Notes under the pieces: model-generated | The model's database searches: none | What the model was told of the DNA's origin: nothing | What the model saw: the letters and a program-made list of their open reading frames with translations, nothing else | Source: an uncultured Acidimicrobiales bacterium | GTDB taxonomy: Bacteria; Actinomycetota; Geothermincolia; Fen-727; Anoxymicrobiaceae | Direction: 5' to 3' | DNA length: 64,000 nucleotides | NCBI GenBank assembly: GCA_964512645.1 | Contig: CAZEJS010000001.1 | Span: forward strand, 64,825-128,824 | Position numbers and translations under genes: made by a program | Shown here: one piece after another, positions 1 to 64,000 of the stretch | Numbering within the stretch: position 1 is the first letter of the stretch | How the letters are laid out: every line of letters starts with the position of its first letter

Positions 1-1168
1 TCTTCGAGATTACTACGAGTTCTGCTCGCCCACCAAGGTCATGTTCGGCCAGGGCCTGGCCGGAGAGGTCGGCGCGGAAGCCGAGGCACTCGGCTGCACC
101 ACCGCGATGATCGTCACCGACAGGGTCGTACACGACGCCGGACTCGTCGAACCCGTCATCAGGAGCCTCGGGGAGAGCTCGGTCGAGCTGGTCGAGGTTT
201 ACAACGAGGTGCCGGTCAACTCCGAGGTCGTGGTCTGCGGTCGGATAGCCGGGATCGGCGCAGCCGGCTCGGTGGACCTGCTGATATCGATCGGCGGCGG
301 AAGCGTCATCGATACCGCCAAAGGGGCCAACATCCTGCTGGGCGTGGGGGGTGACCTGCTGGAGGACTGGCAGGGCACGCACCTGGTCCCGGAGCCGCTC
401 AAGAGCCACATCGCGATCCCCACCACCGCGGGCACCGGCGCCGAGGTGTCGCTGGGAGCGGTCATCAAGCACACCCCGGGCGGGGTCAAGGTCACCTTCA
501 ACAGCAAGTACCTCCTGCCCGACGTCGCCGTGCTGGATCCGCTGCTTACCGAGTCGATGCCACCGGGGCTGACTGCCTCGACAGGGATCGACGCGCTCAC
601 ACACGCCGTGGAGTCGTTCACCAGCCTGGAGCACATGCCGCCGTCGGACGCTTTCTGCACTTACGCGGTCCAGGCGATACTGGAACACTTGCCGAAAGCG
701 GTGAAGGACGGGTCGGACATGGAAGCCCGGGGCAACATGCTTATTGCGGCCAACCTGGCGGGAAACGCGCTGTCGCACACGCTGTCGATCGGCGCGTGTC
801 ACGCCATGGCCCACGCCGCCGGTGGTCTGAGCCCGGTCAGCCACGGCGTGGCCAACGCGGTCATCCTTCCCGTGGTGATGGAGTACAACCTCGAGTCCGC
901 AGCGGACCGCTTCGCCGCCCTGGCTCCTTACGCCGGCGTCGACGTCGGAGGACTGGACGAACTCGAGGCCGCCGCGAAAGTCATTGCGGCGCTCAGCGAG
1001 TTCATACACTCCTTCGGGATGCCGAGGACCCTCAGCGAAGCCGGGGCGGACCCGGCCATGGCACAGCGCATGACCGAGGAAGCGATGGGCGACGGGCAGA
1101 TGTACGGCAACCCCCGGGAGGCGGTAGCCGAGGAGATCCTCGGCCTGTACAGGGAGCTGCTTCCGTGA
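1..1168 (+). CDS. Iron-containing (group III) alcohol dehydrogenase, 5'-truncated at window edge
   Basis: Frame continues upstream of ATG 41 (..DYYEFCSPTKVMFGQGLAGEVG resembles an Fe-ADH N-terminus). GGGSxxD motif (ISIGGGSVIDTAKG) and His-rich metal site (HAMAHAAGG..SHG). Stop at 1166-1168. Confidence 0.8.
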   Translation, partial: LRDYYEFCSPTKVMFGQGLAGEVGAEAEALGCTTAMIVTDRVVHDAGLVEPVIRSLGESSVELVEVYNEVPVNSEVVVCGRIAGIGAAGSVDLLISIGGGSVIDTAKGANILLGVGGDLLEDWQGTHLVPEPLKSHIAIPTTAGTGAEVSLGAVIKHTPGGVKVTFNSKYLLPDVAVLDPLLTESMPPGLTASTGIDALTHAVESFTSLEHMPPSDAFCTYAVQAILEHLPKAVKDGSDMEARGNMLIAANLAGNALSHTLSIGACHAMAHAAGGLSPVSHGVANAVILPVVMEYNLESAADRFAALAPYAGVDVGGLDELEAAAKVIAALSEFIHSFGMPRTLSEAGADPAMAQRMTEEAMGDGQMYGNPREAVAEEILGLYRELLP

Positions 1169-1264
1169 GCCGGCCGTGCGCGGGCCGGGCGCCACGAGGG
1201 TCGGAATGAAATCGTCGGGAGAACGTCGAGCGCAGTAATGAAAGCGCTACAAAGGGAGGTCCTC

Positions 1265-2554
1265 ATGAGCGTTGATGTCATTGTCGTCGGTGGGGGCTGG
1301 GGCGGCCTCACCGCCGGAGCGATGCTGGCGCGGAACGGCCTGGAGGTCCGCCTGCTGGAGGCCAGCGGTCATCTCGGGGGGCGCGCGTCCTGCGAGCGCA
1401 AAGACGGCTTTATCGTCGACTACGGCATACACGCCATCAGCCACGGGTCGGCCGGGGCCGCGGCCAGGGCGCTCTGCCTGGTCGGGCACGAGATCGAGTT
1501 CCTGCACTACGGCAAGCCGCTCCTGTACCGGGAGGGCGGGTTCGCGCCGCTGCCGACAGGCGCCTACTCCATCTTGAGCTCCCGCCATCTCTCGCCGGCG
1601 GACAAGCTGACAATCGCTCGCGGCTTCGGGCGCCTGCTCCTGTCGAACACCGAAAAGACGGCCGACGTCCCGATCGTGGAATCGGTACCGGGAGCCGACA
1701 GGGAGACGGTGAGGGATTTCTACAGCGTCCTGTCCGGGATAGGGTTGATCGCCCCCGACATCGAGGTGGCGAGCTCGGGCGAATTCGCCAGATTCCTCAA
1801 ACGCGCCCTGAAGGCCCGGCACCAGGTCGCCTACCCCCGGGGAGGCTCCGCCCAGATAAACGAGGCCCTGGCGGCAAGGGTGGAGAGCTCCGGCGGCGTC
1901 TCAACCAACAGCCGGGTGAAACGCCTGGAGATCGAGGGCGGCCTGGTACGGTCTTTGAAAGTGCTCGAAGAAGACCTGTCCGCCCGCGCTTACGTCCTTG
2001 CCGTCCCGGTGCAGAAGATACCGGACCTGGTGGGCGACGCCCTGGACGGCGAGTTCAAGAGGAGCTGCTCTTCGATAATCCCCACCGCCGGGCTGTCGCT
2101 CGACCTGTGCCTGTCGCGCCCGGTGTCCGACATCGACAGCGTCATCATAACCGCGAACCCCGTTACCATGGGCCAGTTCACGTCCAACATCGACGAGAGC
2201 ACCGCCCCCGCCGGGAAGCAACTGGCGACGTTCTTCTACCCTCTGCCCGTCTCGCTCCTCGAGGACAGGGTGCGGCTGGAGGAGGAGAGCAAGCGGTTCG
2301 TCGCCCTCGTCGAGGAGATGTTCCCGGGGATACTGGACCGGGTCGAATGGGAGCGCACCCTCAAGCTCAAGATGATCGACGGGTTCGAACCGCGGGTGGG
2401 GCAGACGCCGCGGGACCGCCCCGGCACCAGGGTCGAAGGCGCGGAGAACCTGTTCCTCGCCGGAGACTGCGTGGGCGTCGAAGGCCAGGGCGGTGACGTC
2501 GCCTTCACCTCCGGGGTGCGGGCGGCCGAGGCGGTGCTGGAGTACCTCGGATGA
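1265..2554 (+). CDS. FAD/NAD(P)-dependent oxidoreductase (CrtI/amine-oxidase-like fold)
   Basis: Rossmann dinucleotide motif VIVVGGGWGGLTAGAMLA..LLEASGHLGGRA at the N-terminus. RBS AGGGAGG 5 nt upstream of ATG 1265; the ORF-track start at 1238 was rejected. Confidence 0.7.
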   Translation: MSVDVIVVGGGWGGLTAGAMLARNGLEVRLLEASGHLGGRASCERKDGFIVDYGIHAISHGSAGAAARALCLVGHEIEFLHYGKPLLYREGGFAPLPTGAYSILSSRHLSPADKLTIARGFGRLLLSNTEKTADVPIVESVPGADRETVRDFYSVLSGIGLIAPDIEVASSGEFARFLKRALKARHQVAYPRGGSAQINEALAARVESSGGVSTNSRVKRLEIEGGLVRSLKVLEEDLSARAYVLAVPVQKIPDLVGDALDGEFKRSCSSIIPTAGLSLDLCLSRPVSDIDSVIITANPVTMGQFTSNIDESTAPAGKQLATFFYPLPVSLLEDRVRLEEESKRFVALVEEMFPGILDRVEWERTLKLKMIDGFEPRVGQTPRDRPGTRVEGAENLFLAGDCVGVEGQGGDVAFTSGVRAAEAVLEYLG

Positions 2555-3324
2555 ACGCGGCGCCGCGGGAAGCGCCCGAGGAGCTGCAGCTAACCGGAGA
2601 ACGTACTCTGCCCGGCATCGCCCGGGAGAACTACTGGTTCATGCGCCACGTAGCCGCGTACGAGCACGTGCTGCCGCTCGCCGACGGAAAGAGGGTGGTA
2701 GACATAGGCTGCGGTGAGGGGTACGGGCCGTCGATCCTGTCGGAGCGCGCCGCGAGCGTGCTCGGGGTGGACATCGCACCGGAGGTCGTCGAACACGCCA
2801 GGAGCCGTCACGGCTCGGAGACGGTGACCTTCGAGGTGATGGACGTGAACGACCTGGACCTGGACGATGGCTCTTTCGACCTCGCCGTGTCTTTCCAGGT
2901 CGCCGAGCACCTCGCCGACGAGGCCGGCTACTTCTCGGAAATAGCCCGGGTCCTGGCCCCCGGGGGGACCGCCGTGCTCACGACCCCCAACCGGCTCACG
3001 ATCTCCCCGGGGTCGGAGACGCCCATCAACCCGTTCCACCTGCGGGAGTACACCCCCGACGAGTTCCGCGCCGCGCTCGAGGAGCACTTCGGAAAGGTCC
3101 GCCTCTCGGGGTTGTTCCACGCCGGCTGGCTGGCCGTCAACGAGCGGGTCAGGGCCGTCGACTTCATCAAGTTCTACGAGATGGGACCCGCCAACCCTAG
3201 GTACTGGACGCACCGGCTCCTTACCCCCCTGGTGCGCTCCCGTGATTTCCGCATTCGCGGGGGAGACCTCGGCGGGTGCCTGGACGTCGTGGCCGAGTGC
3301 TCCTCGCCCCTCGGAGGTGCTTGA
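2551..3324 (+). CDS. Class I SAM-dependent methyltransferase
   Basis: SAM motif I VVDIGCGEGYG, acidic motif II, motif post-I LAPGG. ATGA overlap with the upstream gene stop, and its stop overlaps the downstream TTG start (cTTGAc). Confidence 0.75.
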   Translation: MNAAPREAPEELQLTGERTLPGIARENYWFMRHVAAYEHVLPLADGKRVVDIGCGEGYGPSILSERAASVLGVDIAPEVVEHARSRHGSETVTFEVMDVNDLDLDDGSFDLAVSFQVAEHLADEAGYFSEIARVLAPGGTAVLTTPNRLTISPGSETPINPFHLREYTPDEFRAALEEHFGKVRLSGLFHAGWLAVNERVRAVDFIKFYEMGPANPRYWTHRLLTPLVRSRDFRIRGGDLGGCLDVVAECSSPLGGA

Positions 3325-4907
3325 CCCTGCCCGGACAGTTCTCGTTCGTGCTCCATACCCACATGCCGTACGTGCGCAGGAACGGCGCCTGGCCCGTCGG
3401 AGAAGACTGGCTGTACCAGGCGATGAGCGAGACGTACCTGCCGCTGCTGGGCATGCTAGCCGAGCTCGACCACGAGGACCTCGGACCTTGCCTCGCGCTC
3501 ACCCTGACCCCGGTTCTCTGCGAGCAGCTCGCCGACCGCTACATCCAGGACCGTTTCGTCTCCTACCTGAAGACCATGGCCGAGCGCGCCCGCGGAGACG
3601 CCAGGGACTTCCGGTACTTCAGCGACACCCCCAGGGGCGACCTGGCGAAAGATTACGAGGAGGATTTCAAGCGCAAGCTCCTGGCTTACACCTCGATCGG
3701 CGGAGACATACTCGGCGCGATCGCCTCCTTCGAGGAGGCCGGCCTCGTCGAGACGCTGGGCTCCTGCGCGACGCACGCCTTCCTGCCCGGCCTCGGTGAT
3801 GAAAAGCGCGTCCGCGAGCAGGTGCGCCTGGGCGTCGAGTCGCACGTGGTTCACATTGGAAAAAGGCCCAAGGGTTTCTGGGTACCGGAGTGCGCCTACC
3901 GGACGGGCCTGGAGGAAATCCTCGCCGAAGAGGGCGTGGAGTACTTCATCGTCGACTCCACGGCGCTCGGCGGACTGGCGCCCGGGCGCCCGTACACGGT
4001 GGGCTCCTCCCCGGTCGTCGCGCTCGCGCGAAGCGACAGGGCGCACGGCAACGTATGGGACGAGGACGCCGGGTACCCCACCGACGGCAGCTACCTCGAC
4101 TCCACCAAGTACTACCACGGCTCCGGGCTGCACTACTGGCGCGTCACCGGGAGAGAAGTGGACATAGAGGCCAAGGAAGTGTACGTGCCCGCGGACGCCA
4201 GCAGGCGGGCGCTCGACCACGCCGAGCACTTCATCGGCGACGTGGCGGCGGAGCTGGACGAAGCCGCATCGGCGCCCGGCGGCGGGTTCGACGCCGACCC
4301 CCCCCTGGTTGTCGCCTGCTACGACACCGAGTTTTTCGGACACGGCTGGAAAGAAGGGTTCTACTGGCTGGAGATCGCCCTCCGGTCCCTCTCCGGCTTC
4401 AGTTCGATGCAACTGACCGTCCCCTCCGAATTCCTTGCCCGGTTCGCCGAACGGGCACCCGTCGAGCTGGCGGAGACGAGCTGGGGCACCGGCAGGGACC
4501 ACTCGACGTGGTTGAACGAAGAGACCCGCTGGATGTGGGAGGCCGTGGGCGCTTCCGCCTCCAGGCTTTCAGGGCTTGCCCGCCGTTTCGAGCCCGCCGG
4601 GACCGGGCCCCTGGAGGCCCGCGCGCTGGTGCAGGCCGCGCGCGAGGTGCTGCTGCTGGAGTCCAGCGACTGGCCGTACATGGTTGCAAAAGACCGGGCC
4701 GCGGACTATGCTAGTGAGCGGTTTCGCCGCCACCTCGAGCGGTTCGAATCGCTCTGTGGAGCGCTGGAGGACCAGGAGGTGGAAGGCGCGGCCGATGACC
4801 TTGATGAGGTCGAGGAGGCGGACAACATCTTCGCCGGACTCGATCTCAGAACTGTCTTAGGAGACAAGGGCCCCGGGGGGCCTCGAAGGGAGACGGAATG
4901 CGGGTAG
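3321..4907 (+). CDS. GH57-family alpha-glucan branching enzyme-like protein
   Basis: N-terminal FSFVLHTHMPYV motif typical of GH57 (DUF1957) branching enzymes. Probable TTG start at 3321 overlapping the methyltransferase stop. Confidence 0.75.
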   Translation: MTLPGQFSFVLHTHMPYVRRNGAWPVGEDWLYQAMSETYLPLLGMLAELDHEDLGPCLALTLTPVLCEQLADRYIQDRFVSYLKTMAERARGDARDFRYFSDTPRGDLAKDYEEDFKRKLLAYTSIGGDILGAIASFEEAGLVETLGSCATHAFLPGLGDEKRVREQVRLGVESHVVHIGKRPKGFWVPECAYRTGLEEILAEEGVEYFIVDSTALGGLAPGRPYTVGSSPVVALARSDRAHGNVWDEDAGYPTDGSYLDSTKYYHGSGLHYWRVTGREVDIEAKEVYVPADASRRALDHAEHFIGDVAAELDEAASAPGGGFDADPPLVVACYDTEFFGHGWKEGFYWLEIALRSLSGFSSMQLTVPSEFLARFAERAPVELAETSWGTGRDHSTWLNEETRWMWEAVGASASRLSGLARRFEPAGTGPLEARALVQAAREVLLLESSDWPYMVAKDRAADYASERFRRHLERFESLCGALEDQEVEGAADDLDEVEEADNIFAGLDLRTVLGDKGPGGPRRETECG

Positions 4908-6136
4908 TTCTCCTGAGCTGGGAGTACCCGCCGCGCATCATCGGCGGACTGGGAAGGCACGTGTACCACCTGGCGACCTCGATGGCCGAGCAGGGGGTCG
5001 AGGTCCACGTGGTGACGAAGGACCACCCCGGCGCGCCGGACTACGAGGAGTCCGGCGGCGTCAAGATCCATCGCGTGGTCAATTACCCGCCGGACATCGC
5101 CCAAGAGGAATGGGTCCCCTGGACGCTCCAGTTCAACGTGGCGCTGCTGGAGAAGGCCGTGGCCCTCATCAACGAGCTCAAGAGGGTCAACGTCATCCAC
5201 GCCCACGACTGGCTGGTGGCTCACGCCGCTGCGAGCCTCAAGCACGCGTACCGCATACCCCTGGTTGCCACAATTCACGCTACCGAGTACGGCAGGCACC
5301 AGGGACACCTCCCCGGGCCGATGAACAAGCTCATACACCAGATTGAGTGGTGGCTGACCTTCGAGTCCTCGCGCACCATCTGCTGCAGCCAGTACATGAT
5401 GGAACAGATAACAGACATCTTCGAGCTGCCCCACGACAAGGTGGAGGTCATCCCCAACGGCATAGACCACGAGAGCTTCAAGCGCGACGTGAGCGTCGAC
5501 CTCTACAGGAAGAAGTACGTTCCCGCCGGAGACAAGCTGGTCTTCTTCGTGGGAAGGCTGGTGTACGAGAAGGGGGTGCAGACCGTTATCGAGGCGATGC
5601 CGTTGATACTCAAGCGCATCCCCAACGTGACCTTCGTCGTGGCGGGGAGCGGGCCGCACCTCAACGAACTCAAGTCGCTTGCCGGCGACTTCGGCCTGAG
5701 CGACAAGGTCAGGTTCACCGGCCACATGGACACCGACGGCCTGTGCGCCTTCTACAAGAGCGCCGACCTCACCGTGGTGCCGAGCCTCTACGAGCCGTTC
5801 GGCATGGTAGTCCTGGAGTCGATGGCCATGGGTACTCCCACTATAGTCGCCGACACCGGGGGACTCTCCGAGATCGTCGTCCACGAGGAGACCGGCCTGA
5901 AGTTCGAGCCGGGCAACCCGGACTCGCTCGCCGACGCGATGCTCAGGGTCCTGGAGGACGCGGGCCTTTCCAGGCGCATTACCGAGGACGCCACGGCCTA
6001 CATGGGCGAGACGTACAACTGGGACCGTATCGCCAGGCACACCCTCGACGTGTACCGCCGGGCGGAGCGCGGCTACGAGTACCGGCCCCGCACCCTGGCC
6101 CTCTGCCCGCCGCTGCCCGACGAGGCCGCCGGCTAG
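4898..6136 (+). CDS. GT4 family glycosyltransferase (alpha-1,4-glucosyltransferase-like)
   Basis: GT-B fold with N-terminal glycine-rich RIIGGLGRHV and C-terminal E-x7-E motif (EPFGMVVLESMAMGTP). Its start overlaps the GH57 stop by 10 nt. Confidence 0.8.
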   Translation: MRVVLLSWEYPPRIIGGLGRHVYHLATSMAEQGVEVHVVTKDHPGAPDYEESGGVKIHRVVNYPPDIAQEEWVPWTLQFNVALLEKAVALINELKRVNVIHAHDWLVAHAAASLKHAYRIPLVATIHATEYGRHQGHLPGPMNKLIHQIEWWLTFESSRTICCSQYMMEQITDIFELPHDKVEVIPNGIDHESFKRDVSVDLYRKKYVPAGDKLVFFVGRLVYEKGVQTVIEAMPLILKRIPNVTFVVAGSGPHLNELKSLAGDFGLSDKVRFTGHMDTDGLCAFYKSADLTVVPSLYEPFGMVVLESMAMGTPTIVADTGGLSEIVVHEETGLKFEPGNPDSLADAMLRVLEDAGLSRRITEDATAYMGETYNWDRIARHTLDVYRRAERGYEYRPRTLALCPPLPDEAAG

Positions 6137-6225
6137 CCCCGCGGAGCGCCAGCCCGAACCCATCCAACTTCCATGGCGGCGCCCCGGCGCATCCGGCCGG
6201 GCGAGAGCGCGCCCGGGTCCCGCCC

Positions 6226-7248
6226 TCAGAGGGCGCCCAGCCCCTCCTCTGTCCTTCCCGTGAGAAAGTCCGCGGCGTGCTCCGGGGTGGTGACGTTTAT
6301 CATCATCGAGGTCCCGAGCTCGAAACCCCCGGAGATGGTAAGCTTCGGGACCACCTCCAGGTGCCAGTGGTAGTAAGGGTACTCCGCGCCGTCGGTGGGA
6401 GCGGAGTGTATGTAGTAGTTGTACGGCGGGTTGGTGAACTTCCGATCGTAGGCGCCGAGCACCTCCCGCAGTAGGGCGCCGAACTCCTCCAGCTCACCCT
6501 CGGTGATGCGGCCGAAGGACTCGCGGTGCTCGCGGGGGAGTATCCACACCTCGAAGGGAAGCCTCGAGGCGAACGGCGCTATGGCGACGAACGCGCGGTT
6601 GCTCGCCACCACCCTGCGGGACGCCGCGGTCTCCTCGGCGACGATGCGGCAGAAGACGCACTCGTCGTGCCTGGAGTGGAACCAGGACGCCCCGGCGAGC
6701 TCCTGCTGCACCAGCGGCGGCACCAGGGGCATGCCGAAAAGCTGGGAATGGGAGTGCTCCAGCGAGGCGCCCGCCTCCCTGCCGTGGTTGACGATGATGT
6801 GCACGTAGCGGATATCCGGGTCCCCGGCGTTGGCGGCGTACCTGTGACGGTACACCCTCAGAACCAGCTCCACCTCTTCCGCCGGCATCGTTCCCAGGTG
6901 GAGAGAGTGCGACGGGCTGTGGATTATGACCTCGTGGGACCCCTCCGCCGCCCTGGCGGGAAAGAACTCCGCGGTGGGAGGCGGTTCCTCGGCGGCCTGG
7001 AACGCGGGGAACTTGTTGGGAACGACCCTGACCTGCCAGCCGGGGGCGTTCGGCTCTCCGTCGCCGGGCCTCACCGCGAGGACCTCGAGGGGCGTCATGA
7101 TCTCGTGGCCGGGGCAGAACGGGCAACTGTCGGACTCCTCCGGGGGTTCGACGGCGCACGGTGAGGAAAAACCGGTCGGCCGCATCGCCCTCTCGGTGGC
7201 GACGACGACCCAGAGCCCGGTCACGACGTCCTGCCTCAGCTCTCCCAA
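6226..7248 (-). CDS. galT: Galactose-1-phosphate uridylyltransferase-like (HIT superfamily, GalT family) nucleotidyltransferase
   Basis: Zn-site CPFCPGHE near the N-terminus and the HxHxQ active-site motif (EHSHSQLF). TTG start at 7248 preceded by GGGGAGGAG. Confidence 0.7.
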   Translation of the reverse strand: MGELRQDVVTGLWVVVATERAMRPTGFSSPCAVEPPEESDSCPFCPGHEIMTPLEVLAVRPGDGEPNAPGWQVRVVPNKFPAFQAAEEPPPTAEFFPARAAEGSHEVIIHSPSHSLHLGTMPAEEVELVLRVYRHRYAANAGDPDIRYVHIIVNHGREAGASLEHSHSQLFGMPLVPPLVQQELAGASWFHSRHDECVFCRIVAEETAASRRVVASNRAFVAIAPFASRLPFEVWILPREHRESFGRITEGELEEFGALLREVLGAYDRKFTNPPYNYYIHSAPTDGAEYPYYHWHLEVVPKLTISGGFELGTSMMINVTTPEHAADFLTGRTEEGLGAL

Positions 7249-7348
7249 CGGTCTCCTCCCCGGACGCGCGCGCCCCGCCCTGTCGGAATCGGGCGCGTTC
7301 CCCTCCGTGGGACTCCGCTTCCTCCCGGCACGCGCCGGCGCCCCGGCG

Positions 7349-8071
7349 TCACGGCCCGCTCCTCTCGGCGTACTCCCGCGCCGGCGGCCCGTAGATGTCG
7401 GGCGGGCCGGGCATGGCGTACGCCCCCTCGTCCCACTCCACGTCCACGGGGTTCCTCCGGTACTTGAGCACCTTCGCCGGCACTCCTCCCACCACGGCGT
7501 AAGGCGGCACGTCGCGCGCGACCAGGGACATCGCCCCTATCACGCTGCCCTCGCCGACGGTGACCCCCCTGAGGACGGTCGCCTTCTCGGCTATCCAGAC
7601 GTTGCGCTCGATTATCACGTGCTCCTTGCGGATGCCCTGGCTTCGTATCGTCATGTGGGGGTCGATGAACCAGTGGTCGAAATCGACGACGTAGATGTGA
7701 TCGGCCCAGAGCGCCTCCTCCCCGACCTCCACGTGGTTGTAGCAGTTGATGGTGTTCTTGCCGCCAAACGTGGACTTGCGCCCTATCCTCAGCGTCCCCT
7801 CGTGGGCCCTGAACGCGCACCCCTCGCCTATCCAGACGAACCCGCCTATGGTGAAGCTGGCGTTCCTGCCCTTGCTTATCTCGTACCGCTTCGGCAGAAA
7901 GACGAACCCCTCGGTCTTAATGCCGGGGCGGAGGAGCTTGAACTTCAGGAACCGGTACAGCGAGCGCCAGTAGTTCCAGGTGTACATCCTGTTGCGGATT
8001 ATGAAACGGAGGTTACGGACCAGCCAGGTGCCGCCCCCCGAAGGCTGGAGCTCGGCGGGGAGGGCGGGCAT
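7349..8071 (-). CDS. Hexapeptide-repeat (left-handed beta-helix) acyl/acetyltransferase
   Basis: Repeated [LIV]-G-x-x-[STAV]-x-[LIV] hexads (VWIGEGCAF, LRIGRKSTF, VWIAEKATVLRGVTVGEGSVIGAMSLV). Start chosen at ATG 8071 (RBS GAGGAA, spacing 7) rather than GTG 8116. Confidence 0.7.
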   Translation of the reverse strand: MPALPAELQPSGGGTWLVRNLRFIIRNRMYTWNYWRSLYRFLKFKLLRPGIKTEGFVFLPKRYEISKGRNASFTIGGFVWIGEGCAFRAHEGTLRIGRKSTFGGKNTINCYNHVEVGEEALWADHIYVVDFDHWFIDPHMTIRSQGIRKEHVIIERNVWIAEKATVLRGVTVGEGSVIGAMSLVARDVPPYAVVGGVPAKVLKYRRNPVDVEWDEGAYAMPGPPDIYGPPAREYAERSGP

Positions 8072-8126
8072 GCCCCGTTCCTCGTCACCTGTCACGACCT
8101 CGGCCTCCAATCGCACCCCCGGAGCG

Positions 8127-9047
8127 TCAGCTCGCCTTGCGGGCGAAGAGAAGCATGTTGTAGAAGACCGAAGCGGGGAGGTACGGGTAAATCCTCTCGT
8201 CGAGCCTGCTCAGCTTGAGGTAGGTCGAATACGACCAGTACCGCCAGCGGAAAGTAATGTTCTCCTCGACGAGGTTGTTCTCGATGGTGCGCGTCATCCA
8301 CCCGACGAAGCTGGAGAGGAACTCCTCTCCCTCGACCCGCGCCTCGGCGAAGCCGGCGTCCAGCGCCTGGCGGCGCACCGCCGCGGGCCAGAAAGTGTGG
8401 ACGTCCACGACCTTCTCGAACTCCCGGATCTCCCTGTCGGCGGCCTCCCTGTCCACCTGCGGGCGCATCCTCGCCCGGACACCTCCGAAATAGCCCCCCA
8501 GGCGGGTGTAGACCTTGAGGGCCGCGGTGGTGCCGCCGCGGGCCGCCTGTCCCATGAGGTCGCCGACCCGGGTCGGCTCCCCCGCCAGCAGGCAGACTCC
8601 CCCGGGCTTCAGAATCCTGTGCATCTCGGAAAGCGCCGCGGGGACGTCGGGGATGTGGTGGAGTATCGCGTGCCCGACCACCATGTCGAACTCCTCGTCG
8701 GCATAATCGAGCCGCTCGAGCTCGGACTGCCGGGCGTGAACCTTGAGGCCCAGCCCGGCGGCGTTATCGAGACAGGCGTCCACCATGCCGCGGCTGATGT
8801 CGCAGGCGTGGAGCTCTTCGATGAGCCCGGGCTCGGACAGGCACAGGTTGAGGCCCACGTACCCGGTTCCACAGCCCACCTCGAGCAGCCGGTCCACCCT
8901 GGGGAACGGCCCGCCCAGCGCCTTTTCGAACTTGTGCCGGACGCGCAGCGCGTTGTCGTGGTCGTACTGTATCCCCCACTTGCTGTCGTAGCTCTCGCTC
9001 TCGACGTCGTGGAACAGCTCGTTGGCTTTTCTGAGGTCGACTTCCAT
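8127..9047 (-). CDS. Class I SAM-dependent methyltransferase
   Basis: Motif I LLEVGCGTGYVG, motif II EFDMVVG, post-I ILKPGG. Confidence 0.75.
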   Translation of the reverse strand: MEVDLRKANELFHDVESESYDSKWGIQYDHDNALRVRHKFEKALGGPFPRVDRLLEVGCGTGYVGLNLCLSEPGLIEELHACDISRGMVDACLDNAAGLGLKVHARQSELERLDYADEEFDMVVGHAILHHIPDVPAALSEMHRILKPGGVCLLAGEPTRVGDLMGQAARGGTTAALKVYTRLGGYFGGVRARMRPQVDREAADREIREFEKVVDVHTFWPAAVRRQALDAGFAEARVEGEEFLSSFVGWMTRTIENNLVEENITFRWRYWSYSTYLKLSRLDERIYPYLPASVFYNMLLFARKAS

Positions 9048-9206
9048 AGGCGCAATAATAACAGAACGGCCCCCGGCCGCGCTCTCTCGCCGCTACGGGC
9101 TCCGGCCTGCGGCCCTGTGACGCCGCGAGCCTTTCCCCGGCACGCACGAAAGATTCGCGCCGGGCCGCGGGCGCCCGGCGCGATTTCTATCCGGCGGGAG
9201 CGTCGT

Positions 9207-10397
9207 CTACTGCTTGTGCTCCTTGAGCCCCATGAGGTTGGCCGCCAGCACGACGCGCTGGATCTGCGCGGTGCCCTCGTAGATCTGCATGATCTTGGCG
9301 TCCCTCATGTACTTCTCGACCGGGTAGTCCTTCATGTAACCCGATCCGCCCATGACCTGGACCGCGTCCACGGTGACCTTCATCGCCATGTCACCGCAGA
9401 ACGCCTTGGCGATCGAAGACGCTGTGGACAGCTTGCGAGCGGCGTTCTTGTCGCCCTCGGCCGCCTTCTTCGCCAGCCAGCCGGCGTGGTAGTAGAGGTT
9501 GCGGCCGGCCTCGATGCCCTGGAGCATGTCGGTCAGCATGAAGCTGATGGCCTGGTTCATTATTATCGGGGCGCCGAACTGCACGCGCTGCTTGGCGTAC
9601 GCCAGCGACTCCTCGAAGGCCGCCCGTGCGATGCCGGTCGCCAGGGCCGCGACTCCCGCGCGGGTCTGGTCGAGCGTCTGCATGACGATATAGAACGCCT
9701 TGCCGACGTCGCCCAGCATGTCGTCCTTGGAGACCTTGACGTTCTCCAGGAAAACCTCCGCGGTATGGGAGGCTCGGATTCCCAGCTTGTCCTCGTGCTT
9801 GCCCTGGCTGATGCCTTCGCTCTTGCCGTCGACGATGAAACCGGCGAGGCCCCGGTACCCCTTCTCGGGATCGGTGTTGGCGAAGATCGTGTAGACGTCG
9901 GCGATGCCGCCGTTGGTGATGAAGCACTTGCTGCCGTTCAGGACCCAGTGGTCGCCCTCGTCCTTGGCGGTCGTCTTGATCGCGGCCACGTCGCTGCCAG
10001 CCTCGGGCTCGGTGAGGCCGAAGGCGGCCAGGCCCGGGTTCTTGGGGTCGCAGAGGGGAGGCAGCCACCTCTGCTTCTGCTCGTCGGTGCCGGCGATAAG
10101 CAGAGGGGCGAGCGCGAGGTTGTTGGCGCCGATGCTCGTCGCCAGGCCCGCGCACCCCCAGGCCAGCTCCTCGAAGACCATCGCGCTGGTGAGGGGGTCG
10201 AGCCCGCCTCCACCGTACTCCTCGGGAATGCCCGCAGAGGGAAGCCCCGCCTGGGCGGCTTTGGGGAGTATCACGTCCTTGGGAAACTCACCCTTCTTGT
10301 CCCACTCCTCCGCGATCGGTCGGAGCTCGTTCAGGGCGAAGTCGTGAGCCATGTCCACCGCGGCTCTCTGTTCGTCGTCCAGCTCAAAGTCGATCAC
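9207..10397 (-). CDS. Acyl-CoA dehydrogenase
   Basis: Full-length ACAD fold. C-terminal YEGTAQIQRVV signature. GLTEPEAGSD substrate/FAD region. Confidence 0.85.
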   Translation of the reverse strand: MIDFELDDEQRAAVDMAHDFALNELRPIAEEWDKKGEFPKDVILPKAAQAGLPSAGIPEEYGGGGLDPLTSAMVFEELAWGCAGLATSIGANNLALAPLLIAGTDEQKQRWLPPLCDPKNPGLAAFGLTEPEAGSDVAAIKTTAKDEGDHWVLNGSKCFITNGGIADVYTIFANTDPEKGYRGLAGFIVDGKSEGISQGKHEDKLGIRASHTAEVFLENVKVSKDDMLGDVGKAFYIVMQTLDQTRAGVAALATGIARAAFEESLAYAKQRVQFGAPIIMNQAISFMLTDMLQGIEAGRNLYYHAGWLAKKAAEGDKNAARKLSTASSIAKAFCGDMAMKVTVDAVQVMGGSGYMKDYPVEKYMRDAKIMQIYEGTAQIQRVVLAANLMGLKEHKQ

Positions 10398-10507
10398 TCT
10401 GTTTCCTCCTTTCCGGTGTTACACTCGGAATCTCGTTCTCGTCCAAACCTCGACTATTCTATCCTGTTCCGTTCGGCCGGGCTACAAGCGCGAGCGCACC
10501 GGGCGGG

Positions 10508-11305
10508 CTACTTTCCGATGAACTCGGCCTGCCCCGGGCCCTTCTCGATGAAGGTCCGCATGCCGATCTTCTGGTCCTCGGTGGAGAAGCAGAGGGCGAT
10601 GCCCTGCGCCTCGATCACCAGGCCGTCGGATATCGAGCAGTTCAGGCCCCGGTTGATCGCGTCCTTGGCCATCGCCAGCGCGAACGGCGGGTACTTGCGG
10701 GCGTAGCGCCCGGCGACCTTCTGCGCCTCCGCGACCACCGCGGCGCCGTCGCCCTCCACGAACCTGTCCACCACCCCGTACTCCAGGCACGTCTTCGTGT
10801 CGTAGAACCTTCCGGAGAAGATCATCTCCTTGGCCCTGGCAGGCCCGATCAGCCTGGAGAGCCGCTGGGTCCCGCCGGCCCCGGGGATGATGCCCAGCAG
10901 TATTTCCGGCACCCCGATCTGCGCCGTCTCCCCGGCGAACCGCCAGTCACAGGCCAGCGCGAGCTCGCACCCGCCCCCGAGCGCGAACCCGTTGATCGCC
11001 GCTATCACCGGCTTGGGCACGTTTGCCAGCGCGGTAAGCGCGTCCTGCGCCCCGCCGATGATCTTGGTGACCAGCATCGGCGTCGCTTCGGCCATCTCCT
11101 TGATGTCCGCGCCTGCGGCGAACACCTTCTCTCCGCCGGTCACGACCACCGCCCGGACGGCGTCGTCGTACTGCAGCTCCCTTGCGCACATGCCGATCTC
11201 GATGAAGAGCTGGCTGTTGAGGGCGTTGAGCTTGGGGCGGTCGAGCCGCACCGTCGCGACGTACTCCTCAACCTCGACCTTCAAGAACTCGAAATCGTAT
11301 GCCAT
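10508..11305 (-). CDS. Enoyl-CoA hydratase/isomerase (crotonase family)
   Basis: Crotonase oxyanion-hole motifs FAAGADIKEM and INGFALGGGCELALACD. Start at ATG 11305 (RBS GGAGGTG, spacing 6). Confidence 0.8.
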   Translation of the reverse strand: MAYDFEFLKVEVEEYVATVRLDRPKLNALNSQLFIEIGMCARELQYDDAVRAVVVTGGEKVFAAGADIKEMAEATPMLVTKIIGGAQDALTALANVPKPVIAAINGFALGGGCELALACDWRFAGETAQIGVPEILLGIIPGAGGTQRLSRLIGPARAKEMIFSGRFYDTKTCLEYGVVDRFVEGDGAAVVAEAQKVAGRYARKYPPFALAMAKDAINRGLNCSISDGLVIEAQGIALCFSTEDQKIGMRTFIEKGPGQAEFIGK

Positions 11306-11480
11306 CCACAACACCTCCACTTCGGTCTCCCGTCGGGTCGGTCCCGCGGGCGATAAGGCGAACAGCCACGAGCAGCGGTAATTCTATCACGAACGTGCAA
11401 AGGCAGCGGGTGTCCGTCGCGAACGTTTCCGGGGGCGTTCGCGGCGGCGGGCGGAGGCGCCGCGGACCGGCGGGCGGGGC

Positions 11481-11873
11481 TCAGAGCGTCCGTATGTAAT
11501 CGACAATATCCGAGGTCGGGGTGCCCGGTGTGAAGAGCATGGACACGCCTTTCTCCAGCAGCCGGGCGATGTCCTCCTCGGGGATTATCCCGCCGCCTAC
11601 CACCGCGATATCGTCGGCGCCCTTCTCCTTCAACATCTCCACAACCCGGGGGAACACCGTCATGTGGGCCCCGGAAAGCACCGATAGCCCCACCACGTCC
11701 ACGTCCTCGTCAATCGCCGCCCTGACGATCTGGTCCGGCGTCTGGTGCAGGCCCAGGTAGATGACCTCCATCCCCGCGTCCCGGAGCGCGCGGGCGACAA
11801 CCTTGGCCCCGCGATCGTGCCCGTCAAGCCCCGGCTTGGCTATGAGCACCCTGTGTGTCTTCTCGCTCAACTC
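11481..11873 (-). CDS. Cobalamin (B12)-binding domain protein; small subunit of a split acyl-CoA mutase
   Basis: B12-binding DxHxxG motif in [32 protein letters not shown]. Probable TTG start at 11873 (GGGGGAG, spacing ~6), 43 nt downstream of the large-subunit stop. Confidence 0.75.
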
Positions 11874-11916
11874 CGCTCCCCCGGCCCGGTGCGGTTCGGC
11901 GCCCCGGGCTGCTTCA

Positions 11917-13575
<1,659 letters not shown>

Positions 13576-13577
13576 CT

Positions 13578-14099
13578 TCAGTACTCTATCCCTTCGCGCA
13601 GCGGCACGCCCCTGTCGTAGCAGTGCCTCACGTTCTTCATCTCGGTGATGAGGTCGGCGCGCTCGTAGAACTCGTCCGGCGCGTACCGGCCGGTGAGCAC
13701 CAGCTCCACCGTGGGGGGCTTCGAGTCGATGACCGGGAGGACCTCGTCGAGCGTCAGCACCCCCAGCTCGACGGCCACGCTTATCTCGTCCATTATCACG
13801 ATGTCGTACTCGCCGCCGGTCAGGGCCCGGCGCGCCTCCTCCAGGCCCTCGCGGGCAAGCCTGACGTCCTCGGCGGACGGCTCCCCCTTCTTGACGAAGG
13901 TGTCGAGGCCGGCCTGTGTGAGCACGAAGTCGCCGCCCAGCCTGGGCGCGGCGACCAGCTCCCCGTACTCGCGGCCCTTGAGGAACTGGACCATGCAAAC
14001 CCGCAGGCCTTTCCCGACCGCCCTCATCGCCAGGCCCAGCGCGGCGGTGGTCTTCCCCTTGCCGTCCCCGGTATAGACCTGGATGAGCCCCTGTTCCAT
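13578..14099 (-). CDS. cobO: Cob(I)yrinic acid a,c-diamide / cob(I)alamin adenosyltransferase (CobO/CobA/BtuR family)
   Basis: P-loop [23 protein letters not shown] and family-typical length (~173 aa). ATG 14099 preceded by GGAGGG. Its stop abuts the mutase large-subunit start (2-nt gap). Confidence 0.8.
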
Positions 14100-14503
14100 C
14101 TCTTTCGACCCTCCCTCACCGGCGCCGGGAGACGCAACCGCACCCCCCGCCATCAAGACCGGGAAAAGTATATCAAAACCGGTATTTCTCATATCAAACC
14201 CGCTCTTCCGCGCATAATCGGAAACCCGGTTCCCTGGAATCGCTCGAGCCCGCTGTGCGATGCGGAACGAAAGCGTTTTCCGGCCACGAGGAGATGAAAA
14301 CCGGCGGACGAGCGGAGACGCGGCTATTCGAACGTCCTTGCGTCCGGCCAGCAAGGGCTCGTTTTCATGGGGCGCGCGCCGGCGCCCGCGCACGAAGTGG
14401 CGGATACGGGACGTGTCTTGCATATATAATTGGCGAAGCGTGCGGCGGACAGACGGGGCACGGTCTCGCAAGAGGTGCGGCAATCGATGACACGCGGCGA
14501 AAC

Positions 14504-15589
14504 ATGACGCTCGAACCGCCGGTTCTCCGGAGTATCAAGAAGTACAGAAGGCGCGTTGCCCTTCGCCAGTTGGCAATAGTGGGTTTTCCCGTCCTGCTGG
14601 CACTGGTCGTAGCGCTGGTGATGTTCGCGGCCGGACTGGACCTCGGCCCGCCCGACAGGACGCACCCGCTGAAGAGCGGTCCGGTCGCCGGAGTCGTTGT
14701 CGCCCTGTTGTTTCTCGCCATACCGGTCCTCATTTACTTCTTCGTTGCGGCTTACCAGCGTCGGAAGTTCCGGAACGAGGTCCTGGCCTCAGTCAGCCCT
14801 TTCGCTGACGAGACAATGACGCCCCGTTTTGCGAACGGGCTCTCCGGAGCGTGCATCGCCACGGACCTGGAAGAACCCAACCTGGTGGCCGCCCGTATCG
14901 GGCAACTGTCCACGTTCTCCTTCGCCTTCTCCCGCGGGGGGCTCAACGTGGCCGTTACCCGGGAGGTTCTCGACGCCGGGCTTTCGAGTCACGAAGCCGA
15001 GAGCCTGATGGCCCGTGAAGTCGCCACGATCCTCCTCGGTGATTACGTGAAGACCGCCCTCTGGTTCAGCCCCGAGCGAGTCGCGGCAATGGCGCCAACC
15101 TTCATCGTGTTCCTGCTGTTTCTCCTGGGGCTGTTCCTCAACAGCAAAGAACTGCTGCTCGTTGGCACCGGCATGATGTTCGTCGTCTTTGTGGTGACTT
15201 ACATGTCCGATCTTTACGAAGGCCTGATGAAGCTGCTTTTTCGAGGGCTCGGCCGCCGCGACGAACTGCTCGTCGATTCCATCGCCGTGAAGATCACCGG
15301 CAATCCGATGGCCCTGAGTTCCGCACTTGCCAGTCTGGAGGGCCTGGGGCTGCTCGGACATCCGCAGCCCACGCTCAAGCTGTTCAAGACAGACATACGC
15401 AACCTGTTCCGCCTTCCGGGAAGGGGCTATGGAGGCCTTGTCTACAGGGTTTTCAACGTTTCGGAACCTGATCGGGACCAGTTGCTCGAACGCCTTGGTA
15501 ATCTCGAACGGATCCAGAAGGGAGACTGGCGTTGCTTCGGCATGGTCGCCGACGGTGAGGCGTTCGTCGATCCGGGTGCATGGGAATAG
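14504..15589 (+). CDS. Hypothetical polytopic membrane protein
   Basis: ATG 14504. At least 5 predicted hydrophobic helices (FPVLLALVVALVMFAAGL, VVVALLFLAIPVLIYFFVAA, FIVFLLFLLGLFL, MMFVVFVVTYM). It has HEAES rather than an HExxH motif, so no peptidase call. Confidence 0.45.
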   Translation: MTLEPPVLRSIKKYRRRVALRQLAIVGFPVLLALVVALVMFAAGLDLGPPDRTHPLKSGPVAGVVVALLFLAIPVLIYFFVAAYQRRKFRNEVLASVSPFADETMTPRFANGLSGACIATDLEEPNLVAARIGQLSTFSFAFSRGGLNVAVTREVLDAGLSSHEAESLMAREVATILLGDYVKTALWFSPERVAAMAPTFIVFLLFLLGLFLNSKELLLVGTGMMFVVFVVTYMSDLYEGLMKLLFRGLGRRDELLVDSIAVKITGNPMALSSALASLEGLGLLGHPQPTLKLFKTDIRNLFRLPGRGYGGLVYRVFNVSEPDRDQLLERLGNLERIQKGDWRCFGMVADGEAFVDPGAWE

Positions 15590-15878
15590 GGTCCCGCGGC
15601 CGCACGCACATCCGCCAGTTCCGCCCAAGCCGGTAATCGCCGGCCTTCCGGCCCGCATGCCTCCGATCGCGCCTTCGGCATCCCGTGCCCCGGGCTGATG
15701 CCGTCAGGCGTCAAGGCGGGCGAAAAAATACCCCGGTGAAACGGGACGGGGCCCTCCTGCGTCGAATTATCATCAGACCCGCGGCGGCTCGGTGCCGCGG
15801 GCGGGAAGGGCTAACCCGCGGAATCGCGGCCACGGAGGCGATGTGAAGGCAGGGACACTGGCGGTGAGAGAGACGGTT

Positions 15879-16949
15879 ATGAGCCGCAGGCGGCTCAAGA
15901 AGACATACCTGTACCTGCGCAGGGCGAACAAGAAACGAGTCGTCCTGCTGCTCTCGGCGACTTTCCTGGCGGCGGTGCTGCTGGTGCTGTGGGGGTTTCT
16001 ACTGATACAGGACCTGGCGCTGTCCGACGAGGTCTTCCCCGGGGTGACCGTGAACGGCATGGCTGTGGGCACTATGGACCGTCAGCAGGTGGAGAGCCTG
16101 GTGAAGTCGAGCATCGTCACCGCGGTGCAGGAACCGATGGTCCTGACCCACGAGGACAGCGTCTACAAGCTGGACCTGGCGAAGATCGGCCTGTCCGTGG
16201 ACGTCGACAGGATGGTAGACGAGGCGTTCCGCAAGGGCTCCTCGATCAACATCGTGTCGAGGATGCTGAGGCGGTTCCTCGACAAACCCATCACCGGCGA
16301 CGTCCCGGTCATCCTCAAGTACGACCAGGCGCAGGTCAGAGCGTTCGTGGCGAACATCGCCGGCGACCTCGACTACGCCGCGCGAAACGCGTCGGTGGAC
16401 ATGTCAAAAGGGCACCCGGTGATAACCGGGTCGCGCAACGGCCGGAGCGTCAACCAGGAGGAACTGATCGGGCAGATCACCTCGCTCCTTCCCCAGGGGA
16501 AGCGCCGGCTGCAGATACCGGTCTCGGTGCTGAACCCGGCGGTCAGGGAGTCCGACATCGGGACGATAATTGTGCTGAAGCAGTCCGAACACAAGCTGTA
16601 CCAGTACAACGGCGGCAGGCTGGTGGACACCTACTCCTGTGCCGTGGGAACCCCCCAGTACCCCACTCCCAACGGGAAGTTCGAGATACTGGAGAAGAAG
16701 AAGGACCCCTGGTGGTACCCCCCCAAGTCGGACTGGGCCAAAGACAAGAAACCGGTGCCCCCCGGCCCGGGGAACCCCCTGGGACCGTACTGGATGGACC
16801 TGGGAAACGGTGTGGGCATCCACGCCACGCCGGACGAGGCCTCGCTCGGGTACTCGGCGTCTCACGGGTGCATCCGGCTCTCGGAGTGGAGCGCCCTGCA
16901 GGTCTTCAACGCCGTAGAGAAGGGCACCCCCGTCTACATTATCCCCTGA
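15879..16949 (+). CDS. L,D-transpeptidase (YkuD domain) with N-terminal membrane anchor
   Basis: C-terminal YkuD catalytic motif ..GIHATPDEASLGYSASHGCIRL. N-terminal TM segment LLLSATFLAAVLLVLWGFLLI. ATG 15879. Confidence 0.8.
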   Translation: MSRRRLKKTYLYLRRANKKRVVLLLSATFLAAVLLVLWGFLLIQDLALSDEVFPGVTVNGMAVGTMDRQQVESLVKSSIVTAVQEPMVLTHEDSVYKLDLAKIGLSVDVDRMVDEAFRKGSSINIVSRMLRRFLDKPITGDVPVILKYDQAQVRAFVANIAGDLDYAARNASVDMSKGHPVITGSRNGRSVNQEELIGQITSLLPQGKRRLQIPVSVLNPAVRESDIGTIIVLKQSEHKLYQYNGGRLVDTYSCAVGTPQYPTPNGKFEILEKKKDPWWYPPKSDWAKDKKPVPPGPGNPLGPYWMDLGNGVGIHATPDEASLGYSASHGCIRLSEWSALQVFNAVEKGTPVYIIP

Positions 16950-16955
16950 AAAGGG

Positions 16956-17035
16956 TGCCGCCCCCGGATGGGGCCGCGAACGGCTCTCCGGGGGCGGTTT
17001 CTTTTCCGAGGGCCTCCGGGGTCCACCCCCGGGGG
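16956..17035. terminator. Bidirectional intrinsic terminator region between convergent genes
   Basis: GC-rich inverted repeat gccgcccccgga..tccgggggcgg followed by a T-run (tttcttttcc) for the plus gene. A second hairpin ccggggtccacccccggg serves the minus-strand S8 gene. Confidence 0.6.
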
Positions 17036-17044
17036 CCCGCGGCA

Positions 17045-20000
17045 TCAGTCCGAGAACCCCCCGATGGTGTCGGTCCCGGCTCCCCGGTTGCCCCAGTACA
17101 TGGCGCGCTCGACCATTATCTTCTTCGAGGGGTCCTTGCTGCGCACCATCACCGACGCCCGGGAGTCCGAGAGCCTGTCCGCCATGTTGTAGCTCTTGCG
17201 GGAGTTCCCCGGGATGGTGTCGGAGAACACCACGTTGCCCTTGCCGGTGGGGGTCATGTAAGAGATCTCCACCTGCACGTCGGCCTTCCCGGGGTTCTGA
17301 ACGAGCGTCCAGGTCTCACGGCCGCCTGACGTCTGCCCGTCGGGCAGGTAGAAGGCGGTGTGGGGCGCGGCCAGCCCGATCGAGTCGTGGCAGGCCTCTC
17401 CCGCGGGGGAGTTCCAGTACATGGCGCGTTCGGCGATTATCGGCTTGGTGCCGTGCACCACCGTGGAGACGTCGGTGTTGGGGGGGAGCTGGTCGTTCAC
17501 CCTAACGGTCCTGCGGGAGTTGGGCTCCATGGTGAAGGAGGGGCCCGGGACCTCCCCGGAGGGGGTCTGGTAGGTGATGTTCACCCCGTTGGCGCTGTTA
17601 TGCGGGTTCTGGACGAGCACGTAGGTTATGTAGCCGGAGTCGTATCCGGTGGCACCTTCCGCCAGGTAGTAGGTGGAAGCCGGGGTGGTGGTGCCGATCG
17701 AGTCGTGGCCCTCCCGGCGGTCGTTGCGGTACATCGCTCGCTCGGGGATGACCTCCTGGTCGCTCTCCACCTTGATGGAGGCGTCCGCCTGGCCGATGTC
17801 CTGCGCCATGGAGAAGCTGGCCCGGGAGCGGGCGGGCACCTTGTGTTCGATGGTTTCCGGTCCCCTGCCCTCTATCATGTAGGTGACCTTGCAGGAGGCA
17901 TCCTTGCCTTGCGGGTTCTGGATGAGCAGCCAGGTCTCGAAGTTCCAGTTGGTGGAGCCCTCGGGGAGGTACCAGGTCTTTGCGGGAGAGGTCACCCCAA
18001 TGGAGGAGTGGCCTTCTTCTCCCGCTCCAGAGTTCCAGGTCATGGTCCTGTCGACGGCTATGGAATTTCCCTCGGTGCAGACGACCTTCGTGGAGAAGTC
18101 CTTGCTTCCCAGCTTCTCCGCGGGGTTGACGGTCGCCTGGCTGAGGGCCGGCAGGGTTACCGTACCCCCGGGGACGTCCCCCTCGGAGGTGTTGTAGGTT
18201 ATCTGGGCATGGACCGTCGCCGGGTTGGGGTTCTGGATCGACACCTGCGTGGAGAAGCCCCAGGCGGTGGTGCCCTCTGCGAGGTACCAGGTGTCACCGC
18301 CACCGAGGGTGCGGAGGGCGTCTATGCGCCCCCACCCGTAATGGTCGTCCCTTCCTTTGGCGCCGAGGTCCTTAGCGCTCTTCTGCATCCGCGACTGGAC
18401 CTGCGCAGGCGTCCACGCTGGGTACTTCGACCTCACCAGGGCCCCGAGCCCCGATGCCATGGGGCAGGCCATCGAGGTCCCGCTGAGATAGTCGTATTTC
18501 TGCTGGTAGCCCCAGGAGTTCAGCGAGCACGGGTACATCGGCAATGTCGAGTAGATCTTCCAGCCCGGCGCGGAGAGGTCCACGTCGGAGTTGTACGTGG
18601 AGAAGGCGGTGTACTTGTCCCGGTTGTCGGTGGCGCCGACGCCGATCACGTTGTCGTATCCCGCCGGGTAATTCTTTGTCGAATCCCCGGAGTTGCCGGC
18701 GGAAGCGAACACCACCGCCCCGCGCGTGTTGTGCGCATGGTTGACGGCGGCCTGCCCGGCCGCCGAGGAACCGGGGCCCCCCAGGCTCATCGAGAGGACC
18801 TGCGCGCCATGGTCGGCCGCCCATCTTACCCCGGAGTAGATGTCGTCGTACGTCCCCGACCCGTCAGATGCCAGCACCTTCACCGGCATGACCCTGGCGC
18901 CGAAGGAGACCCCGACGCCCCCCTTGTTGTTCCCCTGCACCGCCGCGGCAATCCCCGCGCAGTGGGTGCCGTGCCCCTGGTCGTCGTGCGCTGAGGCGTT
19001 GGCGTTGGTCTTGAAGAAGAGGTCGTAGGGGGCGTAGTCTACCCACGTGCTTGAGCTGTTCTGGGCGTACATGTCACCCTCGCGGTACTCGTCGACGTTG
19101 CCGGGGTAATCGCCGGCGGGGTTGAACACGATCCAGTAGTGATCGCTGGCGCTCGGCGTCTGCTGGTAGAGAACGATGTAGTACTTGACCCCTTTCGCCA
19201 GCTTCACCGGGGTGGAGAAGTTCTTGTAGATGTAAGTGACGCCGCTGGACGCTATCTCGGCGGGGTTCACCGTGTATGAGGCCAGGTTGGTCCCGGAGAG
19301 GGAGGAACGCAGGGCCACGGTGATCGTGGTCGGGCTCCCCGTCTTGTAGAACTCGAAACCGGCGGCGGTGAGGTTCTGGCCGGTCCCGGTTACAGACTGG
19401 GCGATCCTGGGCCAGGCTGTGGAACCCAAATGGGCGATTCTTTGGTAATAACCTCCATCATAGTAGTAGTCCATCAACTGGCTTATCCCCGCGAAGTTGT
19501 ACCCGGGGACGAACTTCGAGGAGAGGTCCGGGTGGTCCAGGTCGCCCCCGGTATCGATGACCGCCACGGTCACGGGGGTGGTGCCGCCGGTCTCCACGTT
19601 CCAGGCTCCCTCGGCGTTGATGTCGGCGCCGGGGGTGCCCTCCTGCCCCTTGATGACCTGCCCGGTGTTGTTCAAGCCCCACTGCCTGGGATAATCCGGG
19701 TCTTTCGGCCGGTAAGTGGCGCGCGCGATGTAGTTGGGCTCGGCATAGAGCACGTCGGGGTTGGAGCTGAGGGAGGCCACCGCCCCCTCCACCGAGACGT
19801 CCGGCCCGAGCTGGAGGAGCTGGGCGCCCGCGTCGTCACGCACTACCGCCAGGGCGCCTGCCGCCCGGCGCGCGTTGTTCTTTGAGGCTTCGCCCGCGCC
19901 CGGCTTGAAGCTGACGATCACCTGGTTTTTCATGCGGTCCGGCCTGCTGTTGCCCAAAGGGATCGCTTTCGTACACTGGGAGTACCGTTCCGCCGGCCCG

Positions 20001-20080
20001 GCGGCGTAAGCGCCGGCCACCGGCACCAGCATCGCGGAAACCAGCAGGATCGCGGCAAGGAAAACAAGACACCTGCGCAT
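17045..20080 (-). CDS. Secreted S8 (subtilisin-like) serine peptidase with four C-terminal ~110-aa repeats
   Basis: Catalytic triad motifs DTGGDLDHPDL, HGTHCAGIAAA and GTSMACPMASG. Signal peptide MAMRRCLVFLAAILLVSAMLVPVAGAYA. Start ATG ~20080 (GGAGG, spacing 8). The C-terminal 450 aa form 4 tandem repeats. Confidence 0.85.
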   Translation of the reverse strand: MRRCLVFLAAILLVSAMLVPVAGAYAAGPAERYSQCTKAIPLGNSRPDRMKNQVIVSFKPGAGEASKNNARRAAGALAVVRDDAGAQLLQLGPDVSVEGAVASLSSNPDVLYAEPNYIARATYRPKDPDYPRQWGLNNTGQVIKGQEGTPGADINAEGAWNVETGGTTPVTVAVIDTGGDLDHPDLSSKFVPGYNFAGISQLMDYYYDGGYYQRIAHLGSTAWPRIAQSVTGTGQNLTAAGFEFYKTGSPTTITVALRSSLSGTNLASYTVNPAEIASSGVTYIYKNFSTPVKLAKGVKYYIVLYQQTPSASDHYWIVFNPAGDYPGNVDEYREGDMYAQNSSSTWVDYAPYDLFFKTNANASAHDDQGHGTHCAGIAAAVQGNNKGGVGVSFGARVMPVKVLASDGSGTYDDIYSGVRWAADHGAQVLSMSLGGPGSSAAGQAAVNHAHNTRGAVVFASAGNSGDSTKNYPAGYDNVIGVGATDNRDKYTAFSTYNSDVDLSAPGWKIYSTLPMYPCSLNSWGYQQKYDYLSGTSMACPMASGLGALVRSKYPAWTPAQVQSRMQKSAKDLGAKGRDDHYGWGRIDALRTLGGGDTWYLAEGTTAWGFSTQVSIQNPNPATVHAQITYNTSEGDVPGGTVTLPALSQATVNPAEKLGSKDFSTKVVCTEGNSIAVDRTMTWNSGAGEEGHSSIGVTSPAKTWYLPEGSTNWNFETWLLIQNPQGKDASCKVTYMIEGRGPETIEHKVPARSRASFSMAQDIGQADASIKVESDQEVIPERAMYRNDRREGHDSIGTTTPASTYYLAEGATGYDSGYITYVLVQNPHNSANGVNITYQTPSGEVPGPSFTMEPNSRRTVRVNDQLPPNTDVSTVVHGTKPIIAERAMYWNSPAGEACHDSIGLAAPHTAFYLPDGQTSGGRETWTLVQNPGKADVQVEISYMTPTGKGNVVFSDTIPGNSRKSYNMADRLSDSRASVMVRSKDPSKKIMVERAMYWGNRGAGTDTIGGFSD

Positions 20081-20304
20081 CGCCATCGCCTCCAGGTTCA
20101 TCACAGGGCGGCCGGCGCCGCCCCTTTTCGAACCTGGGCTTCCAAGCGGCACCCGCCCCGGCCCGGTGCCATTCCAGAAACCCGGACTCGAACTCGCTCA
20201 TCCCCGGCTGTTGCGCAAACATTTTACCACCGGAGTTGGAGGGCCCGTCAATAACTTACGCGCCGCTTCCGAAACTGGTCGTTCCCGCGCGACTCGCCCA
20301 GGGC

Positions 20305-21057
20305 TCAGGAGGCCCGCCCGGTTGGATGCCGGGAAGCGGCGAGGTTGGCCAGGGCCACCGCCCCGACGTACTCGTCCACGGTGCCGTTGCGCGAAGTGTC
20401 GGCGAGCTTGAGCTCCAGGGGGAAGTAGAGGGCGCCCAGGGAGACCGCGCCCCCGAGGTGGGCCAGCGCCCTATAGAGGAGGTTCCCGGAGACGCCGTCG
20501 GGGGCGATGAGGCAGTTGGCCCAGCGGAGCGCCTCCTCGATCATGATGTTGCAGTGCCTGACGCCGTAGCGTTCGGCCAGCGTCTCGCCGCGCCTGATGC
20601 TGGCGGCGATGCGGCCGGAGCGGCCGGCGTCCGCCGGACGCCCCGCCGAGAGCACCGCGACGCGCGGCTCCCACGACAGCAGCGAGCAGAACCGGCGCAT
20701 GTCCCCGATGAGCCTGCCCATCTCCCGGAGGTTGCCGCCTTCGTCGATGCCCACCGGCCCCAGCAGAAACGCCCGGCCCGAGGCCGGCAGAAGGAGCGCG
20801 ACGCGGCGTACCCCGGCGCGGGGGCGGAGCCGCCCCAGGGCCGCGAGGAACTCGTCGGAGGGCAGGGAGCCCCGCACCGCGGCGTCGATCTCCGAGGCGG
20901 CAAGCGCCCCCAGCATCTCCCCGGTGGAGCGGTAGACGGACAGCGGGCAGAACGCCACCGACCGGAGGACCGCCTCTTCGCGAACATCACCCTCCCCGAG
21001 ACCGATCCCCACCCTGAGGTCCGCCGAAGTGTCGAAGGGGAACTTCATCTCGTCCAT
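20305..21057 (-). CDS. Short phosphate acetyl/butyryltransferase-family (Pta/Ptb-like) protein
   Basis: C-terminal motif IAPDGVSGNLLYRAL resembles the Pta/PlsX DxxxGN..YK motif. It is only 250 aa, versus ~330 for Pta. Confidence 0.4.
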   Translation of the reverse strand: MDEMKFPFDTSADLRVGIGLGEGDVREEAVLRSVAFCPLSVYRSTGEMLGALAASEIDAAVRGSLPSDEFLAALGRLRPRAGVRRVALLLPASGRAFLLGPVGIDEGGNLREMGRLIGDMRRFCSLLSWEPRVAVLSAGRPADAGRSGRIAASIRRGETLAERYGVRHCNIMIEEALRWANCLIAPDGVSGNLLYRALAHLGGAVSLGALYFPLELKLADTSRNGTVDEYVGAVALANLAASRHPTGRAS

Positions 21058-21129
21058 GGGATGACTGTAACAGAAAGCGGGAGAAGCGCGCCGGGGCGGC
21101 AGGCTGGAGGGCGACGGGTTCGGCCGGCC

Positions 21130-22518
21130 TCACGCCGGCGCCGGGCGCCGGGCGTAGTAGGCGCGCATCACCGAAAGGGCCTCAACCGCCTCCTCCGGCC
21201 TCTCGAAGACCGGGTAGTCCATCCTGCCCTGCACGTCCCTGAGGTACTGGCACTGGGACAGAAGGCACAGCGCCACCGGCTTGTCGTGCCTGCGCATCAG
21301 GCGGCCGATCTCCGGGTAAGGCTCGCGCGACATGCCGGCGTAAGCCCCGTCGTACTTGGCGTCGGAACGGCGGAGCAGCACCATCGCCACCCCGTCGATG
21401 TCGTCCTGGCCGAGCAGCCGGTCCAGCGCGTTGAGTATGGCCTCCGTGGAATGGATGTCGCCCAGGTCGAGCGGGTTTCCCAGCCTGATGACGTCGGAGC
21501 GCACGTACTCCCGCAGCCCGGAGACCACCTCGCCGGACAGGGGCGGGAACTCGAAGCCGGCCCTGCAGGCCCCGTCGGCGCAGAGCACCGTGTAGCCGCC
21601 CGCCTGGGAGACCACCGCCACGCGGTTCCCCCTCATGGGGGGCATCTCGAAGGCCCGGGCGAGGTCGATGAGCTTGCGTATCTCCCCGACCCTGATCGCC
21701 CCTGCCTGCCGGAGCGCCCCGTCCAGCACGCGGTCGTCGTTGGCGAGAGCCGCGGTGTGGCTGGCGGCGGTGCGCGCCCCGACCTCGGTGGTGTTGGCCT
21801 TGTAGACGAGCAGGGGCTTGTCCAGGCGCTTCGCCGCCTCGAACAGGTCGCGGCCCCGCACCACGCTCTCCAGGAACATGCAGATTACCCTGGTTCCCTC
21901 GTCCCGCCCGAGGTACTCCAGGAAGTCGAGCTCGTCCATGTCCACCTTGTTGCCGACCGAGACGAACTTGTTGAACCTGGAGCTGCTGTTGTCGAGGAAC
22001 ATGATGAGGCTGACCCCCACCCCGCCGGACTGGGTAATTATCGAGATGCCCCCGGCCTCCCGCTTCTTGAAGGTCAGGAACGGCAGGCAGAGGCCATTCT
22101 CGGCGTTGATGAGGGTAAGGCCGTTGGGTCCGACAAAACGGATGCCGTAAGCGTCGGCCTTCGACCGGATGAGCCGGGTCAGCTCGTCGCCCCCGGGGCC
22201 CAGTTCGGAGAACCCCCCGGAAGGGATGGCCATGAGCCGGATCCCCTTGGCGGCGCAGTCGTCCATCACCGCGGGAACCGCCGTCGCGGGCACGAAAGCC
22301 ACCGCCAGGTCCACTTTCCCGGGGATGTCGCCGAGGCTTTCGTAACCCCGGAGCCCCAGCACGTCCTCGCCCCGCGGGTTCACCGGGTACACCGCGCCGG
22401 CGTACCCCCAGGTGATGAGGTTCTGCACGATGTTGCGGCCCATGTTCCTGGAGCCGGCCGAGGCCCCGACGACGGCCACGCTGTCGGGGTAGAACATCCT
22501 GCGTATGTCTTCGTCCAT
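21130..22518 (-). CDS. Acetyl/acyl-CoA synthetase (ADP-forming) alpha subunit (CoA-binding plus ligase-CoA domains)
   Basis: N-terminal CoA-binding Rossmann region SVAVVGASAGSRNMGRNIV..YPVNP. Succinyl-CoA-synthetase-alpha-like central region. ~460 aa, typical of ACD alpha. Confidence 0.7.
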   Translation of the reverse strand: MDEDIRRMFYPDSVAVVGASAGSRNMGRNIVQNLITWGYAGAVYPVNPRGEDVLGLRGYESLGDIPGKVDLAVAFVPATAVPAVMDDCAAKGIRLMAIPSGGFSELGPGGDELTRLIRSKADAYGIRFVGPNGLTLINAENGLCLPFLTFKKREAGGISIITQSGGVGVSLIMFLDNSSSRFNKFVSVGNKVDMDELDFLEYLGRDEGTRVICMFLESVVRGRDLFEAAKRLDKPLLVYKANTTEVGARTAASHTAALANDDRVLDGALRQAGAIRVGEIRKLIDLARAFEMPPMRGNRVAVVSQAGGYTVLCADGACRAGFEFPPLSGEVVSGLREYVRSDVIRLGNPLDLGDIHSTEAILNALDRLLGQDDIDGVAMVLLRRSDAKYDGAYAGMSREPYPEIGRLMRRHDKPVALCLLSQCQYLRDVQGRMDYPVFERPEEAVEALSVMRAYYARRPAPA

Positions 22519-22709
22519 GCTGCCCCCGATCCGGCGCCGTCCCTACGGGGCGGCACCGCGGGTAGTATCCCACCGGACGCGGAGGTAATGCAATCTCCTC
22601 CGGCGGAGCGGGGGGCGCCGCAACGGCGGGAGCTTTCGCTTCCCGGGCAACTTCCGCGGGGCCGTGGAGGCGGCGCGGGATAGCCGAGCGCCGGGAAACG
22701 CCCCGGTGC

Positions 22710-23900
22710 TCAGCCCTCGCCGTCGGGGCCCAGCGACTCCAGGACCAGCGATACCAGGTCCACCACCGGGAGACCGCCGTCCCGCTCCGCGGCGCCGGCG
22801 AGGTTAATCTCGCAGAACGGGCAGCAAGTCACCAGCACCTCCGAGCCGGTCTCCTCCGCCTCCGCCTGCCGGGCCGAGGCGATGTCCAGGGCGACAGAGG
22901 CGTGGCCGGTGCGCAGGCCGCCCCCCCCGCCGCAGCACCGGGAGTTCATGCCGGTCCGGGCCATCTCCGAGACCTCTACGCCGGGCAGGGCCGCGAGCAC
23001 CCGGCGGGGCGCGTCCACCACGCCCCCGTGCCTCGCCAGGTGGCAGGGGTCGTGGTAGGTGACCTTCCGCTCGAGGGGACGGGGCGCGAGCCTGCCTTCT
23101 TCCAGGAGCGAGGCCAGGACCTCCGACATGTGCAGAACCTCGACGTCGAAGGTGGCCACCTTTGGGTACTCGTGCTTCATGATGCCGTAGCAGCCCGCGC
23201 AGGCGGTGATCACCCTGTCCACCCCCAGCGCGTTTATCCTCTCGATGTTCTTCGCCGCCTGGGCGGCGAACACGTCCTTCATCCCCACGCGCATCGCGGT
23301 GCTGCCGCAGCAGACCTCCTCGCGGCCCATTATGCCGAAGTCCACCCCCGCGGCCGCCAGCACCCCGGCGGTGGCCAGGGCCACCTCCTGCATCTCCGGG
23401 AGGTAGGCGGCGGTGCACCCGGGATAGTAGAGCGTGTCGGATTTCTGCTTCGGAAGCACCTTGACGCGGCCCTTGAGCCTGCGCGCCCAGCGGTCCCGCT
23501 GCGCGCGGGGCATCTGCCAGGGGTTGTCGTAGTTCTGCACGCTGCGGACCATCTCCATCTGCGGCTCGAGGGGGCCCCGGCCTTCGCGCACCATCTCGTC
23601 ACGCAGGAGGTTTACCAGCTCGGTGAGCCTGATCCCCATCGGGCACCGCACCGCGCAGGAGTAGCAGGCGGAACAGTAGTAGACGACCTCCGGCCGGAGC
23701 ACCTCTTCGCGGCCGCCGGTGAGCACCAGTCGGACGATCTCCCGCGGCCCGAGGTCGCTGTAGGCCGCAACCGGGCAGGAGGCTGTGCACGTCCCGCACT
23801 GCAGGCACGAGGTCACCTTGTCGCGAATCCCCGAGCCGCCGACGACCTGTTCGAAGAACTCGCCGGTGAACCCGGTCAGGGGCTTCCTCCCGTCGCTCAT
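22710..23900 (-). CDS. HdrD/GlcF-like iron-sulfur protein (two 4Fe-4S motifs plus two CCG domains)
   Basis: CLQCGTCTASCP and CSACYSCAVRCP ferredoxin motifs. CCG-domain cysteines (CCGSTAM, CCGGGGG, CCPFC). ATG 23900 with GGGGAG RBS. Confidence 0.75.
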   Translation of the reverse strand: MSDGRKPLTGFTGEFFEQVVGGSGIRDKVTSCLQCGTCTASCPVAAYSDLGPREIVRLVLTGGREEVLRPEVVYYCSACYSCAVRCPMGIRLTELVNLLRDEMVREGRGPLEPQMEMVRSVQNYDNPWQMPRAQRDRWARRLKGRVKVLPKQKSDTLYYPGCTAAYLPEMQEVALATAGVLAAAGVDFGIMGREEVCCGSTAMRVGMKDVFAAQAAKNIERINALGVDRVITACAGCYGIMKHEYPKVATFDVEVLHMSEVLASLLEEGRLAPRPLERKVTYHDPCHLARHGGVVDAPRRVLAALPGVEVSEMARTGMNSRCCGGGGGLRTGHASVALDIASARQAEAEETGSEVLVTCCPFCEINLAGAAERDGGLPVVDLVSLVLESLGPDGEG

Positions 23901-23919
23901 CCCACTCCCCGCGCCTTTC

Positions 23920-24699
23920 TCATCCCGCCCCGGCGGTCTCGCCCGCCAGGTAGCCCAGTATCTCCGAGCGCAACCGTATGAACTCCCCGTCCGTCCGGTT
24001 CCTGGGGTACGGCTGCGCGTTGGCGAAAGTCCGGACCACACGTGCCGGACGCCCGGACAGCCCGACGATCTCCCCCCCGAGGTAGACGGCCTCGTCCACG
24101 GAATGGGTGACGAAGACCACGGTCTTGCCGGTCTTCTCCCAGAGCTCGACCAGAAAGGCCTGCATGGCGTTCCTGGTCTGAGCGTCGAGGGAAGCGAACG
24201 GCTCGTCCATCAGCAGCACCGCGGGCTCGACCGCCAGCGTCCGGGCGATGGCGACCCTCTGCTTCATCCCGCCGGAGAGCTCCCGGGGGTACAGGTCATC
24301 GTGCCCGGTCATCCCAACGACCCGGAGGTACCCGTCGGCCCTGCCGCGCGCTTCCCGCCGCGACACACCCGCGATCTCCAGGCCGAAGGAGACGTTGCGC
24401 GCCGCGGTGCGCCAGGGGAAGAGCGCGTACTCCTGGAAGACCATCCCCCGCTCCGGGCCCGGGCCCTCCACCGGGACGCCCTCGAAGAGGACCTCCCCGG
24501 AAGTCGGCGCCAGCAGCCCGGCGATCAGCCTCAGCAGGGTAGTCTTGCCGCAGCCCGACGGGCCGACGATGCAGGTCAGGGCCCCTTCGGTCACGTCGAG
24601 ATCGATCCCGTCGAGGACCTCGAGTTCCCTGCCGCTCTTCTGTTCGCTGAACGATTTGCGCAGGCCCCGCAGCGAGAGCAGGGACCCGCCGGCCCTCAT
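23920..24699 (-). CDS. ABC transporter ATP-binding protein (NitT/TauT family)
   Basis: Walker A GPSGCGKTT, ABC signature LSGGMKQRVAIAR, Walker B LLMDEPFASLD. ATG 24699 in an ATGA overlap with the permease stop. The upstream 253 aa of the 512-aa track ORF is artefact. Confidence 0.85.
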   Translation of the reverse strand: MRAGGSLLSLRGLRKSFSEQKSGRELEVLDGIDLDVTEGALTCIVGPSGCGKTTLLRLIAGLLAPTSGEVLFEGVPVEGPGPERGMVFQEYALFPWRTAARNVSFGLEIAGVSRREARGRADGYLRVVGMTGHDDLYPRELSGGMKQRVAIARTLAVEPAVLLMDEPFASLDAQTRNAMQAFLVELWEKTGKTVVFVTHSVDEAVYLGGEIVGLSGRPARVVRTFANAQPYPRNRTDGEFIRLRSEILGYLAGETAGAG

Positions 24700-25448
24700 C
24701 TCCACCTCAACAGCCTCTTTTCGACAATCCTTATCAACCGGTCCGCCAGGAAACCGATCACACCGATGACCAGGATGCCGGCCACCAGCAAATCGAAGCG
24801 CGCCAGGTCGCGGGCGGTCATTATCATGTAGCCAAGCCCGTAGCCGTTCTTCACCCCGATGAGCTCGGCCGCCACCAGGGTCATCCAGGCGATGCCCATG
24901 CCTATGCGCACCCCGGTGATGATGGAGGGAGTGGATCCCGGCACCAGCACCCTCCATAGGATGGTGCCCTCCCGCGCCCCCAGCGTCCGGGCCGCCTCCA
25001 CCAGGCGGGCGTCCACCCCCTTCACCCCCAGGACGGTGTTCAGCACGATCGGGAAGAAGGCCCCCAGCGCGATAATGAACGCGGCGGAGCCCAGCCCGAG
25101 CCCGAACCACACCAGGGCCAGGGGCAGCCAGGCCAGCGGGGGCACCGGCCTGACGACCTCCACCAGCGGGTCCACCGCGGTCTCGAACCACTTCGACCAC
25201 CCCATGAGTATCCCCATGGGGACCGCTATCACCAGGGCGATGCCGAAGCCGGTGAACACCCGCAGGAGGCTGTAGGCGACGTGTCCCTGCAGGTGGTACC
25301 CCCGGGGCAGGCCGGTGGCGGCGAGGTCGTAAAGCCCTTTCAGGACGTCCCACGGCGAAGGCGTCGCCCTCCCCAGCGCCCCGGTCACCGCGAGCGCCTG
25401 CCACACCGCGAGCGCCGCGAGCGGCGAGGCCAGCTTCCACTTCTTCAC
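24696..25448 (-). CDS. ABC transporter permease (NitT/TauT family, SsuC/TauC-like)
   Basis: Six hydrophobic segments and the permease EAA-like loop (LVEAARTLGAREGTILWRVLVP). Confidence 0.8.
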   Translation of the reverse strand: MKKWKLASPLAALAVWQALAVTGALGRATPSPWDVLKGLYDLAATGLPRGYHLQGHVAYSLLRVFTGFGIALVIAVPMGILMGWSKWFETAVDPLVEVVRPVPPLAWLPLALVWFGLGLGSAAFIIALGAFFPIVLNTVLGVKGVDARLVEAARTLGAREGTILWRVLVPGSTPSIITGVRIGMGIAWMTLVAAELIGVKNGYGLGYMIMTARDLARFDLLVAGILVIGVIGFLADRLIRIVEKRLLRWR

Positions 25449-26455
25449 TTGCCGTCACCGGGGATGAAGGAGCTGTCCACCATGGACCTCGCGAAGGCGG
25501 CGGGGTTCTTCTCCTTGATCACCCCCTGCCCGGCCATGAACACGGCGTACTCCCCAATCTTCCTGACGTCCGGCCTGAAAGAGAAGCCGATGTTCTTCAT
25601 CGCGGCCCTGACGACGTCCGTCGGCTGGCCGGTGAACAGGTGCGCCATGTCGGCGGCCTCCAGCCGGTTGTCCCTGATATACCTGGTAGCCTTGACGTGG
25701 GCGGCGACGAAGCGCCTAACCGCGTCGGGGTTCTTCTCGATGAAGGCCGAATCGGCGACCACCATGCAGCACGGGTGGTCCGGCCAGATCTCCCGGGAGC
25801 TCAGAAGCGTCCTCCCCGCACCCTGGGCCCGGGCCATCGACGGGTAAGGTTCCCAGGCGAGGGCCGCGTCAACCTGGGCCCCGGCGAGAGCCGGCAGCAT
25901 CTCCGGGGGCTTGAGCACCGTCTTCCTGACCTGCGAAGGTTCCATGCCCGCCTTCTCCAGCGCGCGATGAAGCAGGAAGTCCTGCACGGTGGAGAGGCCG
26001 GGGACGGCGATCGTGCGCCCCTCGAGGTCGGTAATTTCCTTTACGTCGAGCCCCGGCCGCACTATCAGGGAGGTCCCCCCGGTATTCGCCTGGGCCACTA
26101 TCTTCACGTCGGCCATGCGCTGTCCGGCGAAAGTCAGGCACGGCGCCGTCCCCACGTAGCCGATATCGAGGTCTCCCGCCGAGAACGAACTCATCTCTTC
26201 CGGGCCGGCGTTGAAGGCGCCGCCCTCCCGGATGTCCAGGCCCTGCTCCTTGAAAAAACCTTTCTCTCTGGCGACGTAGAAGGCGAGCTGGTGCAGGTCG
26301 TTCCGCAGGAACCCCACCCTCACCACCCTGGAAGCGGATTCGGAGCCGCCGCACCCGGCGCCGGCGGTCACCAGCGCCCCGAGCAGCACCGCCGCGCAGG
26401 CGCACGCCAGGCACGCACTCGCGGAACGCCATGGTCCAACGCGGGTCTGTTTCAT
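25445..26455 (-). CDS. ABC transporter substrate-binding lipoprotein (NMT1/SsuA/TauA-like)
   Basis: Signal peptide with lipobox-like AGAGC. Periplasmic-binding-protein fold length (~336 aa). Its start overlaps the HdrA stop. Confidence 0.7.
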   Translation of the reverse strand: MKQTRVGPWRSASACLACACAAVLLGALVTAGAGCGGSESASRVVRVGFLRNDLHQLAFYVAREKGFFKEQGLDIREGGAFNAGPEEMSSFSAGDLDIGYVGTAPCLTFAGQRMADVKIVAQANTGGTSLIVRPGLDVKEITDLEGRTIAVPGLSTVQDFLLHRALEKAGMEPSQVRKTVLKPPEMLPALAGAQVDAALAWEPYPSMARAQGAGRTLLSSREIWPDHPCCMVVADSAFIEKNPDAVRRFVAAHVKATRYIRDNRLEAADMAHLFTGQPTDVVRAAMKNIGFSFRPDVRKIGEYAVFMAGQGVIKEKNPAAFARSMVDSSFIPGDGK

Positions 26456-28395
26456 CTCAGCAACCCTTCTATGTTAGCCACTATCTGGCCGTCGTCGCCC
26501 AGTTCCACCCCGGCGGCCCCGCTGAGGCAGGCGGCGGCGCAGACCCCGCAGCCCCTGCAGAGGGCTTCGTTCGCCACCGCAACGCCGTCCTCCAGGGAGA
26601 GCGCCCCGTACGGGCAGGCGGCGACGCATATCCCGCAGCCCCTGCACGCTTCCCGATCGATGACGCAGACGCCGGCGTCGATGGACACCGTTCCGCCGTC
26701 CAGCAGCGCCAGGGCCTCCGACGCCGCGGCAAGCGCCTGGGCGACCGTGTCCGGTATGTCCTTGGGACCCTGGCAGCAGCCCGCCAGGTAGATGCCGTCC
26801 GCCGCCGCTTCCACCGGCCTGAGCTTGGGGTGGGCCTCGGCGAAGAAGCCGTCGGCGCTCCGGGAGATGCCCAGGGTGCGCGCCAGGCCGGCGGCCCCCG
26901 CGTCAGGGACCAGGCCCGTCGCCAGCACCACCATGTCCACCGGCAGTTCCACGGGCCGGGAGAGCAGGGTGTCCTCGGCGAAAACCTTCAGCTCCCCGCC
27001 GAGGCGGGCCACGTCGGCGCACTTGCCCCTTATGAAGTAGACCCCCTCGTCGCGCACCCGTCGGTAGAACTCCTGGTACCCCTTCCCGAAGGCGGTGACG
27101 TCGATGTAGAACTCGCTCACCCGGGCGCCGGTCCTCTCGCGGGCGGTCAGCGCCTGCTTCATCGAGTACATGCAGCAGACCCGCGAGCAGTACTCGTTGG
27201 CGTTCTCGTCCCGAGAACCGATGCAGTGCAGGAAGGCGATCGAGCGCGGCTCGGAGCCGTCGGGCAGGAGGACCCGGCCCCCGGTGGGACCCGAGGCCGA
27301 GAGCATCCGCTCGAACTGCAGGCCGGTGAGCACCTCGGGGTAGCGCCCGTACCCGAACTGGGGCATGGCGGCGGCGTCGAAAACGTCGAAGCCGGTGGCG
27401 ACGATGACCGCCCCCACCTCGATCTCCCGCACCTCGTCGGCCATGTCCAGATCTATCGCCCCGGCGCTGCAGGCCTCCAGGCATTGAGAGGAGCACCTGC
27501 CTTTGGTCACGTACAGGCAGGCCTTCGGGTCCACCGCGGCGCAGGACGGCACCGCCTGGGCGAACGGGATGTAGATCGCCGAGCGTTTCGCCAGGCCGGC
27601 CTCGAACTCGTCGGGTATCCGGCCCGCCAGCACGCACGCCCCCGCGCAGTCGCCGCACCCGGTGCACCGGGCGGCATCCACCCGCCTGGCCCTGGTGCGC
27701 ACGGTCGCGGTGAAGTTTCCGACGAACCCGTCGAGGCTCTCCAGCTCGCTGGTGGTGAGCAGCTCGATCTCCGGGCGCCGCTCCAGCTCCACCATCTTCG
27801 GCATCATGATGCAGGCGGAGCAGTCGAGCGTGGGGAAGGTCTTGTCGAGCAGGGCCATGTGCCCCCCGACGCTGGGGGAGCGCTCCACCAGGTACACCTT
27901 CCTGCCCGCGTCGGCGAGCTTGAGCGCGGCGGTGATCCCGGCTATCCCGGCGCCGAGGACCAGCACCGCGCCGGTCACCGGGAACTCGCGGCATTCGAGC
28001 TCCCTGTGCAGGGCGACCCTGGCCACCGCTCCAGCTACCAGTGAAGCCGCCTTGCGCGTGGCGGCGTCGCCGTCGTCGTGGACCCAGGAGCACTGCTCCC
28101 GGATGTTGGCCATCTCCAGGAGATAGGGGTTGAGGCCGGCTTCCTCCAGCGCGGCTCGGAAGGTGTGCTCGTGCATCCTCGGGGAACAGGCGGCCACGAC
28201 GACGCGGTCGAGGCCCAGCGATTCTATGTCCGACTTGATGAGGGACTGCCCGGCGTCTGAGCACATGTAATCGCAGTCCCTGGCGACGGCAACGCCCGGG
28301 AGCGACCGGGCCCGTTCCGCCAGCGCCGGGCAGTCGACAACGCCGGCTATGTTGCTGCCGCAGCGGCAGACGTAAACACCCGTCCTGCTAGCCAT
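26452..28395 (-). CDS. hdrA: Heterodisulfide reductase subunit A-like (HdrA) FAD/Fe-S flavoprotein
   Basis: N-terminal Cys cluster YVCRCGSNIAG, FAD motif VLVLGAGIAGITAALKLA, inserted ferredoxin CTGCGDCAGAC, C-terminal 2x4Fe-4S (CRGCGICVAACP, CRGCGVCAAAC). ~647 aa. Confidence 0.8.
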   Translation of the reverse strand: MASRTGVYVCRCGSNIAGVVDCPALAERARSLPGVAVARDCDYMCSDAGQSLIKSDIESLGLDRVVVAACSPRMHEHTFRAALEEAGLNPYLLEMANIREQCSWVHDDGDAATRKAASLVAGAVARVALHRELECREFPVTGAVLVLGAGIAGITAALKLADAGRKVYLVERSPSVGGHMALLDKTFPTLDCSACIMMPKMVELERRPEIELLTTSELESLDGFVGNFTATVRTRARRVDAARCTGCGDCAGACVLAGRIPDEFEAGLAKRSAIYIPFAQAVPSCAAVDPKACLYVTKGRCSSQCLEACSAGAIDLDMADEVREIEVGAVIVATGFDVFDAAAMPQFGYGRYPEVLTGLQFERMLSASGPTGGRVLLPDGSEPRSIAFLHCIGSRDENANEYCSRVCCMYSMKQALTARERTGARVSEFYIDVTAFGKGYQEFYRRVRDEGVYFIRGKCADVARLGGELKVFAEDTLLSRPVELPVDMVVLATGLVPDAGAAGLARTLGISRSADGFFAEAHPKLRPVEAAADGIYLAGCCQGPKDIPDTVAQALAAASEALALLDGGTVSIDAGVCVIDREACRGCGICVAACPYGALSLEDGVAVANEALCRGCGVCAAACLSGAAGVELGDDGQIVANIEGLLR

Positions 28396-29713
28396 CGGTG
28401 CCGGTCCCTCCGCGCTCGTCCGTCCCGCGCCGCCGCTCCTCGAGTCGCAGCTCGAAGTACAGCGAAAGAAAACCTGCGGTGAGCTCCTTGAGCATGGTCA
28501 ACAGCGACGCGGCCTCCGCCTGCGACTCCTGGTTCGACCGTACCGCAACGGAAAGCTCTTTAGCAAGGTCGCACGCCCGGGCGTACCCCTCGGCGAGCCG
28601 CTCCAGCTCCGCGCAGGCGCCGAGCGTCCCCCCGGCGGACCGGCGTTCCAGGTACGGCAGGCGGTCCCAGGCGTACTGCAGGAACATCCGTATTTTCTCA
28701 GGCTCCCAGACCTTCACCCCTATCTTCCAGGTGACCTGGGAGCGCTCGAGTCCGTACCCCACGATCCGCGCGTTGGAGACCTGCCTCTTTATCTCCAGGA
28801 GCGACCGGGAGACCTCCGGGCGGCCTTTGCACACCGACGCTCCCCGGCGGGTCGCGCCCCCGCCTGGGGCCCTCGCCCTCCGTGGGGAGGTCCTCCCGCT
28901 GTGCTCGACGAACATCTCCCCCATCAACGCGTTGGCCTCGGGGAAGTGCGGGTGCTCCAGGTGCGGTCCGCTGGCGACGGCGACGCCGTCGCCCAGCTCC
29001 TGGAAGACCACCGCCTGCCTGCCGGCGATGAAGCTCCCGGCGCGCTCGCGCGGCCAGAGGAACGCGGCGCGCGACGCGGCGGAGGCGTAGTCGGCAAGCG
29101 AGCGCGCCTCCCCGGCGGACATCACCGGCCCCCCGAAGAGCGGGGCGGAGATCTCCGCGGCTTCCCGGAACGCCAGCATCCCGGGAGCGGGCCCCCGGGG
29201 GAGGAGCGCGACCTCACCGTACACGGGGTGGAAGACCCACTCCCTCCCGTACGGCGCGAGGTACTTGTGCTCGAGACAGAGCGGCGCGGGCGGGTCATCC
29301 ATCACGTTGAGCATGTCCGCGTCCACCAGCCGGAACGGGGTGAACGGCTCCATGTCAACGCCCCGAAGGACCAGGTAGCCCCCGGCGCAGGAGCCGTGAT
29401 AGAAGCCCCCGCCCCTGACGAACTCCTCCAGGCGCCGGGCCCCGTCGGTGCCCAGGGAGCGGGCCATGGCGTAGGTGTCCCCGCCGCCGACCAGCATGAT
29501 GTCCCTCGTTTCCAGTGCCCCCTCGAGGACGTCATGGTGGGTAAGGAAGCGGACGTCGAAGGTCTCCAGTCTCTCCAGCAGGTCGGCGAACCATATCCAG
29601 GAGTGCGAGGCGCCCTCGCCGCAATAGACCGCCACCCCCGGCTCGCCGGCGAGCCTGGCGGCGAGCGAAGTTAGCGCCCGGTGGCGCGCCGTCCTGGGGG
29701 TACGCCGTTTCAC
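28388..29713 (-). CDS. BPL_N-like (biotin-protein-ligase N-terminal, class-I glutamine-amidotransferase-like) domain protein, function unknown
   Basis: VAVYCGEGASHSWIWFADLLE..IMLVGGGDTYAMARSLG..GGGFYHGSCAGGYL resembles the BPL_N/GATase1-like fold. Helical C-terminal ~170 aa. GTG start 29713 is uncertain. Confidence 0.4.
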   Translation of the reverse strand: MKRRTPRTARHRALTSLAARLAGEPGVAVYCGEGASHSWIWFADLLERLETFDVRFLTHHDVLEGALETRDIMLVGGGDTYAMARSLGTDGARRLEEFVRGGGFYHGSCAGGYLVLRGVDMEPFTPFRLVDADMLNVMDDPPAPLCLEHKYLAPYGREWVFHPVYGEVALLPRGPAPGMLAFREAAEISAPLFGGPVMSAGEARSLADYASAASRAAFLWPRERAGSFIAGRQAVVFQELGDGVAVASGPHLEHPHFPEANALMGEMFVEHSGRTSPRRARAPGGGATRRGASVCKGRPEVSRSLLEIKRQVSNARIVGYGLERSQVTWKIGVKVWEPEKIRMFLQYAWDRLPYLERRSAGGTLGACAELERLAEGYARACDLAKELSVAVRSNQESQAEAASLLTMLKELTAGFLSLYFELRLEERRRGTDERGGTGTDG

Positions 29714-29719
29714 GATCCC

Positions 29720-30988
29720 TCAGCCGAGCATCCCGGCAAGGTCGTCCGGTCCCGCCTCCAGGCCGGCCGCCGGAGCGCAAAGCGCGGCAAGCGCCTCCAG
29801 TTCCACCCCGGACATCAGCAGGAAGGTGGGGCAGACCCCCAGCACGTAGCCGACGCGGTTCGCCCGCGCCCACTCCTCCGCCGAGCCCAGGGGGGGCACC
29901 CAGGAGCCGAAGAGGCCTTCGCGGCCCCGGTCCCCGATCGGCCATGCGGCCTCCGGCACGTCCTCCAGCTCTTTGACCGCGGTCACGATCTCTTCCTCGC
30001 TGGTGAGCGGCGAACCAGCGAGCCGGCGCGCCGCCCGGAGCTGGTCGATCCCCCGGCGGGCCGAGGCCTCCAGGGCCATGCAGGCGGCGGCGGGTTCCCA
30101 CCCGCCCTCCTTCAGCCAGAGGGCCGCAGCGGCCCCGGCTACCAGCATGCCCGGCTCCTCGACGTCCCCGGCCTCCATGACCGAGGGCGCCTCGCGGTAC
30201 TTGGCGAAGGTGGCGCATGCGTAAGGGCACGCGAAACAGGACCTCGTCCGGTGGGCGACCGGCGTCAGCCACCCGTCGAGGTCGGGCGCCCCCAGCCGTT
30301 CGCACAACGCCCGGAACCCCCGGTGGGATTCGACCCCGCCGAACAGGGCGACCGCGCCATCGTAGAACTCCCGGGGGTCGTCGGCGTCTATCATGCCAAG
30401 CCCGCGCACCGCCAGCGCCTTGAGGTTCTTCCGCCCCATGACCGCACCGAGCGCGGCGTCGTCACCGGAACCCCAGTAGTTGTTGGAGATCGACGCCATC
30501 GGCGAGCCCGCCTCGCCGGCGGGACCGATGCAGAGCACCTGTATGAGGCTCTCCCCCATCTCCCGCCTGATCGCGTCGGTGGCATGCCAGGTATCCAGGC
30601 CCCAGAGAGCCGAGGCGTCTTCGATGTCGGGCACCCCGTCGTGGAGCCACAGGTAAACCGGCGAGGCCGAAGCGCCTTTGACCACCACGATCCCGAACCC
30701 CGACAGCTTCATCTCCACGCCCGCGAACAGGCTCAAGGGGGCGACCGCCGGCTCCCCGGTCTGCGGGCTCTTGCCCAGGACGAAACCAAGGCACGACGCC
30801 GGCACCGGCGTGCCGGTGAGCAGCCCGGAGCCGAAGACGAGCGGGTCCGAATCGGCGTGCTTCCTGTAAAGCGCCAGCGCCGCGGCGAGCCCGGGCCCCG
30901 CCTCGTCAGCCTCGTCGAACGGGACCTGCTCGGTGGTACCGGCCTCGAGGTCGACTATGAGCGTGTCCCCGTAATACATGGAGTCCAT
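29720..30988 (-). CDS. Aldehyde:ferredoxin oxidoreductase (AOR)-family protein, unusually short (~420 aa)
   Basis: AOR N-terminal domain (MYYGDTLIVDL..PLVFGSGLLTGTPVPASCLGFVLGKSPQTG), GAVMGRKNLKALAVRG, and the AOR 4Fe-4S motif CxxCxxxC (CFACPYAC). It lacks ~180 aa of the canonical C-terminal domain. Start at ATG 30988 (GAGGAG, spacing 6). Confidence 0.6.
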   Translation of the reverse strand: MDSMYYGDTLIVDLEAGTTEQVPFDEADEAGPGLAAALALYRKHADSDPLVFGSGLLTGTPVPASCLGFVLGKSPQTGEPAVAPLSLFAGVEMKLSGFGIVVVKGASASPVYLWLHDGVPDIEDASALWGLDTWHATDAIRREMGESLIQVLCIGPAGEAGSPMASISNNYWGSGDDAALGAVMGRKNLKALAVRGLGMIDADDPREFYDGAVALFGGVESHRGFRALCERLGAPDLDGWLTPVAHRTRSCFACPYACATFAKYREAPSVMEAGDVEEPGMLVAGAAAALWLKEGGWEPAAACMALEASARRGIDQLRAARRLAGSPLTSEEEIVTAVKELEDVPEAAWPIGDRGREGLFGSWVPPLGSAEEWARANRVGYVLGVCPTFLLMSGVELEALAALCAPAAGLEAGPDDLAGMLG

Positions 30989-30998
30989 TGGCATCTCC

Positions 30999-31349
30999 TC
31001 ACTCGACGTAGAGCGCGCCCTGCGGGCACACGGCCACGCACTGGGGCTCCAGCCCGGCGCTCTCGCACATGTCGCACGCTTCCCTTATCAGGATCGGCTT
31101 GGCCGACGCGCCACCGCCGCCGCCCTTCTGCAGGTCTCCCAGCTTGACGGCGCCCGCGCCCTCCGGCCTTCCCAGGAATAGGTCCTCTCCGGTCTTCACC
31201 ATGAGCCCCATGTAGTTCTTTTTCTCTTCGGCGCGGTGGAGCATGATGCTCGAAGAGATGAGGGAAAACGCCTCGTCCCAGTGGTATCCGCAGACAAGCT
31301 CGCACAGCGCGCAGCCCGTGCATTCCAGCGGCTTGATCTTGACCCTCAC
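30999..31349 (-). CDS. 4Fe-4S ferredoxin-domain protein
   Basis: CTGCALCELVC and CDMCESAG..CVAVCP motifs. 116 aa. Immediately upstream of the AOR-like gene. Confidence 0.65.
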   Translation of the reverse strand: MRVKIKPLECTGCALCELVCGYHWDEAFSLISSSIMLHRAEEKKNYMGLMVKTGEDLFLGRPEGAGAVKLGDLQKGGGGGASAKPILIREACDMCESAGLEPQCVAVCPQGALYVE

Positions 31350-31380
31350 CCCGACCTCCTTCTCGCGGCCCCCGCGCTTC

Positions 31381-32130
31381 TCAGATGGTGTACCCGCCGT
31401 CGACCGTGTAGAGCTGCCCGGTCATGTAGCCGCCCGCCTCGCAGAGAAAGGCGACGAGCCAGGCCACTTCCTCGGGCCTTCCCCAGCGGCCCAGCGGTAT
31501 CGTCTCGAGTATCCTGGAGCGGGTCTCCTCCCCGGTTTCGACCGCCATGTCGGTATCTATGAACCCCGGCACGACCGCGTTCACGGTGATGTTGTAGCGG
31601 GCCAGCTCCCTCGCCAGCGACTTGGTGAAGCCTATCTGTGCGGCCTTGGTGGCCGCGTAGATGGTGTCGCCTGGGTAGCCGGTGACCCCGATGACCGAGG
31701 ACACGTTGATGACCCTGCCCCACCCTTTCCTCTTCATCCCCGGGACGGCGGCGGCGGTTACGTAGAAGCCGCCTTTCACGTTGGTGGCCATCAGCCTCTC
31801 CAGCAGGCCTGCGTCCACCTCCTCGATACGCGCGCCCCGCCATATGCCCGCGTTGTTGACCACAATGTCCACGCCGCCCAGCGCCTCGGCCGCCCGCTCG
31901 ACCAGCGCGGCGCACTGCTCCTCGGATGCGACGTCCGCCCGAACGCACAGGGCGCGCCGCCCTAGAGACTCGATCTCCCCGGCGACACCGAGCGCCAGGT
32001 CCTCGCGCGCCAGGTAGTTGATCGCGACGTCGCAGCCTCTGCGCGCGAGCTCCAGCGCTATCTCGCGGCCCAGGCCGCGCGAGGACCCGGTGATCAGGGC
32101 CGCCCTTCCCTCCAGGTTTTCCATCGGCAT
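31381..32130 (-). CDS. SDR-family oxidoreductase (3-oxoacyl reductase-like)
   Basis: TGSSRGLGREIA cofactor motif, NNAG, catalytic YxxxK (YAATKAA). RBS GGGGAGGG before ATG 32130. Confidence 0.8.
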   Translation of the reverse strand: MPMENLEGRAALITGSSRGLGREIALELARRGCDVAINYLAREDLALGVAGEIESLGRRALCVRADVASEEQCAALVERAAEALGGVDIVVNNAGIWRGARIEEVDAGLLERLMATNVKGGFYVTAAAVPGMKRKGWGRVINVSSVIGVTGYPGDTIYAATKAAQIGFTKSLARELARYNITVNAVVPGFIDTDMAVETGEETRSRILETIPLGRWGRPEEVAWLVAFLCEAGGYMTGQLYTVDGGYTI

Positions 32131-32226
32131 GCCATCACCCTCCCCCGTGGCGCTTGCCCGAGGAGCGCGTTCCATCCCTTCGAGCGGCGGACACGGCCCG
32201 ACCCGCGGGGCCGCAGGGACGATCCG

Positions 32227-33909
<1,683 letters not shown>

Positions 33910-33944
33910 TTCGCCCTCCCCGGCCCGCGGTCCCCCGGACCGCT

Positions 33945-34718
33945 TCACTTTCCCTTGTACTCCGGGTCCCGCTTCTCCAGGAAGGCCTTTACGCCCTCGC
34001 GGCTGTCCTCGGTCCCGAACGTCAGCGCGCAGGCGGCGGCCTCCAGCGCCCCGCCCAGGGGGATCGACGCCTCGGCGGCGGCGTTGACCGCCTCCTTGGC
34101 CAGCGCCATGGCCAGCGGCGCCTTGGAGGCAAGGAGCCCTGCGACCTCCATCGCCTCGTCCATCAGCTTTTCCGCGGGCACCACCCGCGACACCAGCCCC
34201 ATCATCAGCGCCTCGGACGCGTCGACGACGCGACCGGTCAGCACCAGGTCCTTGGCGCGGCCCAGGCCCACTATCTTGGTCAGGCGCTGGCTGCCGGCCC
34301 AGCCGGGCATCACCCCGTAGTTTATCTCCAGCTGGCCGAAGCGCGCCCGTTCGCTGCAGAGCCTGATGTCGCAGGCCAGCGCCACCTCGCACCCTCCCCC
34401 GAAGGCGAAACCGTTGACCGCGGCGAGCACCGGCTTCTCCATCTCCTCCATGTCGCGCAGTATCCTCTGCCCGGCCTGGAGTACGTACTTCGCCTTCACC
34501 ACCGCGTCGAGCTGCTCGAAGCCGGAGATGTCAGCCCCACCGATGAACGATTTCCCCGAACCGGTGAGGACGACGGCCCGCACCTCCGGGTCCTCCCGCG
34601 CCCCGGCGAGCAGCTCCGCCAGCTCGAGCATGTCGTCGAGGTGAATGAGGTTGAGCGGCGGCTTGTCCAGCACCAGGAGCGCCACCCGGCCTTCCCTGCT
34701 GGCTGACCATACTCCCAT
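33945..34718 (-). CDS. Enoyl-CoA hydratase/isomerase (crotonase family)
   Basis: SFIGGADISGF and VNGFAFGGGCEVALACD oxyanion-hole motifs. Confidence 0.8.
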   Translation of the reverse strand: MGVWSASREGRVALLVLDKPPLNLIHLDDMLELAELLAGAREDPEVRAVVLTGSGKSFIGGADISGFEQLDAVVKAKYVLQAGQRILRDMEEMEKPVLAAVNGFAFGGGCEVALACDIRLCSERARFGQLEINYGVMPGWAGSQRLTKIVGLGRAKDLVLTGRVVDASEALMMGLVSRVVPAEKLMDEAMEVAGLLASKAPLAMALAKEAVNAAAEASIPLGGALEAAACALTFGTEDSREGVKAFLEKRDPEYKGK

Positions 34719-34745
34719 CGTTCTCTCCTCCTGTGTCGTGCCCCG

Positions 34746-36281
34746 TCAGACCCCCGCCTGGTCGGCGGATATGCCGTGCCGTCCGGGGTTCATCATGTTC
34801 AGGGGGTCCAGCTCGCGCTTGAGCGCCTTCAGCAGGTCGAAGTACGTGCCCAGCAGGGGCGTCTGCACCCAGCCGAAGCCGGACCTCTCGCCGCCGTAGG
34901 GCCTGTCGAACATGCCGCCAGACTCGCATATGAACGGGATGGCGTCGCGCGCCATGGCCATGCCCTTCTTGATCCCCTCGGGCTCCCCCTGGTTGGGGTA
35001 GGCGTCCATCTCCAGCATGCCGCTCCTTCCGAACTCCAGCGGCTGGAGGTAGAAGGTCGTCTCCTCGAACGGGTACGGCCTGTCGGCCTTCTCCGGGTCG
35101 GTGTCGGCGAAGTTTTTGCGCGCCAGCTTCATGAACTGCCTGGCGAACGTGGCCGCCTGCCCCATGGGGATGTTGAACCAGAACAGCTCGAAGCAGCCGG
35201 AGAGCCTCTCCACCCTGGGGGTGACCTGTATGATCTTGAACACCCGCTTCCACGGCACCAGCTCCTTGAGGAGCTCCAGCATCATGTCCGGCGAAAGCCC
35301 CGCCCCGGTCCTCTCGACGATCGCGTCGAGCTGCTCCCGCCTTATCTCCAGTTCCTCCTCGGTCTCTCCTCCGTAGTAGACCAGGGCGCTCTGCCGGGGC
35401 ATCTGGGCGCGCAGCGTCTCCGCGCCCTCCTGGTTGGGGGTCACGCCGAGGGCGAGATACCCGTCCTGGAACAGTATGGTCTCGAAGCTGCAGTCCTCCC
35501 TGGCGACCTGCCTGAGGAACTCGCTCACCCCGTCCAGGTCGTCCTCGGGAAACTCCGCGGGCATGATCTCCTCGTGCACGGGCATCGGGTAGAGCTGGGC
35601 CACCATCTCGGTGCAGATGCCCATCGTGCCTATCGAACCCTGGAAGACCCCGGAAATGTCCGGGCCCGGGCCTTCGACGCAGATCGGACCGTAGTTGTCC
35701 TGGTGCAGGCAGCCGGTGCGGAGAATCTCCCCGTCAGGCAGCACCACCACCAGGCCCAGTATGGAGTCGGTGCCGACCCCGTACTTGTTGGACACCTGGA
35801 ACACTCCTTTGTCCAGGTAGTTCGCGAGCATGGACACGCTGGCCGGCGCGCTGGGGACCGGGTTGCGCAGGCCCACTTTCTCCACCTCGACATAGACCTT
35901 GCCGAACGTCGCCGCGGGCTGGATGCGGCAGCACATGTTCTCCACGTCGATCTCCAGCACCCTGTCCATCCGCCTCATGTCCACGGTGACTCCGCCCCTC
36001 TGGGGTATGCACCCGCCGCCGACGTTGCCCCCGGTGGACCAGGCGACAACCGGGGCGCCGTAACGCCTCGCGGCTTTGACCACCTTCGCGACCTGCTCGG
36101 TGGACTCCGGAAGGACCACTATGTTCGGGTTGTGAGCGACCTCGAGGCTCTGGTCGCGCGAATACCCTATGAGGATGACCGGGTCGTCGGTGGCCCACTC
36201 GTCGCCCACTATCTTCTTGAGCTTCCCCAGAAGCTCCGTGTACGTCTCTTTCGTCGTGAGGTCTACCTGCTTGACTGCCAT
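34746..36281 (-). CDS. FAD-linked oxidase (GlcD / D-2-hydroxyacid dehydrogenase-like, PCMH FAD-binding)
   Basis: FAD_binding_4-type region (VVLPESTEQVAKVVKAARRYGAPVVAWSTGGN) plus a FAD-oxidase C-terminal domain. 511 aa. Confidence 0.75.
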   Translation of the reverse strand: MAVKQVDLTTKETYTELLGKLKKIVGDEWATDDPVILIGYSRDQSLEVAHNPNIVVLPESTEQVAKVVKAARRYGAPVVAWSTGGNVGGGCIPQRGGVTVDMRRMDRVLEIDVENMCCRIQPAATFGKVYVEVEKVGLRNPVPSAPASVSMLANYLDKGVFQVSNKYGVGTDSILGLVVVLPDGEILRTGCLHQDNYGPICVEGPGPDISGVFQGSIGTMGICTEMVAQLYPMPVHEEIMPAEFPEDDLDGVSEFLRQVAREDCSFETILFQDGYLALGVTPNQEGAETLRAQMPRQSALVYYGGETEEELEIRREQLDAIVERTGAGLSPDMMLELLKELVPWKRVFKIIQVTPRVERLSGCFELFWFNIPMGQAATFARQFMKLARKNFADTDPEKADRPYPFEETTFYLQPLEFGRSGMLEMDAYPNQGEPEGIKKGMAMARDAIPFICESGGMFDRPYGGERSGFGWVQTPLLGTYFDLLKALKRELDPLNMMNPGRHGISADQAGV

Positions 36282-36294
36282 GCGACCGCCCTCC

Positions 36295-37497
36295 TCAACC
36301 CATCGACTCGCGCACCAGCTCGAGTATGTCCAGAAGCTCTATCCTGCCGCCCGTGGCGTCGCCGAGGTTCTGCTCGCAGAACGGGCATGAGGTCACCAGC
36401 GCTTCCGCCCCGGTGCTCATGGCCTCGCGGACCCTCTCCCCCGCGACCCAGAGGGCGAACTCGGGAAACGCCGACTTGACCCCGGCGCCGGCGCCGCAGC
36501 AGAACGCGTTGGCCCTGTTGCGGGGCATCTCGACCAGCTCGATGCCGGGTACCGCCTCGAGCACGCTGCGCGGCGCGTCGTACACCCCGGTGTAGCGCCC
36601 GAGGTGGCAGGGGTCGTGGTAGGTGACCTTTTTCTTCACCGGTTTCTTGAGCTTGATGTCGCCGGAGCGGATGAGCTCGTCGATCAGCTCCAGCGAGTGG
36701 GTCACCGTGGAGGACAGCCCGCCGAACTCCTCGTACTCCTCGCGCAGGATGGAATTGCAGCCCGAGCAGGATGTCACGATCCTCTCGGAGGAGACCGATT
36801 CGAGCGACTCCATGTTCATCAGCGCGCGCTTCCGGTAGGCGTCGTAATCCCCCATCCGCAGGAGCGTGCTCCCGCAGCAGAGCTCGTCCTTGCCCAGCAC
36901 GCCGAAGGGGACACCGGCCTTCAGGAGGATCTCCGCGGTGGCCCTGGCGATCCCCTGCAGCTTCGGGTCGTACGCCGCGGTGCACCCGACGTAGTAGAGG
37001 ACTTCGACCTTCTGCTTCCGCGCGTCGGGGAGCCCCATCTTCTTCATCCAGACGTCGCGCCTCGCTCTCGGCTGCTGCCAGGGGTTGTCGTAGTTCTCCA
37101 TGGATTTGATGAGCGTCTCGTGCTCGGGGAGCGGGGCCAGTTCGTCCCGGAACGCCCTCTCGCGCAGAGCCACGATGGTCTTCAGCGGGTTCTTGTTGCC
37201 CTGGTCCGAGCAGATGACCTGGCAGCCGCCGCACTCGGTGCAGGTGAAGAGCACGTGCTTGAGGGAGTCGCTGTACTCGAGGCTGCCCTCGAGCAGGCCC
37301 CGGGCTATCTCCTGCCTGCCGGAGGCGTAGTAGGCCTCGTACTTGTAGCGCAGCCCCGAGGGGCAGATCCCCATGAAATCGGTGTCGGTTATCTCCTCGT
37401 GGTCTATGTACTTGCACAGCATGCACTTGCCGCAGCGGTACGAGTCCTTCTGGACCTGCAGCAGGGGGTCGTACGGGTTCCTGGTCAAGTCTGACAC
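36295..37497 (-). CDS. GlcF/HdrD-like iron-sulfur subunit (2x4Fe-4S plus 2 CCG domains)
   Basis: CGKCMLCKYI../CTECGGCQVIC ferredoxin motifs. CCG motifs (CCGSTLL, CCGAGAG, CPFCE). Confidence 0.75.
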   Translation of the reverse strand: MSDLTRNPYDPLLQVQKDSYRCGKCMLCKYIDHEEITDTDFMGICPSGLRYKYEAYYASGRQEIARGLLEGSLEYSDSLKHVLFTCTECGGCQVICSDQGNKNPLKTIVALRERAFRDELAPLPEHETLIKSMENYDNPWQQPRARRDVWMKKMGLPDARKQKVEVLYYVGCTAAYDPKLQGIARATAEILLKAGVPFGVLGKDELCCGSTLLRMGDYDAYRKRALMNMESLESVSSERIVTSCSGCNSILREEYEEFGGLSSTVTHSLELIDELIRSGDIKLKKPVKKKVTYHDPCHLGRYTGVYDAPRSVLEAVPGIELVEMPRNRANAFCCGAGAGVKSAFPEFALWVAGERVREAMSTGAEALVTSCPFCEQNLGDATGGRIELLDILELVRESMG

Positions 37498-37498
37498 G

Positions 37499-38833
37499 TC
37501 ACACCTCCACTACCTGTCCGGAGTTCAGCATGTCCTCGGGGTCGACGATCTCCTTGAGCCGCCTGAGCATCTTCATGTACGAAGCCTGCTTCTTGAAAAT
37601 ATGGGTCGCGAGCGAGCCGGTGGGGTTGGGGAAGAATGCCCCCTCGTCGGCCAGCTTGACGAGGAGCTCCTTAACCGCGTCCGCCGCGCCGGGCCCGGGC
37701 TCGAGCACGTCGAACTGCAGGTACGCCGAGGCGCCCCTCTTCACGGGGATCACCATCGCCGCCGTCTTTCCCTTGCCTTTGAGCCCCGCTTCGGCGATGC
37801 CCGAGAGCTCCTCCACCCGTGAGAAGCTCGTGTAGAAACCGAAGGAGACTTCGGGCGCGTACCAGGGCCGGCCCAGCGCCTCCCCGGCGGCCTCCGCCAG
37901 CTTCGCCTTGCCGGCGGCCGGCCGGAGCTTCAGCTCGGCGGCCAGCTCGTCGATCCTCTTCTCCTGGTAGGCCACCAGCCGCGGGCTGCCCTCCAGTCCG
38001 AATACGACCGTCCACGCGGAGAGCCCGGCGTCCTCGCCCATTACCTCGACGGCCTTGGCCTTGCTCAAGACCAGTATCTCGGTACCCACCTCGGACCTGG
38101 CGCACCTCCGGGCCAGGGAGCAGGCCTGCCCGCGGGTCGTAAAACCTCTCACGGCGACACCGCTGTCCTCGGGCTCGGGGTACAGGAACACGAAACCTCC
38201 GAGGGGTATCCCGAAGGAGTTGCGCGAGCCGGTGAAGACCTTGCTGATGTTGGGCCCGCCGTCCTCCCGCCAGTGGGTGGTGGAGTTCGGGAGGGCGTCG
38301 GAGCCGGAACGGTATTCGCGCCCGTCGGCGAGCATGGCGTGGAAAGTCGCCAGTTGCCGGTTGGTGAAACGGTTCGCGGCCAGAACCACCTCGCGTTCCA
38401 GCGCGCTTTCCAGGATGTAAGGGGAGCGCGCCGCCGCCGGCAGCGCCACCCTGACGCCGGCCGCCGCCAGCTCGGGCAGGGCCTGCTCCCATGTCACCCC
38501 GGGCTGAACGTGCAGGTACAGGTTGGTGGCGTCGATGGACTCGATCTTGCACATGTTTCTGAAATCGACCACCACCCCCGGCCTCGCGGGGGCGAGCCCC
38601 CACGGCAGGGGGGTGTAGACCGACAGGCCGTACGCCCTGGCCACGGAGAGTACGTGTTCGATGTCCGTCCGCCCCCGGGGGTAGACCACGCAAATCACGT
38701 TCCCTGCCGGATGGCCGTCCTCGAGGTACGACGCGATGGTCGCCTCGTCATCGGAGAACCGCCTCGGGTCCACCATGATCTCGCGCAGTCTCGCCCTGGC
38801 GAACGCCGGGTCGGGTCCGCTCCTCGCTGCCAT
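37499..38833 (-). CDS. FAD-binding oxidase subunit (GlcE-like)
   Basis: PCMH-type FAD-binding N-terminal region (VICVVYPRGRTDIEHVLSVARAYGLSVYTPLPWG). ATG 38833 with AAGGAGG RBS. The stop lies 1 nt before the GlcF-like start. Confidence 0.6.
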   Translation of the reverse strand: MAARSGPDPAFARARLREIMVDPRRFSDDEATIASYLEDGHPAGNVICVVYPRGRTDIEHVLSVARAYGLSVYTPLPWGLAPARPGVVVDFRNMCKIESIDATNLYLHVQPGVTWEQALPELAAAGVRVALPAAARSPYILESALEREVVLAANRFTNRQLATFHAMLADGREYRSGSDALPNSTTHWREDGGPNISKVFTGSRNSFGIPLGGFVFLYPEPEDSGVAVRGFTTRGQACSLARRCARSEVGTEILVLSKAKAVEVMGEDAGLSAWTVVFGLEGSPRLVAYQEKRIDELAAELKLRPAAGKAKLAEAAGEALGRPWYAPEVSFGFYTSFSRVEELSGIAEAGLKGKGKTAAMVIPVKRGASAYLQFDVLEPGPGAADAVKELLVKLADEGAFFPNPTGSLATHIFKKQASYMKMLRRLKEIVDPEDMLNSGQVVEV

Positions 38834-38998
38834 GCATCCTCCTTTCCGCCAACGTACCGTGGAAAGCTCGCGGGTTGTGGCACCGGCATGGATCCAGGAT
38901 GCGCGTGCCACCCGCGGGTCCTCCGGTCCGCCCCGCTCCACCTCGTTCAAACCCGTCCGCAGTGCTACCGCGCCCCACGGGGGTGCGGTGTCCGCGTT

Positions 38999-39964
38999 TC
39001 AATCCTCCAGCCCGAGGGCCCTCGCCAGCTCGTCGGCCGCGCCGTGGGGATCCAGCTCGCGGGCCGCCATCCTCTCCGTCAACCCGGCCGCCGCGCCTCC
39101 CTCGCCCAGCGCGTCGAGCGCGAGCGAGGCCACCCGCAGGCTGAGAATGCCCAGCGCCTCGGCCTTCATCCTCTGGAGGGTCTTCTTCTCGAGCATGCCG
39201 CTCTCCACCAGGTAGCGCCTGTGAAGCGCCACCTGCCGGGCCAGCTCGTCCACGCCTCCGCCCTCGAGGGCGGAGGTCGCCACGACCGGAGGCTTCCGTC
39301 CGGCGCCAACGTGGTCCGGCCTGGTATCGACCATCATCTCCAGGTCGGCGACTGTGCGCATGGCCCCCTCGCGGTCGGACTTGTTGACCACGAAGATGTC
39401 GGCTATCTCCAGGATGCCCGCCTTGATCGCCTGTACCTCGTCTCCGGCGCCGGGCATCGTCACCACCACGCATGTGTGCGCGAACTTCACAATGTCTATC
39501 TCCACCTGGCCCGCGCCTACGGTCTCGACAATGACGTACTCCTTGCCGAAAGCGTCGAGCACGTTGATCACGTCGTTGGTCGCAACGGACAGGCCGCCCT
39601 GCGCGCCCCGGCTCCCCATGCTCCGGATGAACACCCCGGGGTCCGATGAGAGCTCCTGCATCCTGACCCGGTCCCCCAGCAGGGCGCCCCCGGTGAAGGG
39701 GCTCGTCGGATCGACGCAGACGATGCCTACCGACGAACCTTCCTCCCGGAAATGTGCCGCCAGCCTGCACGCCAGCGTGCTCTTGCCGCTGCCCGGGGAA
39801 CCGGTGAGGCCGATGATATGGGCCTTCCCCGAGTGGCGGTGCAGCCGGCGGAGGATCTCCCGCGCGCCGTGCTCGCCGTTCTCCACCATGGTGATCAGGC
39901 GGGCGGCCGCCCTCCGGTCCCCCGAAAGGAGCTTCTCGTACAGCTCCCCGGCGCCGCCCTTCAA
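38999..39964 (-). CDS. meaB: Methylmalonyl-CoA-mutase-associated G-protein chaperone (MeaB/ArgK family GTPase)
   Basis: P-loop GLTGSPGSGKST, G-motifs DPTSPFTGGALLGD and NKSD. ~320 aa. Confidence 0.85.
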   Translation of the reverse strand: MKGGAGELYEKLLSGDRRAAARLITMVENGEHGAREILRRLHRHSGKAHIIGLTGSPGSGKSTLACRLAAHFREEGSSVGIVCVDPTSPFTGGALLGDRVRMQELSSDPGVFIRSMGSRGAQGGLSVATNDVINVLDAFGKEYVIVETVGAGQVEIDIVKFAHTCVVVTMPGAGDEVQAIKAGILEIADIFVVNKSDREGAMRTVADLEMMVDTRPDHVGAGRKPPVVATSALEGGGVDELARQVALHRRYLVESGMLEKKTLQRMKAEALGILSLRVASLALDALGEGGAAAGLTERMAARELDPHGAADELARALGLED

Positions 39965-40362
39965 GGCCGGCCTCTGCGTTCCTCGATGAACGCGACGATG
40001 TCGCGCGTGTCGGTGCCCGGCCCGAACACCCGGGCGACGCCGTGCTCGCGCACCAGGACCTCCGCGTCCTCCGGAGGTATCACGCCCCCGGCGATAACCG
40101 TGATGTCGGCGGCGTCGTTCTCTGCGAGCAGCCCGGTTATGCGCGGTATCAGGGCCATGTGCGCCCCGGAGAGCATCGATAGCCCCAGCACGTCCACGTC
40201 CTCCTGGAGGGCCGCCTCCACCAGGTTCTCCGGCGTCTGCTTGAGGCCGGAGTAGATGACCTCCATGCCCGCGTCCCGAAGCGCCTGCCCGACTATCAGC
40301 ACGCCCCTGTCGTGCCCGTCGAGGCCCGGCTTGCAGAGGAACACCCGGATCTTCCTACCCAT
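39961..40362 (-). CDS. Cobalamin (B12)-binding domain protein (mutase small subunit)
   Basis: [36 protein letters not shown] contains the DxHxxG B12-binding motif. Start M13 at 40362. ATGA-type overlap with the MeaB start. Confidence 0.75.
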   Translation of the reverse strand: MGRKIRVFLCKPGLDGHDRGVLIVGQALRDAGMEVIYSGLKQTPENLVEAALQEDVDVLGLSMLSGAHMALIPRITGLLAENDAADITVIAGGVIPPEDAEVLVREHGVARVFGPGTDTRDIVAFIEERRGRP

Positions 40363-40975
40363 CCGCACCCCTCCCCGCGATAACCCTGCCGGAACCATCC
40401 CCGTCTTTCACGCAGATGCCGTGGGCGATCAGCTCCAGTATCGACGAATAGACATCCTCCAGCGAAAGGCTCGTGCCCAGCAGAAAGTCCGGGGCCATCG
40501 TTGTCACCAGGGTGCCTTTGAGGGCGGCTATGGTCACGTTGGTATCCAGGCCATCCTTGAAGACGCCCTTCTCCTTGCCCTCGTCGATGACCGAGCGGAT
40601 CTCGGAGACTATCTGCTCCTCGGCGCCGCGGACCCGCGCCCAGAGGTCCGGCAGCTCTCTCTGGAGGTCGATGAGGGCTACCGGCGTTATACCGGGGTAC
40701 GGCAGTTCCATGAAGAACCTGGAAAGGCTGCGAAGCTTCTCCAGCGGATCCGCCCCGGAGCCGATGATAGCCCGCATCCGGGAGGAGAAGACCTCGAGCT
40801 CGCTTTCCACCACCTCGGTGGCGATGGCGTTCTTGGAAGGGAAGTTCTCGTAGAGGGTTCGCTTGCTCATGCCCGCGCGGCGCGCGATGTCATCCATGGT
40901 AGTTGTCCTGTACCCCCGGACCAGGAACTGCTCACGCGCGGATGACAGGATCTTTTCCTTTAGAGGTTCGCCCAC
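40355..40975 (-). CDS. TetR/AcrR-family transcriptional regulator
   Basis: N-terminal HTH (GYRTTTMDDIARRAGMSKRTLYENFPSKNAI). ~206 aa. GTG start 40975. First gene of the long minus-strand operon. Confidence 0.8.
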   Translation of the reverse strand: MGEPLKEKILSSAREQFLVRGYRTTTMDDIARRAGMSKRTLYENFPSKNAIATEVVESELEVFSSRMRAIIGSGADPLEKLRSLSRFFMELPYPGITPVALIDLQRELPDLWARVRGAEEQIVSEIRSVIDEGKEKGVFKDGLDTNVTIAALKGTLVTTMAPDFLLGTSLSLEDVYSSILELIAHGICVKDGDGSGRVIAGRGADG

Positions 40976-40994
40976 GTACCGCTCCTGAAAACCA

Positions 40995-41015
40995 ATAAAA
41001 CCCTCGGAGTTTTAT
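40995..41015. promoter_or_regulatory. Perfect 7-bp inverted repeat ATAAAAC-N7-GTTTTAT 20 bp upstream of the tetR start; candidate TetR operator
   Basis: Read directly at 40995-41001 and 41009-41015. It sits in the divergent intergenic region between tetR (-) and the 41166 (+) gene. Confidence 0.45.
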
Positions 41016-41105
41016 CGGTTCAAGATACTATCAAGCCGCGCGAGAAAAGGTCAACACCTGAATCGGCACGGCTTCCGCGCCCGGTTTTTCACCGTGACGC
41101 ACCAC

Positions 41106-41136
41106 TTGAGGCGACCTGCGGACATTGTGCTAGAAT
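41106..41136 (+). promoter_or_regulatory. Sigma-70-like promoter candidate (TTGAGG -35, extended -10 TGcTAGAAT)
   Basis: TAGAAT at 41131-41136 with an upstream TG. TTGAGG at 41106-41111 (19-nt spacing, slightly long). ~30 nt upstream of ATG 41166. Confidence 0.35.
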
Positions 41137-41165
41137 ACAGGGGATTTTCTGCCGGATGGAGTGGG

Positions 41166-41858
41166 ATGGCCAACAAGCGTATTGAACTGGAACGGTACAG
41201 ATACTACGTGGACCTCCTCGAGGAGGAGCCGAACCGCAAGCGCGTCCGCCGGGGAGTGTCGGTCTGCCTTATCGTGATGATGCTGTTCTCCCTGGGGATG
41301 TTCGCGCTCATGCTGATGTCCAACGGCCTTGCGCTCAACCCGGCCAACGTGCTGGAGAAACCGCCGGAGAAGTCCCCGGCGGCGCCGTCACAGACAACCC
41401 CTGGCACCCAGATTCCTTCAGGCACCCCGATGCCTTCCGGCACCCAGATTCCTTCAGGCACCCCGATGCCTTCCGGCACGGAAGAGCCGGCGGGCACCCC
41501 GGTCCCGACAAACGGGGGCGCGCCTCCCGGGAGCGGCCTGCCGGTCGAGCGCGCAGGCCTGCCCTCACACGAAATGTCCGCGGCGCTGCCCCGCGGGGCC
41601 GCCGACGGCGACCTCCTGGCCCAGGCGACGACCGAACCGGGGTCCGCGTCACCCGCCACATCCCCGGCCGTCGCCGCGCCGGCCAAGAAGAAGGAGCCGC
41701 TGCCGAAGCAGAGCAAGGGCGTTGGCAACCTGTCCAACCTCGCCAGAGGAGCGGGAAACCGCGGGTGGCAGATATACTCCCTGGTCCTGGCGATCGGCAC
41801 TATCGTGATGCTCTACATGGGATTGAGAGCGTCCGGGGGCGGGAGGCGGTCCGGGTGA
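41166..41858 (+). CDS. Hypothetical membrane protein with Pro/Thr/Ser-rich repeat linker
   Basis: N-terminal TM (VSVCLIVMMLFSLGMFALMLM), GTQIPSGTPMPS x2 encoded by a perfect 36-bp tandem duplication, C-terminal TM (WQIYSLVLAIGTIVMLYM). Confidence 0.5.
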   Translation: MANKRIELERYRYYVDLLEEEPNRKRVRRGVSVCLIVMMLFSLGMFALMLMSNGLALNPANVLEKPPEKSPAAPSQTTPGTQIPSGTPMPSGTQIPSGTPMPSGTEEPAGTPVPTNGGAPPGSGLPVERAGLPSHEMSAALPRGAADGDLLAQATTEPGSASPATSPAVAAPAKKKEPLPKQSKGVGNLSNLARGAGNRGWQIYSLVLAIGTIVMLYMGLRASGGGRRSG

Positions 41859-42601
41859 ACGCCAACGTAATTGTCATGGAGACGGCGGTGTTCCTCCTGT
41901 TCCTGGTCTTCTACTACGGGGCGTCCAGGGCAATGGGCGCATCCAGACACCGCGGCTACTTCACCGGCGCGCTCCTCTTCTCGCTTGCGGTACTGACGAC
42001 GGCGGTCTGGGCCGGCGGCATGAACTTCTACTGGTACGGGATCAACTCCTACTACAAGCACTACCCGCTGGGCGGGTACATAGTGTGGCTCGGACTCGTC
42101 CCGCTTGCGGCCTGCCTCCTTTGGTACATGGTAGCGGCGACGTCGCAGATCCTCTCGGCGCTCTTCGCGCCAAAGGCCGGCCCATGGACCCGCGCGGCGC
42201 TCTCCGGCGCGCTGGCGCTGCCGTTCTACCTGCTGGTCCTGCCGGTCGGGGTTACGAACCATTGGTGGACGTTCAACCTCAAGAGCTTCTACGTCATAGA
42301 CATCCCGCTGCCGGCGCTGTTCGCGCTGTTCGGATCAGTCTTCATCTTCAACGCGGTCTACGAGACGACGGTACTCGAGCTCCGGCAGGCCGGTTTCCTC
42401 AAGAGCCTGGAGGATAAGACGATCGCCAGGGTCGCGTACAAGAACGTCAAGGACCCCAGGAGCCTCTCCTGGGCGCAACTGAAGGCGCTCTTCTTCTTCA
42501 GGCTGGCGGCGGGCTTCGTGACGTTCGCCGTTTGCATGGCGCCGGTGGTAGTGATTTTCTGGGCGATCGCCAACAGGGGACACATCCCGCCGGGCTGGTA
42601 G
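41855..42601 (+). CDS. Hypothetical polytopic integral membrane protein
   Basis: GTG 41855 (GGGAGG, spacing 8) overlapping the upstream stop. At least 6 predicted helices. Trp/Tyr-rich (NFYWYGINSYYKHY). Confidence 0.5.
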   Translation: MNANVIVMETAVFLLFLVFYYGASRAMGASRHRGYFTGALLFSLAVLTTAVWAGGMNFYWYGINSYYKHYPLGGYIVWLGLVPLAACLLWYMVAATSQILSALFAPKAGPWTRAALSGALALPFYLLVLPVGVTNHWWTFNLKSFYVIDIPLPALFALFGSVFIFNAVYETTVLELRQAGFLKSLEDKTIARVAYKNVKDPRSLSWAQLKALFFFRLAAGFVTFAVCMAPVVVIFWAIANRGHIPPGW

Positions 42602-42613
42602 CGGGCCGCTCTT

Positions 42614-43585
42614 TCAGTACATCCCCGTGACCGGCGTCACCCGCCAGTCGATGAACTCGGCCGACTCCCCGGCCAGCGAGACCGTCAGGCGTGAGCCGGC
42701 AACAACCCGTCCAAGCTTACCGCAGGCAACCCCGCACGAGGCGAAGAGCTCCGCTACCCGGTGAGGGTCTCCCGGCGGCACCGCCAGCAGGAAACCGCAC
42801 GAGGGATAAGCCCCGAGCCACCATCCGAGGTCGATACCCTCCGGCACGGGAAGCCCTTCCAGGTCCACGTGCGCCCCCGTCCCGGAAGCTTCCATCATCA
42901 TCGCCAGGGTGCCCAGGATGCCCGCGTTGGAAATATCCCTGCAGGCGCGCGCGCCCCCGATTTCCGAGACCCGCACCAGCGCCTCGAGCTTCGCGCCGGT
43001 GCGAGAAGGCTCGGCCCGGGTGACGGTGTCCCAGGCGTGAAACCGCTCGCGCGCCCGCCCGTCGAGGTCCACCGCCACGAGCAGGTCGTCGCCGGGGCCG
43101 GCGCCGTCTCCACGCAGCAGCCTTTCGGCCCGACCGGCAATGCACGTCGCCACCCGGAAGGGGCCGGGGTCGGTGGAGGTGTGGCCCCCCAGCATCGGGA
43201 GGCCGTAGTGGTCCAGGGCGGCCTCCATGCCGCGCGTGAACGCCGCGCGCGTCTCTTCTCCGGCGTCTCCCTCGAAAACCACAGCCACGATGCCGAAGGG
43301 GCGGCCGCCCATGGCGTAGATGTCGTTGACGTTCACCGTCACCGAGCAGAAGCCGGCGAACTCCGGGTCTTCGAAGAGGGGCGAGCGCATTCCCTCCGCC
43401 GCGAGCAGGAGGTAGCCCGCGGGAGTCTCCACGGCGCCGGCGTCGTCCCCGGGGCCCAGCACGCCTTCGCGCAGGCCCGCGCGCCGGACGAACGGACGGG
43501 CCCATGCGCCCGCCCGGCCCTTGCTCCGGATGGCGGGACCTTCTTTCACCGCGCCGAGAAGTTCTTCGAGTGATCCAGGCGTCAT
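42614..43585 (-). CDS. AIR-synthase-related (PurM-like superfamily) protein
   Basis: PurM-like N-domain motif (GPGDDAGAV..) and Gly-rich C-domain. ~320 aa. The subfamily (ThiL/HypE/SelD-like) is not resolvable by eye. Confidence 0.5.
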   Translation of the reverse strand: MTPGSLEELLGAVKEGPAIRSKGRAGAWARPFVRRAGLREGVLGPGDDAGAVETPAGYLLLAAEGMRSPLFEDPEFAGFCSVTVNVNDIYAMGGRPFGIVAVVFEGDAGEETRAAFTRGMEAALDHYGLPMLGGHTSTDPGPFRVATCIAGRAERLLRGDGAGPGDDLLVAVDLDGRARERFHAWDTVTRAEPSRTGAKLEALVRVSEIGGARACRDISNAGILGTLAMMMEASGTGAHVDLEGLPVPEGIDLGWWLGAYPSCGFLLAVPPGDPHRVAELFASCGVACGKLGRVVAGSRLTVSLAGESAEFIDWRVTPVTGMY

Positions 43586-43669
43586 CCGAGTATTATAAGC
43601 CCCTCACGACCCGGACCCCCAGGCCCCGGCCGGGTGTCACACAGAGAATATATAATCGCTCCGGAGGTG

Positions 43670-46132
43670 ATGGCCTCGCAGAAGGCCGAACGGATCGTCG
43701 AAGTCATCATAGACAGCGCGGCCCTGGACCTGGACCGCCCTTTTCACTACGAGCTGCCGGCCGGGATGGAAAAGACCGTGGAGATCGGCTCGGTGGTGCT
43801 GGTGCCGTTCAACCGGCGACTTGCCGTCGCCTACGTGGTCGGGTTCCCCGACAGGGCCGGTGTCCCGTCTCTGAAACCGGTTTCCAGCGTGCTCGACGAA
43901 CCGCCGCTCTTCGACTTCGACCGGCAGAGGCTCTGCCGGTGGATTGCCTCGCACTACATGTGTCCGCTCTCCCGGGCCTTCAAGCTGTTAATGCCGCCCG
44001 GGCGCGCCCGGAAGGTCAGGCAGGTGGTCGTGCTGGATGCGGACTCCGAGAGCGCGCTGCGGCTCGCCGGGGACGGGCCGCTCCGGGAAGTGGTGGAGAC
44101 GCTAACCGCCTCCGGCCGTGAAGCCGACATGGCGACTCTGAAAAATACCCTCGGCCCCGGCCCGGCGGCCGCCGCGGTCAGGGAACTGGAATCACTGGGA
44201 GTGATCTCGAAGAGGTTCGAGCTCACCCGCCCGGCGGCGAAGGCCAAGACCCGCCTGGCGGTGCGCTCGCTCGCCACGGGACCGGACGACGAGCGGATCG
44301 GGTCCCTCCCCCGCCGGCAGCGGGACGTCCTCGAGCAGTTGCTGGCGCTCGGGGGTGTCGCGTTTCAAAGCGAACTGCTGCGCTCCTCGGGGGCCGGATC
44401 CGCCACCGTGAAGTCCCTCGCCGCCAGGGGGCTCGTCCGGGTGGACGCCGAGGAAGTGCAGCGGCTGCCGCGTACCGGGGACGCCCGCGCCGAACGCCAC
44501 GTACCCGACGAGCGGCAGCGGGCGGCCATCGACGAGATATCCGGCGCGGTGGAGAGGGGCATCCACCGCGAGTTCCTCCTCCACGGGGTAACCGGCTCGG
44601 GGAAGACCGAGGTGTACCTCCAGGCGATCGAACGCGTGCTGGCCGGGGGAAAGCAGGCGATAGTCCTGGTGCCGGAGATATCGCTCACGCCCCAGACCGT
44701 CGAACGGTTCGAGTCACGCTTTCCGGGGCGGGTCGCCGTCCTCCACAGCAAGCTCTCGCCCGGTGAGCGATTCGACCAGTGGCGCGGGGTTCGCGAAGGG
44801 CGTTACCCGGTCGTCGTGGGCGCTCGCTCGGCGCTTTTCGCGCCGGTATCCGACCTCGGCCTGATAGCCATAGACGAGGAGCACGAGCCCTCTTACAAGA
44901 GCGACACCTCCCCGCGCTACCACGCGAGGGAAGTGGCGCAGGTGATGGCGCGGATGGCCGGGGCCGTCCTGGTACTGGGCAGCGCCACGCCGTCTTTCGA
45001 GTCGGTAGCTCACGCCAGGTCCGGCCGTTACCGGCTCCTGGCCCTGCCCGGGCGGATCGACGATCGCCCCATGCCCGACGTGGAGGTGGTCGACATGAGG
45101 AAGGCGGGAGGGGCCGGCGAGGTCCCTCTCCTGTCGCATTCCCTGCTGGACGGTCTGTCCCGTACACTGGAGTCCGGCGGCCAGGCGATCCTCTTTCTCA
45201 ACCGGCGGGGGTTCGCCAACTACCTGCAGTGCCGGGCGTGCGGGGCCATCCCGGGCTGCGACGGGTGCGACGTCAGCTTCTGTTATCACAGCAGGGGGCG
45301 GATGCTTCTCTGCCACCACTGCGGCGCGCGGAGGCCCGTGCCTCCGGGGTGTCCGGAGTGCGGCGCCGGCCCCTTGAAGCAGTTCGGCGCCGGCACCCAG
45401 AAGGTGGAGGAAGAGCTGCTCTCGCGGCTGCCGGGCGTATCCTGCGTCAGAATGGACGCCGACACCACGTCGGCCAAGGACGCCCACTGGCGGCTGCTGG
45501 GCTCGTTTGCCGCGGGTGAAGCCCGGGTGCTCATCGGCACCCAGATGATAGCCAAGGGGCTCGACATCCCCGGCGTCACTCTGGTCGGGGTGATAAACGC
45601 CGACACCGCGCTCGCGCTCCCGGACTTCAGGGCCAGCGAGCGCACCTACCAGCTGCTGACTCAGGTCAGCGGTCGGGCGGGCAGGGGCATGCGCCCCGGG
45701 CGCGTGATCGTCCAGACGTTCATGCCCGACCACCCGGCGATACGCGCGCTCACCGGGGACGTGGAATCATTCGTGAACTCCGAGCTGGAAGCGAGGGCGC
45801 AGGCCCTCTACCCGCCTTACGTCCAGGCGGTCAACGTGCTGGTCACCTCCGAGCACATGCAGAGCGCCTCGCGGGGGGCCGAGCGCCTCCGGCACGTGCT
45901 CGAGACCGACCTCCAGGGAACCGGCACCATCATCCTGGGGCCGGCGCCGGCCCCCCTCTCACGGCTGCGGGGCCTATACCGCTGGCACATCGTGATCAAG
46001 TCCGCCGACCTCGACTCGATCGCCGGCCGCCTCCGCGGGTCGATGGCGCGTTTCGGCGACTACGCGCGGACGTGCGCGCTGGAAAGAGATGTCAGGGTGT
46101 CGCTGGACGTGGACCCGGTAAGCCTTCTCTGA
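43670..46132 (+). CDS. priA: Primosomal protein N' (PriA) replication-restart helicase
   Basis: Walker A HGVTGSGKTEVY, DEEH box (IAIDEEHE), Cys-rich zinc-binding insert (CRACGAIPGCDGC..CHHCG..CPECG), helicase C-domain. Confidence 0.85.
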   Translation: MASQKAERIVEVIIDSAALDLDRPFHYELPAGMEKTVEIGSVVLVPFNRRLAVAYVVGFPDRAGVPSLKPVSSVLDEPPLFDFDRQRLCRWIASHYMCPLSRAFKLLMPPGRARKVRQVVVLDADSESALRLAGDGPLREVVETLTASGREADMATLKNTLGPGPAAAAVRELESLGVISKRFELTRPAAKAKTRLAVRSLATGPDDERIGSLPRRQRDVLEQLLALGGVAFQSELLRSSGAGSATVKSLAARGLVRVDAEEVQRLPRTGDARAERHVPDERQRAAIDEISGAVERGIHREFLLHGVTGSGKTEVYLQAIERVLAGGKQAIVLVPEISLTPQTVERFESRFPGRVAVLHSKLSPGERFDQWRGVREGRYPVVVGARSALFAPVSDLGLIAIDEEHEPSYKSDTSPRYHAREVAQVMARMAGAVLVLGSATPSFESVAHARSGRYRLLALPGRIDDRPMPDVEVVDMRKAGGAGEVPLLSHSLLDGLSRTLESGGQAILFLNRRGFANYLQCRACGAIPGCDGCDVSFCYHSRGRMLLCHHCGARRPVPPGCPECGAGPLKQFGAGTQKVEEELLSRLPGVSCVRMDADTTSAKDAHWRLLGSFAAGEARVLIGTQMIAKGLDIPGVTLVGVINADTALALPDFRASERTYQLLTQVSGRAGRGMRPGRVIVQTFMPDHPAIRALTGDVESFVNSELEARAQALYPPYVQAVNVLVTSEHMQSASRGAERLRHVLETDLQGTGTIILGPAPAPLSRLRGLYRWHIVIKSADLDSIAGRLRGSMARFGDYARTCALERDVRVSLDVDPVSLL

Positions 46133-46138
46133 ACGGCG

Positions 46139-47461
46139 CTACTCCATGGGAATGCGGTCCATCGGGTAAGGCAGGGGCGCGTCGGGAGGTATCCTGTGGA
46201 TGTACTTCCTGCGGAACTCCGGGTCCTGCATCCGGCAGCCGACCGTCTTCTTGCGGTACTCGGGATGGGCCCTCATCCTGTTCCAGATAGTCTTGAGCGA
46301 CTCCTCGCGCACGTTACCGAAGTGGAGAGGCACGAAATCGCACGGGGTCACGTAGCCGTCGTGGGTTATGTGCAACTGGTACTTCGCCCCGAAGCATCCG
46401 ATTATGTCCACCTCGTTCACGTACGACATGGTGACGATCTTCGGGCCGGGGCCGCGGGCGTGCTGTCCCTCCTGCATCTCCGAGAGGGCGCGATGGTCGT
46501 CCGGGGTCAGAAGCAGGTCCTCCCGGTCGATCATCTTGCCCGTCGGCGTGACGTCGAAGACGGTGATCTCCCGCACGCCCAGCTCTCTTCCCAGCGCGAA
46601 GAACCTCTCCACGTGACGGTTCGCCACGGCCTCGTGTGTCGCGAACGTGCTTATCCCGGTGTTTATGCCCTCCTCCGCCGCGGCCTCGAGGCCCCGGCAC
46701 GCCCTGTCGAACAAGCCCGGCACGCCCCTGCCCGCGTCGTGAACCTCCGCCTCCGGGCTGTCGAGACTGACAAACGCCACCTCCAGGCCGGCACTCCGGA
46801 GCTCGCGAGCCGTTTCGCGATCGAGGTAATACCCGCTGGTGAATATCTGCGGCGCCGCGTCGAACCGGTCGACGTGGGCCACGAGCTCTGGCAGGTCGGC
46901 TCTGGCCATCGGCTCGCCGCCGGTCAGAACAATGCTCCCCGCCATGAGGTCGACGCACTGCTCCACGACGTCCTTGGCCTCCGAGGTGTCCAGCTCGCCT
47001 TCCCGCGGCCTGCGGTCGGCGGAGCAGTGGTAACACGAACACGGGCACCTGGCGGTGACCGCGAAAGTGACGGCGGTCGGACCACCGGAGAGGTGGAAAT
47101 CGCGTCGGAGGCCGCCCCGCAGGACCCGCCCGTATGCTTTGCTGCCGAACGGCGGGAGGTAGAAGGTGTAGGCGTCGCGCGAAGCGTACCTGGTGAACGG
47201 TATCTTCTCCGGAAACACCTTCACCAGCCAGCAGCCCAGGGAGAACGCCCCTGGCATCCTGGGCGGCCCCAGGTTGCGATACATGAACCTGCGAAACTTC
47301 CTGAGTGGAGGCCTTGTTATCTCGAACCGGTCCGGCCGCGCGTCGTCATCGTATTGTTCTACCGTCAAAAGTGTCTCCTCCGGAGGCTCGTGCCGGGTGT
47401 CCGCGGAAGGGCCCTCGCCAACAGGATAACACGAGGGGCCCGCCTGCCGCCCGGGCGTCAA
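46139..47461 (-). CDS. Radical SAM protein with C-terminal SPASM/twitch-like domain and ~120-aa N-terminal extension
   Basis: CxxxCxxC read as ARCPCSCYHC (residues ~139-148 of the ORF). Gly-rich SAM motif VLTGGEP. C-terminal IIGCFGAKYQLHITHDGYVTPCDF resembles SPASM. The true start is uncertain. Confidence 0.65.
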   Translation of the reverse strand: MTPGRQAGPSCYPVGEGPSADTRHEPPEETLLTVEQYDDDARPDRFEITRPPLRKFRRFMYRNLGPPRMPGAFSLGCWLVKVFPEKIPFTRYASRDAYTFYLPPFGSKAYGRVLRGGLRRDFHLSGGPTAVTFAVTARCPCSCYHCSADRRPREGELDTSEAKDVVEQCVDLMAGSIVLTGGEPMARADLPELVAHVDRFDAAPQIFTSGYYLDRETARELRSAGLEVAFVSLDSPEAEVHDAGRGVPGLFDRACRGLEAAAEEGINTGISTFATHEAVANRHVERFFALGRELGVREITVFDVTPTGKMIDREDLLLTPDDHRALSEMQEGQHARGPGPKIVTMSYVNEVDIIGCFGAKYQLHITHDGYVTPCDFVPLHFGNVREESLKTIWNRMRAHPEYRKKTVGCRMQDPEFRRKYIHRIPPDAPLPYPMDRIPME

Positions 47462-47557
47462 ACCGCCGGGGCGGCGCCTCTCCCGGCGCCTTCACAATGA
47501 ATACGGCGGCGGCGGGCGAGCGGTTTCGCGCGCGCCGGCCGCGGGGGGGAAGCGGGC

Positions 47558-48322
47558 TCAGTTGAGCTGGATCTTTTCGACGATGTCGCGCTCGCGCTCC
47601 AGGGCGGCCTTGAGCTCCTCGGCGCACGCCGCGGTGCAGGTCATGAACAGCAGGTCGTTGCCCTGCCGGCGGGCCTCGGAATCTCGCCCGGTCACTATCA
47701 CCGGCACGCGCCTGCCGGCTATGGTGACCTCCATGAGGAACCCTTCCCGGCCAGAACCCCGCACGAAGTCGATGCCCTCCCTTATCCTGGCTCCGGCCCC
47801 GAACACCTCGTCACCTTCGGGGATGGCGCTCCCGCACCACGCGCAGGCGCTGGTTATCCTGTCGGTTGCGACACCAGCCTGCCACTCCATTATGAACGGG
47901 CACTCCCCGGGGGATATTCCGCAGTCGCCGAACTCGTCCTTCTCTTCGCCGCACTCCTCACAGACGTCCCAGTGCCCGCATTCCGACCCCGCGGGTATCT
48001 GCATCCCGCACTCGACGCACCAGAGCAGCCCGCACTCCTCGCAGTAGCCCACCGTCGGGTCGTCAATCTGTTCGATCTCGTCGCCGGACACCGTTTTCGC
48101 GCTGCCACAGTCGGGGCAATCGCCGACGAAAACGGCACGAAGAAACTCCTCTTCGTCGGGGGACAGTTCCTCGCCTTCGGCGTCGAACCGGTCGAGTATT
48201 CCCTCCATGAAGGCGTCCCTCGTCATGCCGCTGGAGCCCGCGGCATCCTCGAACGCGCGCCGGATGTTCTCCGGCATGCGCTCGACCATTTCCTCCAGCA
48301 TCCTCTTTTCCTCATCGTTCAT
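47558..48322 (-). CDS. Acidic cysteine-rich hypothetical protein (multiple CxxC zinc-ribbon-like pairs)
   Basis: CPDC, CEEC, CVEC, C..GHWDVCEEC, CGISPGEC, CAWC, CTAAC. Very acidic N-terminus. No family recognised. 40 nt downstream of the nrdJ stop on the same strand. Confidence 0.5.
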   Translation of the reverse strand: MNDEEKRMLEEMVERMPENIRRAFEDAAGSSGMTRDAFMEGILDRFDAEGEELSPDEEEFLRAVFVGDCPDCGSAKTVSGDEIEQIDDPTVGYCEECGLLWCVECGMQIPAGSECGHWDVCEECGEEKDEFGDCGISPGECPFIMEWQAGVATDRITSACAWCGSAIPEGDEVFGAGARIREGIDFVRGSGREGFLMEVTIAGRRVPVIVTGRDSEARRQGNDLLFMTCTAACAEELKAALERERDIVEKIQLN

Positions 48323-48361
48323 TTCAAATCCTCCATGCCGGGCTGGAGCCGCGCGCCGGCC

Positions 48362-50569
48362 CTAGCCGCAACGGGAGAAACCGCAGGACCTGCACACGTT
48401 GCACCCACCCTCCAGTTCCATCGGACCGGAACATTCCGGGCATCGTACGTCCCCCAGCGCCGCGGGGAAAGGCGGTCGGTCGCCCGCACCGTCGTGCGCA
48501 TGGAGGTAACGCTCGATGGCCCGTCCGATCGCGTCCGGGCAGGAAAGCACCTCCGCCTGCTTGCTGCGGATCGAGGACATGCATCGTATGCCCCGGAGCT
48601 GCTCGATTATCTCGCCGACGTCTACCCGCGACCTGAGCCCCAGGGAGATCAACCTGCTGGTGGCCTCCGACTGCGACGGGCAACCCCCGGCCCGCCCCAG
48701 CGCCGTGAAGACCTCGCAGATCCCTTCCTCGTCACCGTTGACGGTGATGTAGAGGTTGCCGCAGCCTATGCGCACCTTCTCGGTGGTGCCGGTGGTCACC
48801 TTCTGCCTGACCCTCGGCTTCAGCCCCGGGGCCGGCTCCTCGTCGGATACGCCCTTGTAGAGCACCTGGACGGGCCGGCTTCCGTACCTGTATATGGTCA
48901 CGCCCTTGCAGCCGGTCTCATAAGCCATGGTATACAACGACTCTACGTCACTCACTTCGGCCTCGCAGGGCAGGTTCACGGTCTTGCTCACCGCGTTGTC
49001 GGTGTGCCGCTGGAAGGCGGCCTGCATCCTGACGTGCCACTCGGGCGCCACCTCGTGCGCGCTGACGAACAACCGCGCGAGCTCCTCCGGAACGCCCTCG
49101 ATGTCGCGCAGGCAGCCCGCCGCGGCAACGCGCTCGACAAGACCGTGGTCCTCGAGGCCGTACCGCGCCGCCGCCGCCAGAAACCCGGGGTGGACTTCGA
49201 TGAGCCTCTCCCCGTCCAGCACCCTCCGCTCGAACGCCACCGCGAAAAGCGGCTCTATGCCGCTGGAGCACTGCGCGATGATGCTTATCGAACCCGTGGG
49301 AGCTATGGTGGTGGTGGTCGCGTTGCGCAGCGGCGCCGAGCCGCGCTCGGCGTAGACGCTGTGTTCGAACGCCTCGAACGGCCCGCGCTCCGCGGCCAGC
49401 GCCTCGGACGCCTCCCGGGAGACGCCGGAGACGAACTCCATCACTTCGGACGCGATCCGCAGGCTCTCCTCGGAATCGTACCGTACGCCCAGCTTGATGA
49501 GCATGTCCGCGAACCCCATCACCCCGAGGCCTATCTTGCGGTTTCTCCTGGTGACCCGGGCAATCTTCTCGAGGGGGTAGCGGCTGACGTCGATGACGTT
49601 GTCCAGGAAATGGACGCCTTCCCTGATGAGCATCTCCAGGCGGGAGTAATCTATGGAGGGGCCGCCCGCGCCGTCTTTCACCACACGGCCCAGGTTGATG
49701 CTGCCCAGGTTGCACGACTCGTACGGCAGCAGCGGTTGCTCACCACAGGGGTTGGTGCTCTCTATGGCCCCCTGAGCGGGGGTGGGGTTCGCTTCGTTCA
49801 TCCTGTCGAGGAAGATAACGCCCGGCTCGCCGGTAGCCCACGCGCCGGAGGCTATCTCGTCGAAGACCTCGCGCGCGTCCAGAACGGCCGCCGCCTCTCC
49901 CGAACTGGGGTTCACCAGTTCGTACGGTGCGCCTTCGAGGAGCGCCTCCATGAAGGCGCGGGTCAGGGCCACCGAGATGTTGAAGTTGTTGAGACGGCCG
50001 TGATGCTCCTTGGCGCGGATGAAGTCGAGGATGTCGGGGTGGTCTACGCGCAGCACGCCCATGTTGGCCCCCCGCCTGGTACCGCCCTGTTTGACCGTCT
50101 CGGTGGCGGCGTCGAACACGGTCATGAACGAGACCGGGCCGGAGGCGATCCCCTTCGTCGACTGCACGACGTCGTTGCGGGGCCGCAGCCTCGAGAAGCT
50201 GAACCCCGTGCCTCCTCCCGACTTGTGTATTAGCGCCATGTTCTTGACCGCGTCGAAGATGGCCTCCATGCTGTCCTCCACCGGCAGCACGAAACACGCG
50301 GCGAGCTGCCCCATTTCGCGTCCGGCGTTCATCAGGGTGGGCGAGTTCGGCAGGAACTCCAGGCCGGTCATCATCTCCAGAAACGTCTCGCGGGAACGCC
50401 TGGCTCCCCCGGACCCCCGGTACGGCTCGTCGGCCGCCGACACGGCCGCGGCGACGCGCTCGAACATCCCGCCCGGGTCCTCGAGCAGCCTGCCCTCACT
50501 GTCTCGCGCGAGGTACCTCTTCTCCAGCACTTTCAGCGCGTTTTCTGAAAGACGGTCGAACGATGTCAT
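48362..50569 (-). CDS. nrdJ: Class II (adenosylcobalamin-dependent) ribonucleotide reductase
   Basis: Class II active-site region ..NPCGEQPL.., monomeric NrdJ length (~735 aa), C-terminal zinc-ribbon CPECSG..CNVCRSCG. Confidence 0.8.
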   Translation of the reverse strand: MTSFDRLSENALKVLEKRYLARDSEGRLLEDPGGMFERVAAAVSAADEPYRGSGGARRSRETFLEMMTGLEFLPNSPTLMNAGREMGQLAACFVLPVEDSMEAIFDAVKNMALIHKSGGGTGFSFSRLRPRNDVVQSTKGIASGPVSFMTVFDAATETVKQGGTRRGANMGVLRVDHPDILDFIRAKEHHGRLNNFNISVALTRAFMEALLEGAPYELVNPSSGEAAAVLDAREVFDEIASGAWATGEPGVIFLDRMNEANPTPAQGAIESTNPCGEQPLLPYESCNLGSINLGRVVKDGAGGPSIDYSRLEMLIREGVHFLDNVIDVSRYPLEKIARVTRRNRKIGLGVMGFADMLIKLGVRYDSEESLRIASEVMEFVSGVSREASEALAAERGPFEAFEHSVYAERGSAPLRNATTTTIAPTGSISIIAQCSSGIEPLFAVAFERRVLDGERLIEVHPGFLAAAARYGLEDHGLVERVAAAGCLRDIEGVPEELARLFVSAHEVAPEWHVRMQAAFQRHTDNAVSKTVNLPCEAEVSDVESLYTMAYETGCKGVTIYRYGSRPVQVLYKGVSDEEPAPGLKPRVRQKVTTGTTEKVRIGCGNLYITVNGDEEGICEVFTALGRAGGCPSQSEATSRLISLGLRSRVDVGEIIEQLRGIRCMSSIRSKQAEVLSCPDAIGRAIERYLHAHDGAGDRPPFPAALGDVRCPECSGPMELEGGCNVCRSCGFSRCG

Positions 50570-50787
50570 GTTTTCCTTCCGATGGCCCCGCCTGCTGCGG
50601 CTCGCGGACCTCCGCGCGCCGCCGGACCGGGGCCGATTCCAACCCCGCCTCCGGCGCCCCGGAAACGCCCTCGGGCGGACCTTCTCTCGATACGAGTATA
50701 AACCTCCGCACCCACAGAGAGAACGCCGCCGGGGGGCTGCTGAGCAGTCTGACCGGCGCGCGCAACCAAGTATTCATTTACGGTCAT

Positions 50788-50809
50788 ATGTGTTATATAT
50801 ATACGACAT
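50788..50809. promoter_or_regulatory. AT-rich 22-bp near-palindrome ATGTGTTATATATATACGACAT in the nrdJ/kce divergent intergenic region
   Basis: Read directly. 18 of 22 positions are self-complementary around a TATATATATA core. It lies inside the only AT-rich island (50775-50815) of this intergenic region. Confidence 0.4.
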
Positions 50810-50847
50810 TTTTCGCATCGGTCCCAGGGTAGTGGAGGTGGTTTTTG

Positions 50848-51717
50848 ATGGCAGCGACATCCGAGAAGTGCATCATTTCTGCGGCTCTCACGGGTGCGGC
50901 GACAAGGAAAGAGCAGAACCCCAACGTCCCCTATACGAAAGACGAATTCGTCGCGGAAGCGGTCAAGTGCTACGAGAACGGGGCGACGATCGTGCACATC
51001 CACGCGCGCGATCCCGAGACCGGCCTGCCGACCCCCGACCTCGACATCCTGGGCGGCATCGTGGAAGGCATCCGCGCCGAGTGTCCGATAATCATCAACC
51101 TGAGCACCGCCATCTCGCCGCTAGCCACCAAGGAACAGCGCATCGCGGTCATCGAAACGTTCAAGCCGGAGATGGCCTCCCTGAACACCAACAGCATGAA
51201 CTTCGCGGTCGGCGACTGGAGAGAGCACAAGGTCATCTTCGAGATAGTGTTCGAGAACACGTTCGACCAGTTGGTGTGGTACAACCGGGTAATGCGCGAG
51301 GCTGGCACCAGGCCGGAGTTCGAGATATACGACATGGGCGGCCTGTACAACGTTCTGTTCCTCAAGGAGCAGGGGATCTTCCAGGAGCCGCTCCACTTCC
51401 AGTTCGTCTTCGGCGTCCTGGGCGGCATGCCGTTCTCGACCCGAAACTACGGCCTGTTCCTGGAGGAGATCCCCGGGGACGCGACGTTCAGCTCCTGCGG
51501 AGTGGGGCCGGCCTCGTTCGCGAGCGCTTATCACGCGGCCGTCAACGGGGGCCACATACGTGTAGGGCTGGAGGACAACATCTGGATCAGCAAGGGCAAG
51601 CTCGCCGAGGGCTCCTGGGAACAGGTCGCCAAAGCGGTCGAGGTCGCGAAACTCGCCGACCGTCAGATCGCGACGGTGGACGATACCCGCGAGATGCTGG
51701 GCCTCAAGAAGGTCTGA
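50848..51717 (+). CDS. kce: BKACE-family beta-keto acid cleavage enzyme (3-keto-5-aminohexanoate cleavage enzyme-like, DUF849)
   Basis: TIM-barrel family motifs (IISAALTGA, ATIVHIHARD, HIRVGLEDN). ATG 50848 with GGAGGTG RBS (spacing 7). Confidence 0.75.
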   Translation: MAATSEKCIISAALTGAATRKEQNPNVPYTKDEFVAEAVKCYENGATIVHIHARDPETGLPTPDLDILGGIVEGIRAECPIIINLSTAISPLATKEQRIAVIETFKPEMASLNTNSMNFAVGDWREHKVIFEIVFENTFDQLVWYNRVMREAGTRPEFEIYDMGGLYNVLFLKEQGIFQEPLHFQFVFGVLGGMPFSTRNYGLFLEEIPGDATFSSCGVGPASFASAYHAAVNGGHIRVGLEDNIWISKGKLAEGSWEQVAKAVEVAKLADRQIATVDDTREMLGLKKV

Positions 51718-51767
51718 TAATCCGGCCTTCGGCCGCACGTTTCATCGAACAAGGAGGTCTGGATACT

Positions 51768-52775
51768 TTGTACGACGATCTAATCGGACTCGAGGAGGGC
51801 ATGGAAGAGCTCTTCGTCAACCCCGACGCCGACACGGCGCGGGCGCAGTTCCGCGAGAAGAACAGGGGGCTTACCAACAAGGTAATGTCCGCCGAGGAAG
51901 CGGTGAAGACCCTCATCAACGACGGGGATTACCTGGCCGTCGGGGGATTCGGGCACGTGCGGATACCCACCGCAATCCTCTACGAGGTGGTCAGGCAGGG
52001 CAAGAAGAACCTCGGGATGGCCGGCCATACGTCCATCTACGACAGCGACCTGCTGGCGACGCCCGGCCTGATGGACCGGTGCGACATCTCCTACGTCATC
52101 GGCTACGAGATCAGGGGCCTGTCCGCCAGCGCGCGACGGGCGTTCCAGAGCAAAGCGATCCGCAAGACCGACTGGTCCAACGGCGCCCTGGCCTGGAGGT
52201 TCGCCGCCGGCGCCGCCGGGCTCTCCTTCATACCCTCGAGGCACATGCTGGGCACGGACACTTTCCGGCATTCGGCCGCGAAGACCGTCGAGTGCCCGTT
52301 CACCGGACAGCGCTACTGCGCGCTGCCCGCGCTCTACCCCGACGTGGCGATAATCCACGTCCACAACGCCGACACCTACGGCAACGCGCAGATCACCGAC
52401 GGAATACTCATCTCGGACCCGATGGTGGCCCGGTGCTCCAAGCGGGTGATAATCTCCACCGAGAGGCTGATCCCGCACGAGGAGATCCGCGCCAACCCCA
52501 AGGACACCACCATCCCCTACTACTGCGTTGACGCCGTTGTCGAGCAGCCGTACGGCAGCCACCCCGGCAACATGCCCGGCGAGTACTGGTTCGACGAGGA
52601 TTTCTTCAAGCTCTACCTGAACACGGTGAAGACCGAGGAGGGGGCCGAGCAGCTCTACAAGGAGTACATCTACGACGTCGCCAGCTTCGAAGAGTACCTG
52701 GAGAAGATCGGCGGCGTAAAGAAGATGCGCGAGCTGCGCGCAATCGAGAAGGTCATCTACACCAATAACTGCTAG
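51768..52775 (+). CDS. CoA-transferase subunit A (3-oxoacid / glutaconate CoA-transferase alpha-like)
   Basis: N-terminal AEEAVKTLINDGDYLAVGGFG (family I CoA-transferase A). TTG 51768 with AAGGAGGT RBS (spacing 8). The 921-aa track ORF is artefact upstream of this point. Confidence 0.7.
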   Translation: MYDDLIGLEEGMEELFVNPDADTARAQFREKNRGLTNKVMSAEEAVKTLINDGDYLAVGGFGHVRIPTAILYEVVRQGKKNLGMAGHTSIYDSDLLATPGLMDRCDISYVIGYEIRGLSASARRAFQSKAIRKTDWSNGALAWRFAAGAAGLSFIPSRHMLGTDTFRHSAAKTVECPFTGQRYCALPALYPDVAIIHVHNADTYGNAQITDGILISDPMVARCSKRVIISTERLIPHEEIRANPKDTTIPYYCVDAVVEQPYGSHPGNMPGEYWFDEDFFKLYLNTVKTEEGAEQLYKEYIYDVASFEEYLEKIGGVKKMRELRAIEKVIYTNNC

Positions 52776-52789
52776 GAGGAGACCAGGTT

Positions 52790-53563
52790 ATGTGCGCTGA
52801 CTACAATCCCCTGGAGCTGCTGGTATGCGTCGGGTCCAGGGTGATCGAGGACAACTCGACCGTGTTCGTCGGCACGGGCGTGCCCATGGCGGCCACCATG
52901 CTGGCCCAGAAGTATCACTGCCCCAACGTAATAGCGATATTCGAAGCAGGCTCGATGGCGCCCCAGATGCCGGGACTGCCGATCTCGGTGGGAGACTCAC
53001 GTACGTCCTACAAGGCCCTGATCGCCAGCACGATGAACGACGTGTTCGAGATGTGCCAGCGCGGCATGGTCGACTACACGTTCCTCGGAGGGGCGCAGAT
53101 AGACATGTACGGCAACCTCAACAGCACCATGATCGGCGGCGACTACCAGGAGCCCAAGGTGCGCTTCCCCGGCAGCGGCGGCGCGAACGACCTCGCCAGC
53201 CTCTGCTGGAGGACGGTCGTCATCACCCCGATGGACAACCGCCGCTTCGTGGAGAAGGTGAACTTCATCACCTCGCCGGGCTACCTGAACGGGAAAGGCG
53301 CGCGTGAGAAGGCCGGGCTCCCCAAGGGCTCCGGTCCCTACAAGGTGGTGACCAACCTGTGCATCCTCGGGTACGACGAGGACACCTGCAGGATGAGGAT
53401 AGAGTCCCTGCACCCCGGCGTGACCGTCGAGGAGGTCCAGGAGAACTGCGGGTTCGAGCTGCTCGAAGCGCCGGAGCTCGAGACCACCACTCCCCCGACC
53501 GACGAGGAGTTGCGAATCCTCCGCGAGGAGGTCGACCCCGACGGCTACATCATTGGAAGGTAG
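52790..53563 (+). CDS. CoA-transferase subunit B
   Basis: Family I CoA-transferase B motifs (EAGSMAPQ.., GGAQIDMYGNLNST). Active-site Glu region (FPGSGGANDLAS). Confidence 0.75.
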   Translation: MCADYNPLELLVCVGSRVIEDNSTVFVGTGVPMAATMLAQKYHCPNVIAIFEAGSMAPQMPGLPISVGDSRTSYKALIASTMNDVFEMCQRGMVDYTFLGGAQIDMYGNLNSTMIGGDYQEPKVRFPGSGGANDLASLCWRTVVITPMDNRRFVEKVNFITSPGYLNGKGAREKAGLPKGSGPYKVVTNLCILGYDEDTCRMRIESLHPGVTVEEVQENCGFELLEAPELETTTPPTDEELRILREEVDPDGYIIGR

Positions 53564-53565
53564 CG

Positions 53566-54264
53566 ATGGAGACAGACCCGATAGTAGCGGAAGCCCTGGA
53601 AAAGGGGCTTGAATCGCTCTCGGAGCGCTCTTCGAAGCTGCTCCTGGAGAAGTACGGGATACCGGTGACCCCGGAGAAGCTCGCCGGGTCGCCCGACGAG
53701 GCCGTGGCGGCGGCTGAAGAGATCTCCTATCCGGTGGTGCTCAAGGCGGAGGGCCCGGAGATCGCCCACAAGACCGAGCGGCAGCTTGTGGCCGTCGGCC
53801 TCAAGGACGAGGCCGATGTGCGCGAAGCGTACGACACCATAACCGCCAACCTGGGCGATACCCCCTCGGACGGCATGCTCGTGCAGAAGATGATTAAGGG
53901 CGAGCGAGAGCTGGTGATCGGCCTGGTAAGGGACCCCCAGTTCGGGCCATGCGTGATGTTCGGCCTGGGAGGCATCTTCACCGAAATACTCAAGGACACC
54001 TCCTTCAGGGTCGCCCCCATAACCGAGGACGACGCGCTACAGATGATGGACGACATCCGCGCCAGTGCCATCCTCGGCCCGGTCCGCGGGATGAAGCCCG
54101 CGAACAGGGAGAAGCTCGCCCGGGCGCTCGTCGGGCTGGGCAGGATTGGCATGGAGCAGGACTACGTGGGCGAGATAGACGTGAACCCCCTGATCGTCGA
54201 CGGCGAAGGCGAACCGGTCGCGGTTGACGCGCTGGTGGTCCTGGCGAGGCCCTCCGCGCAATGA
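53566..54264 (+). CDS. ATP-grasp domain protein; beta subunit of ADP-forming acyl-CoA synthetase
   Basis: ATP-grasp fold markers (LLEKYGIPV, YPVVLKAEGPEIAHKTE, LVQKMIKGERELVIGLVRDPQFGP, EIDVNPLIV). ~232 aa. Confidence 0.7.
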   Translation: METDPIVAEALEKGLESLSERSSKLLLEKYGIPVTPEKLAGSPDEAVAAAEEISYPVVLKAEGPEIAHKTERQLVAVGLKDEADVREAYDTITANLGDTPSDGMLVQKMIKGERELVIGLVRDPQFGPCVMFGLGGIFTEILKDTSFRVAPITEDDALQMMDDIRASAILGPVRGMKPANREKLARALVGLGRIGMEQDYVGEIDVNPLIVDGEGEPVAVDALVVLARPSAQ

Positions 54265-54998
54265 CCGACGAGAAGCCCGCGGATGCGCCCCCGCCCGGGG
54301 GACCGAAGAAGAAAAAGCTCTCCACCCGCTGGAAAGTGGTCATAGGGGTAGTCGCCGCCCTCCTGGCGCTCTGGATTGCGAGCGAGATCGTCGTCCCCCG
54401 TGTGGCGTCCTCCTACGTGGAAAACAAGATACGCAGCAAGTATCCCGAGGCTGAGAGCGTCTCCGTCTCCATCAGCGCCTTCCCCGCCGCCAGACTGGCG
54501 TTCAAGAACTACTCGAAGCTCACGGTGAAAGTCCGCGGCGTGACCCTCGAGGACATCAACTTCCACTCCATCGCCCTGAAGAGCCGGAAGTGGCCCGAAG
54601 GCACGTTCGCCGCCACCGTGCTGCCCGCGGAGATGATGAGGTTCTTTTCGGCCACCCACTCCTACGTGCAGCAGCCGGCGCTCTCCCTCGAGGGGGACGC
54701 CATCAAGGTCACCGGCAGGATAGACGTCGGCTACGCCACGGTGGACGTCGTCGCGACGGGGAACCTGGAGTCCAGACAGGGAAAGCAGATATTTTTCGTC
54801 CCCGACAACGTAGCGACAGGGGGCGTGGTCAACAAGGCGAAAGCCGAGGCCGCCGTGAGGGAGACCATGGCGGCCGGCCCCGTCTTCGTCGTCAGGTCAG
54901 ACTTGCCGTTCGACGTCACATCCATCGCCGCCGCTGGCGGACGACTCCGGGTCGCGGGGACCGTCGACCTCTCCAGGGCGCTCAACGTCAAGCTCTGA
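54261..54998 (+). CDS. Hypothetical membrane-anchored protein (possibly DUF2993/LmeA-like)
   Basis: N-terminal Lys-rich segment then a single TM (WKVVIGVVAALLALWIASEIVV). The beta-rich remainder has no motif I can assign confidently. Confidence 0.4.
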   Translation: MTDEKPADAPPPGGPKKKKLSTRWKVVIGVVAALLALWIASEIVVPRVASSYVENKIRSKYPEAESVSVSISAFPAARLAFKNYSKLTVKVRGVTLEDINFHSIALKSRKWPEGTFAATVLPAEMMRFFSATHSYVQQPALSLEGDAIKVTGRIDVGYATVDVVATGNLESRQGKQIFFVPDNVATGGVVNKAKAEAAVRETMAAGPVFVVRSDLPFDVTSIAAAGGRLRVAGTVDLSRALNVKL

Positions 54999-55112
54999 AG
55001 CCCGAACGCCGCCGGGCCCGGGGATCCCGGTGGAAAAGATGCCCGCCGCACCTTCAATTCCGGTGTGAATTCAATATAATGATGTGGTCCGTACCGTAGG
55101 CGGGAGGCGACT

Positions 55113-56480
55113 TTGAGCGATACCAAGGCCGGGAACATGGGGTCGGCGTCGCACCTGGGCGAAGCGCAGGTGCCGAGGGATGCCCACTTCGTATACGACT
55201 ACACGCGCCGCAGGGTCCCGTTACCGGTGACGTCTTACATGGCCGTCGCCGATTCGCCCGGCGACGCCCCCGGCGCCGAGAACCCCGCCAGGAAGGCCCT
55301 CGACAGGTTGCGCGACCTCGTCGAGCCGGCGGTGATCGCCGAGGAAGAACTCAACAGCCAGTACATGGAGAGCTTCATCCGCGAGAGCCTGTCGAGGATC
55401 AACACCGAGTTCTTCGAGGCCGCGCAGGCGGAGGCGAACGCGAAGCCCCTGGCGTCACTCACCCTGGCCATGGCGGACGCCAGGCGCGCCTACATCGGCC
55501 ACGTGGGCACCTCGAGGGTGTACCTCCTCCACTCGGGCAGGCTCTACGACCTGACCCCGACGCCCGTCGGGACCGTGGACGCCTCGACCCCGGCCCCGCC
55601 ACCCCCCGAAGGCCAGGACAGCCTGCCGTTGTTCCCCCAGCCCGACACCGGGGCGGAACCCACCGAGGCGCCCGCCGCCGGGCTTCCCGGCAGCTACCTG
55701 GGCCAGGAGGCGCTGGCGGCCATCGGGTACAACGAAGTCGAGATCGTGCCGGGCGACGTCATAACCCTGGTCACCGACGGCCTTTGGAGGGCGATAACCG
55801 AGGAAGAACTGGTGGAGAGCCTGCTCTCGGCAATGAACGTCCAGCGAAGCTGCAGTCAGCTGGTGCGGCTCGCCTTCAGCAGGGACGCCTCGGACAACGC
55901 GACAATGGCCGCGTGGCAGTACGTCGTCGGCGGCAAGGACGAAGTCATCCACGAGCCCAGGGCGGCCGTCAAGGCCGCCGCCCGGGAGAAGACCAGGGCC
56001 CGCGCCGCCGAGGGCATACTCGTCGCCCTCCTGGCGCTGGTGCTGCTGGGTATCTTCACCGTGGGATTCGCTTTCGGCTGGCGCATCACCGACACTTTCA
56101 GGAAGCCGGCCAAGGAGAAGGCGCGCAAAGAAGCCGCGGCCAAAGAGAAGAAAGCGCAATCCTCTCAGCCGCGGGGTTCCACGCCCCAGGGCACCACGCC
56201 CCAGGGCACCACGCCCCAGGGTACGGCTCCCCAGGGTACGGCTCCCGCGGGGGCCAACCGGAACGCGACCATCAAGGGGGACGGGGTCAGGATGAGGGCC
56301 GCCGCCGACCCGCGAGGAGACATAGTGGGGCTGTTCAAGAACGGCGACAGGGTCGTGATACTCGGCGATGTGGTCGGCACCGACGGCCTGGCCTGGTCCA
56401 GGGTCTCGGGGACCGTGACCTCCTCGGGGCAGACCAAGACCGCGGAGGGTTTCGTCAGGAACGATTTCCTGGTGAAATAG
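55113..56480 (+). CDS. PP2C-family Ser/Thr phosphatase fused to TM segment, TPQGT repeat linker and C-terminal bacterial SH3 domain
   Basis: PP2C-like motifs (ADARRAYIGHVGTSRVYL, VITLVTDGLW, SDNATMAAWQY). TM LVALLALVLLGIFTVGFAFGW. Five 5-aa repeats (TPQGT x3 then APQGT x2, GTTPQG-type periodicity) encoded by ~4 copies of a 15-bp DNA unit. SH3b-like GDRVVILGDVVGTDGLAWSRV. TTG 55113 with GGGAGG RBS. Confidence 0.65.
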   Translation: MSDTKAGNMGSASHLGEAQVPRDAHFVYDYTRRRVPLPVTSYMAVADSPGDAPGAENPARKALDRLRDLVEPAVIAEEELNSQYMESFIRESLSRINTEFFEAAQAEANAKPLASLTLAMADARRAYIGHVGTSRVYLLHSGRLYDLTPTPVGTVDASTPAPPPPEGQDSLPLFPQPDTGAEPTEAPAAGLPGSYLGQEALAAIGYNEVEIVPGDVITLVTDGLWRAITEEELVESLLSAMNVQRSCSQLVRLAFSRDASDNATMAAWQYVVGGKDEVIHEPRAAVKAAAREKTRARAAEGILVALLALVLLGIFTVGFAFGWRITDTFRKPAKEKARKEAAAKEKKAQSSQPRGSTPQGTTPQGTTPQGTAPQGTAPAGANRNATIKGDGVRMRAAADPRGDIVGLFKNGDRVVILGDVVGTDGLAWSRVSGTVTSSGQTKTAEGFVRNDFLVK

Positions 56481-56516
56481 CAACTGCCCCGCCGCCCGGA
56501 TCCCGGGCGTGGCGCT

Positions 56517-56732
56517 TCAGATGAAGATGCCCAGGACGGCCCCGACCGCCATCCCCGCGAAAAACACCCCGAAGATTATCAGAAGCGCAGTGGTGAGCTT
56601 CCGTTTGACCTGGGGTTCCTGCTGGAGCAGCGGCAGCTGCAACTCGAAACCCGGCTGCTGCGCCGGGTTGACCCTGGCAACCTCGGCCCCGTGGATGAAC
56701 CCGGGCGCCGCCCTGTCTTCCGTGCCGTTCAT
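56517..56732 (-). CDS. Small hypothetical membrane protein (~71 aa)
   Basis: C-terminal hydrophobic helix LLIIFGVFFAGMAVGAVLGIFI. Start and expression uncertain. Confidence 0.25.
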   Translation of the reverse strand: MNGTEDRAAPGFIHGAEVARVNPAQQPGFELQLPLLQQEPQVKRKLTTALLIIFGVFFAGMAVGAVLGIFI

Positions 56733-56749
56733 GCCACCTGCATTCCTCG

Positions 56750-57814
56750 TCAGTACTTGAGTTCCTCCAGGTCCTCGCCGGAAAGGTCGAGGATGAAGCC
56801 TTCGACAAGCGCGCCGACCACCCCGACCTTTTCGGCCGAGACGCTCGTGTAGGCGTTGTCGGTGTTCAGCGTGCCGTCCCTGTCGCACCATTCGACCCAG
56901 ACCGCGGGGATCTGGGAATTCTCGAACGGGATATTATCACTATCCGCTGTCGATTTGATATAGGTGAGGCCCACATTTTTCCCGGCCGCGTAAGTCGAGA
57001 GCTTGTCCTTGAGCCTCTGCAGCCCGGTACCCTGCGTCCTCAGGGCCAGGACATCCCCCTGCCCGATGCAGTCAAGGGCGATGAAACCGATTATCTCCTT
57101 CTTCTCCAGCGAGCCGGTGAGGTCGATGAACCTCCGGGAGCCCGCCAGCCTCTCCTGGTGCTCGCCCACCCCCGGCCTGTTGGCGCCGAAAAACACGAAT
57201 TGCAGCGTCGGCTGCAGCTTCCTGCCGGAGAAATCGCGGGCCAGCTCCAGCAGCGCCCCGACCCCGGATGCGTCGTCCACGGCTCCCCTGCTGCCGGGGG
57301 AGCTGTCGTAATGCGCGCCGATGACCAGGGTGTAGCCCTCCTTGGTACCCCGGCGCGTGCCGACCACGTTGCGCGAGCCGAACCCCTCGGCCGTGCTGAA
57401 CGGCTGCTCCTCCACCGTGTAGCCGAACTCGCCCAGGCGCGCCACGATGTAGTCGGCGGCGGATGACTCCTTCAGCGAGCCGGCCGGGCGGGGTCCGATC
57501 TGGTCGCTCAGGACAAACGTGTGCTCCATCGCCAGGGCAGCCGTGAACCGGGTCGCAGAAAGGGCACGCTCCCGGCGCGCCCGTTCGCCGGCAGCGGGAG
57601 CGCTCCTGGCCGGGGTGGTGCGCGAAGCCGAATGCGCGGGGCTCTTCGGCGCGGGCTTTCCGAACAGCAGGTTCCCACCGACGCCGGCGGCAAGACCCAG
57701 CACGAGCACGGAAGCCACGAGGAGCGCGATGCGCCTTGCCTTCTTACGCCTGGACCTGACCTTCTCCAGGCGGCTCTCGCCGTTTTCCACCAGGTTCTCA
57801 CCCTCGAGAGGCAC
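56750..57814 (-). CDS. M28-family (aminopeptidase-like) metallopeptidase, membrane anchored
   Basis: M28 Zn-ligand motifs (IGAHYDS, VDDASGVGALLELA, ALDCIG). N-terminal TM IALLVASVLVLGLAAGV. Confidence 0.7.
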   Translation of the reverse strand: MPLEGENLVENGESRLEKVRSRRKKARRIALLVASVLVLGLAAGVGGNLLFGKPAPKSPAHSASRTTPARSAPAAGERARRERALSATRFTAALAMEHTFVLSDQIGPRPAGSLKESSAADYIVARLGEFGYTVEEQPFSTAEGFGSRNVVGTRRGTKEGYTLVIGAHYDSSPGSRGAVDDASGVGALLELARDFSGRKLQPTLQFVFFGANRPGVGEHQERLAGSRRFIDLTGSLEKKEIIGFIALDCIGQGDVLALRTQGTGLQRLKDKLSTYAAGKNVGLTYIKSTADSDNIPFENSQIPAVWVEWCDRDGTLNTDNAYTSVSAEKVGVVGALVEGFILDLSGEDLEELKY

Positions 57815-57983
57815 GGGGCCTCGTTTTCTCTGAAGCGCTTCGCGTGACTATACCAGAAAAGGGCTCCCGCGCGCTTTCCGTTTCCTCCGCCAGACATCGG
57901 AGATACGGACGAACGGCGGAAGGAGCGTGTTCCACCCCCCCCCCGGCGTGATGGGGCCCGAGGCGCGGGCCCCGCGGGAGTCG

Positions 57984-59087
57984 ATGGCGGCAGCGCCCCG
58001 GGTCTGTTGTAATATACCCGGAGAAAGGAGCGAGTTGGCCAGAGTCTGCATCAAGGGTTTTCCCCACCGGCCCGGAGGCCACTGCGGCAGCACCGCAATG
58101 CGGGACGTGCTGGCGTTCTACGGGCACGACCTGAGCGAGGAGATGGTCTTCGGCCTCGGTTCGGGGATCGATTTCCTTTACGTCGAGCGCCCAGGGATGG
58201 AACCGCCCGTCCACATCGGCGGGCGCACGGCCGACCTCGAGCAGAACCTCTGCGACCGCCTGGGGATCCGCATGGAGGTCGTATCGGGCCGGGACGCGGA
58301 GCAGGGCTGGCTGGACGTGAAGTCGCTTCTCGACCGGGGAACCCCGGTTATCGTCCACGCCGACGTGTTCCACCTCGACTACTTACGGGCCAGGCGCCAC
58401 TTCAGCGCCCACCGGATCGTTATCCTCGGCTACGACGAGGAAAAAGGCGTCGCGTACGTCGGCGACAACGATCGAGACGAAGTACAGGAGTGCTCGCTGG
58501 CGAGCCTGGCGCGCGCGCGGTCCTCGGAATGGCTGCCGGCGCCCGCGGACCAGGCGTACTACCTCCTGTCGGTGCCCGCCGTCTTGACGCCGGTCGAAGT
58601 CGCCATCGTCCCCGCGGTCGAGGAGGCGGTGCGGCACAACATCCGGCTGTCGCCGGGGCATGCCTCGTTCGAAGCCAAAGGGGCCAGGGTAGCCCTGGGG
58701 ATGGCGGGGGTCCGTGCCTTCGCCGACGCGCTGCCCTCCTACCCCGGGTCGATGACCGAAGAGATGCTCAGCGCCACCTGCAGGAACATCTACGTCAGCG
58801 CCGAGAAAGGCGGGACGGGATACGGCGGGAACTTCCGCCGCATGTACGGCAGGTTCCTCATCGAGGCCGCCCGGTTCGAGGGCTTCGGCGAGCTGGCGGC
58901 CGTCGGCCGCGAGTTCGTGGAGATAGGAGACCTCTGGACAAGGATGGCTCTGGTGTTCAAAGAGCTGTCCGGAGATGGGGAGAAGGCCGTCGCCGAGGCT
59001 CATCCGCTGGCTGTCGAAGCCGCGGAGCGAGAGGGCGCCGCGTTCGAGGACCTTGCCCGTATAACCGGAGATTGGGGCGCGGGGTGA
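57984..59087 (+). CDS. BtrH_N / DUF4872-domain protein (papain-like fold, butirosin BtrH-like)
   Basis: PGGHCGSTAMRDVLAFYGHDLSEEMVFGLGSGIDF resembles the BtrH N-terminal domain with its catalytic-Cys position. The start is ambiguous (ATG 57984 or TTG 58036). Confidence 0.5.
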   Translation: MAAAPRVCCNIPGERSELARVCIKGFPHRPGGHCGSTAMRDVLAFYGHDLSEEMVFGLGSGIDFLYVERPGMEPPVHIGGRTADLEQNLCDRLGIRMEVVSGRDAEQGWLDVKSLLDRGTPVIVHADVFHLDYLRARRHFSAHRIVILGYDEEKGVAYVGDNDRDEVQECSLASLARARSSEWLPAPADQAYYLLSVPAVLTPVEVAIVPAVEEAVRHNIRLSPGHASFEAKGARVALGMAGVRAFADALPSYPGSMTEEMLSATCRNIYVSAEKGGTGYGGNFRRMYGRFLIEAARFEGFGELAAVGREFVEIGDLWTRMALVFKELSGDGEKAVAEAHPLAVEAAEREGAAFEDLARITGDWGAG

Positions 59088-60442
59088 GCCGCGAAGAGAG
59101 CCTTTTCGACAGGCCGGAGGCGTCGATGGAGGGCACCCCGCTCGCCGAGCGGATGCGCCCGCGCACGCTGGCGGATTTCGTCGGGCAGGATGAAATAGTG
59201 GGGCCCGGCCGGCCCCTCAGGCTCGCCATCGAGGAGGACCGGGTCTCCTCGATGATACTGTGGGGGCCGCCCGGCTCGGGGAAGACCACGCTGGCGAGGA
59301 TAATCGCCGGGGCCACCGAGTCGGAGTTCGTGCGGTTCAGCGCGGTGACCTCGGGGGTGCCGGAGCTGCGCAAGGTCATCGCGGCCGCCAGGGACGCCCG
59401 CAGGTACAACGACCGGCGCACGATACTGTTCGTCGATGAAATCCACCGCTTCAACAAAGCCCAGCAGGACGCCTTCCTGCCCCACGTGGAGGACGGCACG
59501 ATAACCCTCATCGGGGCCACCACCGAGAACCCCTCCTTCGAGGTCATCTCCCCGCTTCTCTCGCGGGTCAGGGTTTACGTGCTCCGGCAGCTCGAGCCCG
59601 AACACCTGAGCGCGATAGTCCGCCGGTCCCTGGCCGACCCGGAAAACGGTCCGGGGACAGCGGGCACGGGCATCGACGAGGACGCGCTCGGGGCGATCGC
59701 CGGGATCGCCGACGGGGACGCCCGCATCGCCCTCAACGTCGTGGAGCTTGCCTCCTTTCTCGCGGCGGAACGGAACCTGGAGAGGATCGACCTCGAGACC
59801 GTCATCGAGGTCGCCCAGGAGAAGACGATCCTTTACGACAAGGGCGGCGAGGAGCACTTCAACCTTATCAGCGCGCTGCACAAATCGCTCAGGGACTCCG
59901 ACCCCGACGGCGGCCTCTACTGGCTGGGAAGGATGCTCGAGTCGGGAGAGGACCCGCTTTACATCGTGCGCAGGCTCATCAGGTTCGCGTCCGAGGATGT
60001 GGGCAACGCCGACCCGCGGGCGCTTTCCGTCTGCGTGGACGCCATGCGGGCCTGCCACTTCATCGGAATGCCGGAGTGCGATCTCGCGCTCGCCCAGGCG
60101 GTCACCTACCTCGCCGCCGCGCCCAAGAGCAACTCGCTGTACGCGGCGTACGGTGAAGTCAAGTCGGACGTCAGGAAGCACGGGGCACTGCCGGTGCCCC
60201 TCCATATCCGCAACGCGCCCACACGCCTGATGAAGGATATGGGCTACGGCAGGGGATACAAGTACGCCCACAGCTACCCCGGCCACATCGTCCGGCAGGA
60301 GCACCTTCCGGACAAGCTCGCCGGGAGGACCTATTACCACCCCGGCGACCAGGGTTTCGAGAAGGATATAGCCTCGAGGCTCGCCGCCCGCCGGGAGGAG
60401 CTTTCCAGGAGGCTCGATGACGACGGGAAAGACAGCGACTGA
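59084..60442 (+). CDS. rarA: Replication-associated recombination protein A (RarA/MgsA, AAA+ ATPase)
   Basis: Walker A GPPGSGKTTLA, Walker B ILFVDEIHRFNK, sensor and arginine-finger regions, MgsA C-terminal domain. GTG 59084 overlapping the upstream stop. Confidence 0.85.
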   Translation: MSREESLFDRPEASMEGTPLAERMRPRTLADFVGQDEIVGPGRPLRLAIEEDRVSSMILWGPPGSGKTTLARIIAGATESEFVRFSAVTSGVPELRKVIAAARDARRYNDRRTILFVDEIHRFNKAQQDAFLPHVEDGTITLIGATTENPSFEVISPLLSRVRVYVLRQLEPEHLSAIVRRSLADPENGPGTAGTGIDEDALGAIAGIADGDARIALNVVELASFLAAERNLERIDLETVIEVAQEKTILYDKGGEEHFNLISALHKSLRDSDPDGGLYWLGRMLESGEDPLYIVRRLIRFASEDVGNADPRALSVCVDAMRACHFIGMPECDLALAQAVTYLAAAPKSNSLYAAYGEVKSDVRKHGALPVPLHIRNAPTRLMKDMGYGRGYKYAHSYPGHIVRQEHLPDKLAGRTYYHPGDQGFEKDIASRLAARREELSRRLDDDGKDSD

Positions 60443-60454
60443 CGGGAGGCGCGC

Positions 60455-61270
60455 ATGGCCGGCGGCGGAAGGAACGGAGTGATCGAACGCGGAAACCCGA
60501 AATCCATCAGGCGAGCGCTGGACGCGATAGGACTGACGTTCAGGCTGGCGAGGCTGCCCGGCAGCGGCAAGCACCCCTGGCTGCGACCGGACAAGACCGA
60601 CATGCGCTGGCTGCCGATCAACACCGACATCGAGATGCCCGGGAACGCCCCGATGCCGCTGGCGGTGCTCGACCGCCTGATCGAGGAGGCTTCGCACCGG
60701 GTGATATTCGACTACTGCGGCTGCCGGGTGGCGTACCGCTGCGAGAGCTACCCGCAGGAGATCGGCTGCCTGCTCCTTGGCGATTCGGCGCTGGAGTCAA
60801 GCCCGAAAGTCTCCCGGGAGGTCGGGGTCGAAGAGGCGAAAGAGCACGCCCGAAAGGCCGTGGACGCCGGGCTTGTCCCGATAGTGGGGAAAGCCAGGAT
60901 CGACAACGCCCTCTTCTCGATCAAGGACCGCGGCAGGCTTCTGACCGTATGCCTGTGTTGCGAATGCTGCTGCATCACCCGCAACATCCGCCACCTGCCC
61001 CTCGACAGGCTCGAGCCGCTCTTCCCACCGCTGGAGAGCGTGGAGATCGAAGTTACCGGCGACTGCACCGGCTGCGGGAAATGCGTGGAGCACTGCTACG
61101 TCGAGGCCATCACCGTCGAGGACGGCAGGGCGGTCATCGGCGAATACTGCCGTGCCTGCGGGCGCTGCGCCACCGTCTGTCCCGCGAACGCCGTCAGCGT
61201 TCGCCTCACCGACCCCGATTTCCTCGACAGAACGCTGGAACGAATAAGGTCTTACGTCAAGTACGACTGA
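60455..61270 (+). CDS. Iron-sulfur protein with unusual CxCCxCCC cluster plus two 4Fe-4S ferredoxin motifs
   Basis: LLTVCLCCECCCITRN (6 Cys in 8 residues), then CTGCGKCVEHC and CRACGRCATVCP. ATG 60455 with GGGAGG RBS. Confidence 0.55.
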   Translation: MAGGGRNGVIERGNPKSIRRALDAIGLTFRLARLPGSGKHPWLRPDKTDMRWLPINTDIEMPGNAPMPLAVLDRLIEEASHRVIFDYCGCRVAYRCESYPQEIGCLLLGDSALESSPKVSREVGVEEAKEHARKAVDAGLVPIVGKARIDNALFSIKDRGRLLTVCLCCECCCITRNIRHLPLDRLEPLFPPLESVEIEVTGDCTGCGKCVEHCYVEAITVEDGRAVIGEYCRACGRCATVCPANAVSVRLTDPDFLDRTLERIRSYVKYD

Positions 61271-61400
61271 TCCACCCCGCGCGGCGGCGGGGACGGGGGC
61301 CCCTCGCGGGCATTTCCTTCGGGCGACCCTGCCGGGGCGGCCCTCGAGCGAAAGGGCCGCCCTGGCGGGCGGCCCCATTCGAGTAAGATCTGTCTCAGCC

Positions 61401-62543
61401 CTACTTGCCCCCGAGCAGCGCCCTGGAAATGACCACGCGCTGGATCTGGTTGGTGCCCTCGTAGATCTGGGTGATCTTGGCGTCGCGCATCATGCGCTCC
61501 ATCGGGTAGTCCTTCATGTAGCCGACCCCGCCCATGAGCTGGAGGCAGTCGGTGGTGACCCTCATCGCGGCGTCGGTCGCGAAGCACTTGGCCATCGCGC
61601 TCAGGGCGCTGAAGCCCGGCTCCTGGGCGTCCACGGCGCACGCGGCGCGGTAGACTATGGAACGGGCCGCCTCCACCTGCATCGCCAGGTCCGCGACCAT
61701 GAACTGCAGCCCCTGGAGGGCGGCAATTGGACGGCCGAACTGCACGCGCTCCTTCATGTACGCGATGGCGACGTCGAGCGCGCCTGCCGCCACGCCGAGT
61801 CCCTGCGCCCCGATGGACGAGCGGGTACGGTCGAGCGTCATCATCGCCAGGTTGAACCCCTTGCCCTCTTCCCAGAGCAGGTTCTCGGCGGGGACCTCCA
61901 TGTCCTCGAAGATGAGCTCGGTTGTTGACGAGCCCCGGATGCCCATCTTGTCCTCGTGCTTGCCCACGCTGAAGCCCTGGTAATCCTTTTCGACTATGAA
62001 GGCCGAGATGCCCCTGACGCCCTTCTCGGGGTCGGTCATGGCGAACACGGAAAATATCTCGCCCACCCCGCCGTTGGTAATGAAGCACTTGGTGCCGTTG
62101 ATCACGTACCTGTCACCCTTCTTGACCGCGCGCGTTTTCATGCCAGCGGCGTCGGACCCCGCGTCCGGCTCGGTCAGGCCGAAGCCGCAAAGCTTCTCGC
62201 CGGAAGCCAGGGGGGGCAGGTACTTCTTCTTCTGCTCGTCGTTGGCGCCCAGCTTGATGGGCGTGGACCCCAGCTCCTGGCAGCCGATGATGAGCGAGGT
62301 GTTCACGCATACCTTGGCAAGCTCTTCGATGGCCACGCAGAGCGTGAGCAGGTCGGCGCCTTCGCCGCCGTACTCCTCTGGAAAAGGAAGGCCCATGAAG
62401 CCGTTCTCTTTCAGCTTCTCGACCATGTCCCAGGGGAACTCGCCCTTCTCGTCGATCTCGGCCGCCCGGGGCTCGACAACGTCCTTGGCGAACTGCCTGA
62501 TGGACTCCTGGAACATCTTCTGCTCTTCATTCAACGAAAACAT
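61401..62543 (-). CDS. Acyl-CoA dehydrogenase (short/branched-chain type)
   Basis: ACAD motifs (GFGLTEPDAGSD, YEGTNQIQRVVIS). 380 aa. Confidence 0.85.
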   Translation of the reverse strand: MFSLNEEQKMFQESIRQFAKDVVEPRAAEIDEKGEFPWDMVEKLKENGFMGLPFPEEYGGEGADLLTLCVAIEELAKVCVNTSLIIGCQELGSTPIKLGANDEQKKKYLPPLASGEKLCGFGLTEPDAGSDAAGMKTRAVKKGDRYVINGTKCFITNGGVGEIFSVFAMTDPEKGVRGISAFIVEKDYQGFSVGKHEDKMGIRGSSTTELIFEDMEVPAENLLWEEGKGFNLAMMTLDRTRSSIGAQGLGVAAGALDVAIAYMKERVQFGRPIAALQGLQFMVADLAMQVEAARSIVYRAACAVDAQEPGFSALSAMAKCFATDAAMRVTTDCLQLMGGVGYMKDYPMERMMRDAKITQIYEGTNQIQRVVISRALLGGK

Positions 62544-62591
62544 ACTCCACCTCCGCTTCTGTGCCGTCCTCGATCGCGGGCGACCGGGCGC

Positions 62592-63779
62592 TTATTCCAC
62601 CTTGACTATGACCGCGTCACCCTGGCCGCCTCCGCCGCATATCGCCGCGGCGCCGTAGCCGCCGCCGCGCCTGCGCAGCCCGTTGACCAGGCTCATCACT
62701 ATCCTCGCGCCGCTGGCCCCGACGGGGTGGCCGAGGGCAATGGCTCCTCCGTTGACGTTTATATTCTCGGCGGTCGCCGGGTCCAGCCCCAGCATCCTTG
62801 TCGAGTGCCAGCACACCGCGGCAAAGGCCTCGTTGATCTCGTAGAGGTCGATCTGGTCCGGGGTCATGTCGATCTTCGCCAGCGCCTTCTGGATCGAACC
62901 GCCGGGTACGGTCGCCAGGTATTCGGGCTTGTCGGACACCATCCCGTGGGAGACCACGGTGGCGAGCACGCTCAGCCCGAGTTCCTCGGCCTTTTCGCGG
63001 GACGTCACGACCAGGGAGGCCGCTCCGTCGTTGATGCCCGAGGCGTTCCCCGCGGTGATGGTGCCCTCCTTGCGGAACGCCGGCCTCAACCGAGCGAGCC
63101 CCTCGGCTGTGGTGTCCGGCCTGATATGCTCGTCCTGGTCGACGACCCTGACCTCTTTCTTCACCTTGACCTCCACGGGCACGATCTCCTCGGCCAGCCT
63201 GCCCGCCTGCTGCGCGGCCGCCGCCCTCTGGTGGCTTCGCGCCGCCCACAGGTCCTGGTCCTCGCGCGCGGTCCCGAACTCCTCGGCGACCCTGTCGGTG
63301 CCTTCGCCCATGTGCCAGTCGTTGATGGCGCACCACAGGGCGTCGTGGATCATGCCGTCCACCAGGGTGGCGTTGCCCATCCGGTAGCCGAATCGGCCCT
63401 TGGGCACGTAGTAGCACCCCTGGCTCATGCTCTCCATGCCGCCGGTCACTATCACGTCCGCGTCGCCGGCGCGGATTATCTGGTCCGCGAAGACCAGGGC
63501 GCTGATGCTGGATATGCAGACCTTGTTGACGTTAATCACCGGGAGGTCCGTCGGGAACCCGGCTTTGATGGACGCCTGTCTGGCGGGCATCTGCCCTACC
63601 CCCCCGGTAATGACCTGTCCCATTATCAGGTACTCCACCTGCTCGGGGTCGAGGGTGGACCTCTGGAGCGCTTCCTTTATCGCCGCCGCCCCCAGGTCAA
63701 CCGCGGGAACGTCCTTGAGGGCGCCCCCGAGGCGGCCGAAAGCGGTCCGCGCCATTCCTACGATCACAGTCTCCGCCAA
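62592..63779 (-). CDS. Acetyl-CoA C-acetyltransferase (thiolase II)
   Basis: Thiolase motifs ([12 protein letters not shown] active Cys region, [24 protein letters not shown]). TTG start ~63779 after AGGAGG. Confidence 0.85.
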
Positions 63780-63820
63780 CTCAATCAACCTCCTTGAAAA
63801 ATCGCAATGTCCCGAAAACT

Positions 63821-64000
63821 TCACATGCCGAGCGACCTCGACAGCACTATCCGCAGCACCTCCGAGGTCCCCTCGCCGATCTCCATGATCTTGGAGTCCC
63901 TGAAATACCGGCAGACCGGGTAATCCTCTATGTACCCGTAGCCGCCGTGGATCTGGACCGCGTCGCTCGCGACCCTCATGCAGGTCTCGCTGGCGAACAG
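63821..64000 (-). CDS. Acyl-CoA dehydrogenase, 3' end only (5' part beyond window)
   Basis: The minus-strand translation ends ..[30 protein letters not shown], which is the ACAD C-terminal signature. Confidence 0.7.

Follow-up and report, generated by a model that had tools for sequence, protein, structure and literature searches.

The stretch of DNA analysed here, 64,000 nucleotides in length and referred to as the window, comes from the metagenome-assembled genome of an uncultured anaerobic actinobacterium of the Geothermincolia type. Between positions 2551 and 9047 it holds six genes on two converging strands. On the plus strand, MT1, a class I SAM-dependent methyltransferase of the Rv3030 family (2551-3324; Methyltransf_11/25), is followed by a GH57 branching-enzyme-type transglycosylase, the Rv3031 counterpart (3321-4907, within an open reading frame of 3276-4907; Glyco_hydro_57 and BE_C), and by a retaining GT4 glucosyltransferase, the Rv3032 counterpart (4898-6136; Glyco_transf_4 and Glycos_transf_1). 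The minus strand carries MT2, another class I SAM-dependent methyltransferase, of the Rv3038c family (8127-9047; Methyltransf_11/25); LbH, a left-handed beta-helix (hexapeptide) acyltransferase and Rv3034c counterpart (7349-8116; Pfam Hexapep); and, as the last gene of this unit, a GalT-like HIT nucleotidyltransferase of the ADP-glucose phosphorylase type (6226-7248; N- and C-terminal GalP_UDP_transf domains, and HIT). This set, with its overlapping first two junctions, had been recognized in the sequence-only reading, and its genes and domains, as well as the overlaps of four bases between MT1 and GH57 (TTGA) and ten bases between GH57 and GT4, were all recovered. However, the operon begins one gene earlier than had been claimed, with a FAD-dependent oxidoreductase of the amine-oxidase/phytoene-desaturase fold (1265-2554, plus strand; Pfam Amino_oxidase and NAD_binding_8), which overlaps MT1 by four bases (ATGA, 2551-2554). 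MT1, GH57 and GT4 are translationally coupled, the FAD oxidoreductase gene included. Transmembrane segments are absent from all cluster proteins, which fits the expectation for a cytoplasmic pathway, and no RNA genes were found when the window was scanned for tRNAs and against Rfam.

The arrangement had been proposed to mirror the locus for methylglucose lipopolysaccharide (MGLP), a storage-like glucan with methyl and acyl groups, of Mycobacterium tuberculosis; the published limits of that locus are Rv3030 and Rv3037c (PMC2674218). Within that cluster, Rv3030, as the genetically implicated 6-O-methyltransferase of MGLP, and Rv3032 have been tied to its 6-O-methylation and elongation, respectively (PMC4555173; PMC2674218); Rv3032 takes UDP- and ADP-glucose and appears to be restricted to MGLP (PMC4981310). 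The functions of Rv3031, Rv3034c and Rv3038c are putative, even in mycobacteria. To obtain a reference, a sequence of Rv3032 was found to match at 100% a database protein (P0121) annotated as 'transferase [Mycobacterium tuberculosis]', and the contig of this protein (L001) was compared with the window by tblastn in both directions. Five window proteins were reciprocally matched in the Rv3030-Rv3039c region, with 36-45% identity and E values from 1e-42 to 4e-78, namely, MT1 with Rv3030 (45%, 3e-47), GH57 with Rv3031 (36%, 3e-75), GT4 with Rv3032 (36%, 4e-78), LbH with Rv3034c (43%, 1e-42), and MT2, over its full length, with Rv3038c (36%, 1e-56). The proposed gene order is borne out by the first four of these pairs, and the comparison with the Rv303x proteins, which had been set beforehand as the test that could refute the hypothesis, left it standing, with methyltransferase and acyltransferase synteny kept beyond the lineage. 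The Rv3030, Rv3034c, Rv3037c and Rv3038c families are not covered by NCBIfam models, and Rv3032 itself does not reach the TIGR02149 cut-off.

The two loci have in common the same-strand succession of an Rv3030-type methyltransferase, an Rv3031-type GH57 enzyme and an Rv3032-type GT4 enzyme, with an Rv3034c-type hexapeptide acyltransferase downstream in convergent orientation, as well as an echA17-type enoyl-CoA hydratase after the second methyltransferase. They differ in that the window lacks homologues of Rv3032A, Rv3033, Rv3035, Rv3036c and Rv3037c; in that its genes are packed more tightly, with overlapping junctions; in the two conserved genes that it adds, those for the HIT enzyme and the FAD oxidoreductase; and in the host, which, as the earlier reading had allowed for, is neither a Mycobacterium nor a Nocardia. 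The mycobacterial methylmannose polysaccharide (MMP) cluster (ManT, methyltransferases and MmpH), whose product is also a cytoplasmic polymethylated polysaccharide, likewise places a GT4-type alpha-1,4 polymerase beside SAM methyltransferases (PMC9883506). However, MMP is built from mannose, its cluster has the hydrolase MmpH instead of a GH57 enzyme and no acyltransferase, and no window protein was matched to it.

The two methyltransferases deserve separate consideration. MT1, located immediately upstream of the GH57 gene as in the MGLP cluster, shares with Rv3030, beyond the SAM-binding fold, two family motifs (LTGERTxP..ENYWFxRH and TTPNR..SPG..PxNPFHxRE). MT2 had been equated with Rv3037c, an assignment that we reject: its counterpart is Rv3038c, found in M. 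tuberculosis between Rv3037c and echA17 (Rv3039c), with gene numbers verified by counting from fixA/fixB to serB2, and thus beyond the published limits of the cluster (PMC2674218). Rv3037c is a THUMP-like-domain protein without a tblastn match anywhere in the 64-kb window, and it is absent from 82 of the 85 loci described below (homologues in 3/85, against 56/85 for Rv3038c). The inclusion of Rv3037c in the published cluster may itself be a mis-assignment. The MT2 family is narrow, with 64 representatives at E<=1e-30 among 1.84 billion. Its M. tuberculosis member, Rv3038c, is functionally unassigned, predicted to be essential, and required for oleic-acid tolerance (PMC13279779). Solved structures are available for neither methyltransferase family, and both match only generic class I methyltransferases.

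The GH57 gene starts at a TTG codon (3321) preceded by GGAGG, and encodes 528 residues, the same length as a 99%-identical database protein (P0001). The enzyme carries PF03065 and PF09210 (BE_C), the domains by which GH57 glycogen branching enzymes are recognized, and its catalytic motifs WVPECAY and YDTEFFGH are intact, with the catalytic Glu and Asp present; both domain structure and motifs are shared with the branching enzymes of Thermus, Thermococcus and Petrotoga (PMC6629080). Scores against the NCBIfam branching-enzyme models are below the equivalog cut-offs (377 against 1000 and 358 against 920 bits), while branching enzymes in the PDB (5WU7, 3N8T and 1UFA) are matched at E values of 1e-80 to 3e-94. 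Indeed, 5WU7 and 3N8T score 312-320 bits, against 250 bits for Rv3031. GH57 similarity on its own was therefore discarded as evidence for MGLP, since the match to ordinary branching enzymes is at least equal and other GH57 loci lack the partner genes; its position between the methyltransferase and GT4 genes is nonetheless that of Rv3031. GT4 aligns full length with Rv3032 at the protein level (P0121; 36% identity, E 2e-83) and is much closer to it, at 249 bits, than to the solved structures of MshA and GlgM, at 131 and 91 bits, respectively. Both proteins have the N-terminal motif SWEYPPxxIGGLGRHV and the E-x7-E motif, the catalytic residues being intact, and GT4 is predicted to be an Rv3032-type alpha-1,4-glucosyltransferase.

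The GalT-family HIT nucleotidyltransferase noted earlier between the two halves of the locus does belong to the HIT/GalT branch and lies where it was placed, but it is closer to ADP-glucose phosphorylase than to classical GalT. Its best solved relative is Arabidopsis At5g18200 (1Z84/2H39; E 1e-64, against 2e-21 for E. coli GalT). It is also slightly above the cut-off of TIGR00209 galT_1 (103.6 against 102.1), so that ADP-glucose and UDP-hexose are both candidate substrates. Similarity to At5g18200 extends over the full length and includes the CPFC zinc site and the HSHSQ nucleotidyl-histidine motif of the active site, which align. At5g18200 phosphorolyses ADP-glucose and has no known physiological role in the plant (PMC11066809); in contrast, the gene described here shares a transcription unit with glucan-modifying enzymes. 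As had been expected, the mycobacterial locus contains no such gene, since no match was found in 20 kb of L001, and its occurrence in Geothermincolia-like loci only marks it as a lineage-specific addition.

The same applies to the FAD oxidoreductase, which is missing from the M. tuberculosis locus and whose homologues, all upstream of MT1, were confined to Geothermincolia-like loci (L003-L011 and L014-L016). Its start at 1265 agrees with that of a 100%-identical protein of 429 residues (P0263), and its AlphaFold2 model, with a pLDDT of 92, retrieved with Foldseek the uncharacterized archaeal oxidoreductases 3KA7 and 3NRN as best matches, then protoporphyrinogen oxidase and phytoene desaturase. 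The start codon of LbH is uncertain, as neither the protein starting at 8116, read as in the window reference or with Met first, nor that starting at 8071 was matched in the protein collection.

Upstream of MT2, a GC-rich hairpin with a T-rich tail, recognized by pattern match (9155-9183, minus strand; 11-bp stem with ten G-C pairs), lies between the stop of an acyl-CoA dehydrogenase gene (9207) and the start of MT2 (9047). This element is probably an intrinsic terminator, which would set the MT2-LbH-GalT-like unit apart from the acyl-CoA genes that precede it. Farther upstream, an enoyl-CoA hydratase (10508-11320, minus strand), 40% identical to Rv3039c, is a conserved neighbour: echA17 follows Rv3038c in M. 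tuberculosis, and such a gene also comes after MT2 in L022 (Frankiaceae), L053 and L078 (Williamsia). MGLP carries isobutyrate esters, but a B12 mutase gene of this region was rejected as an isobutyryl-CoA mutase, because NCBIfam puts it nearer methylmalonyl-CoA mutase; the type of this mutase and the strong hairpin before MT2 are the reasons for which the acyl-CoA and mutase genes were left out of the system. A Pfam survey of the 64-kb window revealed no other glycogen genes, and none of the domains of GpgS (Rv1208), GpgP (Rv2419c) and OctT (Rv2418c), the products of the MGLP initiation genes, which lie elsewhere in the mycobacterial genome. A putative GpgS sequence used as query had no match in the window, nor in any of the loci L001-L085.

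To place the locus in a broader context, 185,579 species genomes were scanned for the Rv3030-type methyltransferase using the family-specific MT1 motifs, which revealed at least 594 loci with confirmed relatives. The best 80 of these are all from Actinomycetota, and most also have GH57, GT4, LbH and MT2. In a set of 85 loci picked solely on MT1 or Rv3032 similarity, homologues of Rv3031, Rv3038c, Rv3034c and Rv3032 were found in 76, 56, 53 and 49, respectively. The gene order and strands of the window recur in relatives with as little as 53-66% identity in GH57, and the cluster core recurs in four classes of the phylum, so that the arrangement cannot be attributed to chance. MT2, LbH and the GalT-like gene are likewise contiguous or overlapping in relatives: no gap separates the last two in L003, and they have one base in common in L004, whereas 95 bases precede the GalT-like gene in a JGI contig (that of P0004). 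In Thermoleophilia the order is rearranged, with MT2 divergent from MT1, yet the genes stay together, which argues for functional linkage; among the 39 loci of this class with full flanks, LbH accompanies MT1 in 38 and MT2 is present in 32, and LbH is also co-located with MT1 in three of three Geothermincolia-like loci. The Amycolatopsis loci, which have neither LbH nor MT2 within 10 kb, count against the MGLP reading favoured below. Control loci from other lineages, three in number and with a GH57 of equal or higher similarity, lack all partners, that is, the Rv3030-type methyltransferase, the LbH-family acyltransferase and the Rv3038c-type methyltransferase; one of them (L088) has glucan-related genes, namely TreT-like transferases and a GlgC-like gene, and the other two (L086 and L087) have unrelated neighbours.

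Taken together, we favour, as the likelier though by no means certain reading, that the cluster is the Geothermincolia version of the mycobacterial MGLP set, whose product would be an oligo- or polysaccharide of the alpha-(1->4)-glucan type, soluble and located in the cytoplasm, that carries O-methyl groups and short acyl esters. The enzymatic specificities and the nature of the product are inferred from homology. GT4 would extend the alpha-1,4-glucan from ADP- or UDP-glucose, and GH57 would introduce one or more alpha-1,6 linkages by transglycosylation. MT1 would O-methylate the chain, at position 6 if mycobacteria are a guide, MT2 may provide a second kind of methyl group, and LbH would transfer short acyl groups from their CoA esters to glucose units. 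The GalT-like HIT enzyme is predicted to interconvert ADP-glucose plus phosphate and glucose-1-phosphate plus ADP by means of a histidine-AMP intermediate, and could thereby replenish or deplete the sugar-nucleotide donor used by GT4. We note that identities are only 36-45%, that GH57 is at least as similar to glycogen branching enzymes, and that initiation genes are absent from the window, all of which count against an MGLP reading.

It could be argued that GT4 as synthase, GH57 as branching enzyme and the ADP-glucose-phosphorylase-type enzyme form an ordinary locus for a glycogen-like storage glucan, next to methyltransferases and an acyltransferase that act elsewhere. That characterized branching enzymes of archaea and Thermus score as high with GH57 as Rv3031 does would be expected under such a scenario, as would the occurrence in other lineages of GH57 among glucan and sugar-nucleotide genes without a methyltransferase (L088). 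We nevertheless regard it as improbable. The stop of MT1 overlaps the start of GH57, MT1 neighbours an Rv3031-type GH57 gene in 76 of the 85 loci across four classes, and LbH and MT2 remain with the set even after the gene order is reshuffled, repeated chance adjacency being implausible for a family as narrow as that of MT2. Moreover, Rv3032 makes no measurable contribution to glycogen in M. tuberculosis (PMC4981310).

Another scenario, rather unlikely in our view, is that the product is a methylated and/or acylated glucoside other than a lipid-binding polymethylated polysaccharide, such as a decorated short oligosaccharide, a compatible-solute derivative, or a glycan on a lipid or isoprenoid that is handled by the FAD oxidoreductase. 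The fold of the latter is that of enzymes acting on hydrophobic substrates, phytoene desaturase and protoporphyrinogen oxidase among them, its gene overlaps MT1 by four bases, the sequence does not fix the length of the chain, its methylation pattern or its primer, and no GpgS-type primer gene was seen. However, all five core enzymes pair with proteins of the MGLP region and none with those of another known pathway, GH57 and GT4 together point to alpha-1,4/1,6-glucan chemistry, and membrane segments are absent from the cluster proteins.

The conservation of the MGLP cluster core in the deep-branching Geothermincolia suggests an early origin of these glucans, as a trait of Actinomycetota at large. 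According to the literature, MGLP has been chemically isolated from mycobacteria and Nocardia only (PMC2674218), and the locus had been put forward as a possible extension beyond them; the host does lie outside both, but the extension is not special to this window, since the core is phylum-wide. A fuller scenario, which we advance tentatively and with considerable reservation, is that MGLP-type methylated and acylated alpha-glucans are ancestral to Actinomycetota, predate mycolic acids, and occur in Thermoleophilia as well as in the anaerobic Geothermincolia; that their five-gene core includes the Rv3038c family rather than Rv3037c, with Rv3038c as the missing second MGLP methyltransferase; and that in Geothermincolia the pathway is fed by the ADP-glucose phosphorylase-type enzyme, which would make ADP-glucose from glucose-1-phosphate and ADP without ATP cost. 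The role in fatty acid metabolism proposed for MGLP (PMC4555173) may not apply to an anaerobe of this kind.

The genetic core of MGLP is much older and wider than mycobacteria and Nocardia, reaching from Geothermincolia through Thermoleophilia to Actinomycetes, such that the function of these glucans becomes a question for all Actinomycetota. The GalT-like gene, in turn, supplies a bacterial genomic context for an ADP-glucose-phosphorylase-type enzyme whose role is obscure even in plants. For mycobacteriologists, the phylum-wide comparison provides a concrete candidate, as patterns of co-occurrence point to the Rv3038c-family methyltransferase, which stays with the cluster, rather than to the Rv3037c proposed in the literature, as the better candidate for the missing mycobacterial methyltransferase.

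The gene and domain survey of positions 1265-9047, in a window of about 67% G+C, resolved seven genes in two convergent units. The forward-strand unit is headed by a FAD oxidoreductase (1265-2554; the start at 1265 agrees with the 100%-identical database protein P0263), followed by a class I SAM methyltransferase (MT1; 2551-3324), a GH57 enzyme with a branching-enzyme C-terminal domain (3321-4907) and a GT4 glycosyltransferase (4898-6136). The TTG start of the GH57 gene at 3321 gives a protein of 528 amino acids, as long as P0001, its 99%-identical counterpart in the database. Consecutive genes overlap by 4 (ATGA), 4 (TTGA) and 10 bases, respectively, with a GGAGG eight bases 5' of the TTGA overlap at the MT1/GH57 junction, and these overlapping junctions suggest that the four genes are translationally coupled. 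On the reverse strand, the order of transcription is a second methyltransferase (MT2; 9047-8127), a hexapeptide acyltransferase (LbH; 8116-7349, with an uncertain start) and a GalT-like HIT enzyme (7248-6226), and a strong hairpin (9155-9183) lies between MT2 and the acyl-CoA dehydrogenase gene upstream. No membrane segments were predicted in any of the cluster proteins, and the whole 64 kb (1-64000) contained neither tRNA genes nor Rfam families at gathering score. The sequence-only reading had coordinates, domains, strands and overlaps right, and its one omission was the oxidoreductase at the operon's head.

The GH57 protein as query retrieved close relatives only, and the M. tuberculosis locus was reached using an Rv3032 sequence as probe, which was 100% identical to P0121, 'transferase [Mycobacterium tuberculosis]'. 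From the contig of P0121 we took 20 kb, from trmU to serB2 (L001), fixed its gene numbers by counting from fixB/fixA (Rv3028c/Rv3029c) to serB2 (Rv3042c), and paired its genes with those of the window by tblastn in both directions, plus BLASTP. MT1 paired with Rv3030 (45% identity, E 3e-47), GH57 with Rv3031 (36%, 3e-75), GT4 with Rv3032 (36%, 4e-78) and LbH with Rv3034c (43%, 1e-42). These reciprocal tblastn matches, at 36-45% identity, agree with what had been proposed from sequence for the four genes, namely, a locus resembling that for methylglucose lipopolysaccharide (MGLP). The same proposal took the second methyltransferase to be Rv3037c, which has no homologue in the window; MT2 instead matches Rv3038c over its full length (36%, 1e-56), and the enoyl-CoA hydratase at 10508-11320 matches echA17/Rv3039c (40%, 2e-45). 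The window locus and the M. tuberculosis MGLP cluster have five core genes in common, whereas Rv3033, Rv3035, Rv3036c and Rv3037c are without counterpart in the former, which has two integrated extra genes. Homologues of these two, the FAD oxidoreductase and the GalT-like enzyme, are absent from the 20-kb M. tuberculosis locus, in the latter case as the earlier reading had it.

The replacement of Rv3037c by Rv3038c as the counterpart of MT2 has implications for mycobacteria. Rv3037c (14571-15647 of L001) bears a THUMP-like domain (PF18096), a kind of domain typical of RNA-modifying methyltransferases, and it is not conserved with the cluster: over 85 loci, homologues were counted at 76 for Rv3031, 56 for Rv3038c, 53 for Rv3034c and 49 for Rv3032, but at only 3 for Rv3037c. 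Moreover, the MT2 family is narrow, with 64 representatives at E<=1e-30 among 1.84 billion, so its recurrent presence at these loci is not background. In the literature, Rv3037c is named as the second MGLP methyltransferase (PMC2674218), and no open-access paper found here to mention Rv3038c connects that gene with MGLP. [quoted passage not shown]

Conservation of the cluster was evident at several distances. In relatives whose GH57 proteins are 53-66% identical, the same genes occur in the same order and orientation, namely, FAD oxidoreductase, MT1, GH57 and GT4, and then, on the opposite strand, GalT-like, LbH, MT2, acyl-CoA dehydrogenase and enoyl-CoA hydratase; MT2, LbH and GalT-like genes abut or overlap, except that in one relative the GalT-like gene is preceded by a gap of 95 bases. 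Family-specific motifs outside the SAM-binding fold, taken from an alignment of MT1 homologues and Rv3030, were scanned against one genome per species (185,579 species), yielding at least 600 stretches, at least 594 of them confirmed relatives. The best 80 of these at least 594 belong without exception to Actinomycetota: Geothermincolia (Solincola, Geohydrothermomicrobium), Thermoleophilia (many Solirubrobacterales), Nitriliruptoria, and Actinomycetes (Frankiaceae, Amycolatopsis, Williamsia, Mycobacterium). In the Thermoleophilia loci flanked by 6 kb or more on each side, GH57 was present in 35 of 39, LbH in 38 and MT2 in 32, with MT2 divergent from MT1 rather than downstream, such that the gene set is kept together despite its altered order. 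As a control, three GH57 homologues of other lineages scored 266-334 bits against the window GH57, compared with 250 bits for Rv3031, and none of the three had cluster partners beside it; one lay in a cluster of the kind typical for glucan and sugar-nucleotide genes. Finally, trmU precedes the cluster by a few kb in Geothermincolia-like loci (L003, 821-1879; L004, 2923-3969) as well as in M. tuberculosis (L001, 142-1245), which suggests an old chromosomal neighbourhood and vertical descent; in Actinomycetes, fixA/fixB lie alongside trmU.

Smaller differences were seen among Geothermincolia-like loci. An ORF of 175-195 amino acids without Pfam domain separates the GT4 gene from the GalT-like gene in L003 (13825-14352, reverse strand), where an IS200/IS605-type Y1 transposase (12934-13764) is inserted beside it, and in the JGI contig of the database protein P0004 (12829-13416, reverse strand), and is missing from the window and L004. 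In the more distant L005 (8187-8744) and L011 (8945-9502), the FAD oxidoreductase and MT1 genes are set apart by the insertion of an isochorismatase-family gene.

Both extra genes are lineage-specific among the loci compared. The GalT-like gene is limited to Geothermincolia-like loci, and its product, with intact CPFC zinc site and HSHSQ motif, scores just above the cut-off of the generic galT_1 model. It resembles At5g18200 of Arabidopsis (1Z84; E 1e-64) far more than it does the GalT of E. coli (E 2e-21). Since At5g18200 phosphorolyses ADP-glucose, its physiological role being unknown (PMC11066809), and Rv3032 is reported to accept ADP-glucose and UDP-glucose (PMC4981310), it is reasonable to infer that the GalT-like enzyme may feed or drain the ADP-glucose pool. 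A FAD oxidoreductase homologue is found 5' of MT1 in the Geothermincolia-like L003-L011 and L014-L016, and in no other lineage. The oxidoreductase of the window is modelled with confidence (pLDDT 92) in a phytoene-desaturase/protoporphyrinogen-oxidase/amine-oxidase fold, the nearest solved neighbours of the model being uncharacterised archaeal proteins.

What this locus makes can be approached from mycobacterial genetics, which assigns the elongation of MGLP to Rv3032 and its 6-O-methylation to Rv3030 (PMC4555173), Rv3031 and Rv3034c having been assigned by context alone (PMC4555173; PMC6629080). Rv3032 is apparently dedicated to MGLP and not to glycogen (PMC4981310). Together with homology, the intact catalytic motifs, translational coupling and conserved clustering make a methylated, acylated alpha-1,4-glucan the most likely product; we thus consider it probable, from sequence, that the window encodes a cytoplasmic alpha-1,4-glucan with short acyl esters and O-methyl groups added by two methyltransferases. 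That the locus would simply serve a storage glucan, with unrelated neighbours, is quite improbable given that stop and start codons overlap and that the genes lie together across the phylum. A different decorated glucoside is also unlikely, yet it draws on the fact that sequence reveals neither the length of the chain nor its primer nor where it is methylated, and that a provisional GpgS query found no GpgS-type gene in the window or in L001-L085.

The surroundings of this putative methylated glucan locus are rich in acyl-CoA genes. Positions 11481-14100 (reverse strand), which precede the genes for enoyl-CoA hydratase and acyl-CoA dehydrogenase in the direction of transcription, encode a split B12-dependent acyl-CoA mutase (B12-binding and large subunits), nearest to methylmalonyl-CoA mutase, plus a corrinoid adenosyltransferase. 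In relatives, too, this block comes after the cluster. A tie to acyl donor supply is conceivable because MGLP bears succinate, propionate and isobutyrate esters, but the hairpin parts this block from MT2. A second split mutase (32227-40975, reverse strand; large subunit 32227-34392, B12-binding subunit 39961-40398) is accompanied by a MeaB GTPase and a TetR regulator, and genes for FAD_binding_4 and CCG-domain proteins of glycolate or lactate oxidase type are interspersed among them. A protein of the ADP-forming acyl-CoA synthetase type (CoA_binding_2 plus Succ_CoA_lig; 21130-22518, reverse strand) lies 15 kb from the cluster, and a protein with these domains directly follows the GT4 gene in the Solincola-like L011 (14017-15426, forward strand). 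An LmeA-like phospholipid-binding protein (54261-54998, forward strand), LmeA being known from mycobacterial lipomannan synthesis, and an MptA/B-family gene upstream of the cluster in relatives hint that this deep lineage may have glycolipid machinery resembling that of mycobacteria. An L,D-transpeptidase (15792-16949) adjoins an S8 subtilase (17045-20152) of 1035 amino acids, whose prodomain is fervidolysin-like and which ends in a DUF5719 tail.

Among homologues with a named source, the nearest come from MAGs and are annotated as Candidatus Geothermincolia (70%) and Candidatus Anoxymicrobiaceae (about 64%), the latter a family that NCBI taxonomy places in Geothermincolales, class Geothermincolia, phylum Actinomycetota. 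The host is hence of Geothermincolia type and outside Mycobacterium and Nocardia, the placement on which the earlier reading had made its wider claim depend. The GT4 protein is identical in assembly GCA_029555785.1 and two other metagenomes. Acyl-CoA metabolism, iron-sulfur and B12 enzymes abound in the remainder of the window, whose gene content fits an anaerobe.

In the open-access papers found, MGLP is described for mycobacteria and Nocardia only (PMC2674218), although a wider distribution may already have been reported. Biologically, the locus extends a known pathway and is no surprise in kind. Nevertheless, the comparison yields a testable candidate for a missing mycobacterial enzyme, and the Geothermincolia locus would place the pathway's origin at the base of the Actinomycetota.

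Follow-up and report, generated by a model that had tools for sequence, protein, structure and literature searches.

In sulfate-reducing bacteria, the 2-hydroxyisobutyryl-CoA mutase gene cluster of the acetone pathway has been characterized, and in D. cetonica and D. biacutus a short-chain dehydrogenase (SDR) annotated as FabG, encoded next to MeaB and the mutase, has been shown experimentally to be the 3-hydroxybutyryl-CoA dehydrogenase that partners Hcm. The locus analyzed here, found in a 64,000-nucleotide stretch of DNA (the window) from an uncultured anaerobic actinomycete related to Geothermincolia/Anoxymicrobiaceae, encodes a crotonase and an SDR whose proposed step would parallel that of Hcm and its FabG-like dehydrogenase, but the composition of the sulfate-reducer cluster is different. 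A preliminary description presented the gene set as one without a match among described pathways, and our literature search likewise found no published pathway of this composition. All protein families named in that description were confirmed by Pfam and NCBIfam, including the assignment of the substrate-binding protein (SBP) to importers of sulfonates, taurine or nitrate: it matches TIGR01728 above the cut-off, and among solved structures TauA, SsuA and NrtA come closest to it. Nitrate, bicarbonate, cyanate, sulfonates and pyrimidine precursors are all cargo of this same family; the earlier suggestion of a sulfonate substrate was based on membership in this broad NitT/TauT family only, and no desulfonating enzyme is encoded in the cluster.

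Organization and predicted regulation of the cluster

The ORF listing, GC3 frame analysis and inspection of start codons and ribosome-binding sites bear out 17 co-directional minus-strand genes at 22710-40975, transcribed in the order of Table 1 from the TetR gene to the gene for the HdrD-type protein; protein lengths are identical in independent gene calls of a public contig. Two points of the original outline change. A second MCM large subunit had been listed, but the cluster contains just one mutase large subunit, and the other, of the ICM type, is encoded outside it (11917-14115) in a canonical ICM-type operon, so that the cluster mutase is not redundant. Furthermore, the lower boundary moves from 22710 to 20305 with the addition, by synteny in related MAGs, of genes for ACD-alpha (conserved in loci L005, L012, L016, L017 and L022) and for an Mmp4/MtxX-like protein, which is conserved as the last gene, bringing the co-directional block to about 19 genes (20305-40975).

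Our gap table reproduces the previously reported spacing of 165 nt between the MeaB and GlcE-like genes and 96 nt between the mutase and SDR genes; three further gaps are 27, 35 and 31 nt long, and one of 191 nt is also present in the block of about 19 genes. In the NCBI call, the GlcE-like protein has 480 aa, and the gap to MeaB is then about 57 nt instead of 165. Genes overlap by 4 nt at the B12 subunit/MeaB, HdrA/SBP, SBP/permease and permease/ATPase junctions and by 8 nt at TetR/B12 subunit and BPL_N/HdrA, and the translationally coupled overlaps at BPL_N/HdrA and HdrA/SBP cross the borders between modules. No terminator-like site is present in any intergenic gap of the cluster.

The TetR gene is also the first gene in loci L002, L004, L012, L013, L018, L020 and L024. 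The nearest NCBIfam models are those of TetR proteins responsive to acyl-CoA or fatty acids (FadR, FasR), all with scores far below the cut-offs. An inverted repeat 15-45 nt upstream of the TetR start, located directly 3' of a promoter-like TTGACC-N18-TAGTAT sequence, is a candidate operator; the palindromes at orthologous loci differ from it, or those loci end too early to compare. The region 20305-40975 is predicted to form either one catabolic operon induced by its substrate or two to four units under common regulation.

Table 1. Genes of the cluster in order of transcription, with the candidate operator and one gene outside the cluster
Feature	Position	Strand	Support or remark
Candidate TetR operator, 12-nt inverted repeat AACCAATAAAAC-N7-GTTTTATCGGTT	40990..41020	.	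Read from sequence only
TetR-family regulator, 206 aa	40355..40975	-	Pfam TetR_N E 4e-16
B12-binding small subunit of acyl-CoA mutase, 133 aa	39961..40362	-	PF02310 E 3e-24; TIGR00640 154 bits > 57-bit cut-off
MeaB-type G-protein chaperone, 321 aa	38999..39964	-	TIGR00750 340 bits > 241-bit cut-off
GlcE-like FAD_binding_4 flavoprotein, 444 aa	37499..38833	-	Alternative start at 38941
GlcF/TfrB-like Fe-S protein, 400 aa	36295..37497	-	Fer4_8 and two CCG domains
GlcD-like FAD_binding_4 flavoprotein, 511 aa	34746..36281	-	Divergent substrate domain
Crotonase-type enoyl-CoA hydratase (ECH), 257 aa	33945..34718	-	ECH_1 E 3e-63
Acyl-CoA mutase large subunit, new FAAQ subfamily, 560 aa	32227..33909	-	Best PDB match HcmA 4R3U, E 3e-149
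FabG/acetoacetyl-CoA-reductase-like SDR, 249 aa	31381..32130	-	Family profiles
Small ferredoxin, trimmed AorA/BamC/HycB-type Fe-S subunit, 116 aa	30999..31349	-	
Mini-AOR, AOR-fold, 422 aa	29720..30988	-	Pterin ligands and about 180 aa missing
BPL_N/class-I glutamine-amidotransferase-fold protein, 441 aa	28388..29713	-	C-terminal helical bundle
Full-length HdrA, 647 aa	26452..28395	-	PDB 8rvu_a E 1e-209, residues 4-646 vs 13-653
NMT1/SsuA-family SBP, 336 aa	25445..26455	-	TIGR01728 180 bits > 163.5-bit cut-off
ABC permease, NitT/TauT family, 250 aa	24696..25448	-	
ABC ATPase, 259 aa	23920..24699	-	
HdrD-type protein, 396 aa	22710..23900	-	Fusion of HdrC-like and HdrB-like (two CCG domains) parts
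ADP-forming acyl-CoA synthetase alpha (ACD-alpha), 462 aa	21130..22518	-	TIGR02717 E 2e-102
Mmp4/MtxX-like protein, PTA-type fold, 250 aa	20305..21057	-	TIGR03270 E 3e-44, below cut-off; PDB 9nzy (MtxX) E 2e-30
AIR-synthase-like protein (sll0787/methanogenesis-marker-2-like)	42614..43585	-	Separate transcription unit

A cross-phylum core with actinobacterial additions

The order of the cluster is shared by at least 12 MAG loci of actinobacteria, with proteins only 42-90% identical to those of the window, so the arrangement is not due to chance. The view that the genes form one unit thus holds in the evolutionary sense, with order and tight spacing kept down to about 42% protein identity; the idea of a single indivisible pathway does not hold, given that one part, the core, is found in other phyla with neither mutase nor HdrA, and that the mutase subfamily is also found in the absence of this core. 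In the cluster, the core and actinobacterial additions form a mosaic.

The core, which consists of the small ferredoxin, the mini-AOR and the BPL_N/GATase-fold protein, was found by comparative genomics in Actinomycetota, Desulfobacterota and Archaea (in most of the 80 genome loci retained out of 281 matches), usually accompanied by an HdrD-type CCG protein, GlcD/E/F-like flavoproteins and a NitT/TauT ABC importer. The ferredoxin gene precedes the mini-AOR gene in 71 of the 77 classified loci and adjoins it in 41 of 43 loci from Desulfobacterota and other bacteria and in all 11 archaeal loci; the BPL_N protein is present in 34 and 5 of these, respectively. In the former group, the core occurs together with CCG proteins, GlcD-like proteins and an ABC importer. 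The Desulfobacterota core is wired to cytochrome c/b membrane complexes and a methylmalonate-semialdehyde dehydrogenase, with cytochrome c, cytochrome b and NarI-like subunits in the position that HdrA takes in Actinomycetota, and is also found with the Nit1C-type radical-SAM/GNAT/AIR-synthase trio. This redox module is, accordingly, widespread, and it has not been characterized previously.

The actinobacterial additions comprise full-length HdrA, the mutase with its B12 subunit and MeaB, the crotonase, a FabG/PhaB-like SDR, ACD-alpha and the Mmp4-like protein. GlcEFD and ECH are absent from loci L019 and L021, and the mutase large subunit and ECH from L017 and L024; the SDR gene is directly upstream of the ferredoxin gene in every actinobacterial locus that spans this junction. 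Such variants, along with the 43 bacterial and 11 archaeal loci where the core lacks the mutase, HdrA, ACD and TetR, the mutases of this subfamily in clusters devoid of the core, and the gaps of 165, 96 and 191 nt that could house internal promoters, would fit a mere head-to-tail placement, on the same strand, of two unrelated modules, one of acyl-CoA mutase/beta-oxidation and the other of redox/ABC genes, with TetR controlling the first few genes only. We consider this unlikely: the B12 subunit with MeaB, the SDR, the core and HdrA are contiguous in every long-enough actinobacterial locus across the entire 42-90% identity range, coupled overlaps span the module borders, the gaps lack terminator-like sites, and the mutase is split around GlcEFD, the genes of which separate those for the B12 subunit and MeaB from that for the large subunit, an arrangement in favor of co-expression.

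The mutase and the redox proteins

Judging by its active-site residues, the cluster mutase represents a new subtype of B12 acyl-CoA mutases, denoted FAAQ, with Phe, Ala and Ala at HcmA positions 90, 117 and 208 and Gln at the position of MCM His244. This signature is invariant in the orthologues and in all full-length matches of at least 62% identity, and is unlike those of MCM, ICM and HCM: the carboxylate-binding Arg207/Tyr89 of MCM and the Ile90 and Asp117 of HcmA are missing, and Gln replaces the catalytic His244. Without Ile90 and Asp117, and with Gln for His244, the substrate is not readable from the known signatures. Elsewhere, FAAQ mutases are encoded in beta-oxidation-type clusters, one of them with the arrangement Mut-B12-ECH-SDR.

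The preliminary description took the AOR-family protein for a tungsto- or molybdopterin enzyme, which is not plausible: compared with real AORs, it lacks about 180 aa, and invariant Leu, Pro and Gly stand where P. furiosus AOR has its pterin/Mg ligands Arg76, Asn93 and Arg182. The CxxCxxxC [4Fe-4S] motif is retained in the mini-AOR of the window; three of the four cysteines are lost in those of Desulfobacterota. A role as scaffold or in substrate binding is more likely for the mini-AOR than tungsten catalysis. The BPL_N/GATase-fold protein has invariant Cys109, His251, Glu253 and His254. HdrA scores 818 bits against the NCBIfam HdrA2 model, below the 1100-bit cut-off, and in the GlcD-like protein the FAD domain alone matches, with D-lactate dehydrogenases and PCMH/VAO-type oxidases equally close.

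Predicted function and alternatives

We tentatively propose, at a probability somewhat short of even, that the cluster is an inducible operon for the import and catabolism of a small organic anion, combining Hdr-coupled oxidation with linearization of a branched acyl-CoA by the mutase. The anion, brought in by the ABC system, would be oxidized by the flavo-Fe-S complex, with electrons passing through CCG proteins to HdrA for flavin-based confurcation or bifurcation with ferredoxin; the acceptors in Desulfobacterota would instead be Tmc/Hmc-like cytochrome c/b membrane complexes. At the level of CoA esters, the mutase would convert a non-carboxylated branched (tertiary or 2-methyl) acyl-CoA to a linear 3-hydroxy- or enoyl-CoA, from which the crotonase and SDR could produce a 3-oxoacyl-CoA. 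ACD-alpha and the PTA-like protein might serve either to activate the acid or to save the energy of the thioester bond as ATP, and TetR would release the operon upon binding the substrate or an acyl-CoA intermediate. Several observations count against this reading: the carbon path has gaps, since genes for a thiolase, an acyl-CoA dehydrogenase and a CoA-transferase are all absent from the cluster; no ACD beta (ATP-grasp) subunit was found next to ACD-alpha; and the modules are separable, as core and mutase each also occur in the absence of the other.

Catabolism of an organosulfur compound (sulfonate or thiol), with TauA/SsuA-like import and HdrA/HdrD-type sulfur redox chemistry on a disulfide or sulfite-level intermediate, seems quite unlikely. 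The SBP scores above the SsuA-family cut-off and has TauA and SsuA among its nearest structures, but the similarity to TauA is weak (E 5e-17) in a family that also binds nitrate, bicarbonate and pyrimidines; genuine HdrA and two HdrB/C-type CCG proteins are present, but CCG proteins are used by lactate, glycolate, glycerol-3-phosphate and succinate dehydrogenases as well. A CoA-acylating semialdehyde dehydrogenase, of the family that includes the sulfoacetaldehyde dehydrogenase SauS, is encoded in the Desulfobacterota versions and a Psr/Phs-like molybdoenzyme in one variant; however, Xsc, glycyl-radical desulfonase, SuyAB/CuyA, sulfite exporter and Dsr are absent from all loci inspected, and a B12 acyl-CoA mutase has no obvious role in sulfonate breakdown.

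By analogy with Nit1C (nitrilase) clusters, the locus could be an anaerobic counterpart acting on nitrile, cyanohydrin or amide nitrogen, in which the GATase-like Cys/His/Glu protein would replace the nitrilase, the GlcDEF-like enzymes would oxidize the 2-hydroxy-acid product and the mutase would rescue a tertiary 2-hydroxy acid, e.g., 2-hydroxyisobutyrate from acetone cyanohydrin. Three genes out of the six or seven of Nit1C follow the core in Desulfobacterota and in some Actinomycetota, namely those for an MSMEG_0568-family radical SAM protein (374 bits, cut-off 304), an MSMEG_0567/Sll0786 GNAT protein (100 bits, cut-off 68) and an sll0787-like AIR-synthase protein; the window retains the AIR-synthase-like gene (42614-43585). 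Importers of cyanate and nitrate belong to the transporter family, and the invariant Cys/His/Glu of the BPL_N-like protein suggest a possible C-N hydrolase. We nevertheless regard this scenario as very unlikely, given that the radical SAM/GNAT gene and the "unk262" gene are absent from the window, there is no nitrilase, Nit1C itself has no assigned function, hydrolytic nitrogen scavenging leaves the heavy redox machinery (HdrA, cytochromes) unexplained, and the hydroxyl-binding Asp117 of HCM is missing from the mutase.

Highly improbable is a reductase like BamB-I (class II benzoyl-CoA reductase type), with tungsten-dependent enoyl- or aryl-CoA reduction at the AOR-like subunit driven by HdrA-based bifurcation: the subunit set resembles BamB (AOR), BamC (ferredoxin), BamD (HdrD-like) and BamE (HdrA-like), the mini-AOR has BamB among its best structural matches (4z3w, query-normalized TM-score 0.79), weak ferredoxin matches include BamC and AorA, and the hosts include Syntrophales, Desulfomonilaceae and Desulfobacteraceae, but the mini-AOR has 422 aa vs 653 aa in BamB, shows the ligand replacements and, in Desulfobacterota, the cysteine losses described above, and BamGHI or MvhD-like genes are absent.

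The family of the AIR-synthase-like protein encoded at 42614-43585 accompanies the core in Desulfobacterota and in other Actinomycetota, so the gene is possibly an accessory one.

Gene content and conservation of the cluster

Resolution of the genes by ORF listing, third-position GC and scrutiny of the start codons with their ribosome-binding sites places 17 minus-strand genes in an uninterrupted series at 22710-40975, within a window of about 67% G+C. Within this run there are gaps of 165 and 96 nt and three of about 30 nt; the junctions are otherwise overlaps of 4 or 8 nt, and the protein lengths are identical in the gene calls of a public contig that carries identical genes. The preliminary description had claimed a 17-gene minus-strand cluster with particular spacing figures, which the spacing table and ORF analysis reproduce, and comparison with Pfam and NCBIfam models agrees with the protein family it had assigned to every gene. 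Two of its details change. The cluster includes only one mutase large subunit, the second, unrelated one lying at 11917-14115, and the same-strand block extends beyond the 17 genes through an ADP-forming acyl-CoA synthetase alpha subunit (ACD-alpha) and an Mmp4/MtxX-like protein.

Genes of the minus-strand cluster, in window coordinates
Gene	Position	Strand	Assignment
TetR	40355-40975	-	Pfam + NCBIfam
B12-binding small subunit	39961-40362	-	Pfam + NCBIfam
MeaB	38999-39964	-	Pfam + NCBIfam
GlcE-like	37499-38833	-	Pfam + NCBIfam
GlcF-like	36295-37497	-	Pfam + NCBIfam
GlcD-like	34746-36281	-	Pfam + NCBIfam
Crotonase	33945-34718	-	Pfam + NCBIfam
Mutase large subunit	32227-33909	-	Pfam + NCBIfam
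SDR	31381-32130	-	Pfam + NCBIfam
Ferredoxin	30999-31349	-	Pfam + NCBIfam
AFOR_N-only protein (mini-AOR)	29720-30988	-	Pfam + NCBIfam
BPL_N protein	28388-29713	-	Pfam + NCBIfam
HdrA	26452-28395	-	Pfam + NCBIfam
SBP	25445-26455	-	Pfam + NCBIfam
Permease	24696-25448	-	Pfam + NCBIfam
ATPase	23920-24699	-	Pfam + NCBIfam
HdrD-like	22710-23900	-	Pfam + NCBIfam
ACD-alpha	21130-22518	-	continues same-strand block
Mmp4/MtxX-like protein, 250 aa	20305-21057	-	continues same-strand block

Conservation was assessed starting from a homologue search with the 422-aa mini-AOR, the oddest protein of the cluster, and reading of the contigs that encode the homologues. The gene order from TetR to the HdrD-like protein recurs at 70% identity in a Ca. 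Geothermincolia MAG, at 59% in an Actinobacteria MAG and at 43% in a third lineage; ACD-alpha and the 250-aa protein come next in these relatives wherever the contig extends far enough. A family-alignment scan of one genome per GTDB species then yielded 281 relatives, and the 19 window proteins were compared by BLASTP with all ORFs of the best 80 loci. Among these 80 of 281 loci, the complete gene set is confined to Actinomycetota (Geothermincolia, Ca. Anoxymicrobiaceae and similar labels), the closest match being a 98%-identical MAG, 'bacterium JPNA_maxbin.176'. One locus, L016, is labeled 'Acidimicrobium ferrooxidans', yet groups with the Geothermincolia-like loci.

The cluster is a mosaic. 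Its constant part in Actinomycetota consists of the B12 subunit and MeaB, followed by the SDR, ferredoxin, mini-AOR, BPL_N protein, HdrA, SBP and HdrD. GlcEFD and the crotonase are missing from two actinomycetote loci (L019 and L021), the mutase large subunit and the crotonase from two others (L017 and L024), and in L014 to L016 the crotonase-mutase-SDR set is located upstream of GlcEFD. The Ca. Geothermincolia locus L002 contains, between HdrA and SBP, an additional 258-aa gene (14553-15329) that has no Pfam match and no counterpart in the window.

The divergent intergenic region upstream of TetR (118 bp) has TTGACC-N18-TAGTAT and, after it, a 12-nt inverted repeat rich in AT (40990-41020), i.e., a promoter-like element and a repeat in the textbook arrangement for a candidate TetR operator. 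Conservation of the palindrome could not be demonstrated in the orthologous loci, and no riboswitch or other RNA with an Rfam match was found across 16000-48000.

The FAAQ mutase subfamily

The best solved match of the cluster mutase is HcmA (4R3U), aligned over the full length (E 3e-149) and ranking ahead of the MCMs and IcmF. Counting along this alignment reproduces the published HcmA numbering (Ile90, Asp117, Gln208), and at these three positions the cluster mutase has Phe, Ala and Ala, with Gln at the position of MCM His244. This combination, hereafter FAAQ, is unchanged in all 15 syntenic orthologues and in 76 of 76 full-length database matches at ≥62% identity; the matches below about 60% identity all show FAQH, as ICM does, or YARH, as MCM does.

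In its organization the enzyme is a split HCM/ICM-type system: the large subunit, the B12 small subunit and a MeaB-family GTPase are separate proteins encoded together, as in the HCM system (HcmA/HcmB/MeaH; 4R3U), and the fold and subunit plan are those of ICM (IcmA/IcmB/MeaI) and MCM. The signature residues, however, rule out a canonical MCM, ICM or HCM identity. In the alignment with 1REQ, the MCM residues Tyr89, Arg207 and His244 (P. shermanii numbering) are Phe, Ala and Gln. Of the ICM residues Phe80 and Gln198, which we take to be the equivalents of MCM Tyr89 and Arg207, the Phe is present but Ala takes the place of the Gln. Of all solved sequences HcmA is nearest to the enzyme, yet none of its Ile90, Asp117, Gln208 and His is retained. 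Given the loss of Tyr89 and Arg207, a carboxylated substrate appears to be excluded, and with Asp117 and Gln208 the hydroxyl and polar contacts of HCM would be gone as well. Judging from these substitutions, the substrate would most simply be a non-polar or bulkier branched acyl-CoA.

The other mutase in the window has the FAQH pattern and its own accessory genes. Since a separate ICM-type system is thus already present in this organism, the cluster mutase is to be regarded as a distinct paralogue. In this second mutase operon (9207-14534, minus strand), the large subunit at 11917-14115 has the canonical ICM-type pattern (Phe/Ala/Gln/His) and probably starts near 13500. The operon further encodes a B12 small subunit (11481-12008), a crotonase (10508-11383) and an acyl-CoA dehydrogenase (9207-10418), and the ORF upstream at 13578-14534 may encode MeaB.

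The pairing of mutase and SDR resembles the acetone cluster of the sulfate reducers Desulfococcus biacutus and Desulfosarcina cetonica, which consists of a FabG-like SDR, MeaB, B12 subunit and mutase; there, the FabG-annotated SDR adjoins the mutase genes and is the 3-hydroxybutyryl-CoA dehydrogenase that acts after Hcm. An identical acetone/2-HIBA pathway can nevertheless be rejected: that pathway depends on a TDP-dependent (acetolactate-synthase-like) enzyme, and no TPP-enzyme domain was found among the 19 cluster genes. The cluster also has no 2-HIBA-CoA ligase, and the Hdr/mini-AOR/GlcDEF/ABC context of its mutase is missing from the known HCM and acetone clusters.

A second tier of FAAQ mutases (62-69% identity, partly from Thermodesulfobacteriota) is found in beta-oxidation-like clusters with acyl-CoA dehydrogenases, thiolases with DUF35/ChsH2, crotonase, family III CoA-transferase and OYE-type reductases. 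One of these loci has a string of mutase, B12 subunit, crotonase and SDR, and a full-length AOR occurs once among them. The latter, in the metagenome contig L090 (12227-16058), has 636 aa with both AFOR_N and AFOR_C and is accompanied by a Fer4_11 subunit and a FAD protein in an AorABC-like set, so that both full-length and mini AORs occur beside the FAAQ subfamily. In another locus (L092, 6719-9106), a beta-keto acid cleavage enzyme (BKACE) domain fused to an OYE/Pyr_redox protein adjoins the FAAQ mutase; the window itself has a BKACE gene (50833-51717, plus strand) 10 kb from the cluster.

The mini-AOR core and its redox partners

The mini-AOR contains a detectable AFOR_N domain and no AFOR_C, whereas proteins of the AOR family have both domains and about 600 aa; its homologues form about 65 database clusters, all of roughly 420 aa. 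The AlphaFold (AF2) model (pLDDT 90.8) has the overall AOR fold, and its top nine Foldseek matches in the PDB are all AOR-family proteins (query-normalized TM-scores 0.67-0.79), the solved enzymes having 600-650 aa compared with 422 here. As in the tungsten AOR complexes (PfAOR, 1AOR; AorABC, 8C0Z; BamBC, 4Z3W; bifurcating AOR, 9MQX), the fold spans the whole 422-aa model (query-normalized TM-score 0.73-0.79), the N-terminal domain is recognizable in the sequence, and a small Fe-S subunit is encoded upstream like AorA/BamC. In the actinobacterial mini-AORs, C251/C254/C258 and the Cys of a 'GICP' motif line up with the CxxCxxxC motif for the [4Fe-4S] cluster of AOR.

Unlike these complexes, the mini-AOR lacks about 180 aa of domains 2 and 3. 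In a profile alignment to 1AOR, its invariant Leu67, Pro84 and Gly173/Ser174 correspond to PfAOR Arg76, Asn93 and Arg182/Ala183, which we take to be the ligands of the pterin phosphates and of the bridging Mg (i.e., Arg76->Leu, Asn93->Pro and Arg182->Gly). Its WLHD and HRxxC residues are invariant too. Most of the Fe-S cysteines are gone from the mini-AORs of Desulfobacterota, which keep C251 alone, and no known AOR has a GATase-fold protein as partner. Given the short length and the ligand loss, a functional tungsten AOR or a BamB analogue is rejected as implausible, and the proposal of a tungsto/molybdopterin AOR enzyme in this cluster does not stand. On alignment and model, the mini-AOR is probably an AOR-derived, pterin-free subunit.

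The 116-aa ferredoxin, with one CxxCxxCxxxC and one CxxC...CxxxCP motif, weakly matches AorA, BamC and HycB. The BPL_N protein belongs to a small family (135 representatives at E ≤1e-30 among 1.84 billion). Its model (pLDDT 89) has a class-I glutamine-amidotransferase fold, with matches to Pdx2, TrpG and ThuA, and a C-terminal helical bundle for which no PDB match was found; its invariant motifs, GSC109AGAY and GPH251LE253H254P, suggest a Cys/His/Glu triad. A biotin-protein ligase function can be dismissed, as the protein consists of the GATase-fold domain and the helical bundle, with no ligase domain.

This core of ferredoxin, mini-AOR and BPL_N protein extends to other phyla. Among the best 80 of 281 loci, 43 from Desulfobacterota and other bacteria and 11 from archaea have no mutase, MeaB, HdrA, ACD or TetR. 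A ferredoxin accompanies the mini-AOR in 41 of these bacterial loci and in all the archaeal ones, the BPL_N protein is present in 34 and five, respectively, and a GATase-fold partner was found in 55 of all 77 classified loci. The bacterial core loci often add one or two CCG proteins, GlcD-like flavoproteins and an SBP-permease-ATPase set; among the 11 archaeal loci, ABC transporter genes are absent throughout and CCG-protein matches occur in only two.

The layout in Desulfobacterota was derived from all-vs-all clustering of the neighboring genes combined with Pfam/NCBIfam annotation. Typically, GntR is encoded on one strand together with a methylmalonate-semialdehyde dehydrogenase of the CoA-acylating type (537 bits with TIGR01722, whose cut-off is 448 bits), a GlcD-like protein and a CCG protein. 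The divergent strand starts with ferredoxin, mini-AOR, BPL_N protein, multihaem cytochrome c, cytochrome b561 and a cytochrome-c/NarI-like fusion, continues with an HdrD-like protein, an unknown 262-aa protein ('unk262'), SBP, permease and ATPase, and ends with a radical SAM protein of the MSMEG_0568 family, to which a GNAT (MSMEG_0567/Sll0786) is fused or adjacent, and with an AIR-synthase protein similar to sll0787. The place of HdrA in Actinomycetota is taken here by a Tmc/Hmc-like transmembrane electron conduit. The methylmalonate-semialdehyde dehydrogenase hints at C3/C4 3-hydroxy acids or semialdehydes on the route, which is only a lead. HMMs of the Desulfobacterota-specific unk262 and radical SAM/GNAT families had no match in the window.

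Several loci depart from this layout. In Desulfosarcina cetonica (JCM 12296, L068), a cultured acetone degrader, the order is Phenol_MetA_deg porin, ferredoxin, mini-AOR, AMP-forming ligase, GlcD-like protein and CCG protein. Two loci from Desulfomonilaceae/Syntrophaceae MAGs (L025 and L026, 2900-16900) have an accessory set unlike the common one: on its flanks the core has two amidohydrolases of the histone-deacetylase family, a protein resembling FGE-sulfatase/EgtB-C, an AAA ATPase of the MoxR type and a Psr/Phs-like molybdopterin oxidoreductase that is TAT-exported and comes with NrfD and 4Fe-4S subunits. The loci L064 and L066 are one and the same 7169-bp contig with the core (contig_3408), which appears in two MAGs labeled as different phyla, Anaerolineales 'Chloro_02' and Syntrophobacterales 'Delta_01'. 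This is a binning duplicate, and taxonomic tallies based on MAG labels need care.

Residues 4-646 of the cluster HdrA align with 13-653 of 8rvu_a (E 1e-209), covering the full-length architecture of N-terminal, FAD and two ferredoxin domains; the NCBIfam HdrA2 score is 818 bits against a cut-off of 1100. By fold and sequence, the protein is thus a member of the family and not an equivalog. The distal HdrD-like protein has the composition that defines HdrD, an HdrC-like domain with two [4Fe-4S] clusters fused to an HdrB-like part with two CCG motifs. The end-to-end HdrA alignment and the HdrC-HdrB fusion are shared with the methanogen systems (HdrABC/HdrA2B2C2 and HdrD). Unlike those, this system resides in a bacterium, with no MvhD, hydrogenase, formate dehydrogenase or CoM/CoB biosynthesis context visible around HdrA; three transporter genes separate HdrA from HdrD, and in other phyla the core uses cytochromes in place of HdrA.

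The two FAD_binding_4 proteins and one Fer4/2xCCG protein encoded together recall glycolate oxidase GlcDEF and the D-lactate dehydrogenase of sulfate reducers (GlcD-like with an HdrD-like Fe-S protein), in which CCG subunits hand electrons to membrane or Hdr partners. In contrast to these enzymes, the order is E-F-D and the scores are far below the equivalog cut-offs (GlcD, 101 vs 568 bits; GlcE, 29.5 vs 284; GlcF, 42 vs 333). In the 511-aa GlcD-like protein, the FAD domain alone is recognizable, and p-cresol methylhydroxylase/VAO oxidases are as close to it as D-lactate dehydrogenases.

Of the last two genes, ACD-alpha (E 2e-102) scores below its cut-off, and the gene adjacent to it is PTA/Mmp4-like rather than an ATP-grasp beta subunit. 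The nearest structure to the product of this last gene is MtxX (methanogen marker 4), with a phosphotransacetylase-like fold. In Methanomicrobiales, mmp2 adjoins mtxX (PMC12978539). In the present bacterial genome, an Mmp2-like (AIR-synthase-like) gene (42614-43585, minus strand) and the Mmp4/MtxX-like gene bracket the cluster.

Proposed function and neighboring genes

All parts of the cluster belong to known superfamilies; the combined system is undescribed. No published description of the gene set was found in the literature searched (HCM with Hdr, Geothermincolia/Anoxymicrobi*, mutase families, and the gene set itself), and the homologues have generic annotations ('methylmalonyl-CoA mutase family protein', 'aldehyde ferredoxin oxidoreductase N-terminal domain-containing protein', 'BPL-N domain-containing protein', 'hypothetical'). 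The central claim of the preliminary description, a conserved anaerobic pathway that maps to no described one, stands. Two new subfamilies are well defined, namely the FAAQ mutase and the mini-AOR/GATase-like pair.

What the genes are, their synteny, how the modules are distributed, the signatures and the lost ligands are observations; the direction of electron flow, the order of reactions, the roles of the mini-AOR and GATase-like proteins and the substrate are inferred. We tentatively favor, with somewhat less than even confidence, a TetR-controlled catabolic operon. The NitT/TauT ABC system would take up a small organic anion, which a flavo-Fe-S complex of the GlcD/E/F-like proteins, ferredoxin, mini-AOR, GATase-like protein and CCG subunits would oxidize. 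Electrons would pass through HdrD and reach HdrA, where they would be confurcated or bifurcated with ferredoxin, a cytoplasmic alternative to the cytochrome route of Desulfobacterota. The FAAQ mutase might then isomerize the CoA ester, crotonase and SDR would carry the product to a 3-oxoacyl-CoA, and ACD-alpha and the PTA-like protein could serve acid activation or ATP recovery.

Of the alternatives, that of two modules merely juxtaposed is unlikely. The core does occur elsewhere without the mutase; in the window, GlcE-F-D has the B12 subunit and MeaB upstream and the mutase large subunit downstream, translational-coupling overlaps cross the module borders BPL_N/HdrA and HdrA/SBP, and no terminator-like hairpin was found in any intergenic gap of the cluster, the total count being not above that in shuffles. 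The split mutase subunits, the border-crossing overlaps and the lack of intergenic terminator-like hairpins argue for co-expression.

Catabolism of an organosulfur compound or sulfonate appears quite unlikely; the preliminary description had named a sulfonate, beside a small organic acid, as the possible imported substrate, and this inference is doubtful. With 180 bits against a cut-off of 163.5, the SBP is accepted by the broad SsuA_fam subfamily model and fails the TauA and SsuA equivalogs, and the permease and ATPase stay below every NCBIfam cut-off.

A nitrogen system for nitriles, cyanohydrins or amides, similar to the Nit1C cluster (nitrilase, radical SAM, GNAT, AIR synthase, flavoprotein) and with the GATase-like protein in the nitrilase's stead, is improbable. 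The same TIGRFAM radical SAM/GNAT/AIR-synthase families travel with the core in Desulfobacterota, where the MSMEG_0568 radical SAM and MSMEG_0567 GNAT of Nit1C are both recovered, and the window retains the AIR-synthase-like gene at 42614-43585 (264 bits against a 321-bit cut-off). In contrast to Nit1C, the hosts are anaerobic, no nitrilase, radical SAM/GNAT gene, YchN-like ORF1 or MSMEG_0569 flavoprotein of that cluster was found in the window, and the Desulfobacterota layout has no nitrilase either. A BamB-like tungsten reductase is very improbable. Where class II benzoyl-CoA reductase (BamB-I) has a full-length W-pterin BamB together with BamC, BamD, BamE, BamF and BamGHI, the cluster has only the mini-AOR in place of BamB, and no BamF or BamGHI-like genes.

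Beyond the catabolic operon that we favor, a bolder joint reading is conceivable, if on the doubtful side. The ferredoxin, mini-AOR, GATase-like and CCG proteins would constitute an unrecognized type of cytoplasmic redox enzyme, descended from a tungsten AOR that shed its pterin and acquired another active site or cofactor, with the accompanying Nit1C-type radical-SAM/GNAT/AIR-synthase proteins as possible maturation factors. Its hosts would be anaerobic members of Actinomycetota, Desulfobacterota and Archaea. Tied to HdrA bifurcation in actinomycetes, it would feed an FAAQ mutase there with a substrate outside those of MCM, ICM, HCM, ECM and PCM; this could even be the natural form of a 'new-to-nature' rearrangement, e.g., 3-hydroxypropionyl-CoA -> lactyl-CoA.

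If these assignments are true, FAAQ would be a sixth specificity class of B12 acyl-CoA mutases, searchable by Phe/Ala/Ala/Gln, a signature shared by this cluster and by anaerobe clusters of the beta-oxidation type. Such mutases are wanted for branched-chain and hydroxy-acid bioconversions, an engineered lactyl-CoA mutase being one example. The AOR family would have a pterin-less offshoot, usually paired with a GATase-like protein and linked to HdrA or Tmc/Hmc-like cytochrome complexes, and HdrA, HdrD and the homologues of methanogenesis markers 2 and 4 would have a bacterial, non-methanogenic setting. This would point to a widespread unrecognized reaction by which organisms of the subsurface and of sediments metabolize carbon, or carbon-nitrogen/sulfur, anaerobically. 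Direct tests of the system are possible from the module boundaries and signatures, even with no substrate named.

Several genes neighbor the cluster. Divergent from TetR are two plus-strand genes (41094-41858 and 41765-42601) whose reading frames overlap by about 90 nt, so that their start sites are uncertain. One gene encodes a membrane-anchored protein whose 'GTQIPSGTPMPSGT' repeats are rich in Pro, Thr and Gly, the other a polytopic membrane protein. The pair keeps its position in L017, L019, L021 and L024; as membrane proteins without family match, they are probably unrelated to the cluster and were not retained as missing members. Directly downstream on the same strand (17045-20152) is a large S8 subtilase (1035 aa) whose prodomain is fervidolysin-like and whose C-terminal region resembles DUF5719, and an L,D-transpeptidase (YkuD) gene (15699-16949) also adjoins the cluster in the related loci L005 and L006. 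On the minus strand, a radical SAM/SPASM gene (46139-47491), nearest to the AhbD/NirJ type and far below the cut-offs, is followed by a 267-aa gene without family match (47558-48361); related radical SAM/SPASM genes are found near the mini-AOR in four other loci (L028, L035, L080 and L083).

Follow-up and report, generated by a model that had tools for sequence, protein, structure and literature searches.

A short branch of the AOR/WOR superfamily without canonical metallopterin-binding residues, encoded beside a ferredoxin and a glutamine-amidotransferase-like protein

The AOR/WOR family of oxidoreductases is defined by its tungsten bis-metallopterin cofactor, and its genes serve as genomic markers of tungsten or molybdenum use. 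The 64,000-nucleotide stretch of bacterial DNA analysed here (the window) encodes a member of this family which is markedly shorter than its relatives, raising the question of whether it is a damaged gene, a part of a divided enzyme, or an intact protein with a role of its own. These three options, worded as a pseudogene remnant, half of a split enzyme and a novel minimal AOR-like subunit, had been left side by side by the initial annotation. We refer to the protein and its close homologues as mini-AOR (sAOR), which is our own name for this branch of the AOR/WOR superfamily.

The sAOR open reading frame (29720..30994, minus strand) encodes 424 aa when counted from its first ATG. Leading into the ATG at 30988, the DNA is TGA-GGAG-ATGCCA-ATG, in which a Shine-Dalgarno GGAG is found 6 nt before the start; homologues begin with MDSMYYG, and other assemblies annotate the gene as 422 aa. 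Given this spacing, these homologue starts and the 422-aa calls elsewhere, 29720-30988 is the better gene model, as initially annotated, and the gene most likely starts at ATG 30988 and stops at 29720, yielding 422 aa on the minus strand. The sAOR residue numbers, such as those of C253, C256, C260 and C388, count from the ATG at 30994.

Domain boundaries were assessed with Pfam. AFOR_N (PF02730) is matched by residues 11-198 with an E-value of 1e-42, covering profile positions 3-198 of 199, while AFOR_C (PF01314) yields no match at E<=0.01. The N-terminal domain reported in the initial annotation is therefore present, as are the GAVMGRKNLKALAVRG stretch at residues 183-198, the CFACPYAC motif at residues 253-260 and a length close to the 420 aa it had given. 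Its statement that the protein stops some 180 aa early is too simple, since profile-profile alignment shows approximately 115 residues lost through internal deletions and approximately 95 from the C-terminus. When the short family is aligned against full-length AORs with hhalign (probability 100, E = 2.6e-65), query columns 5-432 pair with columns 7-549 of the 644-column template; a wide gap opens at approximately template columns 394-490, and the C-terminal block is missing. Domains 2/3 of AFOR_C are thus recognised as remote homology only, by profile-profile alignment and with large deletions. In a comparison of 66 short against 50 full-length AOR-family sequences, 26 columns kept in at least 80% of the full-length proteins have no counterpart in at least 90% of the short ones; they take in a conserved His and a C-terminal N/G/D/P/R/YY/GW/G/P block, and the missing C-terminal residues include 12 highly conserved AOR columns.

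The AlphaFold model of the sAOR monomer is compact, with a pLDDT of 94.9 and a pTM of 0.94. The only significant Foldseek matches of this model in the PDB are AOR-family chains (E = 7e-27 for 1aor), and its TM-score against 1aor, BamB and WOR5 is 0.77 when normalised to the query, but only 0.55 when normalised to the target. The predicted structure shows a reduced version of the three-domain AOR fold, in which the N-domain and a reduced domain 2/3 core are kept.

Short homologues, the search for which had been suggested along with the initial annotation, are abundant. Homologues of 419-431 aa form more than 50 clusters, with 56-96% identity and 97-100% coverage, and the same length and termini recur across these clusters in assemblies from NCBI, JGI, ENA and Logan. 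The family spans two domains of life, i.e., bacteria and archaea. In the exhaustive search, the first 55-60 or so representatives (50% identity clusters) match the whole sAOR query and are mostly 340-502 aa long, with a few shorter, apparent fragments; full-length AORs start at approximately 127 bits, and match only sAOR residues 47-210. When 51 full-length AORs were compared with the 64-kb window by tblastn, significant matches fell only inside the sAOR reading frame, so that neither an in-frame nor a frameshifted continuation was detected in the window, consistent with the first inspection of the 3' flank. A decayed gene, or a full-length AOR interrupted by a frameshift that arose in sequencing or assembly, can be dismissed with near certainty. 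Only the unusual length would suggest it, whereas length, termini and many residues are conserved across upwards of 50 clusters drawn from independent bacterial and archaeal assemblies, the model is confident and compact, and no out-of-frame continuation exists in the window.

A split AOR, in which the pterin-binding part would be carried by a separate polypeptide, would account for the approximately 180 aa by which sAOR is shorter than AORs and for the uncharacterised 441-aa protein encoded close by in the same operon. However, what the downstream gene encodes is not AFOR_C but a class I glutamine-amidotransferase-like fold followed by a helical bundle. With AOR C-terminal parts as queries, tblastn detected no AFOR_C-like sequence in the 6-10 kb around sAOR at 88 related loci, and the search with full-length AORs detected none in the 64-kb window. 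In addition, the missing residues are mostly internal deletions and not a detachable terminal domain, which makes a split enzyme very improbable.

Searches for short or truncated AORs, for the combinations AOR + BPL_N and AOR + HdrA + amidotransferase, and on Geothermincolia, returned no description in the searchable literature, and no characterisation of a short homologue with another function was found. A 2025 review of tungstoenzymes does not mention such a short clade (PMC12096430). These results show that sAOR is intact and belongs to a distinct, widely distributed and as yet uncharacterised group within the AOR/WOR superfamily. Of the three original options, the minimal AOR-like subunit is the one supported, now defined more closely by its internal deletions, the loss of canonical metallopterin-binding and catalytic residues, and obligate partner genes.

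The comparison of short and full-length sequences also reveals which residues have changed. In terms of family majorities, the replacements from full-length to short proteins are R to L69, R to G175, A to S176, G to D178 and D to Y383, along with PEYE to EEPG. In P. furiosus AOR (PfAOR) numbering, we take R76, R182, D338 and D489 to be bis-metallopterin/Mg cofactor-binding residues (after Chan et al. 1995). The equivalents of R76, R182 and D489 are L69, G175 and Y383, all near-invariant in the short family. D338 corresponds to A312, a variable position, on the hhalign consensus lines, but this mapping is alignment-dependent and the position is absent from the 66-versus-50 contrast list. The conserved second-shell residues of AORs are Thr243, Glu313, Tyr427 and His448 (PMC12096430). 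With PEYE replaced by EEPG(M/L), Glu313 falls on G282 according to hhalign, or on L284 according to MAFFT. Among full-length AORs, 86% share a His in a block missing from the short family; this is probably His448, and Tyr427 was probably deleted along with it.

The replacement residues are near-universal over the 88 loci, which comprise Actinomycetota, Thermodesulfobacteriota and archaea. Y173, W174, D178, H248, R249 and Y383 are family-specific and strictly conserved at the former active site. The canonical AOR metallopterin-binding and catalytic residues have been lost in sAOR and, judged from its sequence, the protein most likely no longer carries tungstopterin. On the other hand, both pterin-loop motifs keep their cores, G-x-D (G315, D317) and G-x-C (G386, C388), and the pocket residues are strongly conserved, so that a pterin or a different cofactor might still be bound in a non-canonical way.

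As regards the [4Fe-4S] cluster, C253, C256 and C260 align with C288, C291 and C295 of 1aor, and C388 falls in the column of the invariant distal (fourth) AOR Cys, which is Cys494 in domain 3 of P. furiosus AOR (numbering after Chan et al. 1995). Hence, the distal ligand is kept as well as the CxxCxxxC motif pointed out at the start. All four Cys are retained in the Actinomycetota, archaeal and 501-aa sAOR clades. The Thermodesulfobacteriota clade differs in having C-T-T/S-H at these positions, a joint replacement of three ligands out of four, and a cluster-mediated electron relay cannot be the family-wide role.

The genes adjoining sAOR are equally characteristic. A 116-aa ferredoxin (30999..31349, minus strand) matches Fer4_9 and carries eight Cys in two [4Fe-4S] cluster motifs; its stop lies 10 nt from ATG 30988, the distance initially reported. 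This ferredoxin adjoins sAOR in 84/84 loci, and all eight Cys are universal. It looks like a two-cluster version of AorA/BamC/HycB-type partner subunits, although its match to AorA/BamC-type subunits in the PDB is weak (E of about 0.1). On the other side, a 441-aa BPL_N-like protein (28388..29713, minus strand) adjoins sAOR in 60/76 loci and, where present, always follows it. The gene junctions in the window, from ferredoxin through sAOR, the BPL_N-like gene and HdrA to SsuA, measure +10, +6, -8 and -4 nt.

The Pfam BPL_N match covers residues 27-116 of the BPL_N-like protein, and Foldseek matches Pdx2, HisH, TrpG, ThuA and GH42 domain B. Its universal residues are C109, H37, H162, H251, E253 and H254. 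The G107-S-C109-A-G111 elbow and H251-L-E253-H254 are invariant, suggesting from sequence a putative nucleophile Cys with His/Glu. The nucleophile elbow aligns with that of peptidase E, yet a Cys is found where peptidase S51 has a Ser. In contrast with the class I glutamine-amidotransferase-like fold, the protein has additional invariant residues H37, H162 and H254, and a C-terminal helical bundle of approximately 140 aa without a match.

The sAOR gene itself (29720..30988, minus strand) encodes AFOR_N, the reduced domain 2/3 and C253/C256/C260/C388. Beyond the BPL_N-like gene, the minus strand encodes a 647-aa HdrA-like flavo-iron-sulfur protein (26452..28395), whose start overlaps the BPL_N-like stop, and an SsuA-family ABC substrate-binding protein (25445..26455), whose start in turn overlaps the HdrA stop. 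The former scores 818 bits against NF040770 (HdrA2), over model positions 1-640 of 777; with a cutoff of 1100, it is HdrA-like, below the NCBIfam equivalog cutoff, and not a curated equivalog. An ABC permease (24696-25448) and an ATPase gene follow the SsuA-family gene. Further along the minus strand are a second HdrD-like protein with Fer4_8 and two CCG domains (22710..24041) and an ADP-forming acyl-CoA synthetase-like protein with CoA_binding and Succ_CoA_lig domains (21130..22518), the same gene also being found in locus L003.

Upstream of the ferredoxin gene by 31 nt, also on the minus strand, lies an SDR resembling 3-oxoacyl or acetoacetyl-CoA reductases (31381..32175), followed further upstream by an acyl-CoA mutase large subunit with the MM_CoA_mutase N-terminal domain (32227..33930), a crotonase-family enoyl-CoA hydratase (33945..34718), a 511-aa GlcD-like FAD_binding_4 flavoprotein (34746..36281) and a 400-aa HdrD/TfrB/GlcF-like Fe-S protein with CCG domains (36295..37497). 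The same strand carries a second FAD_binding_4 protein of approximately 444 aa (37499..38833), its domain being taken from syntenic orthologues in L001 and L003; the window protein has no NCBIfam match. It also carries MeaB, the GTPase chaperone of B12 mutases (38999..39964), and a B12-binding small subunit with a GLDGHDRG motif (39961..40398), assigned with the aid of synteny. A TetR regulator (40355-40975) lies upstream of the latter.

The synteny of the whole operon is kept in other Actinomycetota MAGs. Across the 88 sAOR loci, CCG or FAD_binding_4 genes are nearby in 63, and HdrA is present in 15, all from Actinomycetota; links to HdrA, HdrD-like proteins and multihaem cytochromes are seen. 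The module is found in at least 80 species representatives, possibly up to 338, and its carriers are anaerobic Actinomycetota, relatives of sulfate reducers, syntrophs and methanogenic archaea. They include the cultured Desulfosarcina cetonica JCM 12296, and in Desulfomonile sAOR was seen in a MAG only. In Methanomassiliicoccales, the ferredoxin-sAOR pair occurs alone, with no BPL_N, HdrA or dehydrogenase genes. Hence, the operon-specific role proposed below for the window does not generalise.

The B12 mutase, MeaB and SDR genes of the window are reminiscent of a pathway in Desulfococcus biacutus and Desulfosarcina cetonica that uses 2-hydroxyisobutyryl-CoA mutase; an sAOR homologue is present in D. 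cetonica (locus L069). Acetone degradation was considered and rejected: the published acetone-induced cluster lists no AOR-like, BPL_N or GlcD/CCG proteins (PMC7888143, PMC4103992), no TDP-dependent enzyme is found among the annotated window genes, and the D. cetonica sAOR locus holds other genes.

It may be argued that sAOR binds a tungsten or molybdenum metallopterin, with one or two pterins, in a non-canonical manner, and itself provides the catalytic site of an oxidoreductase for aldehydes or other substrates. In its favour, sAOR keeps the overall AOR fold, and conserves both the G-x-D and G-x-C cores and the [4Fe-4S] site beside the place once taken by the cofactor. The residues of the remodelled pocket hardly vary between phyla, as would be expected of a ligand-binding site, and the redox gene context of ferredoxin, HdrA and cytochromes fits. 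Yet L, G and Y stand in place of R76, R182 and D489, Glu313 has disappeared, and the His block is deleted; the approximately 95 C-terminal residues are gone together with their conserved columns, AFOR_C finds no Pfam match, and one large clade also dispenses with the adjacent cluster ligands. Overall, we consider this explanation unlikely.

A non-redox function, in which sAOR would be a degenerate enzyme domain with a structural, regulatory or assembly role, kept to support its ferredoxin and BPL_N-like partners while these carry out all of the catalysis, is suggested by the loss of catalytic residues and cofactor ligands, by the plausible Cys-His-Glu site of the BPL_N-like partner, and by the Thermodesulfobacteriota clade, where family and partners persist despite the dropped cluster ligands. 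Against a scaffold stand the strict conservation of the six family-specific residues at the former active site, the four cluster Cys kept in the other three clades, and the archaeal ferredoxin-sAOR pairs that lack BPL_N. We consider this explanation unlikely as well.

The reading we favour, with some reservation, is that sAOR works without a pterin, as the Fe-S subunit of a new redox module, together with the ferredoxin, the BPL_N-like protein and, in this organism, an HdrA arm. From residue patterns and gene context we infer the absence of the pterin, the physical complex, the electron path and the class of substrate. The sAOR protein would form a heterodimer with the ferredoxin encoded upstream of it, similarly to AorB-AorA, BamB-BamC and Wor5L-Wor5S, and would also associate with the co-translated BPL_N-like protein. 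Electrons could pass, in either direction, from HdrA through the 2x[4Fe-4S] ferredoxin and the sAOR [4Fe-4S] cluster to a remodelled site, which may combine the former pterin pocket (L69, Y173-W174-x-x-x-D178, H248-R249 and Y383) with the BPL_N-like Cys109/His cluster. The module might then serve an HdrA/HdrD-like/GlcD-like redox system as one of its arms, in an operon that may take up an organic acid through the SsuA-type ABC transporter and catabolise it at the CoA-ester level through the B12 mutase, MeaB, enoyl-CoA hydratase, SDR and acyl-CoA synthetase.

A more specific version can be put forward only tentatively. The ferredoxin, mini-AOR and BPL_N-like protein might constitute a hitherto unrecognised tungsten- and pterin-free redox enzyme, with its active site in the remodelled pocket and the partner's Cys/His site. 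In Actinomycetota, it would be the low-potential arm of an electron-bifurcating complex based on HdrA, similarly to class II benzoyl-CoA reductase and acting on an imported organic acid or its CoA ester, and in Thermodesulfobacteriota it would be coupled to a Tmc/Hmc-like transmembrane cytochrome complex.

In comparison with characterised AOR/WOR proteins (P. furiosus AOR 1AOR, WOR1 9MQX and A. aromaticum AOR 8C0Z), sAOR is homologous over its whole length and shares the four-Cys [4Fe-4S] site, and the gene immediately upstream of it encodes a ferredoxin-type partner, an arrangement also seen in AorAB, Wor1LS and Wor5LS. It differs in being approximately 180 aa shorter, without the canonical cofactor residues or an AFOR_C match, in a partner ferredoxin with two clusters instead of four, and in its glutamine-amidotransferase-like third subunit. 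The class II benzoyl-CoA reductase BamBCDEFGHI resembles the window operon in combining an AOR-fold subunit, its own ferredoxin, HdrA-like and HdrD-like CCG proteins, and CoA-ester enzymes. The HdrA-like and CCG proteins (36295-37497 and 22710-24041) are present in the window operon, although HdrA accompanies sAOR only in Actinomycetota; no MvhD-like or NuoEFG-like subunits (BamF, BamGHI) were noted among the annotated window genes. BamB also lacks AOR second-shell residues (PMC12096430), but is full length (653 aa) and holds W-bis-MPT with a Cys ligand, whereas sAOR is short and the canonical pterin ligands are absent. WOR4 of P. furiosus and YdhV of E. coli likewise have deviant cluster or second-shell residues and no known aldehyde oxidation, yet both are full length with a metallopterin cofactor, the canonical binding residues for which are missing from sAOR.

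These short proteins are labelled "aldehyde:ferredoxin oxidoreductase" in NCBI and JGI. If the proposed reading is correct, surveys scoring AFOR_N matches as tungstoenzymes over-count. The family would represent the reuse of a fold under strong selection and with dedicated partners, either as an electron-transfer or scaffold subunit or as the shell of a new active site, and the module may occupy an overlooked position in the energy metabolism of anaerobes and in the breakdown of organic acids and CoA esters.

From its first ATG, the minus-strand ORF of the short AOR-like protein (sAOR; AOR, aldehyde:ferredoxin oxidoreductase) spans 29720..30994, and residues are numbered here from that codon. 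The best gene model is 29720-30988, as in the initial annotation. The start at 30988 is preferred because the upstream sequence reads TGA GGAG ATGCCA ATG (i.e., the ferredoxin stop, a GGAG ribosome-binding site, six nucleotides and the ATG), sAOR homologues start with MDSMYYG, and a 422-aa product is called in independent assemblies. Pfam places AFOR_N at residues 11-198 (E 1e-42), in agreement with the AOR N-domain first described, and gives no AFOR_C match in sAOR; the motifs first quoted are also found in the ORF. The match to the NCBIfam AOR model is partial (93 bits, cutoff 868), and no NCBIfam model reaches its cutoff. Across a 10-nt gap upstream, Pfam supports the expected 2x4Fe-4S ferredoxin, a 116-aa ORF at 30999..31349 (minus) with two four-Cys motifs.

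The initial annotation offered a novel minimal AOR-like protein, a pseudogene remnant and half of a split enzyme as explanations. Word-indexed searches, with clusters drawn from NCBI, JGI, ENA and Logan assemblies, found the homologous short AORs it had proposed to look for in other genomes: more than 50 clusters of 419-431 aa (56-96% identity, 97-100% coverage, AFOR_N only), plus further clades of ~435 aa and ~501 aa at 38-40% identity. When 1.84 billion representatives were scanned exhaustively with HMMER, 4002 AOR-superfamily proteins emerged, of which the top ~55-60 entries, mostly 340-502 aa with a few shorter and apparently partial, match the entire query. Beyond this group the score falls to ~127 bits, and full-length AORs (~600-680 aa) match residues 47-210 only. 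Hence, the short proteins are a discrete family, which supports the first explanation. Half of a split AOR is unlikely, given that the C-terminal parts of 51 full-length AORs match nothing in any of 88 related sAOR-bearing loci from other genomes. A frameshifted full-length AOR is ruled out: with 51 full-length AORs as tblastn queries, significant matches in the window are confined to the sAOR ORF, consistent with the lack of frameshift or continuation first reported. A pseudogene remnant is ruled out by the length conserved in more than 50 clusters and a confident AlphaFold2 model (116-sequence alignment, pLDDT 94.9, pTM 0.94).

The sole significant Foldseek matches of this model in the PDB are AOR-family chains (1aor, WOR1, C. 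autoethanogenum AOR, A. aromaticum AOR, BamB, FOR and WOR5), at TM-scores of ~0.77 query-normalised and ~0.55 target-normalised. As modelled, sAOR is a reduced AOR fold, intact and conserved. A profile-profile comparison of 37 short with 47 full-length AORs (probability 100, E 2.6e-65) spans query columns 5-432 on template columns 7-549 of 644. The early stop of ~180 aa first described is partly retained, in that the final ~95 template columns are missing; the remaining shortening comes from the linker behind the N-domain and a large gap at template ~394-490.

C253, C256 and C260 align with Cys288, Cys291 and Cys295 of P. furiosus AOR (PfAOR), and C388 (in YVLGVCPTF) with the invariant distal Cys of the D-x-x-G-L-C motif; the predicted [4Fe-4S] site is preserved in the window clade. 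A column-by-column contrast of 66 short with 50 full-length sequences gave R76>L69, R182>G175 (inside a new NYWGSGD motif) and D489>Y383. In PfAOR, R76, R182 and D489 are reported to be cofactor ligands (Chan et al. 1995). The PEYE motif, which holds Glu311, Tyr312 and Glu313, is replaced by EEPG, with mapping in the C-terminal half resting on remote alignments and MAFFT and hhalign two positions apart around PEYE. The residues replacing the ligands are different and near-invariant in the short family. Moreover, 26 columns that at least 80% of full-length AORs conserve are gapped in at least 90% of short-family members; a conserved His and the entire C-terminal block are among them. The canonical pterin and catalytic residues are lost from sAOR; Thr243, Glu313, Tyr427 and His448 are conserved second-shell residues of aldehyde-oxidising AORs (PMC12096430). 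L69, P86, Y173, W174, D178, H248, R249, Y383 and G386 recur in nearly all of the 88 loci, across three phylum-level groups; this conservation argues that the former cofactor pocket is remodelled and under selection, not decayed. The protein would probably not bind W-bis-MPT (MPT, metallopterin). By homology and fold, sAOR belongs to the AOR superfamily, yet it lacks what defines the functional AOR family, namely an AFOR_C match at threshold, the cofactor ligands and the second-shell residues. Databases name it by domain alone or as 'aldehyde:ferredoxin oxidoreductase', and no published description of the family was found in the searchable literature, including the 2025 review.

Two main ligand patterns occur among the 88 loci, with a few members differing. 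C-C-C-C is found in Actinomycetota, most archaea and the 501-aa clade. C-T-T/S-H is found in the ~435-aa Thermodesulfobacteriota clade (loci L004, L025-L028, L031-L033, L035, L038-L041, L045-L051 and other Thermodesulfobacteriota), where C253 is kept and the other three ligands change together (C256 to T, C260 to T/S, C388 to H). In this clade, none of the 8 ferredoxin Cys is lost. The joint loss suggests that the four residues form one cluster where present, and it also shows that any electron relay through it would not be universal in the family. The Desulfosarcina cetonica JCM 12296 homologue (L069) lacks the cluster cysteines (A-T-Y-D); right after it, an acyl-CoA synthetase gene (L069:7326-9337) is two overlapping ORFs, with AMP-binding N-terminal and C-terminal parts, reflecting either a draft-assembly frameshift or a real disruption.

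The ferredoxin is the obligate partner, directly upstream of sAOR in 84/84 loci with enough flank, and the BPL_N-like protein a frequent one, directly downstream in 60 of 76. A CCG or FAD_binding_4 gene is nearby in 63 of the 88 loci, HdrA in 15 (mostly Actinomycetota) and a B12 mutase set in 15. In Thermodesulfobacteriota, genes for multihaem cytochrome c, cytochrome b, a NarI-like protein and a CCG protein come after the ferredoxin-sAOR-BPL_N trio, in a Tmc/Hmc-like transmembrane layout; the divergent operon facing the trio encodes GntR, an aldehyde dehydrogenase, and GlcD-like and CCG proteins. Lacking BPL_N, the 501-aa clade has FAD_binding_4/CCG/FAD_binding_4 on one side and a family III CoA-transferase on the other. 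Its 501-503-aa members (L005, L006, L030, L034, L036, L037, L043, L044) carry two insertions, a ~40-aa C-terminal extension and a faint AFOR_C match, and might represent an intermediate step in the reduction. Archaeal loci (L067, L073, L078 and L085 of Methanomassiliicoccales; L023, L029) hold the ferredoxin-sAOR pair alone, all four Cys kept, between genes read from sequence as pyrB-pyrI and a P-loop kinase-like gene. This context looks housekeeping-type, since no BPL_N, HdrA or dehydrogenase genes are nearby.

In the window, sAOR is followed after 6 nt by the 441-aa BPL_N-like gene (28388..29713, minus), which overlaps HdrA by 8 nt; HdrA overlaps the SsuA-type binding-protein gene (25445-26455, minus) by 4 nt. 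On the upstream side, the same strand carries, in this order, TetR, B12-binding subunit, MeaB, FAD_binding_4, CCG/HdrD-like, FAD_binding_4, enoyl-CoA hydratase, acyl-CoA mutase large subunit and SDR genes. The operon thus links sAOR to HdrA, HdrD-like and GlcD-like proteins and CoA-ester enzymes, and its gene order recurs in other Actinomycetota MAGs. Further downstream, past the ABC transporter, come genes for a second HdrD-like protein (Fer4_8+CCG) and for an ADP-forming acyl-CoA synthetase (21130-24041, minus); they are syntenic with locus L003 and may extend the operon. The 511-aa flavoprotein (34746-36281) matches GlcD models over its FAD-binding half only, its syntenic orthologues having FAD_binding_4 and no FAD-oxidase_C match; the 444-aa flavoprotein (37499-38833) has no NCBIfam match, its FAD_binding_4 being assigned from syntenic orthologues. 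The substrate domains of both appear divergent. A second methylmalonyl-CoA-mutase-family large subunit (11917-13998, minus; Pfam E 4e-217) lies ~18 kb from the operon. The SsuA-family (aliphatic sulfonate-type) gene also accompanies sAOR in distant clades (L075, L079, L081, L082, L024), some being Geothermincola loci without HdrA; WOR5, an AOR-family enzyme, now bears the name aliphatic sulfonate:ferredoxin oxidoreductase (PMC12096430), and a sulfonate link for sAOR is possible. An acetone / 2-hydroxyisobutyryl-CoA lead for the operon was examined and dropped.

All 8 ferredoxin Cys are universal, as are several family-specific residues (K43, Y46, K52, R61-P-E-G64, K84-P85, R89), which sit in the long insert separating the two cluster motifs. 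Across the 88 loci, the ferredoxin is more conserved than sAOR (~40-55% against ~35-42% identity between Actinomycetota and archaea or Thermodesulfobacteriota). In the PDB, it shows weak similarity to four-cluster subunits of the HycB, AorA and BamC type, at their first and last cluster motifs. The BPL_N-like model, a confident one (pLDDT 91.7), comprises a class I glutamine-amidotransferase-like domain and a helical bundle, with Foldseek matches to GH42 domain B, Pdx2, HisH, TrpG and ThuA. Its G-S-C109-A-G elbow lines up with the nucleophile of peptidase E, and C109, H37, H162, H251, E253 and H254 are universal.

Class II benzoyl-CoA reductase (Bam) combines an AOR fold, ferredoxin, HdrA-like and HdrD-like proteins next to CoA-ester enzymes, and the sAOR operon has parallel parts; this is architectural resemblance, not membership. 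By analogy with AorB/AorA and BamB/BamC, sAOR would dimerise with the ferredoxin. Electrons may pass between HdrA, the ferredoxin, the sAOR cluster and a site formed from the remodelled pocket and the BPL_N-like Cys/His residues, in either direction. In the window organism, the module would serve catabolism of an imported organic acid.
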